Shown piece by piece: positions 1 to 64,000 of a stretch of 64,000 nt of DNA. Position numbers and translations under genes: made by a program. The notes beneath the pieces are model-generated. The model made no database searches. It had not been told where the DNA came from and saw only the letters and a program-made list of their open reading frames with translations. How positions within the stretch are numbered: the stretch's first letter is position 1; every line of letters starts with the position of its first letter. The DNA is from Vampirovibrionaceae bacterium NZW_1234. GTDB lineage: Bacteria > Cyanobacteriota > Vampirovibrionia > Vampirovibrionales > JAGQHJ01. The stretch spans positions 180,399-244,398 of the forward strand of contig JBGUGD010000002.1 of the NCBI GenBank assembly GCA_041697335.1, given 5' to 3'.

Positions 1-513
1 TTCGGTGGTCCTTCCGGCTTCGGAGGTGCTAACGCATTCGCTGGTGCTCCCGGTGGTTTTGGCGGTCCTTCTGGATTCCCCAGACCCGGTGGCGGTGGCG
101 TTCCTGCCCAAAGCTTCCCTAATCTTTACAATAACCCTGCGATTTTTGGACGAGTTCCCAATAACGTTATTCCCGGTATTGGCCAGTCCTTTGTTCAACG
201 TGGTGGTGGCTTCCAGAATAATGTTAACCTGGTTGAAGATGGTGTCGGTAGACTTCTGCTTCAATCCCAGGCAGATCCAAACACCCCGGTTACAACCCGT
301 GGTGCCGGTGGTTACCTCAGAACGCCCTTCGGTATCTTTGAGACCGGAGTGGGCTGGTTGGGTGGTAACGCCAACGCAGGTATCCTGGGTGCGCAGGCAT
401 CCGGTATGGCTTGGGCGAAAGTCCGCAGTGCGGTTAACCCAGCGATTATTACCGGATATGCGAATCCCTTCTATAACAACTACAACTTTAACCAAGGCTT
501 CACCAACGCTTAA
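1..513 (+). CDS. 5'-truncated Gly/Asn/Phe-rich low-complexity hypothetical protein
   Basis: Frame 1 is open from base 1 (FGGPSGFGGANAFAGAPGG...NQGFTNA) to TAA 511-513 and is followed by a terminator; more plausible than the listed 5..595 ORF. Confidence 0.75.
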   Translation, partial: FGGPSGFGGANAFAGAPGGFGGPSGFPRPGGGGVPAQSFPNLYNNPAIFGRVPNNVIPGIGQSFVQRGGGFQNNVNLVEDGVGRLLLQSQADPNTPVTTRGAGGYLRTPFGIFETGVGWLGGNANAGILGAQASGMAWAKVRSAVNPAIITGYANPFYNNYNFNQGFTNA

Positions 514-536
514 GCCACGGTTAAGCAAGAGACATC

Positions 537-566
537 AAAAGGCCAACCGATCGGTTGGCCTTTTAT
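537..566. terminator. Intrinsic terminator, likely bidirectional
   Basis: Perfect palindrome aaaaggccaaccgatcggttggcctttt. Confidence 0.75.
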
Positions 567-578
567 ATGTATTGAAAT

Positions 579-1004
579 GTGAAAGAGTCTTCTGAATTTG
601 AGTATCCTACGGCTGTTTTGACGAGAGTCGGAACAATCGGTAGGTTTCCAATGCTTTGCGAAACCGGGCGTAGTCCGTTTCTGAGTAATCCAAACAAGGA
701 TTATAACCATGTTGTGCTTCGAGGTAGTCCATTTCGCGTTGATATCGCTGACGCGTATTGGAATCGAACAAAAAAACTGTGGGGTCAAAGCCCAATTTTT
801 TCAAGCGAATCCTCACCAAAGGATGATTATGATGCTGTGGGGGCTGGTCCAATGTATTGGAGGAACACAAGCAGCTATTGGAACAAGCTTCAACAGGATT
901 TCGTTTTTCCGGGTTTGATGCCCCAGAATCGTGTCTATCCGCAACTGACATGTAGGACTAACTCCTATCCAATGTACTGGTACAGATGTACCAAGCATTA
1001 CTGA
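579..1004 (+). CDS. Hypothetical protein (doubtful)
   Basis: 141-aa ORF, GTG start, no recognisable motif. Confidence 0.3.
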   Translation: MKESSEFEYPTAVLTRVGTIGRFPMLCETGRSPFLSNPNKDYNHVVLRGSPFRVDIADAYWNRTKKLWGQSPIFSSESSPKDDYDAVGAGPMYWRNTSSYWNKLQQDFVFPGLMPQNRVYPQLTCRTNSYPMYWYRCTKHY

Positions 1005-1206
1005 CTCTCCAGAACCGAGTGAAAAAGGAACCCAAGATGAATATGATATAGCCTAGATGATATATTTGTATAAAAACGTTGTTGGCCTGAAAGTTGTTAG
1101 TTATTGTGGGGTTTTTTTCTTAATTCATCATTAAGAAGTAAAGCCCAGAAAGGGTTTCTGGAGAATGAAAGATGGAAGTCTCTGTGTTGGAAAGTGTTTG
1201 CTAGGG

Positions 1207-2700
1207 TTAAACCATTTCCATTTCATAACTGTATAAGTGGTGAACGTCTCCTTCAGCTTGGGCAGCATGGGTCCGTAATTCGAAACGTAGGTCACCATTG
1301 TATAAGGCCTCGTGAAGCTGAGAAATGGTCCGTGTACCAATGTCTTGAAAGCCTTGTCGTATTCCTTGAATCAGATAAGGTACATAACTTTGGATTGACC
1401 CTTTGTCTATTACTGAGCCAGAGACCCCTTGAGCCACTTTGATTTTTTCACGGTCGGCAAAGTAGCGTTTTGCACCGCCATCATTCATGGCCTCGGTAGA
1501 ACCCATGCCCCGGTATTTCTTCAGACGGACACCATCTTTATAGAAGTATTCGCCGGGAGCTTCTTCGGTTCCGGCAAGCATTCCGCCCATCATGACACAT
1601 GAGGCACCCAAGGCCAGGGCTTTGACGATATGCCCGATGTTGGCAATCCCGCCATCGGCAATGACCGGTATTCCAAAGTCCTTAGCATAGCGGGCGGTTT
1701 GGAACACCGATGTCGCCTGAGGGCGGCCTACAGCCATGACTTTCTGTGTGGTGCAGATGGAGCCGGCACCCATTCCAATGCGAAGTGCGTCTGCACCTGC
1801 GTCGATGAGGTTTTTGGCTTGACGCATCGTGACAATATTTCCGGCAATGATATCCAGCTGTGGGTGGTGATACTTTATGTGGGAAATCATTTCCATCTGG
1901 TAGATGGAGTCGCCCTGGGAAGAGTCAATCACAACCACATTCAACCCTTCTTTAACCAGCAGTTCCAGTCTGTCTCGATCATCCTGGCGGGTAGAGACGG
2001 CTGCTCCAACAAGAAGGCGTTTGTTTTCGTCCTTGGAGGCAAAAGGGAAGTCTCGGTTCTTCAGCAGGTCGGTCCGGGAAATCAAGGCAACCAGGCGGAA
2101 ATTTTTGTCGACGATGGGCAATTTCCCCTTCTTACTTTCTTTTAGAATGCGGTTGGCTTCTTCTAGTGACACCCCTTCGTTTGCCACGATTAGATCTGTG
2201 GTCATCACCTCTGAGAGAAGTTTGTCCCTATCCTGAACAAAGTCGATATCCCGGGTGGTGACGATTCCAACCAACTTGGAGCCCAGGCTGCCGTCTTCGG
2301 TGATCGGTATTCCGGAGTATCCGTGGGTCCGCTTGATAGTGTCAATGTCTTTGATGCGATGATTAGGGCTGAGTACAATGGGGTCTGCAATAAAGCCGTT
2401 CTTGAAGCGTTTTACTTTGCGGACCTGTTCGGCTTGCTCTTCTTTAGTGTTGTTATAGTGAATGAAACCAATCCCACCCAAAAGGGCCATATTAATGGCC
2501 ATGCGAGCTTCGGTAACGGTGTCCATGGGGGAGCTGGTAAGCGGATTTTTAAGGCTGATATTGCGGGTCAGTTGGGTTTCAAGGCCCGTATCTTCCACGG
2601 CAAAGTCAATGTGACCGGGTAAGAGAATGAAATCGTCGTAGGTATAGCCATGACCTTTGTCAAAAATAGCGTCGCCGGAGAGTCCATCAAACAGAGACAT
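1207..2700 (-). CDS. guaB: IMP dehydrogenase with CBS subdomain, eukaryote-type sequence
   Basis: SSPMDTVTE, catalytic [25 protein letters not shown] at 2700 (MSLFDG). Confidence 0.97.
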
Positions 2701-2925
2701 GTCACGAGTCCTTTTGGTTGGTTCTATGTAAGTGGTTTCCATAGAATAAACTAAAAACTCGGCCTCTGCCAAATTGCGCGTCCACTGGCAGTCTCTTGGG
2801 GCTAAGAAACCGAACAGGCGCTTTCACTGACCTCCAGGGGAAATCACAAAGTGGATGATGGCATGCCAATAAGGCACCAGAATCAGTGGATGCAGGTTTT
2901 TAGATGAATAAACGTTTGTTTATGA

Positions 2926-3309
2926 CTACCGGCTAGGGTGGTAGGGGAACCAATTGTTGGCCCAGACTTCGATGGCTTCGAGAATGGGCTTCATGGCGTG
3001 GCCTTTTTCCGTCAGTTCATACTCCACTCGCGGAGGAATGGTTGGGAATTGGTGGCGACTAATGAGGCCATAGCGTTCCAGGTGTTTGAGACGAGCCGAC
3101 AAGGTCCGTGGTGAGATGCCGGAAACTTGAGATTCCAGCTCCACAAAACGCTGTTGCCCAAATTGGCTTAAAATCTGAATAATTTGAAAGGAATACTTGT
3201 CGCCCACTAAGGCCATGGCTCGCTCGACCGGCGATTCTAGTTGGTGAATCTCGTCGTTTATTAAACGATTTAGGTTTTCAGCTAATGAATCCAAGGCTTT
3301 CTGTGTCAC
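2926..3309 (-). CDS. HxlR-family winged-helix transcriptional regulator
   Basis: GDKYS..I, RFVEL, ISPRTLSARLKHLE, PPRVEYELTEKG. Confidence 0.9.
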   Translation of the reverse strand: MTQKALDSLAENLNRLINDEIHQLESPVERAMALVGDKYSFQIIQILSQFGQQRFVELESQVSGISPRTLSARLKHLERYGLISRHQFPTIPPRVEYELTEKGHAMKPILEAIEVWANNWFPYHPSR

Positions 3310-3570
3310 AAGTTCAATCCTTCAGTACCTAATCACTATACTTGTTATAGTATAACCACCCAAAATAGCAAAATCAACACTTTGGTAAAGAATATAACAA
3401 GAATGTTTTCGCTATTGAACGCTTTTTTACGATTTGTGTAGAATTACTACTTTTGGTTGTGGGCTTAAAAGCTAGTTGTGCCTTGCAATATCCCGTTATA
3501 GAGTCATTTACAATTGGTAAGTTTTGCACTACGCTAAACGCGGTATACCAGCAGAGGGAGGTTCTACGGC

Positions 3571-4512
3571 ATGGCTCCTCAGGAAGTCACTATTCAAAAG
3601 CATTCCGAATTGGCGAACCAGGGTCGACTTGATGTGGCCTTGTCTCTGGCCGCGACAGAACATTCTGATACCCTAGTCCAAAATCTTTCTCGTTACCTTA
3701 TCCCTACTCAAATAGGGCTTCATTTGCTCTATGTGGTTCCAACGCCTCAGGCTCACGACCGACGTTTTGAATCGCTGGATGAAGAGGTCTCGGCAGAGCT
3801 TCAGCAGATTGTTCATAAGCAGTTTGATGCCTATGAGGCGGTTCTTGCGAAGCAATTCCTGCCGGTCATCGATCAGACTTACATCCAAGAAGCCGAGAGT
3901 GTCGAAGAGGGTGTCCTCAGCTTTGTGGGCAATCATCAGCCGGATTTGTTGGTTTTGGGCCAGCACGTAGAGTCTCAAAAACATCAGGGTTGGCGGATTA
4001 GCTCTACGGCTTATAGTATTGCTACTCATGCAAAATCCTCCATTCTCGTCGTGAAGCAGCCACCTCGCTCAGCAGAACGCCTTCGAGTGTTCTTTGCCAC
4101 TGATGGTTCCCTGCATGCTGACAAAGCCGCAAAGGACCTGGTTCGGTTCTTGCCCAAGGAAAATACCGAGATCATTATCTTTTCGGCTGTTACAGTAAAC
4201 TATTATGTCCTGCCGCTTGTTGAGCCTTATGTGGATTATTCAGCTCTGGAGAGGGCAATGACGGGGGAGGCTGTCAACTTGATGGAGCGTTATCGTAAGC
4301 TCTTTGAACATGAAGGCTATATGGTGTCCGAATCTTACGTTCTGCTGGGCGACCCTGTGGATCGGATTCTGGAAGAATCTGAAAAGCAGCAGGCCGATTT
4401 GGTTGTTGTTGGTTCTCATGGGACTGGTGGCCGTATCAGTCGTTGGTTGTTAGGCAGTGTCAGCTCTAAAGTCCTTGAGTATAGTCCCATTTCAGTTGCA
4501 GTATTGAAGTAA
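3571..4512 (+). CDS. Tandem universal stress protein (two USP domains)
   Basis: ATDGS, GDPVDRI, DLVVVGSHG, LLGSVSSKV; RBS gggagg upstream. Confidence 0.9.
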   Translation: MAPQEVTIQKHSELANQGRLDVALSLAATEHSDTLVQNLSRYLIPTQIGLHLLYVVPTPQAHDRRFESLDEEVSAELQQIVHKQFDAYEAVLAKQFLPVIDQTYIQEAESVEEGVLSFVGNHQPDLLVLGQHVESQKHQGWRISSTAYSIATHAKSSILVVKQPPRSAERLRVFFATDGSLHADKAAKDLVRFLPKENTEIIIFSAVTVNYYVLPLVEPYVDYSALERAMTGEAVNLMERYRKLFEHEGYMVSESYVLLGDPVDRILEESEKQQADLVVVGSHGTGGRISRWLLGSVSSKVLEYSPISVAVLK

Positions 4513-4541
4513 GCTAGTTTTAATACTGGACAAAGTGTGGC

Positions 4542-5300
4542 CTACAGGTCATAAATCCGATGTAGGACATCTTTACGTAGAAATATGCCATTGGCTTCCA
4601 AAACACAAGGAATCGGTTTTGCAAAAAAGGCTGGTTCGATATGAACCATTTCAAATTCTAATTCTTTTAAGTAGGTAAGTAAGTCTACTATTGTATCCTG
4701 ATTATCATAGACAGCCAGTAAGGCTAGTTCCAGCTCAATGCCTACTATATCAGGCAAAAGCGTCAATGCCCCTTCTAGTATTGGTTTTTCCATTCCTTGC
4801 GAATCTATCTTGAGGAGGGTGGGTCTGGATTTTACCTTCAGTTCCTCTGCAAGGGAATCTAATGTAACCATGCTCACACATTGTTTTTCTGTGACTTGGG
4901 TCAGAGATTCCTGTTTTTTGAGGATAGGGGAGGTATTCAAGAAAGAACTTGATACCGAATTCGCTGCAACATTAATTTCAACGGTATCATCGATCCGGTT
5001 ACCCAGAGCTAAGTTTTGACATTCCCATAATGGATCGTTTTTAGCATTTTCCTGGAGCTGAATAAAGGCATTCGTCAATGGCTCAAAGGAGATAATATTT
5101 CCTTGATAGCCCTCTTCTCTAAGACTAGAAGCATATTGTCCTATATTGGCTCCTACGTCAATTACAGAAGCTATATTCAGGATTTCAATCAATTTTTGTC
5201 GACAGTAGCTTAAAGTAAAGCGCTTCCTTCGAATATTAAAGCCTGCCCGTGAAAAGACAGAGACAATGTTATTTCTTAGGGTGCTTTGGATGATATTCAT
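4542..5300 (-). CDS. FkbM-family SAM-dependent methyltransferase
   Basis: VIDVGANIGQY, SFEP, LLKIDSQGME. Confidence 0.9.
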   Translation of the reverse strand: MNIIQSTLRNNIVSVFSRAGFNIRRKRFTLSYCRQKLIEILNIASVIDVGANIGQYASSLREEGYQGNIISFEPLTNAFIQLQENAKNDPLWECQNLALGNRIDDTVEINVAANSVSSSFLNTSPILKKQESLTQVTEKQCVSMVTLDSLAEELKVKSRPTLLKIDSQGMEKPILEGALTLLPDIVGIELELALLAVYDNQDTIVDLLTYLKELEFEMVHIEPAFFAKPIPCVLEANGIFLRKDVLHRIYDL

Positions 5301-5452
5301 GGGCTATTAGACTTCATCAGTACTGTCTATAACGAGGTAACTTTATAGTGATCTTATACTAACTTGTTGTTCTCTGGTTCATATGTTGAGTTTAACTATC
5401 TAACGGATGGGCAACTTGCTTCTATATGCACTTGAAAATAATATGCATAAGC

Positions 5453-5481
5453 AAAAAAAAGCCAGAACTTCGTGTTCTGGC
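5453..5481 (-). terminator. Intrinsic terminator of the TPR gene
   Basis: gccagaac-N5-gttctggc stem followed by T8 on the minus strand. Confidence 0.75.
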
Positions 5482-5607
5482 GTATTGGAAAAACAGGGAG
5501 AGAGAAATGTGAGCCCATGGTGTGACGGAAGCCCTGTATTCTTTCCGGGGCTATCAAAATTGTTTGGTTGGCTTGATAGTGTTTAAGACGAGAGAGAATG
5601 AGTGGTT

Positions 5608-7302
5608 TTAGTCAAACAGGCGGTCAATGTAACTTTGAATTTCACCATCCTCCAATTCAGGGTTGTTTTGATTGATTTCGAGGGCTTGGGTGTAATACTC
5701 GGCAGCGTCCAAATTGCGGCCCATACTTTGAAGGGCACGGCCAATGTTGAAGCAGGCCAAGGTATAGTCAGACTTTAGGTTGTAGGCCTTTTGAAAGAGG
5801 GGCAAAGCCTTGGCCGGATCCGACTGTTCGTCCAGGTAAATGACACCTAAGTTATTGTGGGCGATGTGATTGGTCTGATCGAAGTGAATAGCCGTGAGAT
5901 AAGCATCGATGGCTTCATCATTGCGATCCAGTTGCCAAAGAATGTAGCCGATGTTGCTGTAGCAATCGGTATTGTCGGGCATCATCTGGAGCAAGGTTTG
6001 GTAAGCTGTCAGTGCTGAATCCAGGTGCCCGCTTTCGAAGTACAGATCGGCTAGCATCGCCATGGTCTCGGCATTTTCGGGATTGTAATGAAGGGATTGC
6101 TGAAAATAGTCCAGTGCCTGGCCCGGATCATTGAAAATCTGGTAACTCATTGTACCTAGGGTTTGGGAGACAGTGGAAAGCCACTCCGGATCTGTTCCAT
6201 ATTCCATAGCAATTTTGTATTCTTCGAAGGCTCCTTCCATGTCCTCCAGTTTGAAAAGCAGGAAGGCAATATTGCTGTGAAGGTATGGGTATAGGGGTTG
6301 GAGACGTTCGGCCTCTTTATAGTAGTAGAGGGCTTTGAAATAGGCTTGCTCTTCGGTATGAATCTGTCCTAATTGGTACAGCGTGTCAAAATCGTCGGCA
6401 TCGACTTCGATGACCTGGTTGAGGGTTTCTACGGCGTTCGGGATGTCTTTGTTTTGAGCGTAGGCTTTGCCCAATTTTTTCATCAGGTTCAGGTTTTTGG
6501 GATCGAGTAACAGAGCCTGACGGTAGTGCTCAATGGCTTGGGAGCGGTTTTGGGTATCGTAGAAATGCTCGTCGCCCAATAAATGAAAGAATAGGGGTTC
6601 TCTGGGCATCAAGTGTGCGCCCAGGCTGTAGGCGGCTTGGGCCAGACCTTGGAGACGAAGCTTTTTGCTGACTTTTGCCAGTCCTGTGAGGGCATATACT
6701 TGGGCATCCATAATTAGAGCTTCGGTTAGCAGCCCACAAGTTTGTTTGTCGAACGGCAGTACAGTGCAACCGCCCAGGAACTGCATGATACCCTGTGTGG
6801 CCAATGCGAACTGATTCCAGGGAGTATGAATATTGAGAGATTGCTTTAGAAGAGCGTTTCCTAGAGCGATGCGGGCTCTAGCGGATCGCAACGGTTTTTT
6901 ACGGATGGCGGTTTTGTATTCCTGAATAGCATCATCCAAAAATCCGGCGCGCTGGAGGAAGTAGCCAAGAAACAGATTCGCGTCAGCTTGTTTGGGATCC
7001 AGCTTTAGAGCGGTCTGGCAATAAAATTGAGCCAGTTCCAGGTTAATCGTGCCTTGATCCCAGAGGGCACTGGCCAATTGAATGTAGGCTTCAGCCATAT
7101 TCGGCTCGATTTCTACAGCTTTTTGAAAATGCTGAATGGCGGCATCCAAATCTTGTTGGCGAGACCGGGCCAGATAGCTGTGGTATAAATTCTTCCCCAT
7201 CTTCAGATGATATTCCGCTGTAACGTCCTGATGGACCGGGACCAGCGAAGAACCAGGTTGCATCGGTCCTTCTGGCTGTGGCGATGGATTTGACTGAAGC
7301 AT
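5608..7302 (-). CDS. Tetratricopeptide repeat protein
   Basis: Many TPR units (AIQHFQKAVEIEP, AHNNLGVIY, ACFNIGRAL); ATG 7302 with GAGG RBS. Confidence 0.9.
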   Translation of the reverse strand: MLQSNPSPQPEGPMQPGSSLVPVHQDVTAEYHLKMGKNLYHSYLARSRQQDLDAAIQHFQKAVEIEPNMAEAYIQLASALWDQGTINLELAQFYCQTALKLDPKQADANLFLGYFLQRAGFLDDAIQEYKTAIRKKPLRSARARIALGNALLKQSLNIHTPWNQFALATQGIMQFLGGCTVLPFDKQTCGLLTEALIMDAQVYALTGLAKVSKKLRLQGLAQAAYSLGAHLMPREPLFFHLLGDEHFYDTQNRSQAIEHYRQALLLDPKNLNLMKKLGKAYAQNKDIPNAVETLNQVIEVDADDFDTLYQLGQIHTEEQAYFKALYYYKEAERLQPLYPYLHSNIAFLLFKLEDMEGAFEEYKIAMEYGTDPEWLSTVSQTLGTMSYQIFNDPGQALDYFQQSLHYNPENAETMAMLADLYFESGHLDSALTAYQTLLQMMPDNTDCYSNIGYILWQLDRNDEAIDAYLTAIHFDQTNHIAHNNLGVIYLDEQSDPAKALPLFQKAYNLKSDYTLACFNIGRALQSMGRNLDAAEYYTQALEINQNNPELEDGEIQSYIDRLFD

Positions 7303-7858
7303 TACGACCTCTTCAAATAAACGTTTCAAATGCTGGTTCGGGAAGGCACAGCCCCTGCCTCTAGTTCTCTGTCCATAGAGACCCGTATGAGGGGTATCGA
7401 CCATGACGGGTTTAACTTTATAGTTTGGGCGAGGAGGAATTTCCTTTCTCCTCTATCGTAAGGAGTTTTTAAATTTCGTCAGGGATGGCACTACTGATTT
7501 ACAGACATTGCCATTGAAAACCTCCTAACCATCAGTGTTATACGAATTCATGTTTCAAAATGTGAAGCAAATCCGTAGAAATTGTTAGAAGATTCGATCA
7601 GTTTGGGCTTTGTTGTTTTTATATATATGTGTGTGTGAAATAACTTCTGCGACCGTGTCGGATGCACAGGTGTCGGCGGATATCTTGCTCTCCCTCTGTC
7701 TTGGGGTGGGAAAAGTCATCCGATGATATTGTGCTGAAGGTCTTCAGGGCAACTTGAGGGAAAAGGCCGCATGAGCTTGAATACAGACCTTTTTTGACCC
7801 CATTATTTCTCATAATACCTATCGTGTTCTGTGTGTGTGCTTTAAAAGGAGTATGGTT

Positions 7859-8053
7859 ATGTTGCAAGCAAAATCTACGGATCTGACTTCCTCTTGGCTC
7901 GGAACAGAAAACAACTTTGGTGCGATTGCTCCAATGGCAAATGCTGGTCCCAAGGGGCCCCTAGGGACTGCAAATAATGCCTATGCCCAAAAACTTCTGG
8001 GGCAAACCTGGCCGATTAATATGAATGGCTACGGCCGATCATTTGGCATTTAG
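7859..8053 (+). CDS. Small Gly/Asn/Ala-rich hypothetical protein (64 aa)
   Basis: AAAGGAG RBS 7 nt before ATG 7859; ends GRSFGI. Confidence 0.65.
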   Translation: MLQAKSTDLTSSWLGTENNFGAIAPMANAGPKGPLGTANNAYAQKLLGQTWPINMNGYGRSFGI

Positions 8054-8129
8054 ATCCGCTTACTGTGCCAATCTTTGATGTGATGACCGTCTTAGGAAGA
8101 CCTAAGGCCACTGTCTCATCGAGCGTCAT

Positions 8130-9218
8130 TTATGTGGGCAAAGACTCACTGGTTGCTGGCTTCAGCGTTGTGACGTTGTTCTTTGGGAACGGATTGGCAT
8201 GGTGAGGGATAATAAACGACACGGCTTTTGGCACTACGGTAAATTCCACTGGCGTTTTTCCGATGACGTCCCCATCAACTTCAGTACGGACCGCTTGGTC
8301 TGATGTGATGGTTACTTTTTTTGCTTTGAAGTGGGTTACGCCGTCCAGAACTTTCTTCATCAGTTTCTGAGGGGAACTGGTGAGGAGCTGATATCCGATT
8401 TTGAGGTAGTCCATGCGGTTTTGCATTCCGAGGATGGCCACATCCAAAAGGCCATCATTGGGCTTTGCGTCCGGTGTGAAGGAAAAGGGGCCCAGGAGCT
8501 TTCCGGCGTTAGCCACAAGGACGGCAATGCCTTTCTTGCGAATGAGTTTGCCATCGTCGGTTTCAATGTTAAAGGTGACAATCGGACTTGAGAACAATTG
8601 GGTGAGTACGGATTTGACATAGGCCAGCTTGCCGAACCAGCGTTTTTCTGTGCGTGTGGTAGCCTCCATGATGTCGGCATCCAGACCGGCACCGCCCATC
8701 ATAATACAAGGTTCCTTGCCGTTGGCCATTAAAATGTCGGACTCGAAACGCTTACCGGTAAGTAGAGTTTGAAGTCCTTCTTTTAAAGAGGTTGGGATTC
8801 CCAATTCCGTAGCAAAAAGGTTGCCGGTACCTCTCGGCAGGACGCCAACCGCAATGCTGGGATCTTTAAGGGGTAAAAGAGCTTTAATAACCTGACGGAT
8901 ACTGCCGTCACCACCAATGGCTACCACTGTATTCAATTTATCCTTGTGCTGGGCAATCAAGGTCTGCAAGTCTGCAGGGTTCGAAGTCGCTTTAACCACC
9001 ATAAAGCGGTCTTTATCTTTAGGGCGAAAGGTGTTAAGTTCGTCTTGGATTTGCTGATCGAGGGGGCTGTCGCCCACACCCCCGGCTTGGGGGTTTACCA
9101 CCAACATGATCTTGTTTTTGCTGTGGACCTGTGGCGCTGGGCTCTGGCTTGCAAAACGGATGAGAGATGGGTTGGGTCTGATCTTTGTAAGGGCTGTTGT
9201 TATTGGGGAAGTCGCCAT
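8130..9218 (-). CDS. Diacylglycerol kinase/YegS-family lipid kinase with N-terminal RF leader
   Basis: VNPQAG, GGDGS, LPRGTGNLFA, GAGLDA, DGLLD, VDGD. Confidence 0.9.
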   Translation of the reverse strand: MATSPITTALTKIRPNPSLIRFASQSPAPQVHSKNKIMLVVNPQAGGVGDSPLDQQIQDELNTFRPKDKDRFMVVKATSNPADLQTLIAQHKDKLNTVVAIGGDGSIRQVIKALLPLKDPSIAVGVLPRGTGNLFATELGIPTSLKEGLQTLLTGKRFESDILMANGKEPCIMMGGAGLDADIMEATTRTEKRWFGKLAYVKSVLTQLFSSPIVTFNIETDDGKLIRKKGIAVLVANAGKLLGPFSFTPDAKPNDGLLDVAILGMQNRMDYLKIGYQLLTSSPQKLMKKVLDGVTHFKAKKVTITSDQAVRTEVDGDVIGKTPVEFTVVPKAVSFIIPHHANPFPKNNVTTLKPATSESLPT

Positions 9219-9472
9219 GACGCAATTTATTCCTATATAGTTTCCTGTTCTATCAAAGTCCAATGTCCTGATCCATCAATGCGGCTCAAGGGAACTTTTT
9301 GATAGCCAAGGGCGAGGATGTTACGACATGTGAAAACTTTTGTTCGTGTTTTGCCACGTTATCAAAATCTAATGAACGACATAGCCCGCTGGTTGTAGGA
9401 TTAAGCCAGCGATTGGGGATCTTTTTGGGGATAAGGTCAGCGCTTGAAATCGTAAAAATGCAAACAGAACGT

Positions 9473-9877
9473 CTAATAGGAGGTTTGCCCCGGCTCTGCC
9501 ATCTGCTGGTTCCATGCCATTGGATTTTTGGAAATCCCGACGGGGGGGAGTAAAGGGATAACTTGTTCTTTTTGAAGCCCACGGCGCTTCAACTCTTCCT
9601 GATGTCGAATATCCCGAACGGGCAGGTATGCTCGATTAACAACGTCTTCTCGCCAATTATAGGCCCATGTTTTCTGATGAATCGGGTTGAGCTTTAAGGG
9701 AGGTTGAACCGAACGCTGTGTAAACAAGTTCCTTTCCTTCATCGTGGGGTAGCCCGAGGGGATGTGTCGCGGATCGTCGTTCCAAGACCAAGCCCCTGCC
9801 GTTGGCAAAAGTGCGCCAATGACAAGTAACATCATTACGAAAAGAATCTGAACATGCCGCATGACCATCATCCCCAT
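9473..9877 (-). CDS. Putative secreted hypothetical protein
   Basis: Signal-peptide-like hydrophobic N-terminus ending AGA-W. Confidence 0.6.
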   Translation of the reverse strand: MGMMVMRHVQILFVMMLLVIGALLPTAGAWSWNDDPRHIPSGYPTMKERNLFTQRSVQPPLKLNPIHQKTWAYNWREDVVNRAYLPVRDIRHQEELKRRGLQKEQVIPLLPPVGISKNPMAWNQQMAEPGQTSY

Positions 9878-10060
9878 CGTGCGAACGGAGTACTAATCTC
9901 TTGCTCATTTAATCAAAGACCTGACTCAGCCGCTATTCCCCAGATGGTTAGCGGTAAAACTGCATGAGGCAATTTTGCCGGTTGAGGATTTTTATACAGG
10001 GAATACACCTCCCCACTCGCTTTTTTGCTGTACTGTTCTTGAAATCTAGGAGAGAGTTTT

Positions 10061-10588
10061 GTGACGCGTTGTTCATTGTCTGTGGCCAGTGCTGTGCGTT
10101 TTGCAGCCAATCGCCAAGTGTTAATTGTTGACTCCTATGCCTCGAAACTGCAGAGCTTTAAGCAGTGTCTTGAGTACTGGGAGGCGAAAACCCCTCTTCC
10201 AAATGGTGATAAGGTGGACGTCCAAGGGGCGACCACTCAGGAAGAGGCATGGCAGGTCCTTGAAACGAAACCAGTGGAGGTCGTGGTAACTTCCAGTAAA
10301 TTGCCGGAGCTAGGTGACGGGTTAAGGTTTATTCGGGATATTCGGGCGCGGTTGGGGAAACAACCCTTGGTGGTAATGTGGACCTCGGATCCCTATATGA
10401 CGGATGCTCAGGTGAAAAATGCCGGAGGTGACGCATTCTTTACCAGTATGAGTTCTTTTCGTGCTATTTGGACAGCATTATCATCGCATTTGCATAGGGG
10501 GTCCAATCAAACTTCAGATCGGGGCATCGCTGGATCTCAGGTTAAGAGAGAAGAGTCAGGAGATATTACAGGAGGCGATCTGGTTTAG
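10061..10588 (+). CDS. Receiver-domain-like protein lacking the phospho-Asp, with RF leader
   Basis: VLIVD, VVVTSSKLP..GDGLRF, VVMWTS, AGGDAFF; overlaps the gltX 3' end by 33 bp. Confidence 0.65.
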   Translation: MTRCSLSVASAVRFAANRQVLIVDSYASKLQSFKQCLEYWEAKTPLPNGDKVDVQGATTQEEAWQVLETKPVEVVVTSSKLPELGDGLRFIRDIRARLGKQPLVVMWTSDPYMTDAQVKNAGGDAFFTSMSSFRAIWTALSSHLHRGSNQTSDRGIAGSQVKREESGDITGGDLV

Positions 10589-12022
10589 TGCGTCTTCGAC
10601 GCGGTGTTTGACAAGCTCTGGGCCTAGAAGATGGAGGGTCTTACCGAGGTCAGCACCGTGGACCCGCCCGGTGACGGCGGCTCGGATGGCCCACATAATG
10701 GTTTTCATTTTAATGGGCTTAAGATCATTCGCAAAGGCTTTCACTTGGGCAGAAATCTGCTCGATGTCGTTGAAGTTCAGGTTGGGTAGCAGGGTCTCCT
10801 GGACTTTCTTGAGGACCTCGATAGTTTCCGGCAAGCAAAGGACTTCTTGGGACAGTTCGGGGCTGTATGTTAAGGTGTCACCGAAAAAATAGCAGACGGC
10901 ATTGGGTAGGTCGGCCAAAGTAGTGATGGGTTCCCGGACTGCTCCCAGCATCAGTTCCAATTGGGCCTCGGAATAGCGGGAGAGATCAAAGTCCTTGAGA
11001 AAGGGCTTGCTTTCAGCAAGCAAGGTACTAAGATTCCTATTGCGAATGTAATAGCCGTTAAGGAAGTTAAGTTTTTCCTGATCATAGACCGCGGGGCTAT
11101 GGGAAATGCGCTCCAGCGTAAAGTCCGGGGCAAATTTCTCTAATGTTCCAATGTCTTCGCCATCGGTGGGCGACCAGCCTAGGAGAGAAAGGAAGTTGCA
11201 GAAAGCATCAGGGAGATAGCCGCTTTGAATATACTCGGCCACAGCGGTTGCCCCGTGGCGTTTGGACAGCTTGCTACGGTCCGGGGCCAGAATCATGCTG
11301 ACGTGTGCAAAGGTGGGGCAAGGAGCTCCCAAGGCTTCGTACAAGAGCATTTGCTTGGGAGTGTTTGAGACGTGATCCTCACCTCGGATGACATGGCTGA
11401 TTTTCATGGTCAAATCATCGACGACAACGGCAAAGTTATAGCTGGCAATGCCATTAGACTTGACGATAACAAAGTCGCCTATGAGGGCCGATTCAAAGGT
11501 GACGGTTCCTCGGATCACATCGTTTAAGACAATGGTGTCTGGGTGACCCGGAATGCGAAACCGAATGGCCGGTTTGCGGCTGGGGTCTTGTTTTAGTTGT
11601 TCCACCACAGCAGGATTGCAGCAACGGCGAGAGTAAATGGTCGGACGTTTTTCTTCCAGGGCCTTGGCTTTTTCAGCCTCCAGTTCTTCAGGGGTACAGT
11701 AGCAGTAGTAGGCATGACCGCTGTCTAGCAGTTTCTGGGCATACTCCCGATACAGCTCGAGACGCTGGGATTGCATGTAGGGACCATAAGGGCCACCTAC
11801 GTCCGGACCTTCATCCCAGGTCAGGCCCAAAGCTTTTAGACCGTTAAAGATATCGGCGGTGTAGCGTTCGTCTGAGCGTTCCAGGTCCGTGTCCTCGATT
11901 CGAAGCACAAATGTGCCTCCCGTATGTTTTGCATAAAGGTAGTTGAACAGTGCCGTACGGGCAGTACCAACGTGCAGGTTGCCGGTTGGGCTGGGGGCAA
12001 TGCGGACACGAACGTCAGACAC
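10556..12022 (-). CDS. gltX: Glutamate-tRNA ligase
   Basis: RIAPSPTGNLHVGT (HIGH), LRIEDTD, IRGEDH, KLSKR. Confidence 0.97.
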   Translation of the reverse strand: MSDVRVRIAPSPTGNLHVGTARTALFNYLYAKHTGGTFVLRIEDTDLERSDERYTADIFNGLKALGLTWDEGPDVGGPYGPYMQSQRLELYREYAQKLLDSGHAYYCYCTPEELEAEKAKALEEKRPTIYSRRCCNPAVVEQLKQDPSRKPAIRFRIPGHPDTIVLNDVIRGTVTFESALIGDFVIVKSNGIASYNFAVVVDDLTMKISHVIRGEDHVSNTPKQMLLYEALGAPCPTFAHVSMILAPDRSKLSKRHGATAVAEYIQSGYLPDAFCNFLSLLGWSPTDGEDIGTLEKFAPDFTLERISHSPAVYDQEKLNFLNGYYIRNRNLSTLLAESKPFLKDFDLSRYSEAQLELMLGAVREPITTLADLPNAVCYFFGDTLTYSPELSQEVLCLPETIEVLKKVQETLLPNLNFNDIEQISAQVKAFANDLKPIKMKTIMWAIRAAVTGRVHGADLGKTLHLLGPELVKHRVEDALNQIASCNIS

Positions 12023-12134
12023 CTGGAGTCTCCTTTTTGAATGATTGAGGCTTGAATGCGTTAAGTTAGCTTGTCTGTATTATCCGACAAACAGGGGGTG
12101 GGGTGTAGTGATGTCCATGCCTTGATAAGGAGAA

Positions 12135-13124
12135 TCAATTGTTTATAGTGGCGTCTTTTTGCCCTTTATACTCGTCGTACTCCTGGAGTAGCAGGTTGAC
12201 ATAAACAGAGCCCACTCGTTTAACCAAGGCTTCGTGAAGCTTTTGTTCTGCTCGTTCCTGGGACTGGTCTTCCTTATGGCGTTTAACGCCGATTTCAAAG
12301 CGATCGAGACGCTGGGTGGTCTCCGACTCTAAGTTGTCCAGAAGGGGCTTTAGGTCCTGGATGAGTTCCTGGCGCTTCGGGTGGCGAACAATAGCGTATT
12401 CCAGCTGGCGTCGGTGATCCAAAAATTTTAATTGCTTGAGCAAGGCTGGCAAGGTTGGGTGTGACGGGTGACTAAACCAATCACCTTGACGTATTGCTCG
12501 CTCTACACGGCGTAACCCCGAGCGGGCCACCGTGGTCAGACGATCACTCGGAGGTTCTTTATATACCATAGCTGACAAGACATTCGTATCTTGAACGGCA
12601 TTTTCATCCTGGATTCGGGAGGCGATGTGCTGGACTTTTTCCAGGTGGGTCATCCACTTGCGCCCAAAACGCCGTATACGTTCAAAGTCCAGCTTATCGT
12701 CTTCGGTCAGAAGCGGGGTTTTCAGTGGAAGCAGGTCCCGGTGTTTCCCTGCCCAAAATTGTGGCGTCTGAAGTAAAAAGGCGGCATGTGCGAATTCTTT
12801 ACGACGTTTGAGATCGGTGGGATGCCATGGATCGGCTTCGGCTTCCAGTTCAGCTCGAAGCCTATTAAACGCGTCCTCCGTTTTGCATGCCTGGGTACGG
12901 GAGAAAATATCTGCCCGCTCTTCAGCTGGAAGGAAATGTCCTGGTAAGGGGGCAAGAAACCGATTGATCCCGCGTAGATCACTGTGCCCCAAATTGGGTA
13001 AAAAAGGGGGGGGATCATTATTGGAGGGATCGTTCTCAGACTTGGTGCCAAAGCGAAGAGCGTGAGAAGCGAAAGGGGAAGGCCATTTATCAACCTGGCG
13101 CATGCCTGGCAGAGAAATCCTCAT
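12135..13124 (-). CDS. Helical hypothetical protein with RF leader
   Basis: Long ORF; probable ATG 13124; LRFG near the N-terminus. Confidence 0.7.
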   Translation of the reverse strand: MRISLPGMRQVDKWPSPFASHALRFGTKSENDPSNNDPPPFLPNLGHSDLRGINRFLAPLPGHFLPAEERADIFSRTQACKTEDAFNRLRAELEAEADPWHPTDLKRRKEFAHAAFLLQTPQFWAGKHRDLLPLKTPLLTEDDKLDFERIRRFGRKWMTHLEKVQHIASRIQDENAVQDTNVLSAMVYKEPPSDRLTTVARSGLRRVERAIRQGDWFSHPSHPTLPALLKQLKFLDHRRQLEYAIVRHPKRQELIQDLKPLLDNLESETTQRLDRFEIGVKRHKEDQSQERAEQKLHEALVKRVGSVYVNLLLQEYDEYKGQKDATINN

Positions 13125-13489
13125 GAGAGTGGTTCTTTCCGAATAAGTGTCCGTGAGACGGTTCAATGTCACGGGTTCTAACGTAAAGGGGCGGTCATCC
13201 TGGTACGGTTGTTGTGTACTTCCAAGGGGGAGGAGAACAAAGCGAGACCTTTTCAGACCATGTCATGCAATGACACTGGCCTATTTAGTCATAACTGAGC
13301 AGGCATGTCAATGAATAGGTAGGCAGATTTTGTCCCTTATTTTCGGGGTTTTGAAATGGGTTCTCGAATTAGTCTGAACGGGCCTTTGTATCAAAATTGT
13401 AACGAAGGCCGCATAATTCCGGGGAAAGAATTGCGGTTTTTTTTATTTTTATTTAGATTTGCATGGATATTGGAAGGTGAACGGGGTTT

Positions 13490-16400
13490 ATGAAAACGGG
13501 TTTATTTCCGGCTCTTGGTTATCAAACTCCTTCTCGGCTGTTTCGAGGGGGCATGGTGAATGCCTCTCTTTCATCTGACAATTCAGGAGTCATGTTTTCA
13601 GGCAATCGACGTCCTCATCCAGCAACGTACGAATCAGCAGAGAGCCTTAGGGGGCTTTGCGAGCAGTTGGGTCAAACCCACGCTCATAAGCGTTTTAACA
13701 GTCTTATTGAGCGTATTATTGAGGGCTTGAAGGCGAATTCAAAAATTGCCCCGGAGGATCGCATTGCCATTTTAACGGCTCTGGCCCCCCGGGTTCGTCG
13801 CTCAAAACATGTCAGTCAAGTGGGGCAGCTGATTCGTAATCAACCGGAATCGCCTGAAAAAGTGGCATTGATGGCTCAGTTCTTTGCCCCTGCCTCATCG
13901 GTAAAGGTGCCGTCCAAACCGGTTCTCGAAACGAAGGAGCAATTGCTGGCCTATTTCCCTGAGATGGTCAAGCAATTCAAGCGTCGGGTAGATACCACCT
14001 TTTTTGAAGCTCTGGGCAAGCTGCCTGAAATGGAGCAGATGGAGGTTATTGCCACTTTTGCCCGTAAACCCAACCCTCATGAAATTACCCGAGCCCTGAT
14101 TGACGCCATTGATAAATTCCAGGATCCCTTTCATAAGGCCTATGCCTGGCGATCTTTCGAGGGGCTGAGTGATAAATTGCTGGTGGGACTGATTCGGGAA
14201 AAAGCGAAGCGTTTGAAAAATCCTGTAATTTTAGCCGACATTGTTCGGACTTTTCCCCAGGATACGGATGAGTCGCTTTTGGAGACGCTGAAATCTTTTG
14301 TAAGCCAACCTCACAAGGAGCGGCTTCGCGCTCTGTCTGTTGGTGAAACTGTCTTCAAACGCCCCGATGCCAGGTTTACCTTGGCTAAAACATTTGCAAC
14401 CGATAGTTACTTGGCAGTGGGTTTAAAAGCCCTTTCAATAACGGAAGGTATTAAACCCGAAAAACGTTTGGATGCGATGCGAGCTGATTATCTGAAAGCA
14501 TTTGCTCGCAGTCCGCATGCCCAGGTCCGTTTTGTGGCTCTCCTCCGAGCGTCCTCTCTCGCCGGGTCTGATCGCTTGGACACCCTCAAAACTTTTGCCC
14601 AAAATCCTGATTTGATGCTGGACATGAAGCCGGATATTCGGCACAAAACCCAACGTCTCTTTTTTAATCATCCCGAAGTCCTTCCATTTGTTGCGGATGA
14701 GGATTTGAAATCCCAAGTGCTCAGAATGCTAGCTGCGTCCAAAGAGATGGCAACGTTGCATATGGTCTTGGATCAGTCGGCTACGCTGAAGCAGGAAATG
14801 TATCGTATGCCGGTGTTAAAAGAAGTCATCCATAATGCAGCCTTGAGCAAGGCCATTCAAAGTAGTGGTGATTTCCCTCGCCTGTGGACAAAGATTTTGG
14901 CCAGTGTAGAAGGCTTAACTCAAGATAATTTGAAGTCTTTGGGCTTGGTGAGTCTGATGACTCACGTGGTTGCTCAGTCAGATTCCCCAATGGACGATAA
15001 AGGCTCGCCCATAACGTTGCCTCCCAATCGGATCGTTTTACCCAAAGATGCATGGCTTGCTTTTCAGGCTAAAGCCCTGGCCATGGAGACGTCGATTCAG
15101 GATGACGGCTGGAAAGCGAAAGCCTGCCAGGCTTTCGTGAATATGCCTTTAGACACCCTGCAAAAAGCATTGGCTGCTTGCACCGGAATTACGGATCCCC
15201 ATGCTTTGGCCTCTCTGGTCAGTACTTTTGCCCATAATCCGGATGAGCAGATAATGAGCCTGCTGCAGCCCATGATATTAGCCCTCAAGAAATCGTCCCA
15301 GCAGGAGTTTGCAACAGCCCTAATCTCTCTCGCCAAGAATCCTAATGAAGCTGCCCGCTCTTTTGCTGTCGGCCAGATTAAGTCTGTTTCATCAGGGCCT
15401 CAGAAAGCAGCAGTTATTCAAGCCTATCTGGGAGATCCTTCTGATGCTGTTCGTGGGATTACGGAGCAGGCCTACCAGGAGAACAACACCAGTGATACCT
15501 TCCGTCTGAACATGGCCGTGGCGGCAAGTAACAATCCCAACCCTGTTGTACGAAATACCGGTTTCTGCAACCTTTGGGTGGTCAAGGATGAGCACGCGGT
15601 GGCCCAGGCCCTACGCTATTACATCGATGATCCGGATAAAGACATACGTGCTACTGCTGTCCAGATGGTTAGCATCTTTGAACGGCAATCGCTAAAAGCC
15701 AGTATGTTAAAACCCTTTCTCTTTGACAGTGATCCTGAAATTGTAGAACTGGCTCGTGAAAAGGCTATGGAGATGGCTCCCAAGTGGCGGGATGAAGTTT
15801 TATCAGTGCTTGCTCCACCGGAGGAAACGGTGAAGAAGGCAGAGCCAGTGTCTGAGAGGAAACCTGTCAAGCCAACTGCTCCAACAGTAGTACGTCCTGA
15901 TGTTCAGGTGGCTGGGCCCGTCAAGCATGGGTATCGCCTGGATTATATGTTCCAATCGGCACAAACCCAGCTGCAGGAAGCGGCCCAAGGGTTTGCCGCC
16001 AATCAGGTTTACGACCCGGCCATTTTCATGTGTCGACCCACGCAAAGTAAACGCAATTGGCTCTTTCGAAGAGATGATGCCGGGCAGCCTGCGGTTTATG
16101 AACCAATTATGAATTCTGATTTGCGTAATCTCTCAAAGCTTCTGAAGTTACCCCAAGGCTATCCCGGTATTGAGCCCTTGGAAGGCATCTATATCTTTCG
16201 TGGCTACCAGGAGCGCTTTACCCGTGGGGGTATGGGGGCCTACCATATTCTTTTTAATCATGGACCCAATCCCTTTCCGGTGGGAGGCCAGGAGTTGGCT
16301 CCATTAAATGGAGATAAAGACTATTCTCAATTTGTGACCCCTGAGGGCGAGGCTGCCTCTGTGGATCAGATCAGCGAGATGGTTCGTAAGGCTTTAAACG

Positions 16401-16747
16401 AAGGTTCTTTGTTGCGTTTGAAGGTGGGTAAACGCAAACTGGTTTACTTTAAGCTGAAAGGCGATAAGGAAAAGCAAAAGAACCGCTTTTATACTGTGAC
16501 CATGGAATATGCCTACCCTGATGGGCGTCAGATTGGCCGAGATATTCGGACCGGGGTGCCCTACTATAAAATGCATGTGGTCCTGGGTGTTTATCCGGGC
16601 TCCAATAAGGCATTTCTTTATACCGCCTTCCCGACGAACGGAACTGTGAATATTCCGCCGCAATTGCGGCAGGTGGTTGCTGAAGCTCGACATCGCCGTC
16701 AGGCTGTCAAGGCAGCTGCCTCTTTGAAATCGGAATCCCCAGTATAA
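13490..16747 (+). CDS. Large HEAT/ARM-like repeat protein with C-terminal nuclease-toxin-like domain
   Basis: 1085 aa; repeated D/N-P-x-x-x-V/I-R helical units; C-terminal GAYHILFNH and YTAFP. Confidence 0.75.
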   Translation: MKTGLFPALGYQTPSRLFRGGMVNASLSSDNSGVMFSGNRRPHPATYESAESLRGLCEQLGQTHAHKRFNSLIERIIEGLKANSKIAPEDRIAILTALAPRVRRSKHVSQVGQLIRNQPESPEKVALMAQFFAPASSVKVPSKPVLETKEQLLAYFPEMVKQFKRRVDTTFFEALGKLPEMEQMEVIATFARKPNPHEITRALIDAIDKFQDPFHKAYAWRSFEGLSDKLLVGLIREKAKRLKNPVILADIVRTFPQDTDESLLETLKSFVSQPHKERLRALSVGETVFKRPDARFTLAKTFATDSYLAVGLKALSITEGIKPEKRLDAMRADYLKAFARSPHAQVRFVALLRASSLAGSDRLDTLKTFAQNPDLMLDMKPDIRHKTQRLFFNHPEVLPFVADEDLKSQVLRMLAASKEMATLHMVLDQSATLKQEMYRMPVLKEVIHNAALSKAIQSSGDFPRLWTKILASVEGLTQDNLKSLGLVSLMTHVVAQSDSPMDDKGSPITLPPNRIVLPKDAWLAFQAKALAMETSIQDDGWKAKACQAFVNMPLDTLQKALAACTGITDPHALASLVSTFAHNPDEQIMSLLQPMILALKKSSQQEFATALISLAKNPNEAARSFAVGQIKSVSSGPQKAAVIQAYLGDPSDAVRGITEQAYQENNTSDTFRLNMAVAASNNPNPVVRNTGFCNLWVVKDEHAVAQALRYYIDDPDKDIRATAVQMVSIFERQSLKASMLKPFLFDSDPEIVELAREKAMEMAPKWRDEVLSVLAPPEETVKKAEPVSERKPVKPTAPTVVRPDVQVAGPVKHGYRLDYMFQSAQTQLQEAAQGFAANQVYDPAIFMCRPTQSKRNWLFRRDDAGQPAVYEPIMNSDLRNLSKLLKLPQGYPGIEPLEGIYIFRGYQERFTRGGMGAYHILFNHGPNPFPVGGQELAPLNGDKDYSQFVTPEGEAASVDQISEMVRKALNEGSLLRLKVGKRKLVYFKLKGDKEKQKNRFYTVTMEYAYPDGRQIGRDIRTGVPYYKMHVVLGVYPGSNKAFLYTAFPTNGTVNIPPQLRQVVAEARHRRQAVKAAASLKSESPV

Positions 16748-16808
16748 TAAAAACAGTTGAGATGGCGGTGCCTAATAGCTCAGGCGCTAATGCGGATCGG
16801 AGTGTTTA

Positions 16809-17081
16809 ATGGGCCAAGGGTATTTTACTTATATCTTGGAGTGTGCCGATAACACCTTATATACGGGTTGGACCACCGATGTGGCCAAACGGGTGGAGGC
16901 TCATAACAAAGGTAAAGGGGCTAAATATACCCGAACCCGAGGGCCGGTTCGTCTGCTGGCTTCCTGGTGCTTTGATTCCAAATCGGAAGCGATGCGCTGG
17001 GAGTGGTTTATAAAGCGTTTGCCACGTCCCCAGAAGCTGCAATTAATTCGGGACGCCTCGGTAAGCTCGAACGCAATTTAA
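16809..17081 (+). CDS. GIY-YIG nuclease family protein (YhbQ/UPF0213)
   Basis: [31 protein letters not shown]. Confidence 0.92.
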
Positions 17082-17150
17082 TTCAGGTATGTGTTTTGTT
17101 TTCCTAAGTTATATTTCCCAATACGGTGATTGATTGCTTAGGAGAAATGA

Positions 17151-17906
17151 TTGATGTCGTTGACTGTTTCACGTGGACATGTGCCTGTTGATGTTCGTTT
17201 TGGAGCCCGTCGCTCAGGATGGGGCTTGGGATCTGCTATGTTGCTGTTAGCTGCTTTATCCGGAGGCTGTGGCAAAAGTGGTGCTGACCGGGTGGATATC
17301 CGTCGTCCATCGGTGTCTCAGGTGTCTTCTTTCGAACAGACAGATCGGATTCCGCCGTTTCGTTTTCATGCCGTCGATCTCCTGGGTGAGCGTGTTCATG
17401 AGCCTGCAGTTACAGAACCTCGGCATCTAAACGAGCTGGGTTTTGAATCTCTTGGGAAACGTCCTGTTTTTGATGCTGTTTACGAAAATCTACGTTTGCC
17501 GTTAGTTGAAACCGGCTTTTCCGGAGTAAGCATGCGTGAAGCTTATGATAGGGAAAGAAAACGGCCAAAGCAGCGGAATCCAAAGCCTGATCTAGGCTCT
17601 CTACGCTCAACAGCCATCGTTTGGGATCCCACCCAAAAGCAATTCTTTCTGAGAAGCCAGCGCTTTGCCTTCGATATGGCCAGTGGTGAAGTCTATCGCC
17701 GGAAGCCAGATGTTTATCAACCTTTGCCTAATGGTCCGGTTGAAATCCCTGGATTTGAGCAATTGTCGGAACAGCATAAAGCCTCTTATACCTATTTATT
17801 GAAAGATGTTGAAGTCGATAACACTAAAGGGGTATTACGTTTAGGGTATCTTGAAATTGACGGTCCCACAGGAAAACGTCAGAAACTTGACCCTGAGTCT
17901 CCTTAA
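17151..17906 (+). CDS. Hypothetical protein with RF leader followed by a lipobox-like segment
   Basis: AGGAG RBS; VRFG then AMLLLAALSGGC. Confidence 0.7.
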   Translation: MMSLTVSRGHVPVDVRFGARRSGWGLGSAMLLLAALSGGCGKSGADRVDIRRPSVSQVSSFEQTDRIPPFRFHAVDLLGERVHEPAVTEPRHLNELGFESLGKRPVFDAVYENLRLPLVETGFSGVSMREAYDRERKRPKQRNPKPDLGSLRSTAIVWDPTQKQFFLRSQRFAFDMASGEVYRRKPDVYQPLPNGPVEIPGFEQLSEQHKASYTYLLKDVEVDNTKGVLRLGYLEIDGPTGKRQKLDPESP

Positions 17907-17924
17907 TTCGGTGCGATAGCATGA

Positions 17925-19991
17925 TTAGATTCGGCTATGAACTAAGACAGGAAGGCTGATTGTAAAAGTGCTTCCAATGCCCACTTGGCTTTGGACGTTG
18001 ATTGTTCCGCCATGAAGTTCCACCAGTCTTTTGGTTACCGCTAGGCCCAGTCCGGCACCTTCGTACGCTTTGGAGGCTGAAGGATCCACCTGGTAAAATT
18101 CGGTAAACAGTTCAGGAATCTTCTCTTCAGGTATGCCAATACCGGTGTCTGCAACCTCGATGTCTATCCAGGAAGAATCTGGGCGTTGTTGAATGCGAAC
18201 GGTTACATGGCCATTAGGCTTATTGAATTTGATGGCGTTGGTCAGCAGGTTCAACATGATCTGTCGCAACCTGACCGGATCGACGTCAATCCGGCTCAGA
18301 TTCTCTTGGATGTCATGCTCGATTACAATCTGTTTGGACGCCGCCATATCTCGCACGAGATATTGGGTTTCTAAATACAAATGTTGGACATCTACCAACT
18401 CTAGGTGAAGGGCTACTTTACCTGCCTCTATCTTGGCTAAATCCAGAATTTCATTCACCATACCCAGGAGGTGCTTTCCGCTGACGACGACATTGGAAAT
18501 ATAACGTTTCTGCTTTTCGTTGAGCTCCCCACCGATACCCTTTTCCAGAAATTCGGAATACCCGATGACCGCGTTCAAGGGCGTTCGCAGTTCATGACTC
18601 ATATTGGCCAGGAACTGACTTTTTTTCTGGTTTGCAGACTCTGCCAATTCAAGGGCTTGCTTTTCTTCCGTAATGTCGAGACAGGTCCCGGCAAAGCCGA
18701 TAAAGTTTCCATGAGCGTCGTAGCGCGGTACGCCCGTGGAAACTATCCAGCGATAAGTTTTGTCGGAGGCTCTGAGGAGCCGCCACTGTTCATGGTATTC
18801 TTTGTGGTCTCGTATGGCCTCTTGGTATCGTGCATAGGCTCGCTCCCTGTCCTCTGGGTGAATGCATTTTGTCCAGCCACCACCCTGGCTCTCTTCCTGG
18901 GTTAAACCGGTAAACTCCAGCCACTGTTTATTACCATACTCCTGACCACCTTTGGTATCTCCGAGCCAAATCATAATAGGTGCGGTATCCGCAATGTTTC
19001 GGAACCGGGCTTCGCTTTCCTTGAGATATTCCAGCGCCTGAGATTCTTTCTCCAGCGCAATACTGGCCTTATCATAATAGTAGACGGCACGGAGAGTTAC
19101 GGTACTGATTAGAATGGAAATCAACACAGCAACAAACTCCATGGTGACGTAAAATCCATCAAATTCTTCGGGAGATGAGGTGTTTCTGTGAATAAAGACA
19201 ATCGCCCCGATTGCCAGTGCAATAATGCACACCTGAAACAGGAGAGTCAGCCAAGTTAGGAGTCTGCTGATGCTTTGTCGGGAAAGCAGTGAGGAATACA
19301 GGCCATTATAGGGGATAGTACCTATTAGAATGGCAATGCTGCTCAGTTGGAACTGGATCATGCCGGGAAGGGCCATTTTGTAATTAAATAGGACGGAAAT
19401 GTTCAACCATAATCCGGCTGCTGCATAAAGCGATAGCTGAAATACAATTAAAGCCAAGGTACCGGCACCGTAAATGGCCGTATGTTGGGTTTGCTTGAAT
19501 CGCCAGATTAAAAACAATGAGCTACAGATTAAAATTGTGTTAAATGCGCCAGTAATGGGCACTTGAATATGGTTATAAGGCCGCATCCAAAAATCGAGAA
19601 GATCAAATTGTTCTTCTTTCAGGTAGGTGAACAAAAAATAAAGTCCTATGCCTGATGGAACTGTGAGACTCATCCCACGGCATAGGTTGATAATTCTCGA
19701 TGAGCGGGAATGGTAACGATGTCCTAGAATCAGGATAACGGCTAGCCCCATGCCTGCAATAGCAAAGGTCATGGGAAATGGTAGTTGTGGAGAATTCCCT
19801 GGCAGGTACGATCTTAGGATGGGTACATCAAAGACAGCACCACAAAGTCCCGCCAGGCCAATACACATAACCACCATACCCAGGATGGTAGGAATTTTTT
19901 GCAGGGTTTGGTATTGAACACTCGGCACAGCTGGCCCCTCGGCGCGATGAGTCACGATTATACTTGCTTCTATATTGAATGGAAATAGCAT
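17925..19991 (-). CDS. Membrane-bound PAS sensor histidine kinase
   Basis: Several TM helices, PAS (IHPEDR), H-box MSHELRTPLN, N-box NLLTNAIKF, DTGIGI, GAGLGL; start uncertain. Confidence 0.93.
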   Translation of the reverse strand: MLFPFNIEASIIVTHRAEGPAVPSVQYQTLQKIPTILGMVVMCIGLAGLCGAVFDVPILRSYLPGNSPQLPFPMTFAIAGMGLAVILILGHRYHSRSSRIINLCRGMSLTVPSGIGLYFLFTYLKEEQFDLLDFWMRPYNHIQVPITGAFNTILICSSLFLIWRFKQTQHTAIYGAGTLALIVFQLSLYAAAGLWLNISVLFNYKMALPGMIQFQLSSIAILIGTIPYNGLYSSLLSRQSISRLLTWLTLLFQVCIIALAIGAIVFIHRNTSSPEEFDGFYVTMEFVAVLISILISTVTLRAVYYYDKASIALEKESQALEYLKESEARFRNIADTAPIMIWLGDTKGGQEYGNKQWLEFTGLTQEESQGGGWTKCIHPEDRERAYARYQEAIRDHKEYHEQWRLLRASDKTYRWIVSTGVPRYDAHGNFIGFAGTCLDITEEKQALELAESANQKKSQFLANMSHELRTPLNAVIGYSEFLEKGIGGELNEKQKRYISNVVVSGKHLLGMVNEILDLAKIEAGKVALHLELVDVQHLYLETQYLVRDMAASKQIVIEHDIQENLSRIDVDPVRLRQIMLNLLTNAIKFNKPNGHVTVRIQQRPDSSWIDIEVADTGIGIPEEKIPELFTEFYQVDPSASKAYEGAGLGLAVTKRLVELHGGTINVQSQVGIGSTFTISLPVLVHSRI

Positions 19992-20197
19992 TGTTAAGTT
20001 ATATCGGAGTCGATCTTTCAGAAAGCTTCGCTTCTAATGGCAACGAGCTTGTGTTTTAAGCGATGCTGGTTACGGTTGTAATAAGTTATGTGATCCAAAG
20101 CTAAAATTTTTTAAAATATCCCGTCTTGTGGTTTTAAAAAATGCCATGATGGGCATAGTAGACAATAAGTTTAGATAGAAGTTGAAGGAGGATTTAC

Positions 20198-20470
20198 GTG
20201 AGAGTGATACGATTTAAAATCTTCCAAGCCGTATTGATGATGGCAGTTGTTTCTGTAACTGCAAATGCTCAGGCGATGACCGACAAGGTGAATCCCTTGA
20301 ATGTTCACCCAACAGGGTATCAAGGTCCCTTGGTCGATGTCTCGGTGATGCCCACCATGAGCCAAATGCGCTTCAAATCGGCTTTTGTCGAACCAGATCA
20401 TACGGTGAATGTTGATCTGTGGACCACTGGCCATCCGAATATGTCTGATGTGGAGAGTGTGACGTTCTAA
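20198..20470 (+). CDS. Small secreted hypothetical protein
   Basis: AGGAGG RBS, GTG start, signal peptide ending ANAQA. Confidence 0.7.
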   Translation: MRVIRFKIFQAVLMMAVVSVTANAQAMTDKVNPLNVHPTGYQGPLVDVSVMPTMSQMRFKSAFVEPDHTVNVDLWTTGHPNMSDVESVTF

Positions 20471-20611
20471 ATTGGGCGTGTTTTGAACCTTCCAATGTTG
20501 TGACCAACCTGTCATATTGGTCTTTTGATGCTGCGGTCGTTTCTCAGCACTGAAAGTGGCTTACGTATTCTGTGCGGGTTTCGATCTTCACGATTTTTTA
20601 CCGGGCAGGGC

Positions 20612-20638
20612 TCAATTTTTTTGGATTCATGTCGATAG
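20612..20638 (+). promoter_or_regulatory. Sigma-28 (FliA)-like promoter
   Basis: TCAA-N15-GTCGATAG resembles TAAA-N15-GCCGATAA and lies just upstream of the 20672 gene. Confidence 0.45.
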
Positions 20639-20671
20639 TCCTGATATCACCCACTGTTTCAGGAGATCGGT

Positions 20672-20878
20672 ATGAAAATTGTCGTAAACGGTATTGAATA
20701 TGAGTGCATGGAGGCGGCACGCATCAAAATACTGCAGACCATGCGAAAAAAACGTTTAAGTCGCGCTAATCGTTCCGTCGAAGACATGCATAGCCATCGC
20801 GACGAAGATGGTAGCGTAAATTGGAGCTATGTTGCAGCGTTGTATTTGAATGCCTGTCTGGACTTGGAGACCCATTAG
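20672..20878 (+). CDS. Hypothetical protein (68 aa)
   Basis: AGGAG RBS before ATG. Confidence 0.65.
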   Translation: MKIVVNGIEYECMEAARIKILQTMRKKRLSRANRSVEDMHSHRDEDGSVNWSYVAALYLNACLDLETH

Positions 20879-21073
20879 GTGTGTCTTTTCAGGAATATCA
20901 GTTTTTTTGCCTAATGTAAAATTTATGAATTATTGAAATAGCCACCCTCGACTATGTTCCGGGTGGTTTTTCAATTTTATTGATGGGCTATAAAGCAATT
21001 TTGCATAAATGATTGTTTTTATTTTCTATATTTGTTTGTGTCGTATGTCACTTGGGAATTGAGGAGAAGTCGC

Positions 21074-21940
21074 ATGCTAGGCACGGTGTTTACACCCGGC
21101 AGCACGCTGAGCACGATATTAGACCCATTAGCCGCAAATGCGCCTTATTTACAAGGGTCGTCGTTGTTTGAAAAGACATTGCGCTCTCAATATAACGCGA
21201 TGGGCATTCCTGCAGCCTCGATTAACAATGCATTCGGGACAGTTGGGCTTGCAGAATCACCCTTTACTATGCCGCCGGCAACTCTATCTTCCATTCCTTT
21301 AGGAGGCGGTGGTGCTTCCACTGCTTTGGATGCATTAGTAAATATGGCGGCTCAACTTAAACAACAGGCCCCTGCAACAGCCCCGGCTCCTGCAAAGGCG
21401 GAAGAGCCAAAAATAGAGACATTACCACCAACTGAGGTAAAGTCTCCTGCCGGAGCTGCTGCAAAAGCAACAGTAGAAGCTGAGGACATTAAGGCTCCCG
21501 CTGGCAATGCCGATGATGAGAAAAAGCCGGAGTGGTCACAACCTCTGCCTACTGTGACACAGAAGGCTACTGTTGCTTCCCCACCGCCTGTGCAAAAGCG
21601 TGAGCAAAAGAAAAATGACGATGAAGAAAAGTATATGGGCTTCACGAAGAGTGACCTCCAGCGCTACATTATCTTGTCCAATATAGACCGTGACGATCGA
21701 CTGGGCTATATGTTGTCTTCGAAAATGAATACTAAACAGATTGAAACATACTTCAAATTGGCCAAAATGGATAAGGATGAACGGAAGCTCATTATGTTCA
21801 TGGCCGGTCTCTCCAAGGACGACGATAAGGACAAGAAGGTCGACAAGAAAGACAAGGATGACGATAAGGACAAGAAAGTCGACAAGAAAGACAAGGACGA
21901 CGATAAGGATAAGAAAGTCGACAAGAAAGACAAGGACTAA
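21074..21940 (+). CDS. Hypothetical protein with conserved N-terminal domain and Lys/Asp-repeat tail
   Basis: GAGGAG RBS; N-terminus nearly identical to the 22210 protein. Confidence 0.8.
   Translation: MLGTVFTPGSTLSTILDPLAANAPYLQGSSLFEKTLRSQYNAMGIPAASINNAFGTVGLAESPFTMPPATLSSIPLGGGGASTALDALVNMAAQLKQQAPATAPAPAKAEEPKIETLPPTEVKSPAGAAAKATVEAEDIKAPAGNADDEKKPEWSQPLPTVTQKATVASPPPVQKREQKKNDDEEKYMGFTKSDLQRYIILSNIDRDDRLGYMLSSKMNTKQIETYFKLAKMDKDERKLIMFMAGLSKDDDKDKKVDKKDKDDDKDKKVDKKDKDDDKDKKVDKKDKD
21815..21937 (+). repeat. 39-bp coding tandem repeat x3 (KDDDKDKKVDKKD)
   Basis: Units start at 21815, 21854 and 21893 and differ at synonymous positions. Confidence 0.9.
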
Positions 21941-22209
21941 TCCATTATCGTACTGGCCCAATCATCAAATACAGGTTTTACCTTCGATTTAACATTTGAC
22001 TCGGATGACCCAATTCCCGTCCAGTTAGTAGATGCGGCAAATCAAATCTTAAGGATTTGTTAACCCGCGCAATTCGGCAAATTTGGCTGTTTTTATTGTT
22101 TTATACTGGTTTGTTTAAATTTCCCGATGGGTGTCGGGATACCACTGACACCCCGTGAATCCCAAGCTTGAAGCAGGCTTGGGCGGACTTGGGAAAAAGG
22201 AGAAGTGAT

Positions 22210-22755
22210 ATGTTGACGACGGTGTTCACGCCCGGTTCGACTCTGAGTACGATATTGGATCCCTTGCCCGCAAATGCGCCTTATTTGCAAGGGTCGTCGT
22301 TGTTTGAAAAGACGTTGCGGTCTCAATATAATGCGATGGGAGTTTCCCCGGCCACAGTGGATTCGGCCTTTGGTACACCCAATTTTTGGGCTACACCCTT
22401 GTCGGCAGCTCCAGTGGCGTCATCGGGTTTTGTAACATCACCCCCCTACAGTATGGATTTGATTTCACAAGCGGCTTGGTTGAGTTTATCGGATTCCACG
22501 GCCTCCTCCCCGGTCGCAGATTCGTCTTCAGCAAGCGCAACGGCGAGTACTTCTAACCAGACCACAGCACCTGCGGCTGAAGTGTCTGTGTCGTCTGTAA
22601 CGGATGCGGCTACCGAATTTATTCAATCTACGGCATCAGAAGTCCAATCTGCATCAAACGAAGGGCCCGGAACGAGAGGCAATGGCCTGAAATTAGGGCA
22701 CCATAAGCACGGCAATGGTGGTCCTCCAGGGCTTGCCCGTCGAGGAAATAATTAG
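22210..22755 (+). CDS. Paralog of the 21074 protein with Ser/Ala-rich linker and His/Gly tail
   Basis: AGGAG RBS; shares TVFTPGSTLSTILDPL.ANAPYLQGSSLFEKTLRSQYNAMG. Confidence 0.8.
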   Translation: MLTTVFTPGSTLSTILDPLPANAPYLQGSSLFEKTLRSQYNAMGVSPATVDSAFGTPNFWATPLSAAPVASSGFVTSPPYSMDLISQAAWLSLSDSTASSPVADSSSASATASTSNQTTAPAAEVSVSSVTDAATEFIQSTASEVQSASNEGPGTRGNGLKLGHHKHGNGGPPGLARRGNN

Positions 22756-22778
22756 GATTTTACGGTTTGAGTCAACAT

Positions 22779-22816
22779 AAATCCCCCGGCTTGTTATCAA
22801 GCCGGGGGATTGTTTT
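22779..22816. terminator. Bidirectional terminator
   Basis: aatcccccggcttg/caagccgggggatt stem between convergent genes. Confidence 0.85.
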
Positions 22817-22846
22817 AATGTTTGTTTTTTAGGGCAACGGTTTGTC

Positions 22847-26856
<4,010 letters not shown>

Positions 26857-27142
26857 AATACCCTCCTTAAGTGTATCTCGATGTGGTTATGTTCTGTTGA
26901 TATACCCCTGCTTGGATGTTGAATACTATATTGTTTTCTCTTGTTTACGATATGGGCTCAAGACGTGAATTCAATGACCCGGGTATGGCTATTTTGCAAA
27001 AGTCCCGGACCTGGCTCTCCTCCGATTAGATTAACAAAAGTTTACAAAGTCATCGGAACAGGGGATTACGGTCGTCGTGAAAATACGTATGATTGTTCCA
27101 TAATCAATCTCTACAGGCGCAGAGACCACGAGGAGGTTATTC

Positions 27143-27418
27143 ATGGGCTTAGCGGTCAAGCACGACCATCCCTTTTGGAATGTCAATAAACTGTCCCCAG
27201 AAGAAAAAGATACAGTTTCAACATCGATTACCCAAACCTGGACTGATCAAGCTGTTAAATGCTACTTGACCAACGCCGACTGTTCCAGCTGCTCCATTCC
27301 TCGGGGCAACTACTCCTTTACCTGTCAGATGTATAAAGTTGTCCCAGTGCTCTTGGAAAGCTTAGGCGAGCCTGAGCCCTCCCGAGTGGAAAAGCTGATG
27401 CCGTTTTTGTACGACTAA
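27143..27418 (+). CDS. Small four-Cys putative metal-binding protein
   Basis: GAGGAGG RBS; WT-x5-CY-x5-C-x2-C-x10-CQM. Confidence 0.8.
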   Translation: MGLAVKHDHPFWNVNKLSPEEKDTVSTSITQTWTDQAVKCYLTNADCSSCSIPRGNYSFTCQMYKVVPVLLESLGEPEPSRVEKLMPFLYD

Positions 27419-27507
27419 CCCTGCTAATAACAAGGTTTCCCCTTACAATTCTCCTTTATCGAACACATTATCTCAATCGTCAGAACAATTCATTCATTCG
27501 CTGTACC

Positions 27508-27538
27508 AACCGGAGGCATTTCTCCGGTTTTATTTTTT
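27508..27538 (+). terminator. Intrinsic terminator
   Basis: aaccggag/ctccggtt stem followed by a T-rich tail. Confidence 0.7.
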
Positions 27539-27584
27539 GCAAATGAATTCCGAGAGCTGGCTTTAAAGTGTCAGAGTTGGTTTT

Positions 27585-27914
27585 TTACTGCCCTTGAGCA
27601 GGTTTAGTCGTCGCGTGGTCAGACTGCTTTTTAATGGGGCAAGGTTTGTTGGATTTTGCGCGCTTGCAGCAGTCTTTTTTCTGATGATGCGGGCAAGTGC
27701 CTTGTTCCATTTTGCAGTGCTGGTGGTTGCCTTTCTTGTGGCTACGATGATGGGCACAGCAATCCTGTTTGGTTTGCTTGGTCTGGATGTTGGTTTGTGC
27801 CGTATCCTGGGCTAAAACGTCCGAGGGCATGGCACTGGCGAGAAAGCCCATTAAAAGGGCCGAGGCAAAAATATGCTTGAATCTAAGGTTTTTTAGTTCA
27901 GTGGATTTACGCAT
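27585..27914 (-). CDS. Secreted Cys/His/Lys-rich small protein
   Basis: GGAG RBS, signal peptide, CCAHH..HQHC..CPHH..CC..CP. Confidence 0.7.
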   Translation of the reverse strand: MRKSTELKNLRFKHIFASALLMGFLASAMPSDVLAQDTAQTNIQTKQTKQDCCAHHRSHKKGNHQHCKMEQGTCPHHQKKDCCKRAKSNKPCPIKKQSDHATTKPAQGQ

Positions 27915-28132
27915 GGGGTGGTTTCTCCAATTGATGTGCTGTGTTGAATTCAGCTGGTATTATAAATCATCTTTGTGACCGATTGTATGAAGGTTGGGTG
28001 AATATCAGCTCCAGATAAGGATATTGCGTGGTTTTGTAGGGCCATTTAACCCGACTGGCTTGATGACCCATACTTGATCCTGAGACAGAATCCGTTATGA
28101 TAGAAACAGGCATATTTGCCTACCCACTCTAT

Positions 28133-28208
28133 GCGGGCGTAACTCAGTTGGTAGAGTACTTGCCTTCCAAGCAAGCTGTCGCGCGTTCGAGCCGCGTCGC
28201 CCGCTCCA
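28133..28208 (+). tRNA. tRNA-Gly (TCC)
   Basis: gcgggcg/cgcccgc acceptor stem, D-loop agttggta, anticodon arm cttgc-cttccaa-gcaag, TTCGA T-loop, encoded CCA. Confidence 0.97.
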
Positions 28209-28381
28209 TTTCTTCAAAATATAAAGCTGTTTTTCGTCACTGTTCACACCGCGTATTTACAGTGATTTTATGGTTGGATGAGCGATTACAGATTTAAATC
28301 CTGTTGACGTAGTTTTGTTGGGAACACTATTCAGTATCCACTTCTAGGCAATGAGCAAAGCCGATTGGTTTTTAGATTAGT

Positions 28382-29146
28382 GTGAATGCTATAACGACGA
28401 ATCAGCAATGGAATAATCCCTGGGCTGTGCCGTATGGGTACACGCGCTCATCAGTTCCAGCAACAAGTAACGCAGGCATCTCTTCTCAACTTTGGGCAGA
28501 AGTATTGCCGGGTATTCGAACTCGGCTGAATACCCGAGAAAAGGTAATCGCATTAACCTTCGATGCCTGCGGATCGAGTAATGATGGCTTTGATACACGG
28601 ATTATCAATTGTCTTTATCGCTATCAAATTCCAGCAACCCTCTTTATTTCAGGGCGTTGGATTGCTAAAAACCCGGGTTTATTTTACCAATTGGCCCAAA
28701 ACCCCTTATTTGAAATTGAAAATCATGGCGTGGAGCATAAACCGGCATCTGTAAGTGGCCGCTCCGCCTATGGTATTGCGGGAACTCGTAATGAATGGGA
28801 ATTGGCGTATGAGGTGGAACAGAATGCTCGTATAATCCAGAGTTATACTGGTAGAAGGCCCCGGTTTTATCGGTCCGGAACCGCATTTTACGATCCAGGA
28901 GCCGTGAATTTGATCTATCGCCTCGGGTTTCAGCCGGTTGGATTTAGTGTTTTAGGTGATGCGGGTGCAACCTATTCCCGGAGCCAAGTACGACAAGCTT
29001 TATTAAGTGCTGATGCCGGGGCCATTACGATTATGCATATGAATCATCCAGAGCGAGATGCAGGGAATGGTTTGGCTGATGCTCTACCGGAACTTTTGAG
29101 TCGAGGGTATCGTTTTGTAAAATTGGAAGATTACTCTTTGGCATGA
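28382..29146 (+). CDS. Polysaccharide deacetylase (NodB/CE4 family)
   Basis: ALTFDAC, ATLFISG.W, IENHGVEH, IMHMNHP. Confidence 0.88.
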   Translation: MNAITTNQQWNNPWAVPYGYTRSSVPATSNAGISSQLWAEVLPGIRTRLNTREKVIALTFDACGSSNDGFDTRIINCLYRYQIPATLFISGRWIAKNPGLFYQLAQNPLFEIENHGVEHKPASVSGRSAYGIAGTRNEWELAYEVEQNARIIQSYTGRRPRFYRSGTAFYDPGAVNLIYRLGFQPVGFSVLGDAGATYSRSQVRQALLSADAGAITIMHMNHPERDAGNGLADALPELLSRGYRFVKLEDYSLA

Positions 29147-29452
29147 GTGATAGATGGCTGCAACCAGAAATGAGACTCTTGCCGACAGAAAGGGAAGAAG
29201 TGGTTCTGTGAGTAAATAAAAAACGAAGGGGGAACGAACAGATATTTTAAATTGAATGGATAATCATAATCACGTGATTTTGCTTGTCTTAGCGAGTGAT
29301 CTTCCAAGCAGGCTATAGTGGTTGTAACAGCGTTGCCTGCGCTCCGTTTTAAAAATAATACAAGAACATCTGTTTTGAGCAATTAGCGATCTTGAGTGCA
29401 TTTATTCTCTCAATGTTATTGCTCAACCGATCCGTGAGATTTCCAGTTTGCC

Positions 29453-30088
29453 ATGCCGTTCTTAATCCATTCCGGGATGATGTTAAAGCCGTCTTTCAGG
29501 TCTTTCTATGCCATACGCTTTTGTGCAGAACGGCCATCTAATTCACCTGTGAACCAGAATATCGATATAAATAATCCCAGCGATCTGGCAAAAGCTATGG
29601 TTGAGCAACGTGATGCTTTGTTGCGTTACCTGGCGATGCGACGGGTGCCTGAACACATTCGGGAAGACTGTTTTCATGAGGGAGTGTGCCACGTGCTTGA
29701 GGGAAGTTATCGCTATGATGAAAAAGAGACTCTGCAAAAATTCTTCCAGCGAGCGGTTTTTCGTGTCTGGGATCGGACTCGAAAAAGAAATTCTCGCCAC
29801 TACACAGCTCCTTTGGGCGAGATGCAAAAGATATTAAGGTCTTCCGAGGATTCACCCCAGGAACGAGCAATGATGGCGGAGACAGAGAAAGCCATTGTTG
29901 CCAAGATAAACGCCTTGCCCAAACTGGTTGCGCTGGCTTTTGCCTATCACCAGCAAGGGGACTTTACAGTGAAGCAAATTGCCGAACGCCTGGGTATTTC
30001 TGTGCAGACCTATTATCGAAACATTCGGGAGCCTTTAGAAAACCTCCAGGATGAGATCACCCGAAATCTGTTACGAGTGCCATCCTGA
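29453..30088 (+). CDS. Divergent ECF-type sigma-70 factor with RF leader
   Basis: Region-2-like LLRYLAMR..EDCFHE; region-4 HTH INALP..TVKQIAERLGISVQT. Confidence 0.75.
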   Translation: MPFLIHSGMMLKPSFRSFYAIRFCAERPSNSPVNQNIDINNPSDLAKAMVEQRDALLRYLAMRRVPEHIREDCFHEGVCHVLEGSYRYDEKETLQKFFQRAVFRVWDRTRKRNSRHYTAPLGEMQKILRSSEDSPQERAMMAETEKAIVAKINALPKLVALAFAYHQQGDFTVKQIAERLGISVQTYYRNIREPLENLQDEITRNLLRVPS

Positions 30089-30238
30089 ATCCCTTTGTGA
30101 AAAATGAAGCCCTTGTCAGGTAAGTTGTTCAAGCCCTCTCCCGATTGAAAAAATTAGCAGGGTATCCAATAGACGAAACTCGTTTTCAGCATCATTGTGG
30201 AAGTGATGAGGTCATTTAAAGGTGAGACGTGAGTCAGG

Positions 30239-30694
30239 ATGAGAAAGAGAAGGAAGATGGTACGCATGAAACATTGGATTATGGCCGTGGTGCTGTTTGC
30301 GGGGTTCGTTGTTTTTAATGCTCTTCCTCAAGCCGATGCGGCCAATATGTGTGTGGACCGTTATGGTCGGATTGTGAAAAGCACAGCCGCAGGGGCGGGT
30401 ATTGGTGCTGTAGCTGGCGCCATTAGCGGAGAAAGTTCTGCATTGAAAGGGGGCCTTGTTGGAGCTGGGACCGGGGCTGTCGTCGGTGCTCTGGATCGGA
30501 GTGATACGTTACGGGATAATCCTTTGGCCCGTCGGGCTGCCTCTGGTGCAGCACTGGGTGTTGGGACAAGCCTGATTACGGGATCCAATCTCATTAAAAG
30601 CGGTCTTGTTGGGGCTGGTGCCGGTGCGGTGTATCATTATGGGAAATCCCGCCTCACCGATGATTTCGGCCGTCCCATTCCCAATTGTCGTTAA
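30239..30694 (+). CDS. Secreted glycine-zipper protein
   Basis: Signal peptide ending ADA; repeated GAGIGAVAG/GAGTGAVVG; start may be 30257 or 30266. Confidence 0.8.
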   Translation: MRKRRKMVRMKHWIMAVVLFAGFVVFNALPQADAANMCVDRYGRIVKSTAAGAGIGAVAGAISGESSALKGGLVGAGTGAVVGALDRSDTLRDNPLARRAASGAALGVGTSLITGSNLIKSGLVGAGAGAVYHYGKSRLTDDFGRPIPNCR

Positions 30695-30749
30695 TTGAGT
30701 TAGTCACTTACGTTATAGGCAAATGTAACGGATGTAAATGTGAAGTGTG

Positions 30750-31058
30750 TTATCTGGAGCGCCGTGTATTTCGGCTCTCGGGGCCATTTTTTGAAGCACT
30801 TCGGGCAAGATAGGCTGCTATGTCTGCTCCGGTATGGATGTTCATTCCACCATCAGGTAAAGGCTCACAGTGGTAATCGGACATCACTTCCGGATCGCCG
30901 GTGATTTCAAGGAGAGTTTGTTTCATTTTTGCTCTAACGGCCGCCTCTCCTTGAACTTGGCGACAGGCTTGTGCCACTTGACGAAACTGGAGGTCGGTAA
31001 TTTTTGTGGTCGCACTGAAACGAAGCGAACCGATAGAAAAGCCACTGCGAATTTGCAT
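30750..31058 (-). CDS. Small hypothetical protein with RF leader
   Basis: AGGAG RBS; MQIRSGFSIGSLRFSA. Confidence 0.7.
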   Translation of the reverse strand: MQIRSGFSIGSLRFSATTKITDLQFRQVAQACRQVQGEAAVRAKMKQTLLEITGDPEVMSDYHCEPLPDGGMNIHTGADIAAYLARSASKNGPESRNTRRSR

Positions 31059-31229
31059 GGGAATAATCTCCTGATGAGGGTGTTGAAGAGGATAACGTCT
31101 CTCAATGTTAGGAATTGCTTAAATGGGTGTTGATGCATTTCTGCTGATGACACTAAAAAACTAAAAAAATTCTTATCTCTAGCATGGAATTTTAATTGCT
31201 TGTTTTTATATAACTGAACGATAGAGAAT

Positions 31230-31881
31230 ATTCATCATAGGCCATTTTAGGTTGTTGTTGATAGTTCATGAGTGACTGGCGATATAGTGTAATTTTGGAA
31301 TGAGAACCTGGCTTGGGTTGCAGTTCTAGGTTGCATTGCGACTAACCTTCTAACACTAAAAACATTCGCGTCAAGATGAGCGGTATTGGATTGATGCGGT
31401 TTGTGTTTTAGCCTGCTGTTTCTTGACACGCAGGGCGCTCATGGCCCAAAGTCTGTCTTCGTATATTCAGACTAACGTCTTAAATTGGCCGGAATATGCC
31501 ATAGGAATATTGTTGGAGGTACATCTATGGGATTCCGTGAGGTCGGGTACGCATCAAAAAAATGGATTTTATTGAAAAGGAGATTTGTTTCTCAAAGTGT
31601 CTTTTTAACGGCTTTATCTTTCTTGGTGGATCCTCGCTTAATAGTGTCTAGAAAGGCTATCAAGACACAACAGACTTTTTATCAAAGAGCAAGTTTGCGT
31701 ATGGATGAGGTGGCTCGGGAGGTATGGGAGGCAGAGTGCGGCTATGTGGCTTGGCATCTGTATGTCTGTGCAGATGCAATGAAACGAGCAGCGTCTGCCC
31801 CCCATAAATTTCACATGATGTAACCAGATCCTGTCTACGATCCGTGATATGCCTCCTGTTTCCGAACGGAGGCTTTTTTTT
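31230..31881 (+). ncRNA. Candidate large structured RNA
   Basis: Upstream module at 31161-31211, several nested stems, strong terminator; 5' end estimated. Confidence 0.35.
31851..31881 (+). terminator. Intrinsic terminator
   Basis: gcctcc.../...ggaggc stem followed by T8. Confidence 0.85.
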
Positions 31882-32128
31882 GCTCGAGTTTTTGCCTAAA
31901 ATTTCTGGGTTTTAAACAATCCTAAAGAAAATCTTAAGGCCATCACAAAGAAGAAAATTTTTGTTTTTATATCTACATCTGTTGTTGAGGTGATAGGCTA
32001 CTGATACTTTTTGCACGAAAGGTGACCTGATCATCTTGAATACGGATCTGATATGAGTTGAACGGCAACCATCACGGTTTGGACTCGTGATGAGCCCTGG
32101 TAAAAAGGCTATTTTGGGAGGTACTCTG

Positions 32129-32527
32129 GTGGTGAATGGTATTCAGCGCTCTCCGGTCTCCGGAAATCCAGCGGCATTTGGGTTTAATGTGGCAGATAGA
32201 AAAGCAGACAGCTATTTGAATTCGTATGGCTTAACGGGGCAATTTGCACCGCCCGGGTTGGACCTGCAACCGTTTAGTGGTCGTATCGATCGCTCTCCTG
32301 CGGGTCGAGGGGCCTCGAATCGTGGTTTTGCCACGGCGGATAACAAAGCCGCAGGTTACCTGGATTCCTATGGGTTGACGGGAAATAATGTCCCGCCGGG
32401 TTTGGATTTAGCCCCTTTCAGCGGTCGTGTTCCCCGATCGCCCTTAGGCACCAACGTCAATAACCAGGGCTTTCAGTTGGCCGATAATAAGGCCGGTAAT
32501 TACCTGGCTTCCTACGGTTTGGCTTAA
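32129..32527 (+). CDS. Small protein made of ~2.6 copies of a 48-aa repeat
   Basis: GGAGG RBS 7 nt before GTG; RSP..GF..AD.KA..YL.SYGL occurs three times. Confidence 0.85.
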   Translation: MVNGIQRSPVSGNPAAFGFNVADRKADSYLNSYGLTGQFAPPGLDLQPFSGRIDRSPAGRGASNRGFATADNKAAGYLDSYGLTGNNVPPGLDLAPFSGRVPRSPLGTNVNNQGFQLADNKAGNYLASYGLA

Positions 32528-32730
32528 TTCAATTCGGGTATTCCATAAGCCATTATCGTCATCCAAACTAGGTGTTGCCGTTGGAGTGACGAAATGTAAC
32601 ATGGTATAACTTTTTATTTTAAAAATAATTCTAATTTGCAAGGTTTTTGTGCTACCATCCCTGCTTGCGATGAATTCGTATCCATAACGAATTCATCAGC
32701 ATCGTGATTGGGTTGATATCGTAAAGCAGG

Positions 32731-34884
32731 GTGTCATTGATGTTATTCAGTACTTCGTCTGTTCAATTTCATCTGGGGACTGGAACACTTCCGCGTTTTA
32801 GTGCCAAAAAACAAGTAAAACAGGAAACACCGGACTGGCTTCAACAGACGGATCCTGTCATACAAGCGAAGTTAGAACATTTGGATGCGCTGCGAAAAGA
32901 AAGGCCGACCCGGGTAAGTCGATGGACTCAGTTTAAAAACCGCGTATCGGAAATTGGCCGTGCTTGGCCTTTTCGTAAGGCGTTGATTTTTCTCGGCGCT
33001 TTAACCGTAGGTCTTGGGGTGTCTGGAGGAGGCGGGTATATGGTCAACCGCTTTCATCGAACGTCAGTAGAGGACTGGCATGTAGGTCGCTCTATTAATA
33101 CAACGAATGATTGGGTGAGAGAAACCACGCAAAAAAAGACGTCGTATAATTACTCACTTCAACATCTCATTGATTTTCAGGACAAGTACCGCACATTTTT
33201 AGACAGCATCAAAACAGTGTTATCCGAGAGTAACCAAGCTGAACATCAGGCCATTGCGGCACGCATTGAGTTTAATACTGGCGTGCTGGACGCTAAGGTT
33301 AATAGTGTAGGTACAGAGTTGTTAAAACAAGCTGCACAACGTCGTGATGCAGGGAAAAGCCTGGATGTACGCGCGTTTATTGATAGTAATCCGGCGTTTA
33401 AACATCTTTCCGAACGCGACAAGGAAATGTTCTCCGTTGAACTCTACACCGTTCTCAATAATCATCCGGATATGACCGTGGAGAAATTTCTCCAAGAGCG
33501 CCCCACGGAGCAAAAGGACAGCAAGAAAACCTCTTCAAATCAAACACAGTCAACCTACGAATCCAATCTGCGTAAGGTTCTGTCAGTGGCTTTAGGGAAT
33601 AAAATCGCCGGGGTGACCCTTGATGACTACTTGCGGGTCGATTCTAAAGAAAGTGCCATTGCCATGTTCGAGCGGGTTGCCAACCATCCCGATAATTTGA
33701 GTCATTTGTCCCCAACAGAGCGCCAGGAGTATGTTCAGGCGGCTAAAACCGTTTTAGAAAATGTACATTACGGTGAGTCTGTTCCGGGTTATGGGTATAT
33801 GGCGTTGGCCTATGCCTTATTAGTGACTGGCATTGCCGGAAGTATCGCGACAGGAGCTTCTGCTGTCAGTAGCCTTAAAGAACTCCGTCAAGGTTTATCC
33901 AAGAAGCCTCAAATTACTCGGACCCCATTAACCCTGGAAGTGATTGAAAGGCCTGAGGATCAACCAGCCATTGAGGCGATGTATGCCTCTGTTATGGAAC
34001 ACTGTAAGACGGCGGTTGCCCTTCGTCAAAGTGCCATGGAAAAGAACCCTGAAGTGGCTGTTTTTCTGACGCATCTGGCAGGGGGGAAGACGCCCAAGCA
34101 TGATGCCCAGGAGTTGTACGAAGCTTACAAAAGTCAAGCTCATGCCCGTTTTAACCAGAAAGGTTACCACTCGATTTCAAAGCTCCGCTTGGTCAAGGAG
34201 GTTCAAACACTCGCAGAACAAGCGACCAATAATCATGACTTCTTGCCTGAGTTGGCTGTTCTTGCTCCATCTGACGTGGTTGCTCCTCTGCGTCGACCCA
34301 ATTCCGTGTCTCTGGATGTTCGCCTGAATGCGGAAGTTCAGGATCGCACCACCAAGCTTCTGGAAGCGCAGCGGGATTACATTAATCAGCTGATTTGGCA
34401 CACCAAGCAGGAAGCGGATCATGAGGCACTTGTTTCACAGGTTACCGGGCTGGCAGAGGCGGCTAAGGGGAGAGAAACCCGTGAACTGATTCGTGAGCGA
34501 CGCCGTAAAGAGATGTCAGAGAAGCTTTTGGGCGTCAACCATAATATTCTGGCCCAGCTGAAGCATCGGATCCAGGTATTGGAAGAACAATGTTTTACCT
34601 GTACGACACTGCTGGATGAGTATCGCGATAACGAAGAATTTCGCGCAAAAGTAGCCCAGCATGCCAAGATACGCGGCGTGAACGAGGACCAGTTGAACGA
34701 TGAGGACTTGAAAGAACTGGGGCTTGAAATTACGACTCGAACAGCGATGGATGCCCGAGTTCGTAAAGAGCTGGAACAGCAGCGACGGGCCCGAGAGTAT
34801 GAGGAGCAGGTCCTGCGAGAAGCCCGTCAAAAAGCCGGCTCCACTGAGGCGGATTCAACGGCCGAGGGTGCCTCGGGTTCATAG
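32731..34884 (+). CDS. Hypothetical protein with RF leader, two hydrophobic segments and coiled-coil C-terminus
   Basis: 717-aa ORF; PRFSA; LIFLGALTVGLGV and MALAYALLVTGIAG. Confidence 0.8.
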   Translation: MSLMLFSTSSVQFHLGTGTLPRFSAKKQVKQETPDWLQQTDPVIQAKLEHLDALRKERPTRVSRWTQFKNRVSEIGRAWPFRKALIFLGALTVGLGVSGGGGYMVNRFHRTSVEDWHVGRSINTTNDWVRETTQKKTSYNYSLQHLIDFQDKYRTFLDSIKTVLSESNQAEHQAIAARIEFNTGVLDAKVNSVGTELLKQAAQRRDAGKSLDVRAFIDSNPAFKHLSERDKEMFSVELYTVLNNHPDMTVEKFLQERPTEQKDSKKTSSNQTQSTYESNLRKVLSVALGNKIAGVTLDDYLRVDSKESAIAMFERVANHPDNLSHLSPTERQEYVQAAKTVLENVHYGESVPGYGYMALAYALLVTGIAGSIATGASAVSSLKELRQGLSKKPQITRTPLTLEVIERPEDQPAIEAMYASVMEHCKTAVALRQSAMEKNPEVAVFLTHLAGGKTPKHDAQELYEAYKSQAHARFNQKGYHSISKLRLVKEVQTLAEQATNNHDFLPELAVLAPSDVVAPLRRPNSVSLDVRLNAEVQDRTTKLLEAQRDYINQLIWHTKQEADHEALVSQVTGLAEAAKGRETRELIRERRRKEMSEKLLGVNHNILAQLKHRIQVLEEQCFTCTTLLDEYRDNEEFRAKVAQHAKIRGVNEDQLNDEDLKELGLEITTRTAMDARVRKELEQQRRAREYEEQVLREARQKAGSTEADSTAEGASGS

Positions 34885-35344
34885 AGTCATGTTTTGAGAG
34901 TGTGACTCTGGCTTAAAGCTTATGTGGAGATGCTTGACAGCGTTTAAAAAGCCAAGCTTTCGGGAACAATACTAAAAACGATTTTATGAACAACACCTGA
35001 AAGCGCAAAACAAATGGTAAAAGACTTACGTGACAATCCGCTCCAGACCAATGTCGACAAACCGCGACTCATCGCGTCGAATAGTCCCGAATTTAAAGTG
35101 AAAATCCTGAAAAGTCCCTGTATTTCAGCGGTTTTCTGAATTGATGCCCGCCGAAATGACGCGAATTCGTCGAGAAAACGACGATAAAATGTCGATCGTT
35201 CGTCGACTGATCGTCGAGCAATGGCTGCTTGTAAGCCTCATCCTGTTCGATGGAATGGGCCATTTCATGCATCGGCTGAGATTCTAAAGGATTTCTAAAC
35301 GGTATCAAAAAGAACGTTTTGATTGTTTTTATAAATATATATAA

Positions 35345-35590
35345 CTCCGCTTTTGGGTTGCGTAGGTAAAATAGGTCCACTCTCTCAGTTTCATTCGGTT
35401 GATGTAACTGGAAGAAAACTCCCTGAAGTATTTGCTCCAGGGGATGCTTTGCTCCATAGCACGAAGCACCTCTGGATCTGGAATGCTTAGGGTGTCGAGC
35501 CAATCTGTTTTCTTCCGAGTCGACTTGAAACCGACTATCGCAGCCTGACCATAAGCTCCCCCGGGTGTCCCGCATACCGGGGGCTTTTGG
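35345..35590 (+). ncRNA. Candidate 6S-like long-hairpin RNA
   Basis: Nested stems ggttgcg/cgcagcc, gtttca/tgaaac, ggaagaaaac/gttttcttcc, tccagggg/cctctgga; terminator-like hairpin 35553-35588. Confidence 0.5.
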
Positions 35591-35856
35591 TTGAACGAGA
35601 ATCGAGTGTCGTTCTTTTAAATCATCCCGGAACCTCCAAAGAGCGATTGTGGATGACGCTGCTATAAAGTATAATGTAACTATAAAAAGTGTTCTGTTTA
35701 GGCCCGTTAAAGATTTGTCCGCATCGCTCAAGTTTTTGTCCTGTAGGACGAAACAGTAGGGTACGGGTGTTTCCTGGAGATTTGAATGATGGAGGAGTTG
35801 AACATGCCCATTTATCAGCCTGTGCTGAGTCCATATAACAGTGGGTTTTATACCGT

Positions 35857-38013
35857 ATGAAGTTGATTCGCTCTGACGCCAACCATCCCCAAGACCCCTT
35901 TCAAAAATTTTCCTCAGGAGAGCTCATCAATCGGGAGCTTTCGTGGCTGGAGTTTAATGTTCGGGTTCTGGAAGAAGCCAATAATCCGAATCATCCGTTG
36001 CTTGAACGGTTACGTTTTCTGGCGATTTCCGACAGCAACCTGGATGAATTCTACATGGTCCGTGTTGCAGGACTGAAGAACCATCTGGAAATTCATCCCC
36101 ACTCCATCAGTTCCGATGGTTTGAGTATTGTGGAGCAGTTGAGTGCCATTAATCATAAGACCCGAGAGCTCCTAGAAGCTCAGTCTCGAACCTGGCAAAG
36201 GTTATCCCGGGAGCTTTTAGCCCATGGCATCTCCATTGTTAAAACCGAAAACCTGAATAAGCGTGAACTCAAGTGGTTGGACCGGTTTTTTATGGAGCAG
36301 ATTTTTCCGGTTTTGACGCCTCTGGCAGTCGATCCGGCGCACCCGTTTCCGCTGATCCCAAACGATGGGTTGTGCTTCGTGTTGAAGTTGAAAACACCTC
36401 AACAGAAGGCGATGTGGTCGCTGGTGCCGTTGCCCAAGAACTTGCAGCGATTTGTTCCGGTGATGGGGGAAAAGAAACGCTTTTTGGCCATTGAAGATAT
36501 CATTGCCACGTTTTTTCCAGCACTGTTTCCTGAGTTTGAAGTCCAGCGCTTCGGCCTGTTTCACTTGATTCGTGACAGTGAAATGGACATTGATGAAGAC
36601 AGCGAAGATTTGATTGAAATGTTCAAGACAGCCTTGCAGCAGCGTCGCCAAGGCAATGTCATTCGCTTGATTGTAAATGACGGGATGCCGGATGACTTGA
36701 TTGAGTTTGTTATGGATGAGCTGGAAATCGAGAGTCAGGACGTGTTTCATGTCTCTGGCCTGCTGAATCTGGATACGTTGAATGAGTTAATATTGCCGGA
36801 GTTTGCTCACCTGCAATTTCCTTCTTTTACCCCTAAAGTTTCATCTGCCTTTCATGAGGAATCCTCATGTTTTGATGCCATTCGCAAATCGGACATTATG
36901 TTGCATCATCCGTATGAATCCTTTAATTCCGTCATTGATTTTTTAACCCAGTCTGCCCGGGATCCCAATGTCCTCGCCATTAAGCAGACACTTTACCGAA
37001 CCAGTGTTGACTCTCCTATCGTAAAGGCCTTGGTAGAAGCGGCCAATATGGGCAAAAGTGTTACGGTGGTTGTCGAGTTGAAGGCTCGGTTTGATGAAGA
37101 AGAAAATATCAGAATGGCCGAAATACTAGAGAATGCCGGTGTTCACGTCATTTTCGGGTTCATTGATTTTAAAATCCACTGTAAGATGACGTTGGTTGTG
37201 CGTAAAGAGGCTAACAAGCGCATTCGCAATTATCTGCACGTTGGGACGGGAAATTATAATCCCAGAACGGCCAAAGTTTACACCGATATTTCAGTGTTTA
37301 CCGCAAATTCTGAATTATGCATGGATGCGGCCAAGGTCTTTAATTATTTGACTGGGTATGCCAAACCCCATCAACTGGAAAAACTGATTATTTCTCCTTT
37401 GCAGATGCAAGAGAAGCTCTTGCAAATGATTCGCCAGGAAATTCGCCTTTGCCAGGAAACCGGTGTTGGGCGTATTTGGGCAAAGATGAACTCCCTGGTG
37501 GACCCCGATATTATCCATGCCCTCTATGAAGCTTCGCAAGCGGGGGTGCAAATCGATCTGGTGGTTCGGGGGATTTGCTGCCTGCGACCTGGGATTCCGG
37601 AGCTCTCCGAAAATATTCGAGTCAAAAGCATGGTTGGGCGATTCCTGGAACATTCCCGAATCGTGTGTTTTGGACTTGGACACGAAATTCCGTCAGAGAT
37701 GTCCGAGGTCTTCATATCCTCGGCTGACTGGATGCCCCGGAATTTTCATTCTCGTGTGGAAACTTTGATCCCCATTACCGATCCGCAGTTGAAAAAAGAA
37801 TTGCTCGAGAAAATTATGTCTGCTAACCTAAAGGATGTTCGCCAGAGTTGGGTGTTGCAACCCAACGGAACCTATGAGCGAATTTCAACGAGTCACGATG
37901 CCTTTAGCGCCCAGGAATATTTTATGCACCTGACGTCAACGCCACCCACGGGTGACCTCTCTGACCCCACCCGCACAAAGCCGAAGGCTAATAAAAAATT
38001 GAAATCCGCCTGA
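35857..38013 (+). CDS. ppk1: Polyphosphate kinase 1
   Basis: NRELSWLEFN, NLDEFYMVRVAGL, HHPYESF, ELKARFDE, GTGNYN, GRFLEHSR, SADWMPRN. Confidence 0.97.
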   Translation: MKLIRSDANHPQDPFQKFSSGELINRELSWLEFNVRVLEEANNPNHPLLERLRFLAISDSNLDEFYMVRVAGLKNHLEIHPHSISSDGLSIVEQLSAINHKTRELLEAQSRTWQRLSRELLAHGISIVKTENLNKRELKWLDRFFMEQIFPVLTPLAVDPAHPFPLIPNDGLCFVLKLKTPQQKAMWSLVPLPKNLQRFVPVMGEKKRFLAIEDIIATFFPALFPEFEVQRFGLFHLIRDSEMDIDEDSEDLIEMFKTALQQRRQGNVIRLIVNDGMPDDLIEFVMDELEIESQDVFHVSGLLNLDTLNELILPEFAHLQFPSFTPKVSSAFHEESSCFDAIRKSDIMLHHPYESFNSVIDFLTQSARDPNVLAIKQTLYRTSVDSPIVKALVEAANMGKSVTVVVELKARFDEEENIRMAEILENAGVHVIFGFIDFKIHCKMTLVVRKEANKRIRNYLHVGTGNYNPRTAKVYTDISVFTANSELCMDAAKVFNYLTGYAKPHQLEKLIISPLQMQEKLLQMIRQEIRLCQETGVGRIWAKMNSLVDPDIIHALYEASQAGVQIDLVVRGICCLRPGIPELSENIRVKSMVGRFLEHSRIVCFGLGHEIPSEMSEVFISSADWMPRNFHSRVETLIPITDPQLKKELLEKIMSANLKDVRQSWVLQPNGTYERISTSHDAFSAQEYFMHLTSTPPTGDLSDPTRTKPKANKKLKSA

Positions 38014-38017
38014 CACG

Positions 38018-39514
38018 ATGTCGCATTTAGTCGGTGTCGTGGATATCGGGTCCAACTCCATGCGGTTGGTGATTTATGACGGCTATACCCGGGTTCCCTA
38101 CACGATCTTTAATGAAAAATCCTTATGCGGTCTGGGTCGGGGCTTATCGTCTTCCGGCAAAATTATGCCGGAGCGTTTGCAAGCAGCCCTTGAGACGTTG
38201 AAACGATTTCAGGTGGTTCTTCGGCGATATGAAGTAGAACAGACTCACTTTATTGCAACTTCGGCCCTGCGTGAAGCTTCGAATCGCCAGGAGTTTTTAC
38301 GGTTGGCCGAGCCAATCGTGAAGCAAAAAATTGAAATTATTTCACCGGAGCAAGAGGCTGAATATGCCGCCCAAGGGGTTTTAAGCGCATTTCCGAATGC
38401 CCATGGCATTGTTGGTGACTTGGGTGGAGGCAGCTTGGAATTGAGTGCCCTTTATCAAGGCGAACTCACACACACCGGTTCTGTGCTGTTAGGGCATCAA
38501 CGCCTACTGGAAAAGCTGGTGGAACATCGAGGATTTTTATTACCTTTCCGTCGGCATTTGGATGAGACATTGGCTGAGATAGCATGGGTACCTCAGCAAC
38601 GCTTTTCAACCTTGTATGCGGTTGGCGGTGCCTGGCGGGAATTGGCAGAAGCTTACATGAAAGCCATCGATTATCCCCTTCCCATGGTGGATCACTTTTG
38701 TATGACGCGCTCCTTACTGCTGGAATTTATTCACCAGTGCTATTTAGGGGCTCATAAGAACAAACTGGATTTGGAGAACGATTCTCAAATTTCCGCCAAG
38801 TTGTCGGCTTATTTATTAAAACGCCTGGTTCAGGTCTGTCATATCGATCAGGTTTATTTCTCGGCCTACGGTGTGCGGGAGGGCATAATTTATAACCAGT
38901 TAAGATCTTCCCAGAAAGCAGAGGATCCACTGTTATGCTCCAGCCAGTATTTTTCAGCACAACTCCATGCCCGGCCTGAAAACTATGACGATTTGCAAGC
39001 ATGGACCTTTTCTTTTTTCGAAAATCTTTCGCCGGAAAAAAAGCGCCTCTATGAAGCGGTTCTTCTGCTCTGCGATATGGCCATCTACGAGGCGCGCCAT
39101 GTGCGCTCGATGAATGCCTTTGAGCGTATTCTGACACTGCCTTTAACCGGCATTACCCATGCCGAACGAATTTGGATTGCCCTTGCCACATCCATTCGTT
39201 ACTCCGGCAATTTGAACGCACGCTACCTGCAAGACCACCTGGATCTCATTGAGCCTGAGGCATCCTATGAAGCCCTGGTGCTGGGACAATTCCTGAGACT
39301 GTCGCAGACCCTCTCGTGCCGGAAGTCCGGGATCCTGCCTCATGTCAATCTGATGGTTCGAGACAATCAACTCATTGTCAGCAGCGCCTCTCATGTGGAC
39401 TATCTCTACGGTGATCGGGTTGAAAAATACTTGTCGAACCTGGCCAGATCCCTACGACTTATTCCAAGAATCGATCAAGCCGGACACTTCTCTCTAGAGC
39501 ATGTCAGCCAGTAG
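38018..39514 (+). CDS. ppx: Ppx/GppA exopolyphosphatase
   Basis: VDIGSNSMRL, ATSALREA, DLGGGSLE, GVREG; directly follows ppk1. Confidence 0.92.
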   Translation: MSHLVGVVDIGSNSMRLVIYDGYTRVPYTIFNEKSLCGLGRGLSSSGKIMPERLQAALETLKRFQVVLRRYEVEQTHFIATSALREASNRQEFLRLAEPIVKQKIEIISPEQEAEYAAQGVLSAFPNAHGIVGDLGGGSLELSALYQGELTHTGSVLLGHQRLLEKLVEHRGFLLPFRRHLDETLAEIAWVPQQRFSTLYAVGGAWRELAEAYMKAIDYPLPMVDHFCMTRSLLLEFIHQCYLGAHKNKLDLENDSQISAKLSAYLLKRLVQVCHIDQVYFSAYGVREGIIYNQLRSSQKAEDPLLCSSQYFSAQLHARPENYDDLQAWTFSFFENLSPEKKRLYEAVLLLCDMAIYEARHVRSMNAFERILTLPLTGITHAERIWIALATSIRYSGNLNARYLQDHLDLIEPEASYEALVLGQFLRLSQTLSCRKSGILPHVNLMVRDNQLIVSSASHVDYLYGDRVEKYLSNLARSLRLIPRIDQAGHFSLEHVSQ

Positions 39515-40027
39515 CATTTTTCCCGTTACAAAGGCCAGGACATTGGCTTGATACCGCGGCAGTGGGTACCACGCAGGTGCATGCCACTGTAAGTGGGTCA
39601 GCGCCGAAGTCGGGTAATCGGACACCAGTTTGTCGGGACAAGCCTCTCGTTGTGCCATTGAAAGGACCCAGGAATGCAGATCGGGATTATGGCCAATCAC
39701 CAGGACGTTTTGGTAGAGATCAGAGACAGCACTCAACGCGCCCGATAAAACCTCTTCAGAGGCCAGGTATAATTCCGGTAGGAAGTGAGTTTGTACTGTG
39801 GCCAGGGCCGGATAGGCGTCAATTAATCCATCCAGGGTTTGTCGGGTACGGACAGAAGCAGAGCATAAAATGACATCAACCGATGTTTTGTGTTCGGCTA
39901 GGTATTGTCCGATACGCTCAGCTTGCTGATGCCCATAGTCACTGAGGACTCGCTCTTTATCGGATTGTAAACCTGTTTTAGCCTCGGCCTTGGCGTGGCG
40001 TAAAACTAGCAGGTTCCGCTCGGGCAT
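39494..40027 (-). CDS. sixA: SixA-like phosphohistidine phosphatase
   Basis: LRHAKA, CSASVRTRQT, VIGHNP. Confidence 0.85.
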   Translation of the reverse strand: MPERNLLVLRHAKAEAKTGLQSDKERVLSDYGHQQAERIGQYLAEHKTSVDVILCSASVRTRQTLDGLIDAYPALATVQTHFLPELYLASEEVLSGALSAVSDLYQNVLVIGHNPDLHSWVLSMAQREACPDKLVSDYPTSALTHLQWHAPAWYPLPRYQANVLAFVTGKMLLADML

Positions 40028-40047
40028 CGGATTCAGGGACCTATCGA

Positions 40048-41169
40048 TTAAACCAGCGCCGCTGCTTCTTGGGGCAGCATCAAATTTAGCTCGGTCTGGG
40101 GATCAAAGTAGGACACTTTGTCCATGGCAATGCCCAGCTCCAAGGGCTGTCCTTCATTGACAGGCATATCCGGGGGCAATGAAGCCACCAAGGGCTTGCC
40201 TTCCAGGGTAAAATGAACCAGTTTTTCATGGCCCAGGATTTCAATCAGATCGGGGGTGATGGTCACCAGCTGTTGATTGGCTTGGGAATGGGCGGGGCCA
40301 AAATGCTCCGGCCGAATGCCTAATTGAATGGGGCGGTTATCAAACTGTTGGCCGCCCAATGCTTGGCGCATCTGTCCTGGAATTTCCCATAATGCGCCCG
40401 ATGGAAAGTAAACGGATCCCTCGCGATACGTGGCCGTTAGAAAGTACATACTGCCAATGAATCCGCCAACAAACACATTGCGGGGTTTACTGTAAATGTC
40501 TGCCGGAGCACCCACCTGCTGGATAATACCGGCATTGAGAATCACAATTCGATCGCCCATGGTCATGGCTTCCACCTGATCGTGGGTGACATAGATGGTG
40601 GTAGCATTGAGACGGCGGTGTAGCTTTTGAATTTCCGTACGCATCTGAACCCGCAGTTTGGCGTCCAGGTTGGATAAGGGCTCGTCCATCAGGAACACTT
40701 GCGGGTTTCGGACAATGGCACGGCCTAAGGCAACCCGCTGGCGCTGACCGCCTGAAAGCTGCTTGGGCTTACGATCCAGTAAGTGGGTCAAATCCAGAAT
40801 TTTGGCTGCATCTTCCACCCGTTGTCTGATCTCGGACTTGGGGGTTTTGCGCATTTTCAAGCCGAATGCCATATTGTCATAGACGGACATATGCGGGTAT
40901 AGGGCGTAACTCTGAAACACCATGGCGATATCCCTGTCTTTGGGAGCCACATCGTTCACAATACGATTCCCAATGTGAATCTGGCCTTTGGTGATGGATT
41001 CCAATCCGGCAATCATTCGTAATACCGTTGATTTGCCGCAACCGCTGGGGCCAACCAGAACAATAAACTCTCGATCGGCAATCGTTAAAGAAAGGTCCTT
41101 GATAATGTCGTTCTTATCGTACGACTTATAAATGTGTTCCAGTTGAACGTTGGCCACGTGAACCATCAC
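40048..41169 (-). CDS. MalK/UgpC-family sugar ABC transporter ATPase
   Basis: [35 protein letters not shown]. Confidence 0.95.
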
Positions 41170-41235
41170 TCCGACTGACGGGTTACTCCTTTATTAGACA
41201 GAAAATTTTATGAAAAGACAACCCGGCCTTCTGAA

Positions 41236-41721
41236 TCACGCAGTCGTGTTGAGTATTCGCTGAATAGATTCATACAAAATGGCTACATGCAGGTCGGCAG
41301 GCATGTTGTTCTCGTCTTCCGGGGTATGATCCTCCATAAAATTTCGAATTTGGAGGATTTGGGTTGCAAAACGACGCTGCTCTTCAATGTTGAGGCAAGC
41401 CAAGGCGTTCATGGCTGTGCGAATTTCCGGATCTTGATCATGCCAACGACGTTTGGCTCCGGATAGGAAAAGTCCCAGGAGCCGGTGTTGGGTTATGGTT
41501 GGATCCACCAAGCCGTTGTTCGGGGCTTTATTCTGCCAATGATCATAAATATGGGAGTTAATATGCTGGGCAATCAGAAGCTGCAAGGGATGGGGAAAAG
41601 CCTCCCAAGCTCGAATGGCTTGAGAAATGGTGGCTTCTGAGTCGTACCATCGTTTGTAGGGAATTCCCATAGGTCCAAATTTTTTTTCGGGTGTAGCACC
41701 GGTATCGGCGAAGATTATCAA
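41236..41721 (-). CDS. Hypothetical protein with two R-W-[YH]-D motifs
   Basis: KRWYDSE and RRWHDQD; start may be ATG 41670. Confidence 0.7.
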   Translation of the reverse strand: MIIFADTGATPEKKFGPMGIPYKRWYDSEATISQAIRAWEAFPHPLQLLIAQHINSHIYDHWQNKAPNNGLVDPTITQHRLLGLFLSGAKRRWHDQDPEIRTAMNALACLNIEEQRRFATQILQIRNFMEDHTPEDENNMPADLHVAILYESIQRILNTTA

Positions 41722-41763
41722 AACCTTGATGTATTTTTCAAAAGAGAGCCTACTCGCATAGGG

Positions 41764-41793
41764 AAACGCCGGTGACCTAAGCCACCGGCGTTT
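41764..41793. terminator. Terminator hairpin
   Basis: aaacgccggtg/caccggcgttt. Confidence 0.75.
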
Positions 41794-41821
41794 CTAGGAA
41801 TATTCGCTGTATATTTGGAAA

Positions 41822-43462
41822 TTATTTTTGCTCACTGGCCAGTTTAACAGTCATATGGCCTTTCAGCAGTTTATTGCCATCCAGAGTGTTGGCACCGGCA
41901 ATGCCTTCAATGCCGCCAAGGACTTCTTTCATCCCGGCTTGACCACTGATGGCGCCCTTGGAGGCCGCATCCAAAAGTGCGGCACTATTACGGACATCCA
42001 TATAGAAAATTCCCGAGGATTTGGCCGGTAATTTTTCGGTCAGTTCTTTATAGAGCTTGCTCTCGCTGAGCGAAGGGGCCTTTTTCTGCTGGATACTGTA
42101 CATGGTTTGCAGACCGTCCTGCGTTCCTACGGCCAAGGTGTCGGTTTGGACACCACTATAACCCACTTTCAGAGGCAAAGCAGGGGATTGCAGAACTTTT
42201 AGACTGTGGGAGGCGTCGACTTTCTGATCCACCATCTGACCGCCGGTCATTTGGGCTGTCATAGCGCCCAATTGTTCCATCGTCTTCGTGGTGTCAGCAT
42301 TCTGGTTTAAGAACACCAAAACATCCGGTTGACCGTTTTTAGCCATTAAGCCAATGGCGGCTTTGCCATCAAACAGGCTGATGATGTTTTTCCGTAAATC
42401 CAGCCCCAGGGCCTGAAGTTGCGTTGTGATTGTATTGAGAGAAGCCTTGCTCTCTTCGGTCGCAATGTGATTAGCATAAAGATCGTAGTAGTGACCTAAT
42501 CCAGCCATACCACCATACAGAACCGTGTTCTCAGGCAATAACTTGGCCATATCCAAGGTCGACTGAGACGTCAGCGCTTGGGCAATATCCTTGCGGAAGG
42601 ATTCGTTTTTGATTTTGTCCAAGGCCAAGGGAGTAAAGGTATCGAACTGAATATACTGATCTTTCTCAATGGAGATACTACCGACCATCACAGGCGTTGC
42701 TGTTTGCATTTGCTGTTGAAACTCGGCAATTTTGACCATGGTATCGTTCTTTACAGCACCAGGGAGGTTGGGAGGCATGCGGTTGAACGCAGCCGACGCC
42801 ATCAAGACGGTGCCTTGGCGTTTTTCGGGTAACAGCCCGAGGTTGTCCTTGAACAAAGGATTATCCAGTAACGTTTTGCTGGTTTGATATTCTTTCACCG
42901 CAGCCCGAAGCACATCCACATTTTCAGCTGTCAGCAAATTGCCTTTATGAAGGGCCATAGCACCGTTACTGGGGCTTTTTGTGGTGATCAAGGTTGTATC
43001 ACCTTCCTTGGTAACAGCCAGCTGCTCCATGGGCAAGCCCAAGGTTTTTGCAAGCGATTCAGGGGTTACATTGCCCCGTGTCGGGATAACGGCCAGGAAC
43101 TCGTTGTTGGGGGCGGCTTGGGAATTGTTGGCAGTTGTACTGGGCCAGCTGCCAAAGCCAAACACCGGCTGAAAATCTTTTTCAAAGAGTTGACTGAGTT
43201 GGACATCAATTTTCGGGCTTCGGGGATTTGACAAGGTGCGGAGTTTATCGACACCGTTGAAGAAGCGGGAAGCCAATTGATCGCCAGGGGCAAGCTCAAC
43301 ATACAGACCCGTATTTTCAGGGTAATACCGATACAATTCGGTCACCAATTGACCTTTTTTGGGCTGCATAAAGAAGAAAACGGCAGCGGCTACAGCCACC
43401 AAGCCAAGTAGCGCCATTATTAGCAGCTTGGCGTTATTGGATTTGGGTTGATTCTCGGACAC
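41822..43462 (-). CDS. Membrane-anchored DUF3352-like protein
   Basis: N-terminal TM helix; two repeated lobes (YYPENTGLY / LLPENTVLY, LDLRKNIISLFDG). Confidence 0.7.
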   Translation of the reverse strand: MSENQPKSNNAKLLIMALLGLVAVAAAVFFFMQPKKGQLVTELYRYYPENTGLYVELAPGDQLASRFFNGVDKLRTLSNPRSPKIDVQLSQLFEKDFQPVFGFGSWPSTTANNSQAAPNNEFLAVIPTRGNVTPESLAKTLGLPMEQLAVTKEGDTTLITTKSPSNGAMALHKGNLLTAENVDVLRAAVKEYQTSKTLLDNPLFKDNLGLLPEKRQGTVLMASAAFNRMPPNLPGAVKNDTMVKIAEFQQQMQTATPVMVGSISIEKDQYIQFDTFTPLALDKIKNESFRKDIAQALTSQSTLDMAKLLPENTVLYGGMAGLGHYYDLYANHIATEESKASLNTITTQLQALGLDLRKNIISLFDGKAAIGLMAKNGQPDVLVFLNQNADTTKTMEQLGAMTAQMTGGQMVDQKVDASHSLKVLQSPALPLKVGYSGVQTDTLAVGTQDGLQTMYSIQQKKAPSLSESKLYKELTEKLPAKSSGIFYMDVRNSAALLDAASKGAISGQAGMKEVLGGIEGIAGANTLDGNKLLKGHMTVKLASEQK

Positions 43463-43611
43463 GAATAAACTACCTCATCTCGTAACCATACAGAACATTT
43501 CTCATATGATACTGTCATGGGTGAGTCGAATCAACAGAAGCTTTTGCTCAAGGGGCGTCTTATCCAAAATGCAGAGTCTTTTTAATGCTAAAGCCCTTTT
43601 TAAATTCCAGT

Positions 43612-44445
43612 TTACGCCGTTTGTGTCTGGTTTGTTTTTTTCCAGTGACCCACGGCAAGAATAGGGGCCTTCATCGCCGCCAGTTTTGGGTTGAGCCAAG
43701 CCCAGTACGTTTTTTCCAGGAAATTCTTGGTGAGTCTATCTATGGGGTCGAACGCTAATAAACTCAAAGAGCTGGCAATGGCTGGGATCAGAACCTGTCC
43801 TGTCAAGGGAAGACTCTTCATTGCTTTGGGCGGAATTTTGGGCATTAGGAAGCTGGTGAACTTGCTGACAGCACGAACCAATGCCATGGGTAAAATAAAT
43901 GAGGCCAAGGAGTGGAAGAGTAGGATATGGCCAGCAACAGCACTGGTAAATGCAATTTTTGCTTTCTGGGAGCAATCTGAGGCTAAGTTTAATGCTTGTC
44001 GGGCTTCACTGATTACGTTGATACCTGTGTAAATTGACGCCCAGATGTCAGCACCCTGGATAATCCTCTTGGCTCGTGCCGGAGTTGCCGCTCGCTGAAT
44101 GACAGGTTCCCAGGCATGGGCTAATTCGTTGATAAAGCCCAAATAACGCAAGGGGGTGTCCTGCCAGAGGTCCTGGTCAAAAATGAACGAAAAGGCCCGC
44201 TTAGGTTGTTCGATAAACAAATTGGGCAGGAGGTTGGAATACACGCTGGCTGGTTTAGGGGTTTTTGAAGGTGTGAAAGTGCTTGTTGCCATTAGACTTG
44301 GGTGGGGAGGAGCCCATGTCTGTCTGGGATAAGGTAGTTGATACTGTGGTGTGGGTTGATTTAGCCAGGACGGGTAGGGGTAGGGACGCGCATAATTGGC
44401 GCTATAGCTTTGAAAAGTGGGATAGTAGACACCGTAACTGGCCAT
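43612..44445 (-). CDS. MTP18/MTFP1 (mitochondrial fission process protein 1)-like membrane protein
   Basis: DLWQDTPLRYLGFINE, FHSLASFILP and PIDR match the MTP18 family pattern; Tyr/Pro-rich N-terminus. Confidence 0.7.
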   Translation of the reverse strand: MASYGVYYPTFQSYSANYARPYPYPSWLNQPTPQYQLPYPRQTWAPPHPSLMATSTFTPSKTPKPASVYSNLLPNLFIEQPKRAFSFIFDQDLWQDTPLRYLGFINELAHAWEPVIQRAATPARAKRIIQGADIWASIYTGINVISEARQALNLASDCSQKAKIAFTSAVAGHILLFHSLASFILPMALVRAVSKFTSFLMPKIPPKAMKSLPLTGQVLIPAIASSLSLLAFDPIDRLTKNFLEKTYWAWLNPKLAAMKAPILAVGHWKKTNQTQTA

Positions 44446-44540
44446 GGGTGCGTCTCATCTTGGTGCGAAACAGGTTCACCACTCTAGCCTCCCATAATCC
44501 CTTGTTGCTTGAACTCACTAATTGGGTATTGTCCCTTCGG

Positions 44541-45869
44541 TTAACTGGCCGAGGCCATCGCTTTGGGGAGTTGTGCCGTTTCAAAACGCTGGAAAACCCG
44601 GTCAATGTGCTTCAAAACTCGCTGGACATCGAAGCATTCGACGATCTCCTCAGGAGAGAGAAGGGCAGTGACTTCGGGATCGTTTCGCAGGTTCTCCTGA
44701 AAATTTCCCGTTGGATGATTCCAAGCCGCATGGGCATTGCGCTGGACAATCGTATAGGCGGCTTCGCGGGACATTCCTTTCTGGATCAGTGCCAGGAGGA
44801 CTTGCTGAGAGAAAACAATGCCGCCGTACTGGTTCATGTTGCGCTTCATATTCTCCGGATAGACTTGTAAGCCATCCATAATGCGGTTGAAACGTGTCAG
44901 CATGTAGTCGACGAGAATGGTCGTGTCGGGTAATAAAACTCTTTCGACAGAGCTATGGCTGATGTCGCGTTCGTGCCAGAGTGCGATATTCTCAAGCATC
45001 GGTTGGGCTGCGGCTCGAACCATGCGGGCAAGGCCGGTAATATTTTCAGACCCGATGGGGTTCCGTTTGTGGGGCATTGCTGAAGATCCCTTTTGCCCTT
45101 TGGAGAAGGGTTCCTCGGCTTCATTGACTTCAGAGCGTTGTAGGTGCCTGATCTCAACGGCAAATTGTTCCATTACACTGGCGAGAAGAGCCAAATCGGT
45201 TATAAAAGCGGCATGGATATCCCGCTGGATGACCTGATTGGAAACGCGTACAGGAGTCAGGTTCAGCATTTCACAAGTCAGGCGTTCGACTTCTGGATCA
45301 ATGGCACTATACGTCCCTACAGGCCCACTAATCATGCCGACCCGAAGGCCTGCCACGCTCTGGGATAAGCGAGTTTTTACCCGAGTCAGTTCATCAACCC
45401 ACAGCAAAAGCTTGAGGCCGAATGTCGTGGGTTCAGCCTGAATGCCATGGGAACGGCCTATCATGGCCGTATACTTATGAGTAACCGCTTGATTGTAGAG
45501 GGTTTCCATCAGTGTGTCGAGCTTGTCTAAAATCATTTGGCCGGCCTGACTGAGCTGAAGCGCCAGTGCGGTGTCGATGAGATCCGAACTGGTCATCCCC
45601 ATATGAATATAGCGGCCGTTTTCGCCTACCGCTTCATTAACACTCGTCAGAAAGGCAATGACATCATGCTTGACTTCCTCTTCGATCTCATTGATGCGAT
45701 CAATGCGAAAACATGCCTTCTGGCGTACATCCTGGGTAACGCCGGAAGGGACATAGCCCAGTTTTTCCTGGACTTCGAGCGCGGCAAGTTCCACTTTCAG
45801 CCAGAGTGCATACTTGGTTTCCAGGCTCCAGAGTTGGCCCATTTCCGGGAGAGTATAACGTTCAATCAT
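44541..45869 (-). CDS. purB: Adenylosuccinate lyase
   Basis: HDVIAF, GRSHG, GSSAMPHKRNP, ERDISHSS. Confidence 0.97.
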   Translation of the reverse strand: MIERYTLPEMGQLWSLETKYALWLKVELAALEVQEKLGYVPSGVTQDVRQKACFRIDRINEIEEEVKHDVIAFLTSVNEAVGENGRYIHMGMTSSDLIDTALALQLSQAGQMILDKLDTLMETLYNQAVTHKYTAMIGRSHGIQAEPTTFGLKLLLWVDELTRVKTRLSQSVAGLRVGMISGPVGTYSAIDPEVERLTCEMLNLTPVRVSNQVIQRDIHAAFITDLALLASVMEQFAVEIRHLQRSEVNEAEEPFSKGQKGSSAMPHKRNPIGSENITGLARMVRAAAQPMLENIALWHERDISHSSVERVLLPDTTILVDYMLTRFNRIMDGLQVYPENMKRNMNQYGGIVFSQQVLLALIQKGMSREAAYTIVQRNAHAAWNHPTGNFQENLRNDPEVTALLSPEEIVECFDVQRVLKHIDRVFQRFETAQLPKAMASAS

Positions 45870-45892
45870 TGTTGAAAGCCCTTTCTTTCAGA

Positions 45893-46558
45893 TTAAACGC
45901 CAAGCTTGGTGGCTTGGAGCTTATCCCAGTCGGCTTTAAATGCTTGAATACCTTTTTCAGTCTGAGGGTGATTGTACATTTGATCCAGGACTTTGAACGG
46001 AATGGTAGCAATATGTGCTCCTGCTGCAGCGGCCTGGGTGACATGCAAGGGGTGGCGGATGCTGGCGGCCAGCACTTGGCTACCCGAGCCATGGATGTCG
46101 AGAATACGGGCGACCTCTTCGATGATGGCAATACCGTCATAGCCAACATCATCCACACGGCCCACAAAGGAACTGATATAGGTGGCACCGGCTGCCGAGG
46201 CCAAGAGGGCCTGGTTTGCCGAGAATACCAGAGTCACGTTGGTTTGGATACCCTCGTTTGAGAAGTAATGAACCGCTTTCATGCCTTCTTTTGTCATCGG
46301 GACCTTAACGGCAATGTTTTCGGCCCAGGTATTAAATTCCACGCCTTCTTTAATCATCTCTTCGGCTTTATCGGAAATCACTTCCACGCTGACAGGGCCT
46401 TGGGGAAAGAGCTCTGCAATTTCCTGGATCACTTTTTTAACGTCGCCGTGATTATCTTTGGCCAAGAGGGAAGGGTTGGTGGTTACTCCGGTAACGGTCC
46501 CCCATGTGGCGGCTTCTCGTAGTTCATTCAGGTTGGCGCTATCAATGAAAAGTTCCAT
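45893..46558 (-). CDS. fsa: Transaldolase/fructose-6-phosphate aldolase (small type)
   Basis: FIDSAN, GVTTNPSL, VKVP, NVTLVFS, AASIRHP. Confidence 0.92.
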   Translation of the reverse strand: MELFIDSANLNELREAATWGTVTGVTTNPSLLAKDNHGDVKKVIQEIAELFPQGPVSVEVISDKAEEMIKEGVEFNTWAENIAVKVPMTKEGMKAVHYFSNEGIQTNVTLVFSANQALLASAAGATYISSFVGRVDDVGYDGIAIIEEVARILDIHGSGSQVLAASIRHPLHVTQAAAAGAHIATIPFKVLDQMYNHPQTEKGIQAFKADWDKLQATKLGV

Positions 46559-46852
46559 GGCATTGGTCTCCTGCAAAATATAAGGTCATGACGGTCATAT
46601 TAGCATCAAAGTACTCGAAGGTCTCTACTATCCTGAAAAAAAGACAAAAGTTCTTGAATGAAGAGCCCTAGTGTTCAGTGTTTTCACTTGTAAAGAATAT
46701 CCCATAAACAGAGGAGGAATGGGATATGTCATGTAGTATATATTAAAAATATAAAGGCTGTCTTCCTCAAATGATAAAACCTTGAGAGTAACTCCAACCC
46801 ACCGCTTTCTCAGTCGAAGCGGTGTTTTTTTTATGTTTGGCTCTGCTCAGGC

Positions 46853-47119
46853 TTACTGCGCCGATGCTTCTTTTGCTCGGGCTTTAGCCGCCTTTACGCC
46901 TTTATCAAGGTCTTCCTGTGGCTCGACAAATATAGCAAAATGAGGACAATTCAGCTCACAGAGCATACACTCGGTACATTTATCAATTTCCAGGACGGCT
47001 GCAATCTGTCCTTCGACTTTTCCAGTGTGGGGAATCATCTCTAACACATCAAACGGACACGATTCCACACAAATCTCGCATCCGGTACAAGCGGGCTCAA
47101 CGACGTTAATTCTGACCAT
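46853..47119 (-). CDS. 2[4Fe-4S] ferredoxin
   Basis: CTGCEICVESCP and CTECMLCELNCP. Confidence 0.92.
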   Translation of the reverse strand: MVRINVVEPACTGCEICVESCPFDVLEMIPHTGKVEGQIAAVLEIDKCTECMLCELNCPHFAIFVEPQEDLDKGVKAAKARAKEASAQ

Positions 47120-47405
47120 AAGGCGTCATCCTAGCATGGGCTTTTAATTGGACATGCCCCTATATTAGCACTACCCGATCCGGCTTACCAGAGTGGATGG
47201 GACTACAACGCTGAAAAATCCTGTGAACTTTGGAGTGATATCAGTCGGTCTCATGGGCTTTGGAATTTGAGACGTTTATGTTATTTTAAACTCTGCAATT
47301 TTTAGTGGTTGGGAGATCATGAGGTTCTTCGCCTCAGTGGGCTGCCCAAGCTTGTATCAGGGAAATAAGGTTCAACACGGTCAGTTGATTTCAGGGGTAG
47401 TATAG

Positions 47406-50400
47406 ATGTATATCCGGTTTGATGACGCTTATCCGGGATTGAAAATACAAGGTGGAGCGAATGGTCGTCTACCTAGGAAGCCGTTCTTGTCGCCTTCCTC
47501 TACTACTATTAAAAAGCTACAGGCTGATAGTATTTCTAAAACCTCAACGTTTGCGGCTTCCGCGTTATTTTCGGGCTATGTAAAGGCTAAGCCGGGTGAG
47601 CCTGTAGCTCGCTCGTTGAATCTTCAGCCAGACCAGGGCCTTTCTCAAATTCGCACACGTACAGCATTATGGCTGCATCAGATGCGCAAGGCTCATCAAA
47701 ATGACGTTTTATCAGAAGGCTTTCCGTGGGAGCATTACCAAATTTTAGCTAAACAGGGACTATTTGCCCCCAGTTTGCCCACAAAGTTAGGCGGATTAAA
47801 TCTCTCGACTCAAGATTCCGTTCAAGCGATTGCTGGGTTGTTTCAGGCCATGCCAACAGCAGCGGCTTGGGCTGGTGTAAACAGCTATTTAACCTCACTC
47901 GCCATTCAGATGGGTGGTACACCAGCACAACAGCTTGCTTATTTACCGGCCCTTGCTGCGGGTGAGAACAACGCCTTGGGTACCGTGGCGATGGTTGAAA
48001 CAGATCCGCAACAGAAGATTCGCAATATTGATACGACAGCGGTTTATAATCGAGTAACAGGGGAATGGCATCTGTCTGGCCGAAAGCGTGTGATAACCAA
48101 CGGCGATTTAGTCAACACTATGGTGATTTTGGCCAAAACGGCAACCCCGAACGCCAAGGCTCCCCAAATTCCGCATTGGAAAGATATGGCCTTTATTATT
48201 GACTTGAACCAGACACGCAAGCAGAAAGGCTTGAATCTTTCTGTTGTTCAAGGTAAACATTCCACGGATTCATTTTCTGTGGTGGATATGGTTTTCGAAG
48301 ACTTTCGCGTATCGTCTAAGAATATTCTGGGTGGGGAAGATGGGGTGGTTCGTGGACGCGCTCTGGCTATTGATACATTAAATGCCGCTCGTGTCGTGGA
48401 TGCTGCAAAGTCTGTGGGGTTAATGCAAGGGCTTTTCGATAAGGCGTTTCTGTTTTCGGCCACTTCAGAGCAATCGGATCATGTGTTATTAGAAGAGTCT
48501 CGAATTTATCGCCGCCTCGGTCAGATGTCTTGCGAGCTGTTTGCGGCCCAGGCGATGACGAACCATGCTGCTAAAGTTCGTGATGACTATCTCAAAGTGT
48601 TGGGAGTGCCTCATCAATTACCAACCAATGAGTCATTAATGCGAGCACACCGATTAACGGCAGCATCCGCAGCCTTGGAAGCATCTGAAACCCTTCGGGA
48701 GCAGTCTTTGGAATCCGTGCGTGTCATTGACAGTGTTCAGTTGACGGATCCCTACTATCGTTCGTCGTCCTTGCATTTTAATCTTCCTAAATTCCCTTCA
48801 CTCGGGGGATCACCAGATCTGCACCGATGGGAGATCAGTCGCGTGCTATCGGATGAAGCACAGGAATTAAGTGCAAAAAAACGTTCCTCATGGAGATTGG
48901 CAAGTTGGTTGGCGCCTTTTGGCCGAATTCGATTGAACCCTTTTCGCTCCTCGACCCCCAAAACACCACTGGCTGTGGCCGAAAGACTCGAAAAAGCGGC
49001 TGACGAATTGATGAATAAAACTTTACGGCAAGTTTCCGGGAAAACCATCAAAAATCTCCCCCCGTTGCTACGTCCGCAATTTATGCAATCCAAGGTGCCG
49101 CCACAAACCCTCCCTATGCTCAATGATCCTCGTATTTTTTACCCCATGGCCGATATGGTTGTGGCATTACAGAAAATCAAGGCTGCCACGGCCTTGGCCC
49201 GGACTCATGACAATAGTTCGGTGACTGCTCTGAAAGCGAAATTAGTTTCTGTGGATGCCATGGAACGGTTTATCGCGGCTGCTGAAAAAGTCAACGAGGT
49301 TCAGGGTAAATTTTCCCGATTAAACCATCTGAAATCGGAATTGGCTCAGCTGGCTACTGTTGGTGGAACACGAGACGCAAACTATCGAGACATTATTCTT
49401 TCGAATGTTCGCAATTACCGTGAAAATTTAAAAACCTCAACGGGGCGGGCTCTCATCTGGAATGCCTTGTTGCCGGAGTACCAAACCCCGCGTCATTTAC
49501 AAAAATTGGAAGAATGTTTTCGGCATCTGTTCCAGAAGGATGAGCCTTTTTTCCCAGAATCCCACGGACGGCGGACCATTAACATGGTTCACTGGGCTCA
49601 ATGGTTTGCTCAGCCCATGTTGATGAACATCAAGCAGGTGGATTTTCCTGCGGATAATGCAAAACAATTAAAAGAATGGAATCGTACCCATCAGGTGCTT
49701 CTTGCTCCGATGCATCCGACGGGTTTCCCTGATATTTCTGTCGAATGGGGACTCTTACGGGATCTTCGCGAACCGAACGAGGAGTACCCCAAAGTACTCT
49801 TTATGGCCAAGATGGGCCTTTTCACTACCTCATTGGGTGATGTTGGTCCCCTAAAATACATTCCGTTTATCAATAAAATGCGCCCCCTCAACTATATTAT
49901 TCGCCGATTAGGGGCTTTTTCCGTTTCCAGAGGGGTTGATACGGACCGTGCACAGAATCATATGAAGGAAGCGGCTCGTCGTGGAGAGCATATGATTATT
50001 ATTCACCCGCGTGGTGAAGCCGAGCACGTAAACCACCACGTACTTCCCTTCCGTTATGGAACAGCCAATGCTGCCGTGGATGCCATTCGGGAAGGAGCGC
50101 GAAAACCCATTGTAATTGCCCCGTTGGCTTTGGTGTATACCTACTTAAATCCGATTCAAGAAGCCATTAATTCACGGTTGGATATTATTGAGAAAAGACT
50201 CATGGACTCTCGTCCTTCATCATCAAAGGTTATGGATCCGGATCGTCTCCTGATAGAGCAGTCGCATCGGGTTAAACGCGCTTTTCAAAAACATCTGGAG
50301 CAAATGCGGAACCGGTTGGATGAGGCGTTTCCGACCGGTAAAACCACCGTCCTTCCCCAAGGCACCCTATTGGAACAGATTGTCTGGCTAAAACAAGAGA

Positions 50401-50948
50401 TATTGGAGCGGGCTGTGCGGAAATATTATCCAGATGAAGTGGAGTATTACAATCGCAAGAAACCCAATAGCCAGTTGTCGTTAATGCGGATGATCAGCGA
50501 AGATCTGCGCGAGCGCGCCGAGGTGGATACCATTGCTCCAACCAAGGCGAAAAAATATGAAATTATGCGCGATCGGGAGATTTTACGATTTGTTCGTGAC
50601 GTTTCCAGCTTGGTACCTGAGGCTTATGCACATTTACCTGTGTTGAATCAGGATCAGTTTGCTGAACTGGTGATTAAGTTGGAAGAGTGTTTAACCGGGC
50701 ATGGGAAACCGGCATTGCACAAGGAAGGCTTTGAGTATTTTGGTCCACGCAAAGTCATTGCGCGTCTGGCAAAGCCGGTGCATGTGAATGAATGGTTGCA
50801 GAAGTATCCGACAAAACCAATTGATCGAGACAAAGCGGCGATGGACATTACCCGCCTGATGGAGATTAATATGCAGGAAACGGTTGATGATATTTATGCC
50901 GAAATCAACCAGCACAACAGAATTTGGTACCAAAATCCGTTACTTTAA
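47406..50948 (+). CDS. Fusion of an acyl-CoA dehydrogenase-like domain and a PlsC-type acyltransferase
   Basis: GTPAQQLAYLP, AMVE, LSGRKRVITNG, LNAAR (ACAD); HPTGFPD, FMAK, GAFSVSR, HPRGE (acyltransferase). Confidence 0.8.
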   Translation: MYIRFDDAYPGLKIQGGANGRLPRKPFLSPSSTTIKKLQADSISKTSTFAASALFSGYVKAKPGEPVARSLNLQPDQGLSQIRTRTALWLHQMRKAHQNDVLSEGFPWEHYQILAKQGLFAPSLPTKLGGLNLSTQDSVQAIAGLFQAMPTAAAWAGVNSYLTSLAIQMGGTPAQQLAYLPALAAGENNALGTVAMVETDPQQKIRNIDTTAVYNRVTGEWHLSGRKRVITNGDLVNTMVILAKTATPNAKAPQIPHWKDMAFIIDLNQTRKQKGLNLSVVQGKHSTDSFSVVDMVFEDFRVSSKNILGGEDGVVRGRALAIDTLNAARVVDAAKSVGLMQGLFDKAFLFSATSEQSDHVLLEESRIYRRLGQMSCELFAAQAMTNHAAKVRDDYLKVLGVPHQLPTNESLMRAHRLTAASAALEASETLREQSLESVRVIDSVQLTDPYYRSSSLHFNLPKFPSLGGSPDLHRWEISRVLSDEAQELSAKKRSSWRLASWLAPFGRIRLNPFRSSTPKTPLAVAERLEKAADELMNKTLRQVSGKTIKNLPPLLRPQFMQSKVPPQTLPMLNDPRIFYPMADMVVALQKIKAATALARTHDNSSVTALKAKLVSVDAMERFIAAAEKVNEVQGKFSRLNHLKSELAQLATVGGTRDANYRDIILSNVRNYRENLKTSTGRALIWNALLPEYQTPRHLQKLEECFRHLFQKDEPFFPESHGRRTINMVHWAQWFAQPMLMNIKQVDFPADNAKQLKEWNRTHQVLLAPMHPTGFPDISVEWGLLRDLREPNEEYPKVLFMAKMGLFTTSLGDVGPLKYIPFINKMRPLNYIIRRLGAFSVSRGVDTDRAQNHMKEAARRGEHMIIIHPRGEAEHVNHHVLPFRYGTANAAVDAIREGARKPIVIAPLALVYTYLNPIQEAINSRLDIIEKRLMDSRPSSSKVMDPDRLLIEQSHRVKRAFQKHLEQMRNRLDEAFPTGKTTVLPQGTLLEQIVWLKQEILERAVRKYYPDEVEYYNRKKPNSQLSLMRMISEDLRERAEVDTIAPTKAKKYEIMRDREILRFVRDVSSLVPEAYAHLPVLNQDQFAELVIKLEECLTGHGKPALHKEGFEYFGPRKVIARLAKPVHVNEWLQKYPTKPIDRDKAAMDITRLMEINMQETVDDIYAEINQHNRIWYQNPLL

Positions 50949-51070
50949 AATAGTTACTTTGAATTGAAATCTAAATGGTTTCAAATTGGTTATCTCGCTG
51001 ATAGCTCTTTGGGTGTCACTTGGCTATCATTGCGCAAACATTTAAATTTTTTTGAAGGGTAGGCGAGTGA

Positions 51071-51694
51071 ATGATGGCTGAAACCGACAAACCTGGGCAC
51101 ACAATGACGCAATACGAAGGTGGTATCTCGCCTCCTCAATTCATTTTTACCTGGGCTAACCCTAGTGAAGATGAGGACGGTGTTTCGGTGGAAGAGCGCC
51201 GAGCATTGGAGTTTTTAAAAGACGCGCTGGGCGATTTTAAAAAATATTGCCGGGCTTTCCAGTCCGTTCCAGCTTCCTGGGCTAAAGAATTTCTTGAAGG
51301 CCTTTCCCAGGCTCAACTATCCGTGTCTACGGCTCAGTTTTACCATCGGTTGATGATTGAGTCTCGCCAGAGCGAAAAAAAACCATTAAAACGACTTCAA
51401 GAATACCTTCCGCAGGATTGGCCTCAGACGTCTACAATGTGGCTTCGTGAGCAAAAGAAAGTTGTTGATCAGCAATACCCGTTGGAAATTTATCCTCAAC
51501 TGATTCGTTGCGTTTTTGTAGACATCCTGTCGGCATGGGATGAGTTGATTATGATGGCGGAAAAAGTGTCCTGTCCCCGGTTTGGTATAGAATTTGTAAC
51601 AGGTGTCTGCCGTTGCATTGATGTATTGGAGCGCATCCGGTTGCTTCATTTCTCTGAAGTCGATCCATCCGCCGCTCTTGCAGCAGCCCGGTAG
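51071..51694 (+). CDS. Hypothetical protein
   Basis: 207-aa ORF with no recognisable motif. Confidence 0.6.
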   Translation: MMAETDKPGHTMTQYEGGISPPQFIFTWANPSEDEDGVSVEERRALEFLKDALGDFKKYCRAFQSVPASWAKEFLEGLSQAQLSVSTAQFYHRLMIESRQSEKKPLKRLQEYLPQDWPQTSTMWLREQKKVVDQQYPLEIYPQLIRCVFVDILSAWDELIMMAEKVSCPRFGIEFVTGVCRCIDVLERIRLLHFSEVDPSAALAAAR

Positions 51695-51717
51695 TGCTGT
51701 CTCTCTGACTTTGGCGA

Positions 51718-51966
51718 TTACTCACTAAAAGGCTGTGTGACGACTTCACCATCAGCTTGCAATGTCTTAACCAGTTCTTCCACACGTCCTCGGGCTTTTC
51801 CTAGCTGGGCTTGGCAAAGCTTGATATGTCGGACCCCATCTTCAAATAGGACCATAGCATCCTCTAAGGAGGGTGTGCCGGATTTGAATTGGCTGACAAT
51901 GGCTTCTAATGTCGTAAATGATTCGCTAAAACTGGGTGATGTATCGGTATCAACAGGGTTTGTCAT
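51718..51966 (-). CDS. xseB: Exodeoxyribonuclease VII small subunit
   Basis: SFSESFTTLEAIV..SLEDAMVLFEDG; follows xseA. Confidence 0.9.
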   Translation of the reverse strand: MTNPVDTDTSPSFSESFTTLEAIVSQFKSGTPSLEDAMVLFEDGVRHIKLCQAQLGKARGRVEELVKTLQADGEVVTQPFSE

Positions 51967-53359
51967 GGGTGACCTCACAGGTGATTTGTCCATCTCGTAA
52001 AATCAAGGTTAAGGCGTCTCCCTTCGTGACATCTTGAGGTGATGTAATGACATGACCTTGGGGAGTGCGGGCAATAGCATAGCCCCGAGCCAGTGTGGCA
52101 AGCGGGCTGAATGCGTCCAATTCTGCTGCATATACACTAAGACGTTGTTCCAGGGCTTGGAAAAAGCGAGTGGATTCGTGTTCAAAGTTCTGTTGCGCGT
52201 TCACCAGTCGATGACCTGTGTCATCCAGGCGAGCCCGAAAACTATCGACCAGGGCGGTTGCTGCCCGGTCAAACTGTTGCTCGGCAAAGTAAAGGCTTCC
52301 CACAATCCCATTGGCGAGATCCTGACGCATGCCTTCCAGAATTTGGGCGAGTTGAACCGTATCCGGAACGGCTGCCTCTGCTGCTGCCGTAGGGGTTGAG
52401 GCTGAATAGTCGGCGACGGCATCGGCCAAAGAATAATCCGGTTCATGGCCAATGCCGGTAATGATGGGAATGTCTGATGCAAAAATGGCTCGAACGACCT
52501 GCTCATCACTGAAACAGAACAGATCTTCAAAGGACCCTCCTCCACGCGCCACAATTAAAACATCCAGCGCATAGTCCGGGTAATTGAGTTCTCGAATGGC
52601 AGCGGCAATCTCTTCTGCCGCACCTTCCCCCTGAACTTTGACCGGATGAAGGAGAACATCCACCTGCTGGTTTTTTCGTCGAATGACACGCAACATGTCG
52701 TGAATCACGGCACCGGTCGAAGAGGTAATAATTCCGATGCGTTCTGGGAATGCGGGCAAGGACTTTTTAAATTCCGGTAAGAACAGGCCTTCAGCTTCCA
52801 AACGCTCTTTGGTTTGCTGGAACGCCAGTTGCAATGAGCCCACACCGACAGGTTCGAGGCTTTGAGCCACAATGGAATAAGTACCGCTGGGGGCGTAGAT
52901 TTCAACCTGTCCCGTCAGGTAAACTTCCAGGCCATCTTCAATATCAAAGGCAAGGCGCTTGGCGAGGCTGGCCCAAATGATTCCGCCGACACTGGCTTCT
53001 GGGTCTTTCAAAGTGAAGTAAATATGCCCTCGGGCGGAACGTTTGACATTGGATAACTCTCCTTTGACAACCAGGGTGTTTCCAAGAATAGGGTCTTCAT
53101 TCAGGACGGTTTCCAAGTACTGGGTCAGTTCGGAGACGGTAAAATAGCGTTGCTGACGACCAAAGCCCCAATCTTCTTCCTCCTCATCAAGCTCCTCATC
53201 CTCGAATTCACTTTCATTCAGCTCGTCTTCCTCAACCAAGAGGGCCCCTTCCGACAGATCGAGGCTCACTTCTCCATCTGTGTCACTGGCAGAAGTTCTC
53301 AAGGCTAAATTAAAGCTCAACTGAGTTTGATTAGGCTGTTTCTTGGGTGGTTTGGGCAT
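51950..53359 (-). CDS. xseA: Exodeoxyribonuclease VII large subunit with acidic N-terminal extension
   Basis: GELSN, GHIYFTLKD, ARGGGSFEDL, GHEPD, TPTAAA, LARGY. Confidence 0.95.
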   Translation of the reverse strand: MPKPPKKQPNQTQLSFNLALRTSASDTDGEVSLDLSEGALLVEEDELNESEFEDEELDEEEEDWGFGRQQRYFTVSELTQYLETVLNEDPILGNTLVVKGELSNVKRSARGHIYFTLKDPEASVGGIIWASLAKRLAFDIEDGLEVYLTGQVEIYAPSGTYSIVAQSLEPVGVGSLQLAFQQTKERLEAEGLFLPEFKKSLPAFPERIGIITSSTGAVIHDMLRVIRRKNQQVDVLLHPVKVQGEGAAEEIAAAIRELNYPDYALDVLIVARGGGSFEDLFCFSDEQVVRAIFASDIPIITGIGHEPDYSLADAVADYSASTPTAAAEAAVPDTVQLAQILEGMRQDLANGIVGSLYFAEQQFDRAATALVDSFRARLDDTGHRLVNAQQNFEHESTRFFQALEQRLSVYAAELDAFSPLATLARGYAIARTPQGHVITSPQDVTKGDALTLILRDGQITCEVTHDKPC

Positions 53360-53401
53360 CTGGTGTGTCCACTTTGACCATAGGCGAGCTAGCGCCTTCT
53401 A

Positions 53402-54121
53402 TTATAGGACGTCTGTGGGTTGTTTGCGAAGGGTGTTTGTCTCGGCTTGTTGGAATGGGGCATTTTGCAACACTTCTGGAGAGATGAGCTTTCCATCCAG
53501 TTCTAATGTATCGCCTGGAGCAAGTACTACCTCCTGGAAGCATTCGTTCAGATCTGCCACGGATTTAACCCAATCGACGGGTTTGTTGGGGTTGAGGACC
53601 TGGGCAAACACGGTCCATGTGTCATTCGCTACATCGTAGAAAATGTGAGATTCGTTGCCTTTTTTTCGCCCCCAAAACTTGGAAAAAGGAATCTGATGTG
53701 TTGTGAAAAGCTTCTCCAAATAGAGTTTGTAGTCTCTGCTGGCTGCATACTTGGGATCGCCGCCAATGAGAAGTCCCCGCTGGGTGAATCTTCCAGGACC
53801 GGTGAGCCGAAGTGAATTAAGAAGTTCGACAATCCTTTCTCCAGCTTTTCTAAGGGATTTTGGGTCTGCATTGAGGCTAGGGTCCCCGGAATAACGCCAG
53901 CGGTGCTTTCGGGTTTCCGGGTAGAGGTGAAAACGAAAGGCACCAGCAGGGGTGGTGACCCCTCCGGCGTTACACATTCGGATTCCCGAGGTCTGAACCG
54001 ATTCCGGCGATACCATGTCACAGTCACTCTGGATATCCAACGGGAGCTTATTAAAGGTATCCAATGAAACAAAGCGAATATGAGAGCTGAATCGGATTGG
54101 GGTGACCATCGTGAGCCTCAT
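53402..54121 (-). CDS. Hypothetical protein with RF leader and CheD-like Cys/His motif
   Basis: IRFSS; TSGIRMCNAGGV..FHL..LIGG. Confidence 0.7.
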   Translation of the reverse strand: MRLTMVTPIRFSSHIRFVSLDTFNKLPLDIQSDCDMVSPESVQTSGIRMCNAGGVTTPAGAFRFHLYPETRKHRWRYSGDPSLNADPKSLRKAGERIVELLNSLRLTGPGRFTQRGLLIGGDPKYAASRDYKLYLEKLFTTHQIPFSKFWGRKKGNESHIFYDVANDTWTVFAQVLNPNKPVDWVKSVADLNECFQEVVLAPGDTLELDGKLISPEVLQNAPFQQAETNTLRKQPTDVL

Positions 54122-54367
54122 CCTTTGCTTGGGTTTGTTTCATAGAAAACCCACGATAATTTCAAAATTGCTTGTCCAGTATTGTTGGTCCGATGACGTG
54201 GCTGTTTCGTCAGACGGGGTTGATAAATTGGTAGGGGCAATTTTCTTTCCGTTAAATTTTTTTTAAAGATCCTATCTTTTTTACAGTTTTGTCATCAAAC
54301 CGGAGAACTTTTCTGGTAAAGATGGGGACAGTGTTTTTTTCAAGGAAAGGACCGGCGTGAGCGTTTA

Positions 54368-56047
54368 ATGAGTATGACGGGTGTAATGGAGAAACCCAAA
54401 AATGGCTTGGCTGGCCTGAAGCATTGGCGCCACGACTTAGTGGCAGGCTTCTTTGTGGCCATGCTGTCGACGCCGTTCTCGATTGGGATTGCGGTTGCAT
54501 CTGGTGCCCCCCCGATTACAGGGTTAACGTCGGCCATTATTGCCGGTTTTGTGCTCCCACTGTTGGGCGGCTCCTATGTTACTATCAGTGGACCTGCAGC
54601 GGGGCTCGCCCCTGCCTTGTATGGGGCGATGCTGACCTTGGGGGCGGGGAGTTTGTCGGCGGGCTATCCGTTATTACTGCCGGTGATATGTCTCGCAGGA
54701 TTCATTCAGCTGGTACTGAGTAAGTTAAAAGCGGCTCGGTTCAGTGCCTGGTTCCCTGCTCCTGTGGTAGAAGGGATGTTAGCGGCGATTGGTTTGATGA
54801 TTATCGCCAAGCAGTTGCCAACACTGTTGGGACATAAGTTTCATTCCCATGAGTTTTGGGGCATGCTCTGGGAAACACCCGGTGAATTGGCTGTGGCGAA
54901 CTGGGATGTCCTGTTGCTTGGAGGCATGACTTTTGCCTCGATACTCTTGCTTCGTTGGGTGGGAAAAGAGCACCGTTGGGCCAAAATTATTCCACCCCAT
55001 ATTTTGGCCGTAGGCATCGGAACCCTGTTTTCACACTTGTTTTTCAAGCTGGATGCTCGTTTTCTAATTCATATACCCGAGAACCCTTTGCAACATGGTA
55101 TTGTATTTCCCGATGTCTTGGGGTTGATTGCTAATCCTTCACTGTGGTCCAATGCTATCATGATTGCATTGATGTTGACGTTGATTGATGGCATTGAGTC
55201 CTTGGCGACCATTAATGCCATTGACAAGATCGATCCCTATCACCGTAAATCCAATCCGGATAAAACGTTGTTTGCCATGGGTATTTCCAATATCTGCTCC
55301 AGCCTGGTCGGTGGGCTGACTATTATTCCTGGCGGGGTGAAAAGTACAGCCAATATTATGGCTGGGGGGCGAACACAGTGGGCAAATTTCTATAATGCCT
55401 GCTTTTTGCTCATTTTTTTGTTGCTATTTAATCGGCAAATGAGCACCATTCCTCTTGTGGTCTTATCTGTGGTCCTGGTTTTTACAGGCTACACCCTGTG
55501 TCGTCCCAAAGTGTGGGCCTCTGTCGCTCAATCCGGTATCGAGCAACTGGCCTTGTTTGCCTTTACCATTCTGGTAACGTTGACCACGGATTTAATGGTG
55601 GGGATTCTGGCAGGAATGACATTGGCCTTCGCCTTGAATTTCGGTATGGTCTGGCGGATGACTCAGCGGATTCAACCGCCTGTTACTGTCCGAGGTGTCC
55701 TGCGCTCCATGGTAGCCAATCCCGTAACGTTTTCCACCTGGAAAGGGAAGGATTTTCATTTATACCTGACCAAGCCGTTAGTATGTTCCAACTACATGTA
55801 TGTCAATCAGGCCCTTACCAATTTGCCTGCCGAGGCCGAGCGGATTTACCTGAACTTCACGGACACGGTGTTGATGATTGATCACACCAGCATGGACAAC
55901 CTGATTCACTGGCTGATGCAGCATCAGGCCGATGGTGGAGCTCCTGTTGAGCTGGTCGGACTGGATAGCTTGCGGAAATTAGCGGATTCGGATCAGGCCA
56001 CTCGCATTCAGGATATTGAGCCTCATCCGCCAGTAATGGCAGGCTAG
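54368..56047 (+). CDS. SulP/SLC26 anion (bicarbonate/sulfate) transporter
   Basis: DLVAG, GIAVASGAP, ISGPAAGL, many TM helices, STAS-like C-terminus. Confidence 0.9.
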   Translation: MSMTGVMEKPKNGLAGLKHWRHDLVAGFFVAMLSTPFSIGIAVASGAPPITGLTSAIIAGFVLPLLGGSYVTISGPAAGLAPALYGAMLTLGAGSLSAGYPLLLPVICLAGFIQLVLSKLKAARFSAWFPAPVVEGMLAAIGLMIIAKQLPTLLGHKFHSHEFWGMLWETPGELAVANWDVLLLGGMTFASILLLRWVGKEHRWAKIIPPHILAVGIGTLFSHLFFKLDARFLIHIPENPLQHGIVFPDVLGLIANPSLWSNAIMIALMLTLIDGIESLATINAIDKIDPYHRKSNPDKTLFAMGISNICSSLVGGLTIIPGGVKSTANIMAGGRTQWANFYNACFLLIFLLLFNRQMSTIPLVVLSVVLVFTGYTLCRPKVWASVAQSGIEQLALFAFTILVTLTTDLMVGILAGMTLAFALNFGMVWRMTQRIQPPVTVRGVLRSMVANPVTFSTWKGKDFHLYLTKPLVCSNYMYVNQALTNLPAEAERIYLNFTDTVLMIDHTSMDNLIHWLMQHQADGGAPVELVGLDSLRKLADSDQATRIQDIEPHPPVMAG

Positions 56048-56053
56048 AGCCTT

Positions 56054-56869
56054 TTAGTAAGTACCAATCAAGTTTCGGACAGACCACAGCTCCGGGAAGA
56101 ATTGAGAACTCATGGTCGAGGCTAGATATTTTGCGCCGGAGCTTCCGCCAGTGCCGGTTTTTGCGCCAATCGTGCGTTCAACCATCTTCAGATGTCGAAA
56201 GCGCCATAAGCTGAAATTTTCTTCCAGGCTCAATAAAGCTTCGCAAAGCATATAGAGTTCAAAGTATTGGTGGGTTTCCTGGTAAATGGTTTTAATCGCC
56301 TGCAGGACCGAATCGTTTTCTTCGTACAGCTTTGTGACATCACGGTTAAGAACGTTTTCATCAATGGGAAAACCTTTTTGGGCCAGCATCCGGATGAAAT
56401 GATCATACAAGGTTGGTGCATTCAGACGGGCTTGGAGTTTTTCCAGGCTTTCGGCCATGGTACTAAAGGGCGCCAGCATATTTGGGTTCTTCAGGCCACA
56501 CAGAAATTCAACTTCCCGAAATTGCAGTGATTGAAACCCGCTGGCGGGTCGCAGTCGGTCCCGGAATTCAGCAAATTCGGTCGGAGTCATGGTTTCAAGG
56601 ACATCAATTTGGGTGACCATCACTTTTTGAATGGCCAGGATGCGGTGGACGACTTTGATGCTTCGGGGGACGTCACCGGCTTCAAAACAACGAATCACTT
56701 CGCCCATCTCATGTAGGACCTGCTTGAACCAAAGTTCATAGACCTGGTGAATGATAATGAACAAGGTCTCGTCATGATGCTTGGATAGCAAGGTTTGCAG
56801 CGACAGAAGTTCGTCGATGCGCAGGTAATTCATATAGTTTAAGGCGTTGTGTTGCATAGACTGGTTCAT
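56054..56869 (-). CDS. kynA: Tryptophan 2,3-dioxygenase
   Basis: HDETLFIIIHQVYELWFK, SGFQSLQFR, WRFRH..VER.IG, GTGGS; ATG 56869 with GAGG RBS. Confidence 0.95.
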   Translation of the reverse strand: MNQSMQHNALNYMNYLRIDELLSLQTLLSKHHDETLFIIIHQVYELWFKQVLHEMGEVIRCFEAGDVPRSIKVVHRILAIQKVMVTQIDVLETMTPTEFAEFRDRLRPASGFQSLQFREVEFLCGLKNPNMLAPFSTMAESLEKLQARLNAPTLYDHFIRMLAQKGFPIDENVLNRDVTKLYEENDSVLQAIKTIYQETHQYFELYMLCEALLSLEENFSLWRFRHLKMVERTIGAKTGTGGSSGAKYLASTMSSQFFPELWSVRNLIGTY

Positions 56870-57151
56870 CAGATTCGCCTCTCTCGCTCTCTCGGATGGT
56901 GGGTATGACGGTATCGTATCAAAGCCTCTCGCAAGCTTCAAATTCCGTGCAAAATTCCTCGCTCGCGGCCCGTCCGTTTTTAGTATGAAGTGTGCCAACG
57001 TGACTCCTGGCCCCAGTTTTGGGGGGATTTAAGAATCTCTTAAGATTTGACCTAGCACAAGTCTTTAAGTTTGTTTTTTTATATATATGTGTGTTGATTG
57101 TGTGAACAGTCTCTCGTATGTGTAGGTACTAATGTGTGGAGGTAACCCCTT

Positions 57152-57439
57152 ATGGGCGCAAGAGAAATGGCACAGATTGCCCGGACAACCGCTAATGCAT
57201 CTGATGCTCAGACCCGGATTTATCTCAACCAGATTAACCAGCTCGCGTTGGGCGTGTTTTCTGCTCGTCAGGAAATTCTCAATCCCTTTACGTTCTTCGA
57301 TGACCCGATTTTGGCCGGTGTCTTTGAAAACTTGGGGATTGATACCGAGCCGTTCCGAAATCCGAATAATCGCACATTCAACAATTTCGGGTTCAACTTC
57401 GGCTCAATCAGTTCACCTCGTGGAGGGCTGGGAATTTAA
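57152..57439 (+). CDS. Small Asn/Phe-rich hypothetical protein
   Basis: GGAGG RBS; ends RGGLGI. Confidence 0.75.
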   Translation: MGAREMAQIARTTANASDAQTRIYLNQINQLALGVFSARQEILNPFTFFDDPILAGVFENLGIDTEPFRNPNNRTFNNFGFNFGSISSPRGGLGI

Positions 57440-57531
57440 TTCCCGCCCCTCCCCTACCGAACGTCTTCTTCCTGATTGTGTACGACCCAGAAAGACAGCC
57501 CAGACTGACAGAAAGTGTAAAGGTGTAGATT

Positions 57532-57846
57532 ATGGCAGTTCCCCCAAACGCATTTCCAGCATTAACCAATATGGTGACGAATCTGTTGACCAAGCCCCCG
57601 GCTCGGATCGACTACGATGATCCTCAATTTGCGGATTTCCGGATGCGCGGTCTGGCGTTTGACTCCAACCCAGGCAACCCTGGCACCATGGGGTTGCGGA
57701 TCGCCGTCATCAGCCAATTGACCAAAGGGTTGGATATTGACAACGAATACTACCAGATGGCGTTCGATACCCGTCTGGAAAACCTGAAAGACTTGAGAAA
57801 GCGCAATGAAGAGTCGCTAAAGACTCGTAATGCCGGTTTCTCATAG
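57532..57846 (+). CDS. Small hypothetical protein with helical C-terminus
   Basis: AAGGTG RBS; ends RNAGFS; followed by a hairpin. Confidence 0.75.
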   Translation: MAVPPNAFPALTNMVTNLLTKPPARIDYDDPQFADFRMRGLAFDSNPGNPGTMGLRIAVISQLTKGLDIDNEYYQMAFDTRLENLKDLRKRNEESLKTRNAGFS

Positions 57847-58137
57847 GGTGCAATGGGTCTGGCTTGTATGGGGCCAGGATCCGTTTTCAATCAACAGTCT
57901 GCCGTATTCTTGCAATGGGAATACGGCAGAAATCGTTTATCATGGGCAGCTCTTCGCTTAAGGCCAAGTGCATTCCAGCTCGTGCTTGAGGTTGGTTTGT
58001 TAAAAATCGTAACGAGGTGAATACTATCAGTGAATATCCAACCCCAAGCTGACGATACGGGAAGTGACGCCAAACTGGACTCTCAACGGCGATCACAATT
58101 TTTGGCACATGGGCAATAAAGGAGAACTTGGTCAGAG

Positions 58138-58824
58138 ATGAGTACCTATTTACCTGAAAACGAGATGCTTCCAAAACCGGCAGAAGCGCCGCCAAAAGGG
58201 CTGTTAGAGTTTATCCCTCGCCCGCTCCAGATATCTCAGGTGTGTGTCACCCCCAGCATCTGGCTCATTGAAAATCTCTTATCGCCTGCCGAGTGTGACC
58301 ATTTAATTGCCTTGGCGAAAGAAAAGCTGATGCCGTCGTTAACGGTCGACCCGGAAACGGGTGAGCATATCCAGATTCGGGAACGCTCCAGTTCGTTGTG
58401 CTTTTTGACCTTGAACCAGGATGAAACAGTGACGGCCATCGAAAGTCGAATTGCAGATATTGTCCGGATGCCCATGGTCAATGGCGAAGCGTTTCAGATT
58501 CTTCGCTATCAGATTGGGGAAGAGTATCAACCCCACTATGATTATTTCGATCCGCAACTCAAGGGCAGCCATAAAGCTCTTGAACGAGGCGGTCAACGTG
58601 TCGTAACGCTGGTGTTATACCTTACGGAAGTCGAGGCCGGTGGGGAAACCTATTTCCCCAATGTGGATTTAAGGGTTGCTCCCAAGCAGGGCTCTGCCGT
58701 GTTGTTTTATAACCTGTATTCCAATGGCGAACTGGATCCCAATTCCCTACATGCCTCGTTACCCGTTATCTCGGGCGAAAAGTGGGTGGCCACCAAGTGG
58801 ATTCGGGAGCGGGAATACCGCTAA
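58138..58824 (+). CDS. 2OG-Fe(II) oxygenase, prolyl 4-hydroxylase family
   Basis: LSPAEC, QILRY, PHYDYF, GGQR..T.VLYL, GGETYFP, LHAS.PV..GEKWVATKW. Confidence 0.92.
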   Translation: MSTYLPENEMLPKPAEAPPKGLLEFIPRPLQISQVCVTPSIWLIENLLSPAECDHLIALAKEKLMPSLTVDPETGEHIQIRERSSSLCFLTLNQDETVTAIESRIADIVRMPMVNGEAFQILRYQIGEEYQPHYDYFDPQLKGSHKALERGGQRVVTLVLYLTEVEAGGETYFPNVDLRVAPKQGSAVLFYNLYSNGELDPNSLHASLPVISGEKWVATKWIREREYR

Positions 58825-58898
58825 AAGGACGTTTCCCGAGCAGGATGCTCCTCAATGAACTCCTTCTTCTGTAAACCAGAGAGCATCCCGTTCAAATC

Positions 58899-58935
58899 AA
58901 AACCCTCTCTTCTGTACGCATAAGAGAGGGTTTTT
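58899..58935. terminator. Bidirectional terminator
   Basis: aaaaccctctctt/aagagagggtttt. Confidence 0.8.
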
Positions 58936-58967
58936 CGATTCTTGGCTGCAATGGAGGTTGCCGAACT

Positions 58968-59276
58968 CTACTCGTTGGTGGAATCGGGCTTGTTAAGGTA
59001 CAGATTCTTGTTGAGGTCCTCGGGGGACTTCACCCGTTTCACCTGAAAGGAAATCTGCGGCTGGAAGATAATTTTGAGGGACACGGCAATAATGGTGGTG
59101 AGCAATGCGGCTTGCCAGAACGCAATTTCAGGGCCTTGAAACAGCTCAAAGACCAACGCGTTCCAGGAAACCCACGTCATGGTAATCGGGACGGCCACGG
59201 CAAGCGAAACGGCAACAATCGCAACAATGGCAAACAACACAAAACCCCAAAATCCTTTGATTTCAAACGTTTTCAT
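58968..59276 (-). CDS. Small membrane protein
   Basis: GAGGAG RBS; two hydrophobic segments, WNAL..P.I.FWQA. Confidence 0.75.
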   Translation of the reverse strand: MKTFEIKGFWGFVLFAIVAIVAVSLAVAVPITMTWVSWNALVFELFQGPEIAFWQAALLTTIIAVSLKIIFQPQISFQVKRVKSPEDLNKNLYLNKPDSTNE

Positions 59277-59557
59277 TCAAACTCCTCGCCTTCCGTCAAA
59301 AATGGACACATAACATGTTCAAATTTGGTCCTATCTTAACATCAAATTCCTCAAATTTCATATTTGGATGTTGGCTCTTTAGAATTCACACTCAAGTCAC
59401 CATTTGTGGGGCACGATGCACATTGCTTATTGTTCTTTTCGGGGAAAACGGCTGAGAATCTTTATGTGATAGAAAAATCCTAATTCTTATGCCCGTTGAG
59501 ATCCCGTAAAACCAATGCTATAGTGAACATGTGTTCTAACACCAGAAACGGTCCCCG

Positions 59558-59950
59558 ATGATGATACGAACTTACAACCCTGCCAAATGGATGGCCTTTT
59601 TCACCACCTTGCTGGTGATGTTTTTGGTTGTTTCGCCGTGTTTGGCAGTCTCCGAACTGCACGCATGCTGTTCGTCTTCATCGGCTTCGACCATGGGAGC
59701 TTCCACCTCCCAAAACCATAACGACGGGCACACCGCTCAGATGGCATGCTGCCAGTTGGATATGGCCTCCTCGGTGTTGCTTGCCAACACTTCTGACTCG
59801 TTTTTACCTGAAACGTTGCTTGCGGTTCCGGTTGTCGACGCTCTGGTGCTGTTGACTCCCGAACCCACAGATTTACCTTCACTTCGCCACACGGCGTGGA
59901 TTCCTGATCAATCCGAACGCTACCTGGAGCTTCGTGTCCTGCTGAACTAG
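59558..59950 (+). CDS. Cys-containing protein of the metal-operon leader type (DUF2946-like)
   Basis: Hydrophobic N-terminus, two CC pairs, C-terminal RYLELRVLLN. Confidence 0.6.
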   Translation: MMIRTYNPAKWMAFFTTLLVMFLVVSPCLAVSELHACCSSSSASTMGASTSQNHNDGHTAQMACCQLDMASSVLLANTSDSFLPETLLAVPVVDALVLLTPEPTDLPSLRHTAWIPDQSERYLELRVLLN

Positions 59951-60022
59951 ACAGCCGCTCGAACTTTAGGTTGTTCTGTTTATAACTGTATTAGAAATAC
60001 GTATAAATTTAGGAGATTGATC

Positions 60023-60145
60023 ATGTTGAAAAAATTCGCTTTGACCTTTGCTGCCGTTTTGGCTTTGGTGGCCGTTCCGTTTGCTGCTCACGCTGCTGAA
60101 CAGCAGGGCTGTTGCAAACATTGCCCACCCAGCTGCTGCAGCTAG
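60023..60145 (+). CDS. 40-aa secreted Cys-rich peptide (not in the ORF track)
   Basis: AGGAG RBS 60011-60015; MLKKFALTFAAVLALVAVPFAAHA-AEQQGCCKHCPPSCCS; terminator follows. Confidence 0.8.
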   Translation: MLKKFALTFAAVLALVAVPFAAHAAEQQGCCKHCPPSCCS

Positions 60146-60159
60146 TCGGCGTTAAGTCG

Positions 60160-60198
60160 AAGCCCCCGGTCTGTTTTTCAGGCCGGGGGCTTTTTTAT
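60160..60198 (+). terminator. Intrinsic terminator
   Basis: aagcccccggtctg/caggccgggggctt stem followed by a T tract. Confidence 0.88.
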
Positions 60199-60345
60199 TA
60201 CGCAGTCGGATCCAGCTCAACCATTGCTGTCTTGCGAAATGTCTTACAAGAATTGCCTGATGGCTGAATGTTCTCCAGCACGGACACCGTCTAGAATGGG
60301 AGTGGCGTGTTTACTTGGAGCAGGTTATTCGAAGGAGTCGGCCTC

Positions 60346-60570
60346 ATGCCATATCAAACCAACCTCGAGTTGCCGAAGAACGTGACCGGGCACCTGCCTC
60401 AGCATGCACAAGATATTTATCGAGAGGCATTCAACCATGCCTGGGAAGAGTATGCCGATCCCGAGAAGCGTTACACAGATGAGTCTCGGGAAGCGGTGGC
60501 CCATAAAGTGGCATGGTCGGCAGTCAAGAAGACGTACAAAAACCAGGAAGGACAATGGTTACCGAAATAA
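60346..60570 (+). CDS. chaB: ChaB-family protein
   Basis: MPY..LP..LPQHAQDIYREAFN.AW..AHKVAWSAVKK. Confidence 0.9.
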   Translation: MPYQTNLELPKNVTGHLPQHAQDIYREAFNHAWEEYADPEKRYTDESREAVAHKVAWSAVKKTYKNQEGQWLPK

Positions 60571-60648
60571 GAAAACACATCGGTCAGCAATATTTTCATC
60601 GGACCCAACGTCTGGAACACAACAATCACCGAAGGAGGAGGATGACGT

Positions 60649-61083
60649 ATGCCTAAAGTCAGAGAGATTATGACTCCAAGTCCGAAGACATGTATGGTCG
60701 ATCATTCGATTGTGTGTGCCTTGGACATTATGAAGAACGAAAATTGTGGTGCCGTGCCCATCGTCGATCAGCAGGGCCAGGTCTGCGGCATTGTCACCGA
60801 TCGGGACATTGCCCTTTCGTTAGCCGATCATGTCTCTCGTCGACCTGAAGAAATCTTGGTGCGCGATTGCTTGGGCAGCGGCATGCAGGTGGTCACGGTA
60901 TCACCCGAGGACGATGTGCAACAGGCCATTCAATTGATGGAGCAGCATCAGATCCGGCGCATTGTCGTGGTGGATGACCAGCAGCGCTGTGTTGGTATTG
61001 TGGCCCAGGCCGATATTGCCTTGAAGGAGCAAAATCCAGCCGAAGCCGGAGAACTGGTTCGAGAAGTATCGAAGTCTAGATAA
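60649..61083 (+). CDS. Stand-alone CBS-domain pair protein
   Basis: VREIMT, GAVPIVD, GIVTDRDI, QIRRIVVVD, GIVAQADI; GGAGGAGG RBS. Confidence 0.92.
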   Translation: MPKVREIMTPSPKTCMVDHSIVCALDIMKNENCGAVPIVDQQGQVCGIVTDRDIALSLADHVSRRPEEILVRDCLGSGMQVVTVSPEDDVQQAIQLMEQHQIRRIVVVDDQQRCVGIVAQADIALKEQNPAEAGELVREVSKSR

Positions 61084-61110
61084 GTCTGGCTGACGCTGAC
61101 AATCTTTAAG

Positions 61111-61152
61111 ACCTGTTTTGATGAGCCAGAATCTAAGTGGATTCTGGCTCAT
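61111..61152. terminator. Hairpin/terminator
   Basis: atgagccagaatc/gattctggctcat. Confidence 0.65.
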
Positions 61153-61250
61153 TTCTTGTAACGAAAATGTTACAAAGCGCATTTTTTTCGTATCACGGGC
61201 GTTACTAGGTCATTACCACCCAAACCTACTAAGATGAGGAGACTTAGAGT

Positions 61251-62483
61251 ATGTCCCAAGTGACGCTTACACCTGCCCAACGCCCAGTGATTCAGGGGAC
61301 TCCTGGTGCAACTCGTATGGCGCAAAGTCGCTCGATTCAAGCTGCTGCTTCAGATAATTTTTCACCCCGCTTTGCTGGAAACAAGCCCAAGGCCGAAGAG
61401 AAAACCGGCTTGGCCAAATTGTGGGACAACATTACCGGCTTTTTTAAGAAACTCGTCAACATGCTGACCTTTGGTTTCTTGTTTGGCGACGCCCAAAAAA
61501 CCGATGAAAAAGACCAGGCTTCGAAGTCAGACGCTGCCAATGATAGCTCTGGCAATGATACGGTTGAAAATGTCGAAACGGAGCAACCTCGTCGTAGGAA
61601 AAGCAAAAAAAACCGGGATAACGTTGAAAAAGAAAAAAAGAAGATTGTTGTTGTCACCGATGGTGATGCGAAAACTAAGGGTGCGGACAAAGACAAAAAA
61701 GACGGTGGCGTTGAGACCACTGGGACTCCAAAGAAAGTTGATGGCCCCGCCGATGTCTCAGGGGGAGCTGCCGACCAGGACTCCCAGGGTGTTACCGTGA
61801 CCGATGGCGCCGACCAGGGCGACAAAGGCAAACAAGTGAAACAAGAGCCAGCGACCCCCGTAGTGGTTACTCCCGCTCAGGCGCCCAAGGTGGCCTATGC
61901 CGATATTCCGCTGAACCAAAAAGTCGCAGCCACCATTCAATCCATTCAATCCGTGGGCAAAAATCTGGCCGAATACAGCAAGATGACTGAAGACTATCGC
62001 TTGAATCTGCCTATCTATAAAACCCTGTATTCCAATTTACCCACCGTCCATGCTGAAACCCCGCTGGGGAACTCCGCTCGCCCGGCCTTGATCGTGGCCC
62101 AAAACATGCTCGAGTTGGCCTCCACAGAGGCCGGTCGTGAGAAATTGAAAGGCGTTTCCGTCAGTGTTGGCGGTGGAAAAACAGAGCGGGCCTTCCCGGA
62201 TTCCGTCATCGCCGATCTCGAAAAAATTGCCTCTCGGGCCACTCGCGCCGATTATGCCAAGGATGAAGACAACAAGGATACCCACGGCTGGGATTTCCAA
62301 GGTGATTACCGCCGCCTCGTGGTTGCCAACAAAGCCGATGCCAAGACCGTTGTTTCCATGCTCCTGGCCAAGCAAAACGACCCCGGCTACATGGAACAGG
62401 TCCTCACAGAACTCCCCGACCTGGTCGACGCCTCCAAATGGGCCACCCGCTTCCAGGACGCCTACCAACCCAAAGCCTCCTAG
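61251..62483 (+). CDS. Hypothetical protein with RF leader, amphipathic helix and Lys/Asp-rich linker
   Basis: GAGGAG RBS; PRFAG then LAKLWDNITGFFKKL. Confidence 0.8.
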   Translation: MSQVTLTPAQRPVIQGTPGATRMAQSRSIQAAASDNFSPRFAGNKPKAEEKTGLAKLWDNITGFFKKLVNMLTFGFLFGDAQKTDEKDQASKSDAANDSSGNDTVENVETEQPRRRKSKKNRDNVEKEKKKIVVVTDGDAKTKGADKDKKDGGVETTGTPKKVDGPADVSGGAADQDSQGVTVTDGADQGDKGKQVKQEPATPVVVTPAQAPKVAYADIPLNQKVAATIQSIQSVGKNLAEYSKMTEDYRLNLPIYKTLYSNLPTVHAETPLGNSARPALIVAQNMLELASTEAGREKLKGVSVSVGGGKTERAFPDSVIADLEKIASRATRADYAKDEDNKDTHGWDFQGDYRRLVVANKADAKTVVSMLLAKQNDPGYMEQVLTELPDLVDASKWATRFQDAYQPKAS

Positions 62484-62731
62484 TCATTTTTTAAATATTC
62501 ACCCCAAAGCCCAGCACCCACCAATTTGGTCCGCCGGGCTTTTTGGTGCCTATAGCGTACTTTGAGATGCGTTGAGTTTGTCCGAATTAAGAACAAAACA
62601 GGACAGATCAAGTCGCTAAAAAGCCAACCTGTCATTGATAACTAAAAATCGTAGGTTCTGTGCAATTAAAATAAAAGTGTTTCAAAAAGAATCGTTATGA
62701 ACGGATGAAAACACACTACGCCTTATAAGCG

Positions 62732-62992
62732 ATGTCAATGGGCTCAGATTTGATGTTTGAACACGCTGTGTTTGTAGGCAGGTCTGCCTGTGTTACTATG
62801 AAACAAACGTTAGCAGAGGGAATACAAGCAATGGCAAGGTGTGATGCAGAGTACAAGCCGGAATACGAATATTATGTGAGACTATTCAACTCTGACAGAA
62901 AAGTTGAATTGGAAAGACGGTTCTGGAAGCAGGAAGAGGCTCGGGAGTTTTTTATAGTTGCGAAGTACCCAAAGGAGCCACTTTGCGGTTGA
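62732..62992 (+). CDS. Hypothetical protein
   Basis: 86-aa ORF in an AT-richer segment. Confidence 0.4.
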   Translation: MSMGSDLMFEHAVFVGRSACVTMKQTLAEGIQAMARCDAEYKPEYEYYVRLFNSDRKVELERRFWKQEEAREFFIVAKYPKEPLCG

Positions 62993-63090
62993 TTCAAATA
63001 GAACTGGATGCCTTGAAATACCCAACGATTTTAGATGATCGGTTTGGACATTAGTAGCTATCTTCCCCTTTGTTGGAGCAATAGCCGTTA

Positions 63091-63864
63091 TTAGTAAATC
63101 GGTGGTGCAATTACACTAGAAAGAGCGACTATTTTGTTGAGGTTGTATTTGGCACAAATGTCTTTAACCAGCTCTAAAAAATTTCCAGCTTGTGGCAAGG
63201 GAGAGTAAACAAATACACCATTAATTAAATCGTTTAAATTTGTTTGAATAAAATACCCAAGCTTAGGCTCTATAGCGTGATCCAAATTCTCCCAGCGAGT
63301 ATACACTACGCGTAATTCGCTCTCAAAATCATAACAGTGTCTCTTATGCAGAAAAGCATTGAATACATTATCGACAGCGTTAATATCATCCGATAATGGC
63401 CCAATAATGTCTTCGGAGTAATCCGTATACTTGATTTCACTTATGTATAAAGCATCTGGGGTAGAAGACAGAGATTGCTTTAGATTTCCAACTGTAGATT
63501 GGATAACTATTCCACTACTATTGCCAGCATAAATTTGCCAGAGAGCCATAGATTCATGTTCTTGCATTGTCCAGCAGTTAGCGTAAATCGTTGCTTTCAT
63601 TCGATTTCTAAATGCGGCATTATTTGCCATTGCAGTATTTACCTGCTCATGATTGCCCTCACAGAAATTGCTAAGTTGATGGTGATCCAGCAGTTGGTTA
63701 AGCATTGTATAGGATCCCTCATGCGGATCTCCCAAGAGATCACTTCTTGAGAAATGGAGAGACTGCTTTATTAACAATGAAATAAATTTTTCCAAACTCA
63801 TATATCTTCTAATCACTTGATGATCAGGTGGTGTAATAAAACAAGGGTGCTCTTCAAAGGGCAT
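63091..63864 (-). CDS. DUF2971-like protein
   Basis: RYMSLEKF, DPHEG, ANCW..ESMALWQIY, HKR..YDFESELR; AGGAG RBS. Confidence 0.8.
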   Translation of the reverse strand: MPFEEHPCFITPPDHQVIRRYMSLEKFISLLIKQSLHFSRSDLLGDPHEGSYTMLNQLLDHHQLSNFCEGNHEQVNTAMANNAAFRNRMKATIYANCWTMQEHESMALWQIYAGNSSGIVIQSTVGNLKQSLSSTPDALYISEIKYTDYSEDIIGPLSDDINAVDNVFNAFLHKRHCYDFESELRVVYTRWENLDHAIEPKLGYFIQTNLNDLINGVFVYSPLPQAGNFLELVKDICAKYNLNKIVALSSVIAPPIY

Positions 63865-64000
63865 AAACTGCCTAAACTCCTTAAATTAACGTATTTCGCT
63901 TTTTTTAAGACTTTATTTGAGATGGCTGTACTTGTACCCTTAGGTTTCGATATCGGCCATGATAGCAGGCATCTTCTAAAGTTTTAAGGGATAATTTTCC

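Follow-up and report, generated by a model that had tools for sequence, protein, structure and literature searches.

A phenylalanine-centred N-terminal tag marks about one in twenty proteins of an uncultured cyanobacterial relative

Short motifs near the N-terminus that are carried by hundreds of unrelated and fast-evolving proteins act as sorting marks, and often as cleavage marks, in several systems with which the tag described here shares this general character. The PEXEL motif of Plasmodium (RxLxE/Q/D) and the RxLR motif of oomycetes are host-targeting motifs located behind a Sec signal peptide, and the capsid-targeting sequences of phage T4 act in the phage prohead. In contrast to PEXEL and RxLR, the tag is encoded in a bacterial genome, it is not preceded by a signal peptide and any cleavage would be hypothetical. 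Sec, lipoprotein and Tat signal peptides share its N-terminal position, but the tag has no hydrophobic core on either side of the motif, and unlike the Tat pattern Ser-Arg-Arg-x-Phe-Leu-Lys, it contains a single Arg directly preceding the Phe. Mitochondrial presequences with their MPP sites and the Prp-cleaved N-terminal extensions of ribosomal protein L27 combine an acid-poor leader with an aromatic and then a small residue at the possible cut site, features that recur in the tag. As described by Bryant et al. (2022, PMC8983047), early flagellar type III substrates carry a two-part signal, consisting of an N-terminal hydrophobic signal and a gate recognition motif that docks on FlhB-C. Measured against this description, the tag resembles these substrates in its unstructured N-terminus with a short hydrophobic or aromatic docking motif, in the lack of a cleavable hydrophobic signal peptide and in being unchaperoned. 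It differs from them in its placement, with the Phe residing within 30 residues of the start of the ORF in 72 of 152 carriers and within 15 residues in 31.

The tag is encoded in the 3.7 Mb genome of Vampirovibrionaceae bacterium NZW_1234 (GCA_041697335.1), an uncultured cyanobacterial relative, where we have analysed 3036 non-overlapping ORFs of at least 100 residues, taking the longest possible start for each. Throughout the genome, the motif [ILVP]RF[GSAC] is about ten times denser in residues 1–40 than elsewhere. Its counts in the first four bins of 20 residues amount to 81, 71, 39 and 20 (1.33, 1.17, 0.64 and 0.33 per 1000 residues), compared to densities of 0.02–0.14 in the six following bins and 0.12 past residue 200, and the 211 matches within 80 residues of the start are distributed over 206 ORFs. 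The control patterns FR[GSAC], KF[GSAC] and RY, RL or RW followed by [GSAC] are flat and show no N-terminal excess in the same ORFs. For [ILVP]RFG alone, 133 matches in residues 1–80 versus 34 elsewhere correspond to a 12.9-fold enrichment, and no enrichment is found for Cys following the RF pair (3 vs 8). In an unbiased scan, RFG ranks first among N-terminally enriched tripeptides (177 vs 197, p 5e-43), which bears out the genome-wide positional enrichment expected from an earlier sequence-only reading. A position matrix flags 152–175 of the 3036 ORFs (5–6%), equivalent to about one protein in 20, with 152 N-terminal matches compared to 10 elsewhere.

The excess is confined to the frame of the ORF itself, with 94, 85, 48 and 26 matches per 60-nt bin in frame 0 and about 10–30 in the other five frames and upstream. 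The Arg, Phe and Gly of the motif are encoded by codons about as varied as those of the genome overall, and the DNA of one leader is unrelated to that of another, with similarity detected in 2 of 11476 pairs. Together, these three properties identify the tag as a translated protein feature. The best start backed by a Shine-Dalgarno sequence is located upstream of the motif in 119 of the 152 carriers, downstream in 15 and tied in 18, in line with the expectation that true starts would precede it. The tag is real, translated, positional, under selection and mutually exclusive with Sec-type signals. No paper describing it was found in the literature, and the RF tag, which takes the place of an ordinary secretion signal, is an undescribed putative address label.

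The leaders are enriched in Ser (1.87x), Pro (1.64x), Arg (1.40x) and Thr (1.34x) and depleted in Glu (0.31x) and Asp (0.58x), as the Ser/Arg/Pro-rich and acid-poor character assigned to them had implied. The previous assertion that a shared leader distinct from Sec, Tat and pilin signals is found on unrelated proteins is equally upheld. A hydrophobic stretch is present in only 2 of the 152 leaders, and no housekeeping gene of the window, the entire stretch of 64,000 nucleotides that was analysed, is tagged. Within the 70 residues that follow the tag, 8 of 152 carriers (5%) have a hydrophobic segment, compared to 19% of non-carriers within their first 70 residues, TM-like segments anywhere are found in 9% of carriers vs 20%, and in long leaders the hydrophobic fraction of the ten residues following the tag is 0.13–0.25 compared to a background of 0.33. 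Curated models of N-terminal signals did not match any of 30 carriers. The tag behaves like an alternative to Sec-type signals, and segments of the latter type are rare in carriers. Its architecture comprises three parts, a disordered and acid-poor stretch of about 5–50 residues, the motif Ser-[Pro/Val/Leu/Ile]-Arg-Phe-[Gly/Ser/Ala]-[Ser/Ala/Gly] and a usually Pro/Thr/Ser-rich linker ahead of the folded protein.

The eleven ORFs of the window from which the tag was initially proposed are all present with their peptide strings at the positions assigned to them. When scored with a matrix of 18 residues, the nine RF cases divide into four strong, three intermediate and two weak matches, one of the latter being lost. 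Strong tags are found in a CheD/NTAN1-like Cys-His deamidase-fold protein (53402..54121, (-); IRFS at nt 54086–54097, score 19.6) and in three orphans, a protein of 329 residues with neither a Pfam or NCBIfam family nor a usable Atlas match (12135..13124, (-); LRFG at nt 13047–13058, score 17.9), the protein encoded at 17151..17906 ((+); VRFG at nt 17193–17204, score 17.6) and a protein of 102 residues devoid of a Pfam or NCBIfam family (30750..31058, (-); LRFS at nt 31014–31025, score 16.3). TM, lipobox-like or Tat-like segments follow the tag in a few carriers, among them the protein at 17151..17906 with its lipobox-like hydrophobic segment (..LLLAALSGGC). Intermediate scores were obtained for a lipid-kinase-like protein (DAGK_cat and YegS_C; 8130..9218, (-); IRFA at nt 9150–9161, score 11.7), where the tag resides in a 35-residue extension and the Pfam domain begins at residue 36, and for two orphans, one of 717 residues without Pfam or NCBIfam family (32731..34884, (+); PRFS at nt 32791–32802, score 10.9) and one of 410 residues (61251..62483, (+); PRFA at nt 61365–61376, score 9.8), whose tag is followed by a Lys-rich linker and then an aromatic amphipathic helix and for which a word-based search of 5.8 billion proteins found no homolog but itself. 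The tag of a receiver-domain protein (10061..10588, (+); VRFA at nt 10094–10105, Response_reg match below the Pfam cut-off) is weak, with a score of 6.4, and a promoter-like motif GCAATTT..TTGAGG is located 92 nt upstream of this ORF. In an ECF-like sigma factor (Pfam Sigma70_r4_2, NCBIfam sigma70-ECF; 29453..30088, (+)), the IRFC at nt 29513–29524, part of the proposed string AIRFCA, does not hold as a tag, since the best N-terminal score of 0.6 is at chance level and off the RF site. The looser F-S-G forms had to be abandoned as well, with scores at background for both the VMFSG of a HEAT-repeat protein (HEAT_2; 13490..16747, (+); nt 13589–13600, score 3.4) and the ALFSG of an acyl-CoA-dehydrogenase-like protein of 1180 residues (Pfam Acyl-CoA_dh_N/M/1; 47406..50948, (+); nt 47562–47573, score -0.2).

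The comparison covered five family genomes (G000–G004), 41 genomes of the order and a set of non-family samples. Three genera of the family show enrichment of the tag, and the sampled sister families do not. Within the family, G003 contains 13 vs 5 hits in 241 ORFs and G004 9 vs 6 hits in 164 ORFs, and in G001, its deepest member, the RFG counts of 2 vs 13 are ambiguous. The citrate-synthase ortholog of G002 (73% identity) is tagged too and retains ..PVRFGGDTPTP, although its leader differs. The assignment of the protein at 53402..54121 as deamidase-like was confirmed, with 2f9z_C (CheD, E 1.2e-4) as best match in the PDB followed by NTAN1, and with the tag placed in a coil preceding the first strand (residues 10–13) of an AlphaFold2 model (pLDDT 86.2). 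In 51 aligned members of its 72-member family, Phe 7 of the tag is invariant together with C46, H61 and D200, the position of RF[SA] is occupied by SF[TK] in other Melainabacteria, and a generalised motif is found within the first 30 residues of 41 of the 72 members. In a genome of another family (G065), [ILVP][SN]F[TKSGQ][SGA] is enriched 11.6-fold (6 vs 3), whereas in NZW_1234 the Ser-Phe form [ILVMAP]SF[KG] reaches 1.9-fold compared to 7.7-fold for the RF form. Other lineages, some of low GC content among them, carry Ser, Asn or Thr at the position homologous to the tag Arg. At the level of sequence, the RF tag can thus be identified as a lineage variant of a class-wide Phe-centred tag, homologous to the Ser-Phe tags of other Melainabacteria.

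Most carriers are either orphans or additional, diverged paralogs of AAA+ proteases and enzymes of the cytoplasm. A Pfam family is lacking in 50 of 85 carriers compared to 13 of 47 neighbouring genes (Fisher p 0.001), and homologs in the non-family samples are scarce (7.9% vs 26.1%), which gives the carriers the look of a fast-evolving accessory repertoire. The enzyme-like carriers are extra copies that fall below NCBIfam equivalog cut-offs, with an untagged paralog in the same genome for 35 of the 152 carriers, and the mature parts of carriers are poor in Cys (0.48x) and rich in Lys (1.42x). The cargo includes ATP-dependent proteins (Lon, two FtsH-like, a ClpB-D2-like and a ClpP-like protein, and PrkA), citrate synthase, malate dehydrogenase, PRPP synthetase, RtcB, sigma factors, a receiver protein, an M16 peptidase of 1088 residues, ankyrin-like, HEAT and TPR proteins and the deamidase-fold family. 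Carriers are neighbours in 27 pairs where 10 are expected, and entire operons are tagged, such as PrkA-SpoVR-DUF444-PrkA-ClpP. An upstream motif of the GCAATTT type is overrepresented in front of carriers (28/152 vs 136/2855), a hint at their partial co-regulation. Collectively, the carrier set looks accessory and relocated.

The most likely reading, to which we give even odds, is that the tag is a non-Sec sorting or export signal recognized by a putative reader; export by the tag, its cleavage and the machine that would read it are inferences. SecA is present in a single copy without a second SecA. Searches of the five family genomes found no VirB4, phage-type sheath or VipB, and neither a T4SS nor a T6SS was detected. 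The genome carries two sets of FlhA, FlhB and FliP, and the only candidate route that emerged is one of these two flagellar-type gates for type III export, without a specific link to the tag. Both gates are shared by all 41 genomes of the order, among them sampled genomes in which the tag is not enriched, and do not track the tag. The rod proteins of NZW_1234 are untagged.

It is unlikely that the tag acts as a signal for processing or regulation in the cytoplasm, where a dedicated protease or adaptor would read x-Arg-Phe-small on proteins that stay in the cell and would either remove a pro-sequence or mark about 5% of the proteome, with stage-specific isoenzymes, regulators and proteases among it, for conditional degradation. 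The AAA+ proteases, TCA enzymes, sigma factors, receiver protein and PrkA-containing operon are largely of cytoplasmic type, the coexistence with untagged paralogs is expected of stage-specific isoforms, the flexible linker past the motif suits engagement by a protease, the scarcity of Sec signals is equally expected of cytoplasmic proteins and the shared upstream motif would fit as well. However, ClpS was not found in the 41 genomes, in a search including positive controls, nor Prp in five, C39 peptidase domains are restricted to G000 and absent from G001–G004, no candidate protease was identified, and the orphan, poorly conserved and Cys-poor carriers as well as the ankyrin-like, HEAT, TPR and deamidase-fold proteins would be left unexplained. 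We consider it improbable that the tag serves as a docking peptide by which cargo is attached to a scaffold inside the cell or to a compartment bounded by protein, in the manner of the encapsulation peptides of microcompartments and encapsulins. Whereas a short conserved motif with a flexible linker on varied cargo matches the architecture of cargo-loading peptides, and tagged metabolic enzymes and proteases are duplicate copies, none of the five family genomes yielded a BMC shell domain, encapsulin is present in G004 only and not in G000, no shell or scaffold candidate was found, and at least 150 cargo types of up to 1182 residues far exceed known compartments. Very improbable is the reading of the leaders as presequences of mitochondrial or plastid type, with an Arg-dependent cleavage site, on effectors that are injected into a eukaryotic host, despite the acid-poor and Ser/Arg/Thr-rich leader, an Arg adjoining an aromatic and then a small residue, and the resemblance of carriers to an organelle proteome (citrate synthase, malate dehydrogenase, Lon, FtsH, ClpB-like, M16 peptidase). 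The mitochondrial analogy drawn in the sequence-only reading is unsupported because the Arg is dispensable and replaced by Ser at the homologous position elsewhere, the leaders are rich in Pro and parts of the cargo require bacterial machinery (ECF-like sigma factors, receiver domain, lipobox-like or Tat-like segments); moreover, the motif is far stricter than in organelle presequences and the searches for VirB4, sheath and VipB revealed no injection system. An artefact caused by coincidental matches, by ORF starts placed too far upstream or by a DNA element repeated at 5' ends, as might be suspected from the use of longest possible starts, from false matches inside the domains of chorismate synthase and a MurG-like protein, from the RFGxIEV of FliW, which is a feature of its domain, and from 2–4 of the 11 window cases at chance level, holds just for individual weak cases and is refuted for the bulk of carriers by the 10- to 13-fold enrichment with flat controls, the specificity for frame 0, the contrast of matrix matches inside and outside N-termini, the dissimilar leader DNAs and the retention of the tag in orthologs and in the 72-member family, and we attach hardly any probability to it.

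If the tag is instead a non-Sec sorting or export signal, its reader would dock on the invariant Phe together with the small residues next to it, after which the unfolded N-terminus might be passed to a translocon or removed. Since ATP-dependent machines, enzymes and regulators among the cargo would be useless outside an ATP-containing cytoplasm, export, if sensible at all, would have to lead into another cell. By this route, about 150–175 mostly soluble proteins of the bacterium would leave the normal cytoplasmic pool.

Our data establish that the genome of the window encodes a selected, translated N-terminal address tag on an accessory, fast-evolving and soluble set of proteins. This is reflected in the distribution of the motif within the 3.70 Mb assembly of 41 contigs, from which we derived a crude gene set by taking the longest ORFs without overlap and with a minimum length of 100 residues (3036 in total). 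Counted in 20-residue bins from the N-terminus, [ILVP]RF[GSAC] occurs 81, 71, 39 and 20 times in bins 1-4, corresponding to densities of 1.33, 1.17, 0.64 and 0.33 per 1000 residues compared to 0.12 past residue 200; five control patterns binned in the same way are flat along the ORFs. The 211 matches within residues 1-80 are spread over 206 ORFs. When all tripeptides are scanned without bias, RFG shows the strongest N-terminal enrichment (177 versus 197, p 5e-43), outranking the Leu runs of signal peptides. The core of the motif is a hydrophobic residue or Pro followed by Arg-Phe-Gly ([ILVP]RFG, 133 N-terminal occurrences versus 34 elsewhere, 12.9-fold), with Ser, Ala or Gln allowed after Phe and Thr or Met before Arg, and both Arg and Phe are needed for its N-terminal enrichment in this genome. 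An 18-residue position matrix identifies 152 ORFs with an N-terminal site at a score of 12 (10 sites elsewhere) and 175 at a score of 10 (28 elsewhere), equivalent to 5.0-5.8% of the ORF set, including false positives where the motif is located inside chorismate synthase, MurG-like or FliW domains. The strong positional enrichment across the genome bears out the observation of the sequence-only reading, which had noted such a leader on 11 ORFs of the window. Coordinates and translations confirm the positions and peptide strings of these ORFs, of which four are strong and three intermediate by the matrix; two are weak and the two described as looser F-S-G forms amount to background.

The tag is a feature of the translated protein. 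Its excess is confined to the frame of the downstream ORF and absent from the other five frames and from the region upstream of the first start codon, its Arg uses the four CGN codons in near-genomic proportions and the leader-coding DNAs are mutually dissimilar (2 weak pairs out of 11476), which together rule out a nucleotide-level element. In line with the proposed leaders, translation starts mostly lie upstream of the motif, with the best Shine-Dalgarno-backed start being upstream in 119 of the 152 carriers, tied in 18 and downstream in 15. The resulting leaders have a median length of 19.5 residues (interquartile range 10-31.5). Ahead of the motif, Ser, Pro, Arg and Thr are enriched and Glu and Asp depleted, with a preference for Ser two residues before the Arg. 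Long leaders continue after the motif into a polar, Pro-rich linker with a hydrophobic fraction of 0.13-0.25, and short ones are immediately followed by the folded domain.

These properties distinguish the tag from established signal classes, as had been recognized from the sequence. Sec-type signal peptides contain, close to the N-terminus, a hydrophobic core that spans about 10-20 residues. Such a core, including that of lipoprotein signals, is missing in nearly all carriers, since only 2 of 152 are hydrophobic before the motif (15-residue window, Kyte-Doolittle mean of at least 2.0) and in 8 (5%) such a window occurs in the 70 residues past the tag, compared to 19% of other ORFs within their first 70 residues. 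Because hydrophobic segments are rare in and after the leaders, the tag and Sec-type signals largely exclude each other, and the data establish that the tag replaces rather than accompanies Sec signals. The twin-arginine motif of Tat signal peptides precedes a mildly hydrophobic region; in the tag, a lone Arg is found immediately before Phe and the region after it is polar and Pro-rich, which excludes a Tat signal. One carrier contains a separate Tat-like segment past the tag. In type IV prepilins, a short, basic leader places Gly before the cut, followed by Phe or Met and a hydrophobic helix with Glu5. The residue order Arg-Phe-Gly instead of Gly-Phe and the absence of a hydrophobic helix after the motif are incompatible with this class. 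Separately, we observed a second shared element after the tag, which consists of a Lys/Ser/Thr/Pro linker and an aromatic amphipathic helix, frequently of the form ..P-F-[RK]-W-[LI]... It is found in the 410-residue orphan carrier of the window (61251-62483, + strand) and in about 10 others of the genome (such as those at C14:32525, C14:34284, C14:179767, C4:4315 and C5:179624, where C-numbers denote its contigs), and a crude pattern count recovers it in 6 of 152 carriers versus 17 of 2884 other ORFs. A F-x-x-x-hydrophobic pattern past the tag was unsupported.

The accessory character of the carriers is illustrated by their poor annotation, with 50 of 85 scanned lacking a Pfam family compared to 13 of 47 neighbouring genes (Fisher p 0.001), and by homologs in sampled genomes outside of the family being found for 7.9% of carriers versus 26.1% of other ORFs. 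NCBIfam equivalog models were matched by 6 of 30 carriers scanned, all under the cut-off; a word-based homolog search with two carriers of the window returned the queries themselves as sole matches and an Atlas look-up for 12138-13124 gave no usable match. The mature parts are Cys-poor and Lys-rich. Among the carriers with a Pfam annotation are citrate synthase, malate dehydrogenase, PRPP synthetase, RtcB, a GH77 glucanotransferase, adenosine deaminase, hydrolases, an S8 protease that contains HEAT repeats, a 1088-residue M16 peptidase and a lipid kinase, besides AAA+ proteins (Lon, FtsH-like, ClpB-D2-like and others) and sigma-factor and receiver proteins. An operon at C5:195785-205961 (786-10959 of locus L057) encodes PrkA, SpoVR, DUF444, a second PrkA-like and a 426-residue ClpP-like protein, and all five products have N-terminal extensions of 30-60 residues with a looser tag xRF[GSA]. 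Enzyme-like carriers are extra copies, with an untagged paralog existing for 35 of the 152 carriers; for instance, an untagged copy of citrate synthase, which is without the extension of roughly 90 residues, shares 55% identity with the tagged one.

Carrier genes are found on nearly all contigs and are moderately clustered (27 adjacent pairs versus 10 expected); no recurrent chaperone-like neighbour of tagged genes was found. A GCAATTT-type motif upstream of 28 of the 152 carriers compared to 136 of 2855 other genes suggests that carriers may in part be co-regulated. This association is only partial, which argues against a promoter common to all of them. In general, many genes of this organism are preceded by two promoter-like two-block motifs, which alternative sigma factors might recognize. 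One, GGCAATTTT-N13-GTTTTTATT, precedes untagged genes (26 versus 0 of 175 carriers) and a GCAATTT..TTGAGG..TTTTAT variant precedes some tagged genes. In the window, promoter-like motifs precede the ORFs at 10061, 17151, 21032, 22168 and 54121 by about 40-100 nt. The ORFs 21032-21940 (+) and 22168-22755 (+) are adjacent paralogs with a common N-terminal block ..MLGTVFTPGSTLSTILDPL..APYLQGSSLFEKTLRSQYNAMG and unrelated low-complexity tails, one of which ends in a tandem KDKDDDKDKKVDKKD repeat.

Within the family, the tag is enriched in the genomes G003 (13 versus 5 matches in 241 ORFs) and G004 (9 versus 6 in 164 ORFs) and its enrichment is equivocal in G001. In G002, for which data are few, a tagged citrate-synthase ortholog has retained ..PVRFGGDTPTP in a diverged leader. 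Several tagged proteins of G003, a sister genus (loci L016-L040), appear by eye ankyrin-repeat-like (..QFLEAAKTGD.., ..FLVAARHGNLKA..) and have in common a longer upstream consensus D-S-[VA]-[SA]-I-R-F-G. No RF enrichment was seen in the samples of G005, G008 and G030, which represent two sister families of the order, or in those of G065 and G056 from two further families of the class, and Ser-Phe-type tags were not enriched in those of G005, G008, G030 and G056. In G005, six identical 148-residue IS-type ORFs within 400 kb (loci L077-L096) account for spurious N-terminal tripeptide enrichments. The position of the Phe can be followed in the window carrier 53402-54121 (-), which is covered by no Pfam family and is predicted to adopt a fold matching that of CheD deamidase and of NTAN1. 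By a full HMMER scan, it has 72 relatives in a Melainabacteria-wide family, with N-termini of the form ..[IVLP]-R-F-[SA]-S-x-I-x-F-V or ..[IV]-S-F-[TK]-S-x-I-x-F-V. In an alignment of 51 sequences, the tag Phe is invariant, as are Cys46, His61 and Asp200, and in an AlphaFold2 model (pLDDT 86) the tag is a coil immediately ahead of the first strand. A Ser/Asn-Phe form is found in G065 (6 versus 3, 11.6-fold with a broadened pattern), for example in the leader M-Q-I-S-N-N-N-N-V-S-F-S-S. A polar leader, a hydrophobic-x-Phe-small motif, its presence on many unrelated N-termini and its retention in relatives, as expected of a class-wide tag, were all found. The homologous RF/SF position in the 53402-54121 family and the enrichment in G065 argue, on the basis of sequence comparison, that the Arg-Phe-Gly tag is the form specific to this family of a Phe-centred tag that is class-wide in Melainabacteria. 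Sequencing runs with matching DNA, covering under half of the words sampled, are labelled hot-spring or microbial-mat metagenomes and no RNA runs are listed.

Among potential readers of the tag, we found no VirB4 of type IV secretion systems, no contractile phage-type sheath or eCIS and no VipB of type VI secretion systems in the five family genomes. An N-terminal extension processed by the cysteine protease Prp (PF04327) is rejected as Prp was not found in these five genomes, and a ClpS-dependent N-degron, in which a pro-N-degron would expose Phe, since the adaptor ClpS (PF02617) was found in none of 41 genomes, in both cases with positive controls. SecA2-dependent export is dismissed based on the lack of a second SecA paralog, with SecA_DEAD matching once in 40 of 41 genomes, in none twice and not at all in G003 (91% complete). 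C39-peptidase domains are present in seven ORFs of the genome of the window (C37:142-145 kb, C16:4.1 kb, C5:228.5 kb, C14:49.7 kb, C17:11.3 kb and C4:52.5 kb), of which C17:11018-12145 is tagged and continues with a lipobox-like segment, and in none of the four other family genomes. The presence of the tag in G003 and G004, which lack such domains, speaks against a double-glycine leader with a C39 exporter.

The only non-Sec route found are flagellar-type gates, which do not track the tag. Two copies of both FlhA and FlhB exist in every one of the 41 genomes searched from the order, and two of FliP in the five tested, and because gate genes are duplicated in all genomes searched for each, there is no family-specific gate pattern and a family-specific extra gate is rejected. 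The genome of the window contains two complete flagellar-type type III export gates, whose genes are distributed over four loci at C2:99-104 kb, C8:66-70 kb (L159:3227-7132), C29:178.7 kb (L117:12731-13810) and C32:8-21 kb (L061), the second set being split over several loci. The FlhA paralog of the second set is located between FliH and FliI; genomes of the family f7 encode one full FlhA and a roughly 500-residue C-terminal-only paralog. The gate-recognition motif of early flagellar substrates, which docks on the C-terminal domain of FlhB, is typically separated from the N-terminus by 30 residues (Bryant et al., 2022; PMC8983047). In contrast, the tag Phe is less than 30 residues from the start of the longest ORF in 72 of 152 carriers and less than 19 residues from the best Shine-Dalgarno-backed start in 44 of 106, and the organism's own rod subunits lack the tag, with best matrix scores of at most 0.8 for the rod-type proteins of the C32 locus.

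We give an even chance to the tag being a non-Sec sorting or export signal that is read through its Phe. ATP-dependent proteases, TCA enzymes and transcription factors are sensible only in a cytoplasm, which leaves two options, a destination in another cell or an action of the tag within its own. The latter, a processing or stability mark, is possible, if only about half as probable. Docking to a compartment is very unlikely, as BMC shells were found in none and encapsulin in one (G004) of the five family genomes. We attribute still lower probability to the presequence for a host organelle proposed in the sequence-only reading. Mitochondrial presequences form an amphipathic helix and contain a conserved Arg at -2/-3 of the MPP cut, to which that reading likened the Arg of the tag; however, in relatives the position homologous to this Arg is occupied by Ser, Asn or Thr, so that Arg is dispensable across lineages, and the cargo is partly bacterial-only. 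The Pro content of the leaders is 9.1%. An artefact is excluded for the bulk of the carriers and hardly conceivable.

A bolder reading, which we consider rather unlikely, is that the leader would be the address label of a previously undescribed protein-relocation pathway of Vampirovibrionia. Such a pathway would transfer entire modules of cytoplasmic type to a second compartment that contains ATP, for which the most plausible candidate is the cytoplasm of a prey or partner cell. The relocated modules would include AAA+ proteases, the M16 peptidase, TCA enzymes, sigma factors and proteins with lipobox- or Tat-like signals. If true, bacteria would have a counterpart to the transit peptides of organelles, with a non-hydrophobic, Ser/Pro/Arg-rich leader and a key Phe, and this may bear on the origin of Phe-dependent plastid transit peptides.

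Few signals for protein sorting are known, most of them for decades, and Vampirovibrionia are the sister lineage of Cyanobacteria. A motif on 5-6% of the proteome that matches no described signal points to a novel reader in this poorly studied neighbouring lineage, which might function in translocation, in proteolysis or as a docking hub. At the level of abstracts, our literature search retrieved no description of such a tag, and the terms 'N-terminal' and 'signal peptide' are both absent from the main text of a study on Vampirovibrio (Soo et al., 2015; PMC4451040). The lineage-specific variants of the motif across the class provide a simple sequence rule for defining a candidate repertoire in any Melainabacteria genome. 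The cargo poses a puzzle, with ATP-driven proteases, TCA enzymes and sigma factors occurring as tagged extra copies, and its solution would reveal either a new form of protein delivery between cells or a new proteome-wide layer of regulation.
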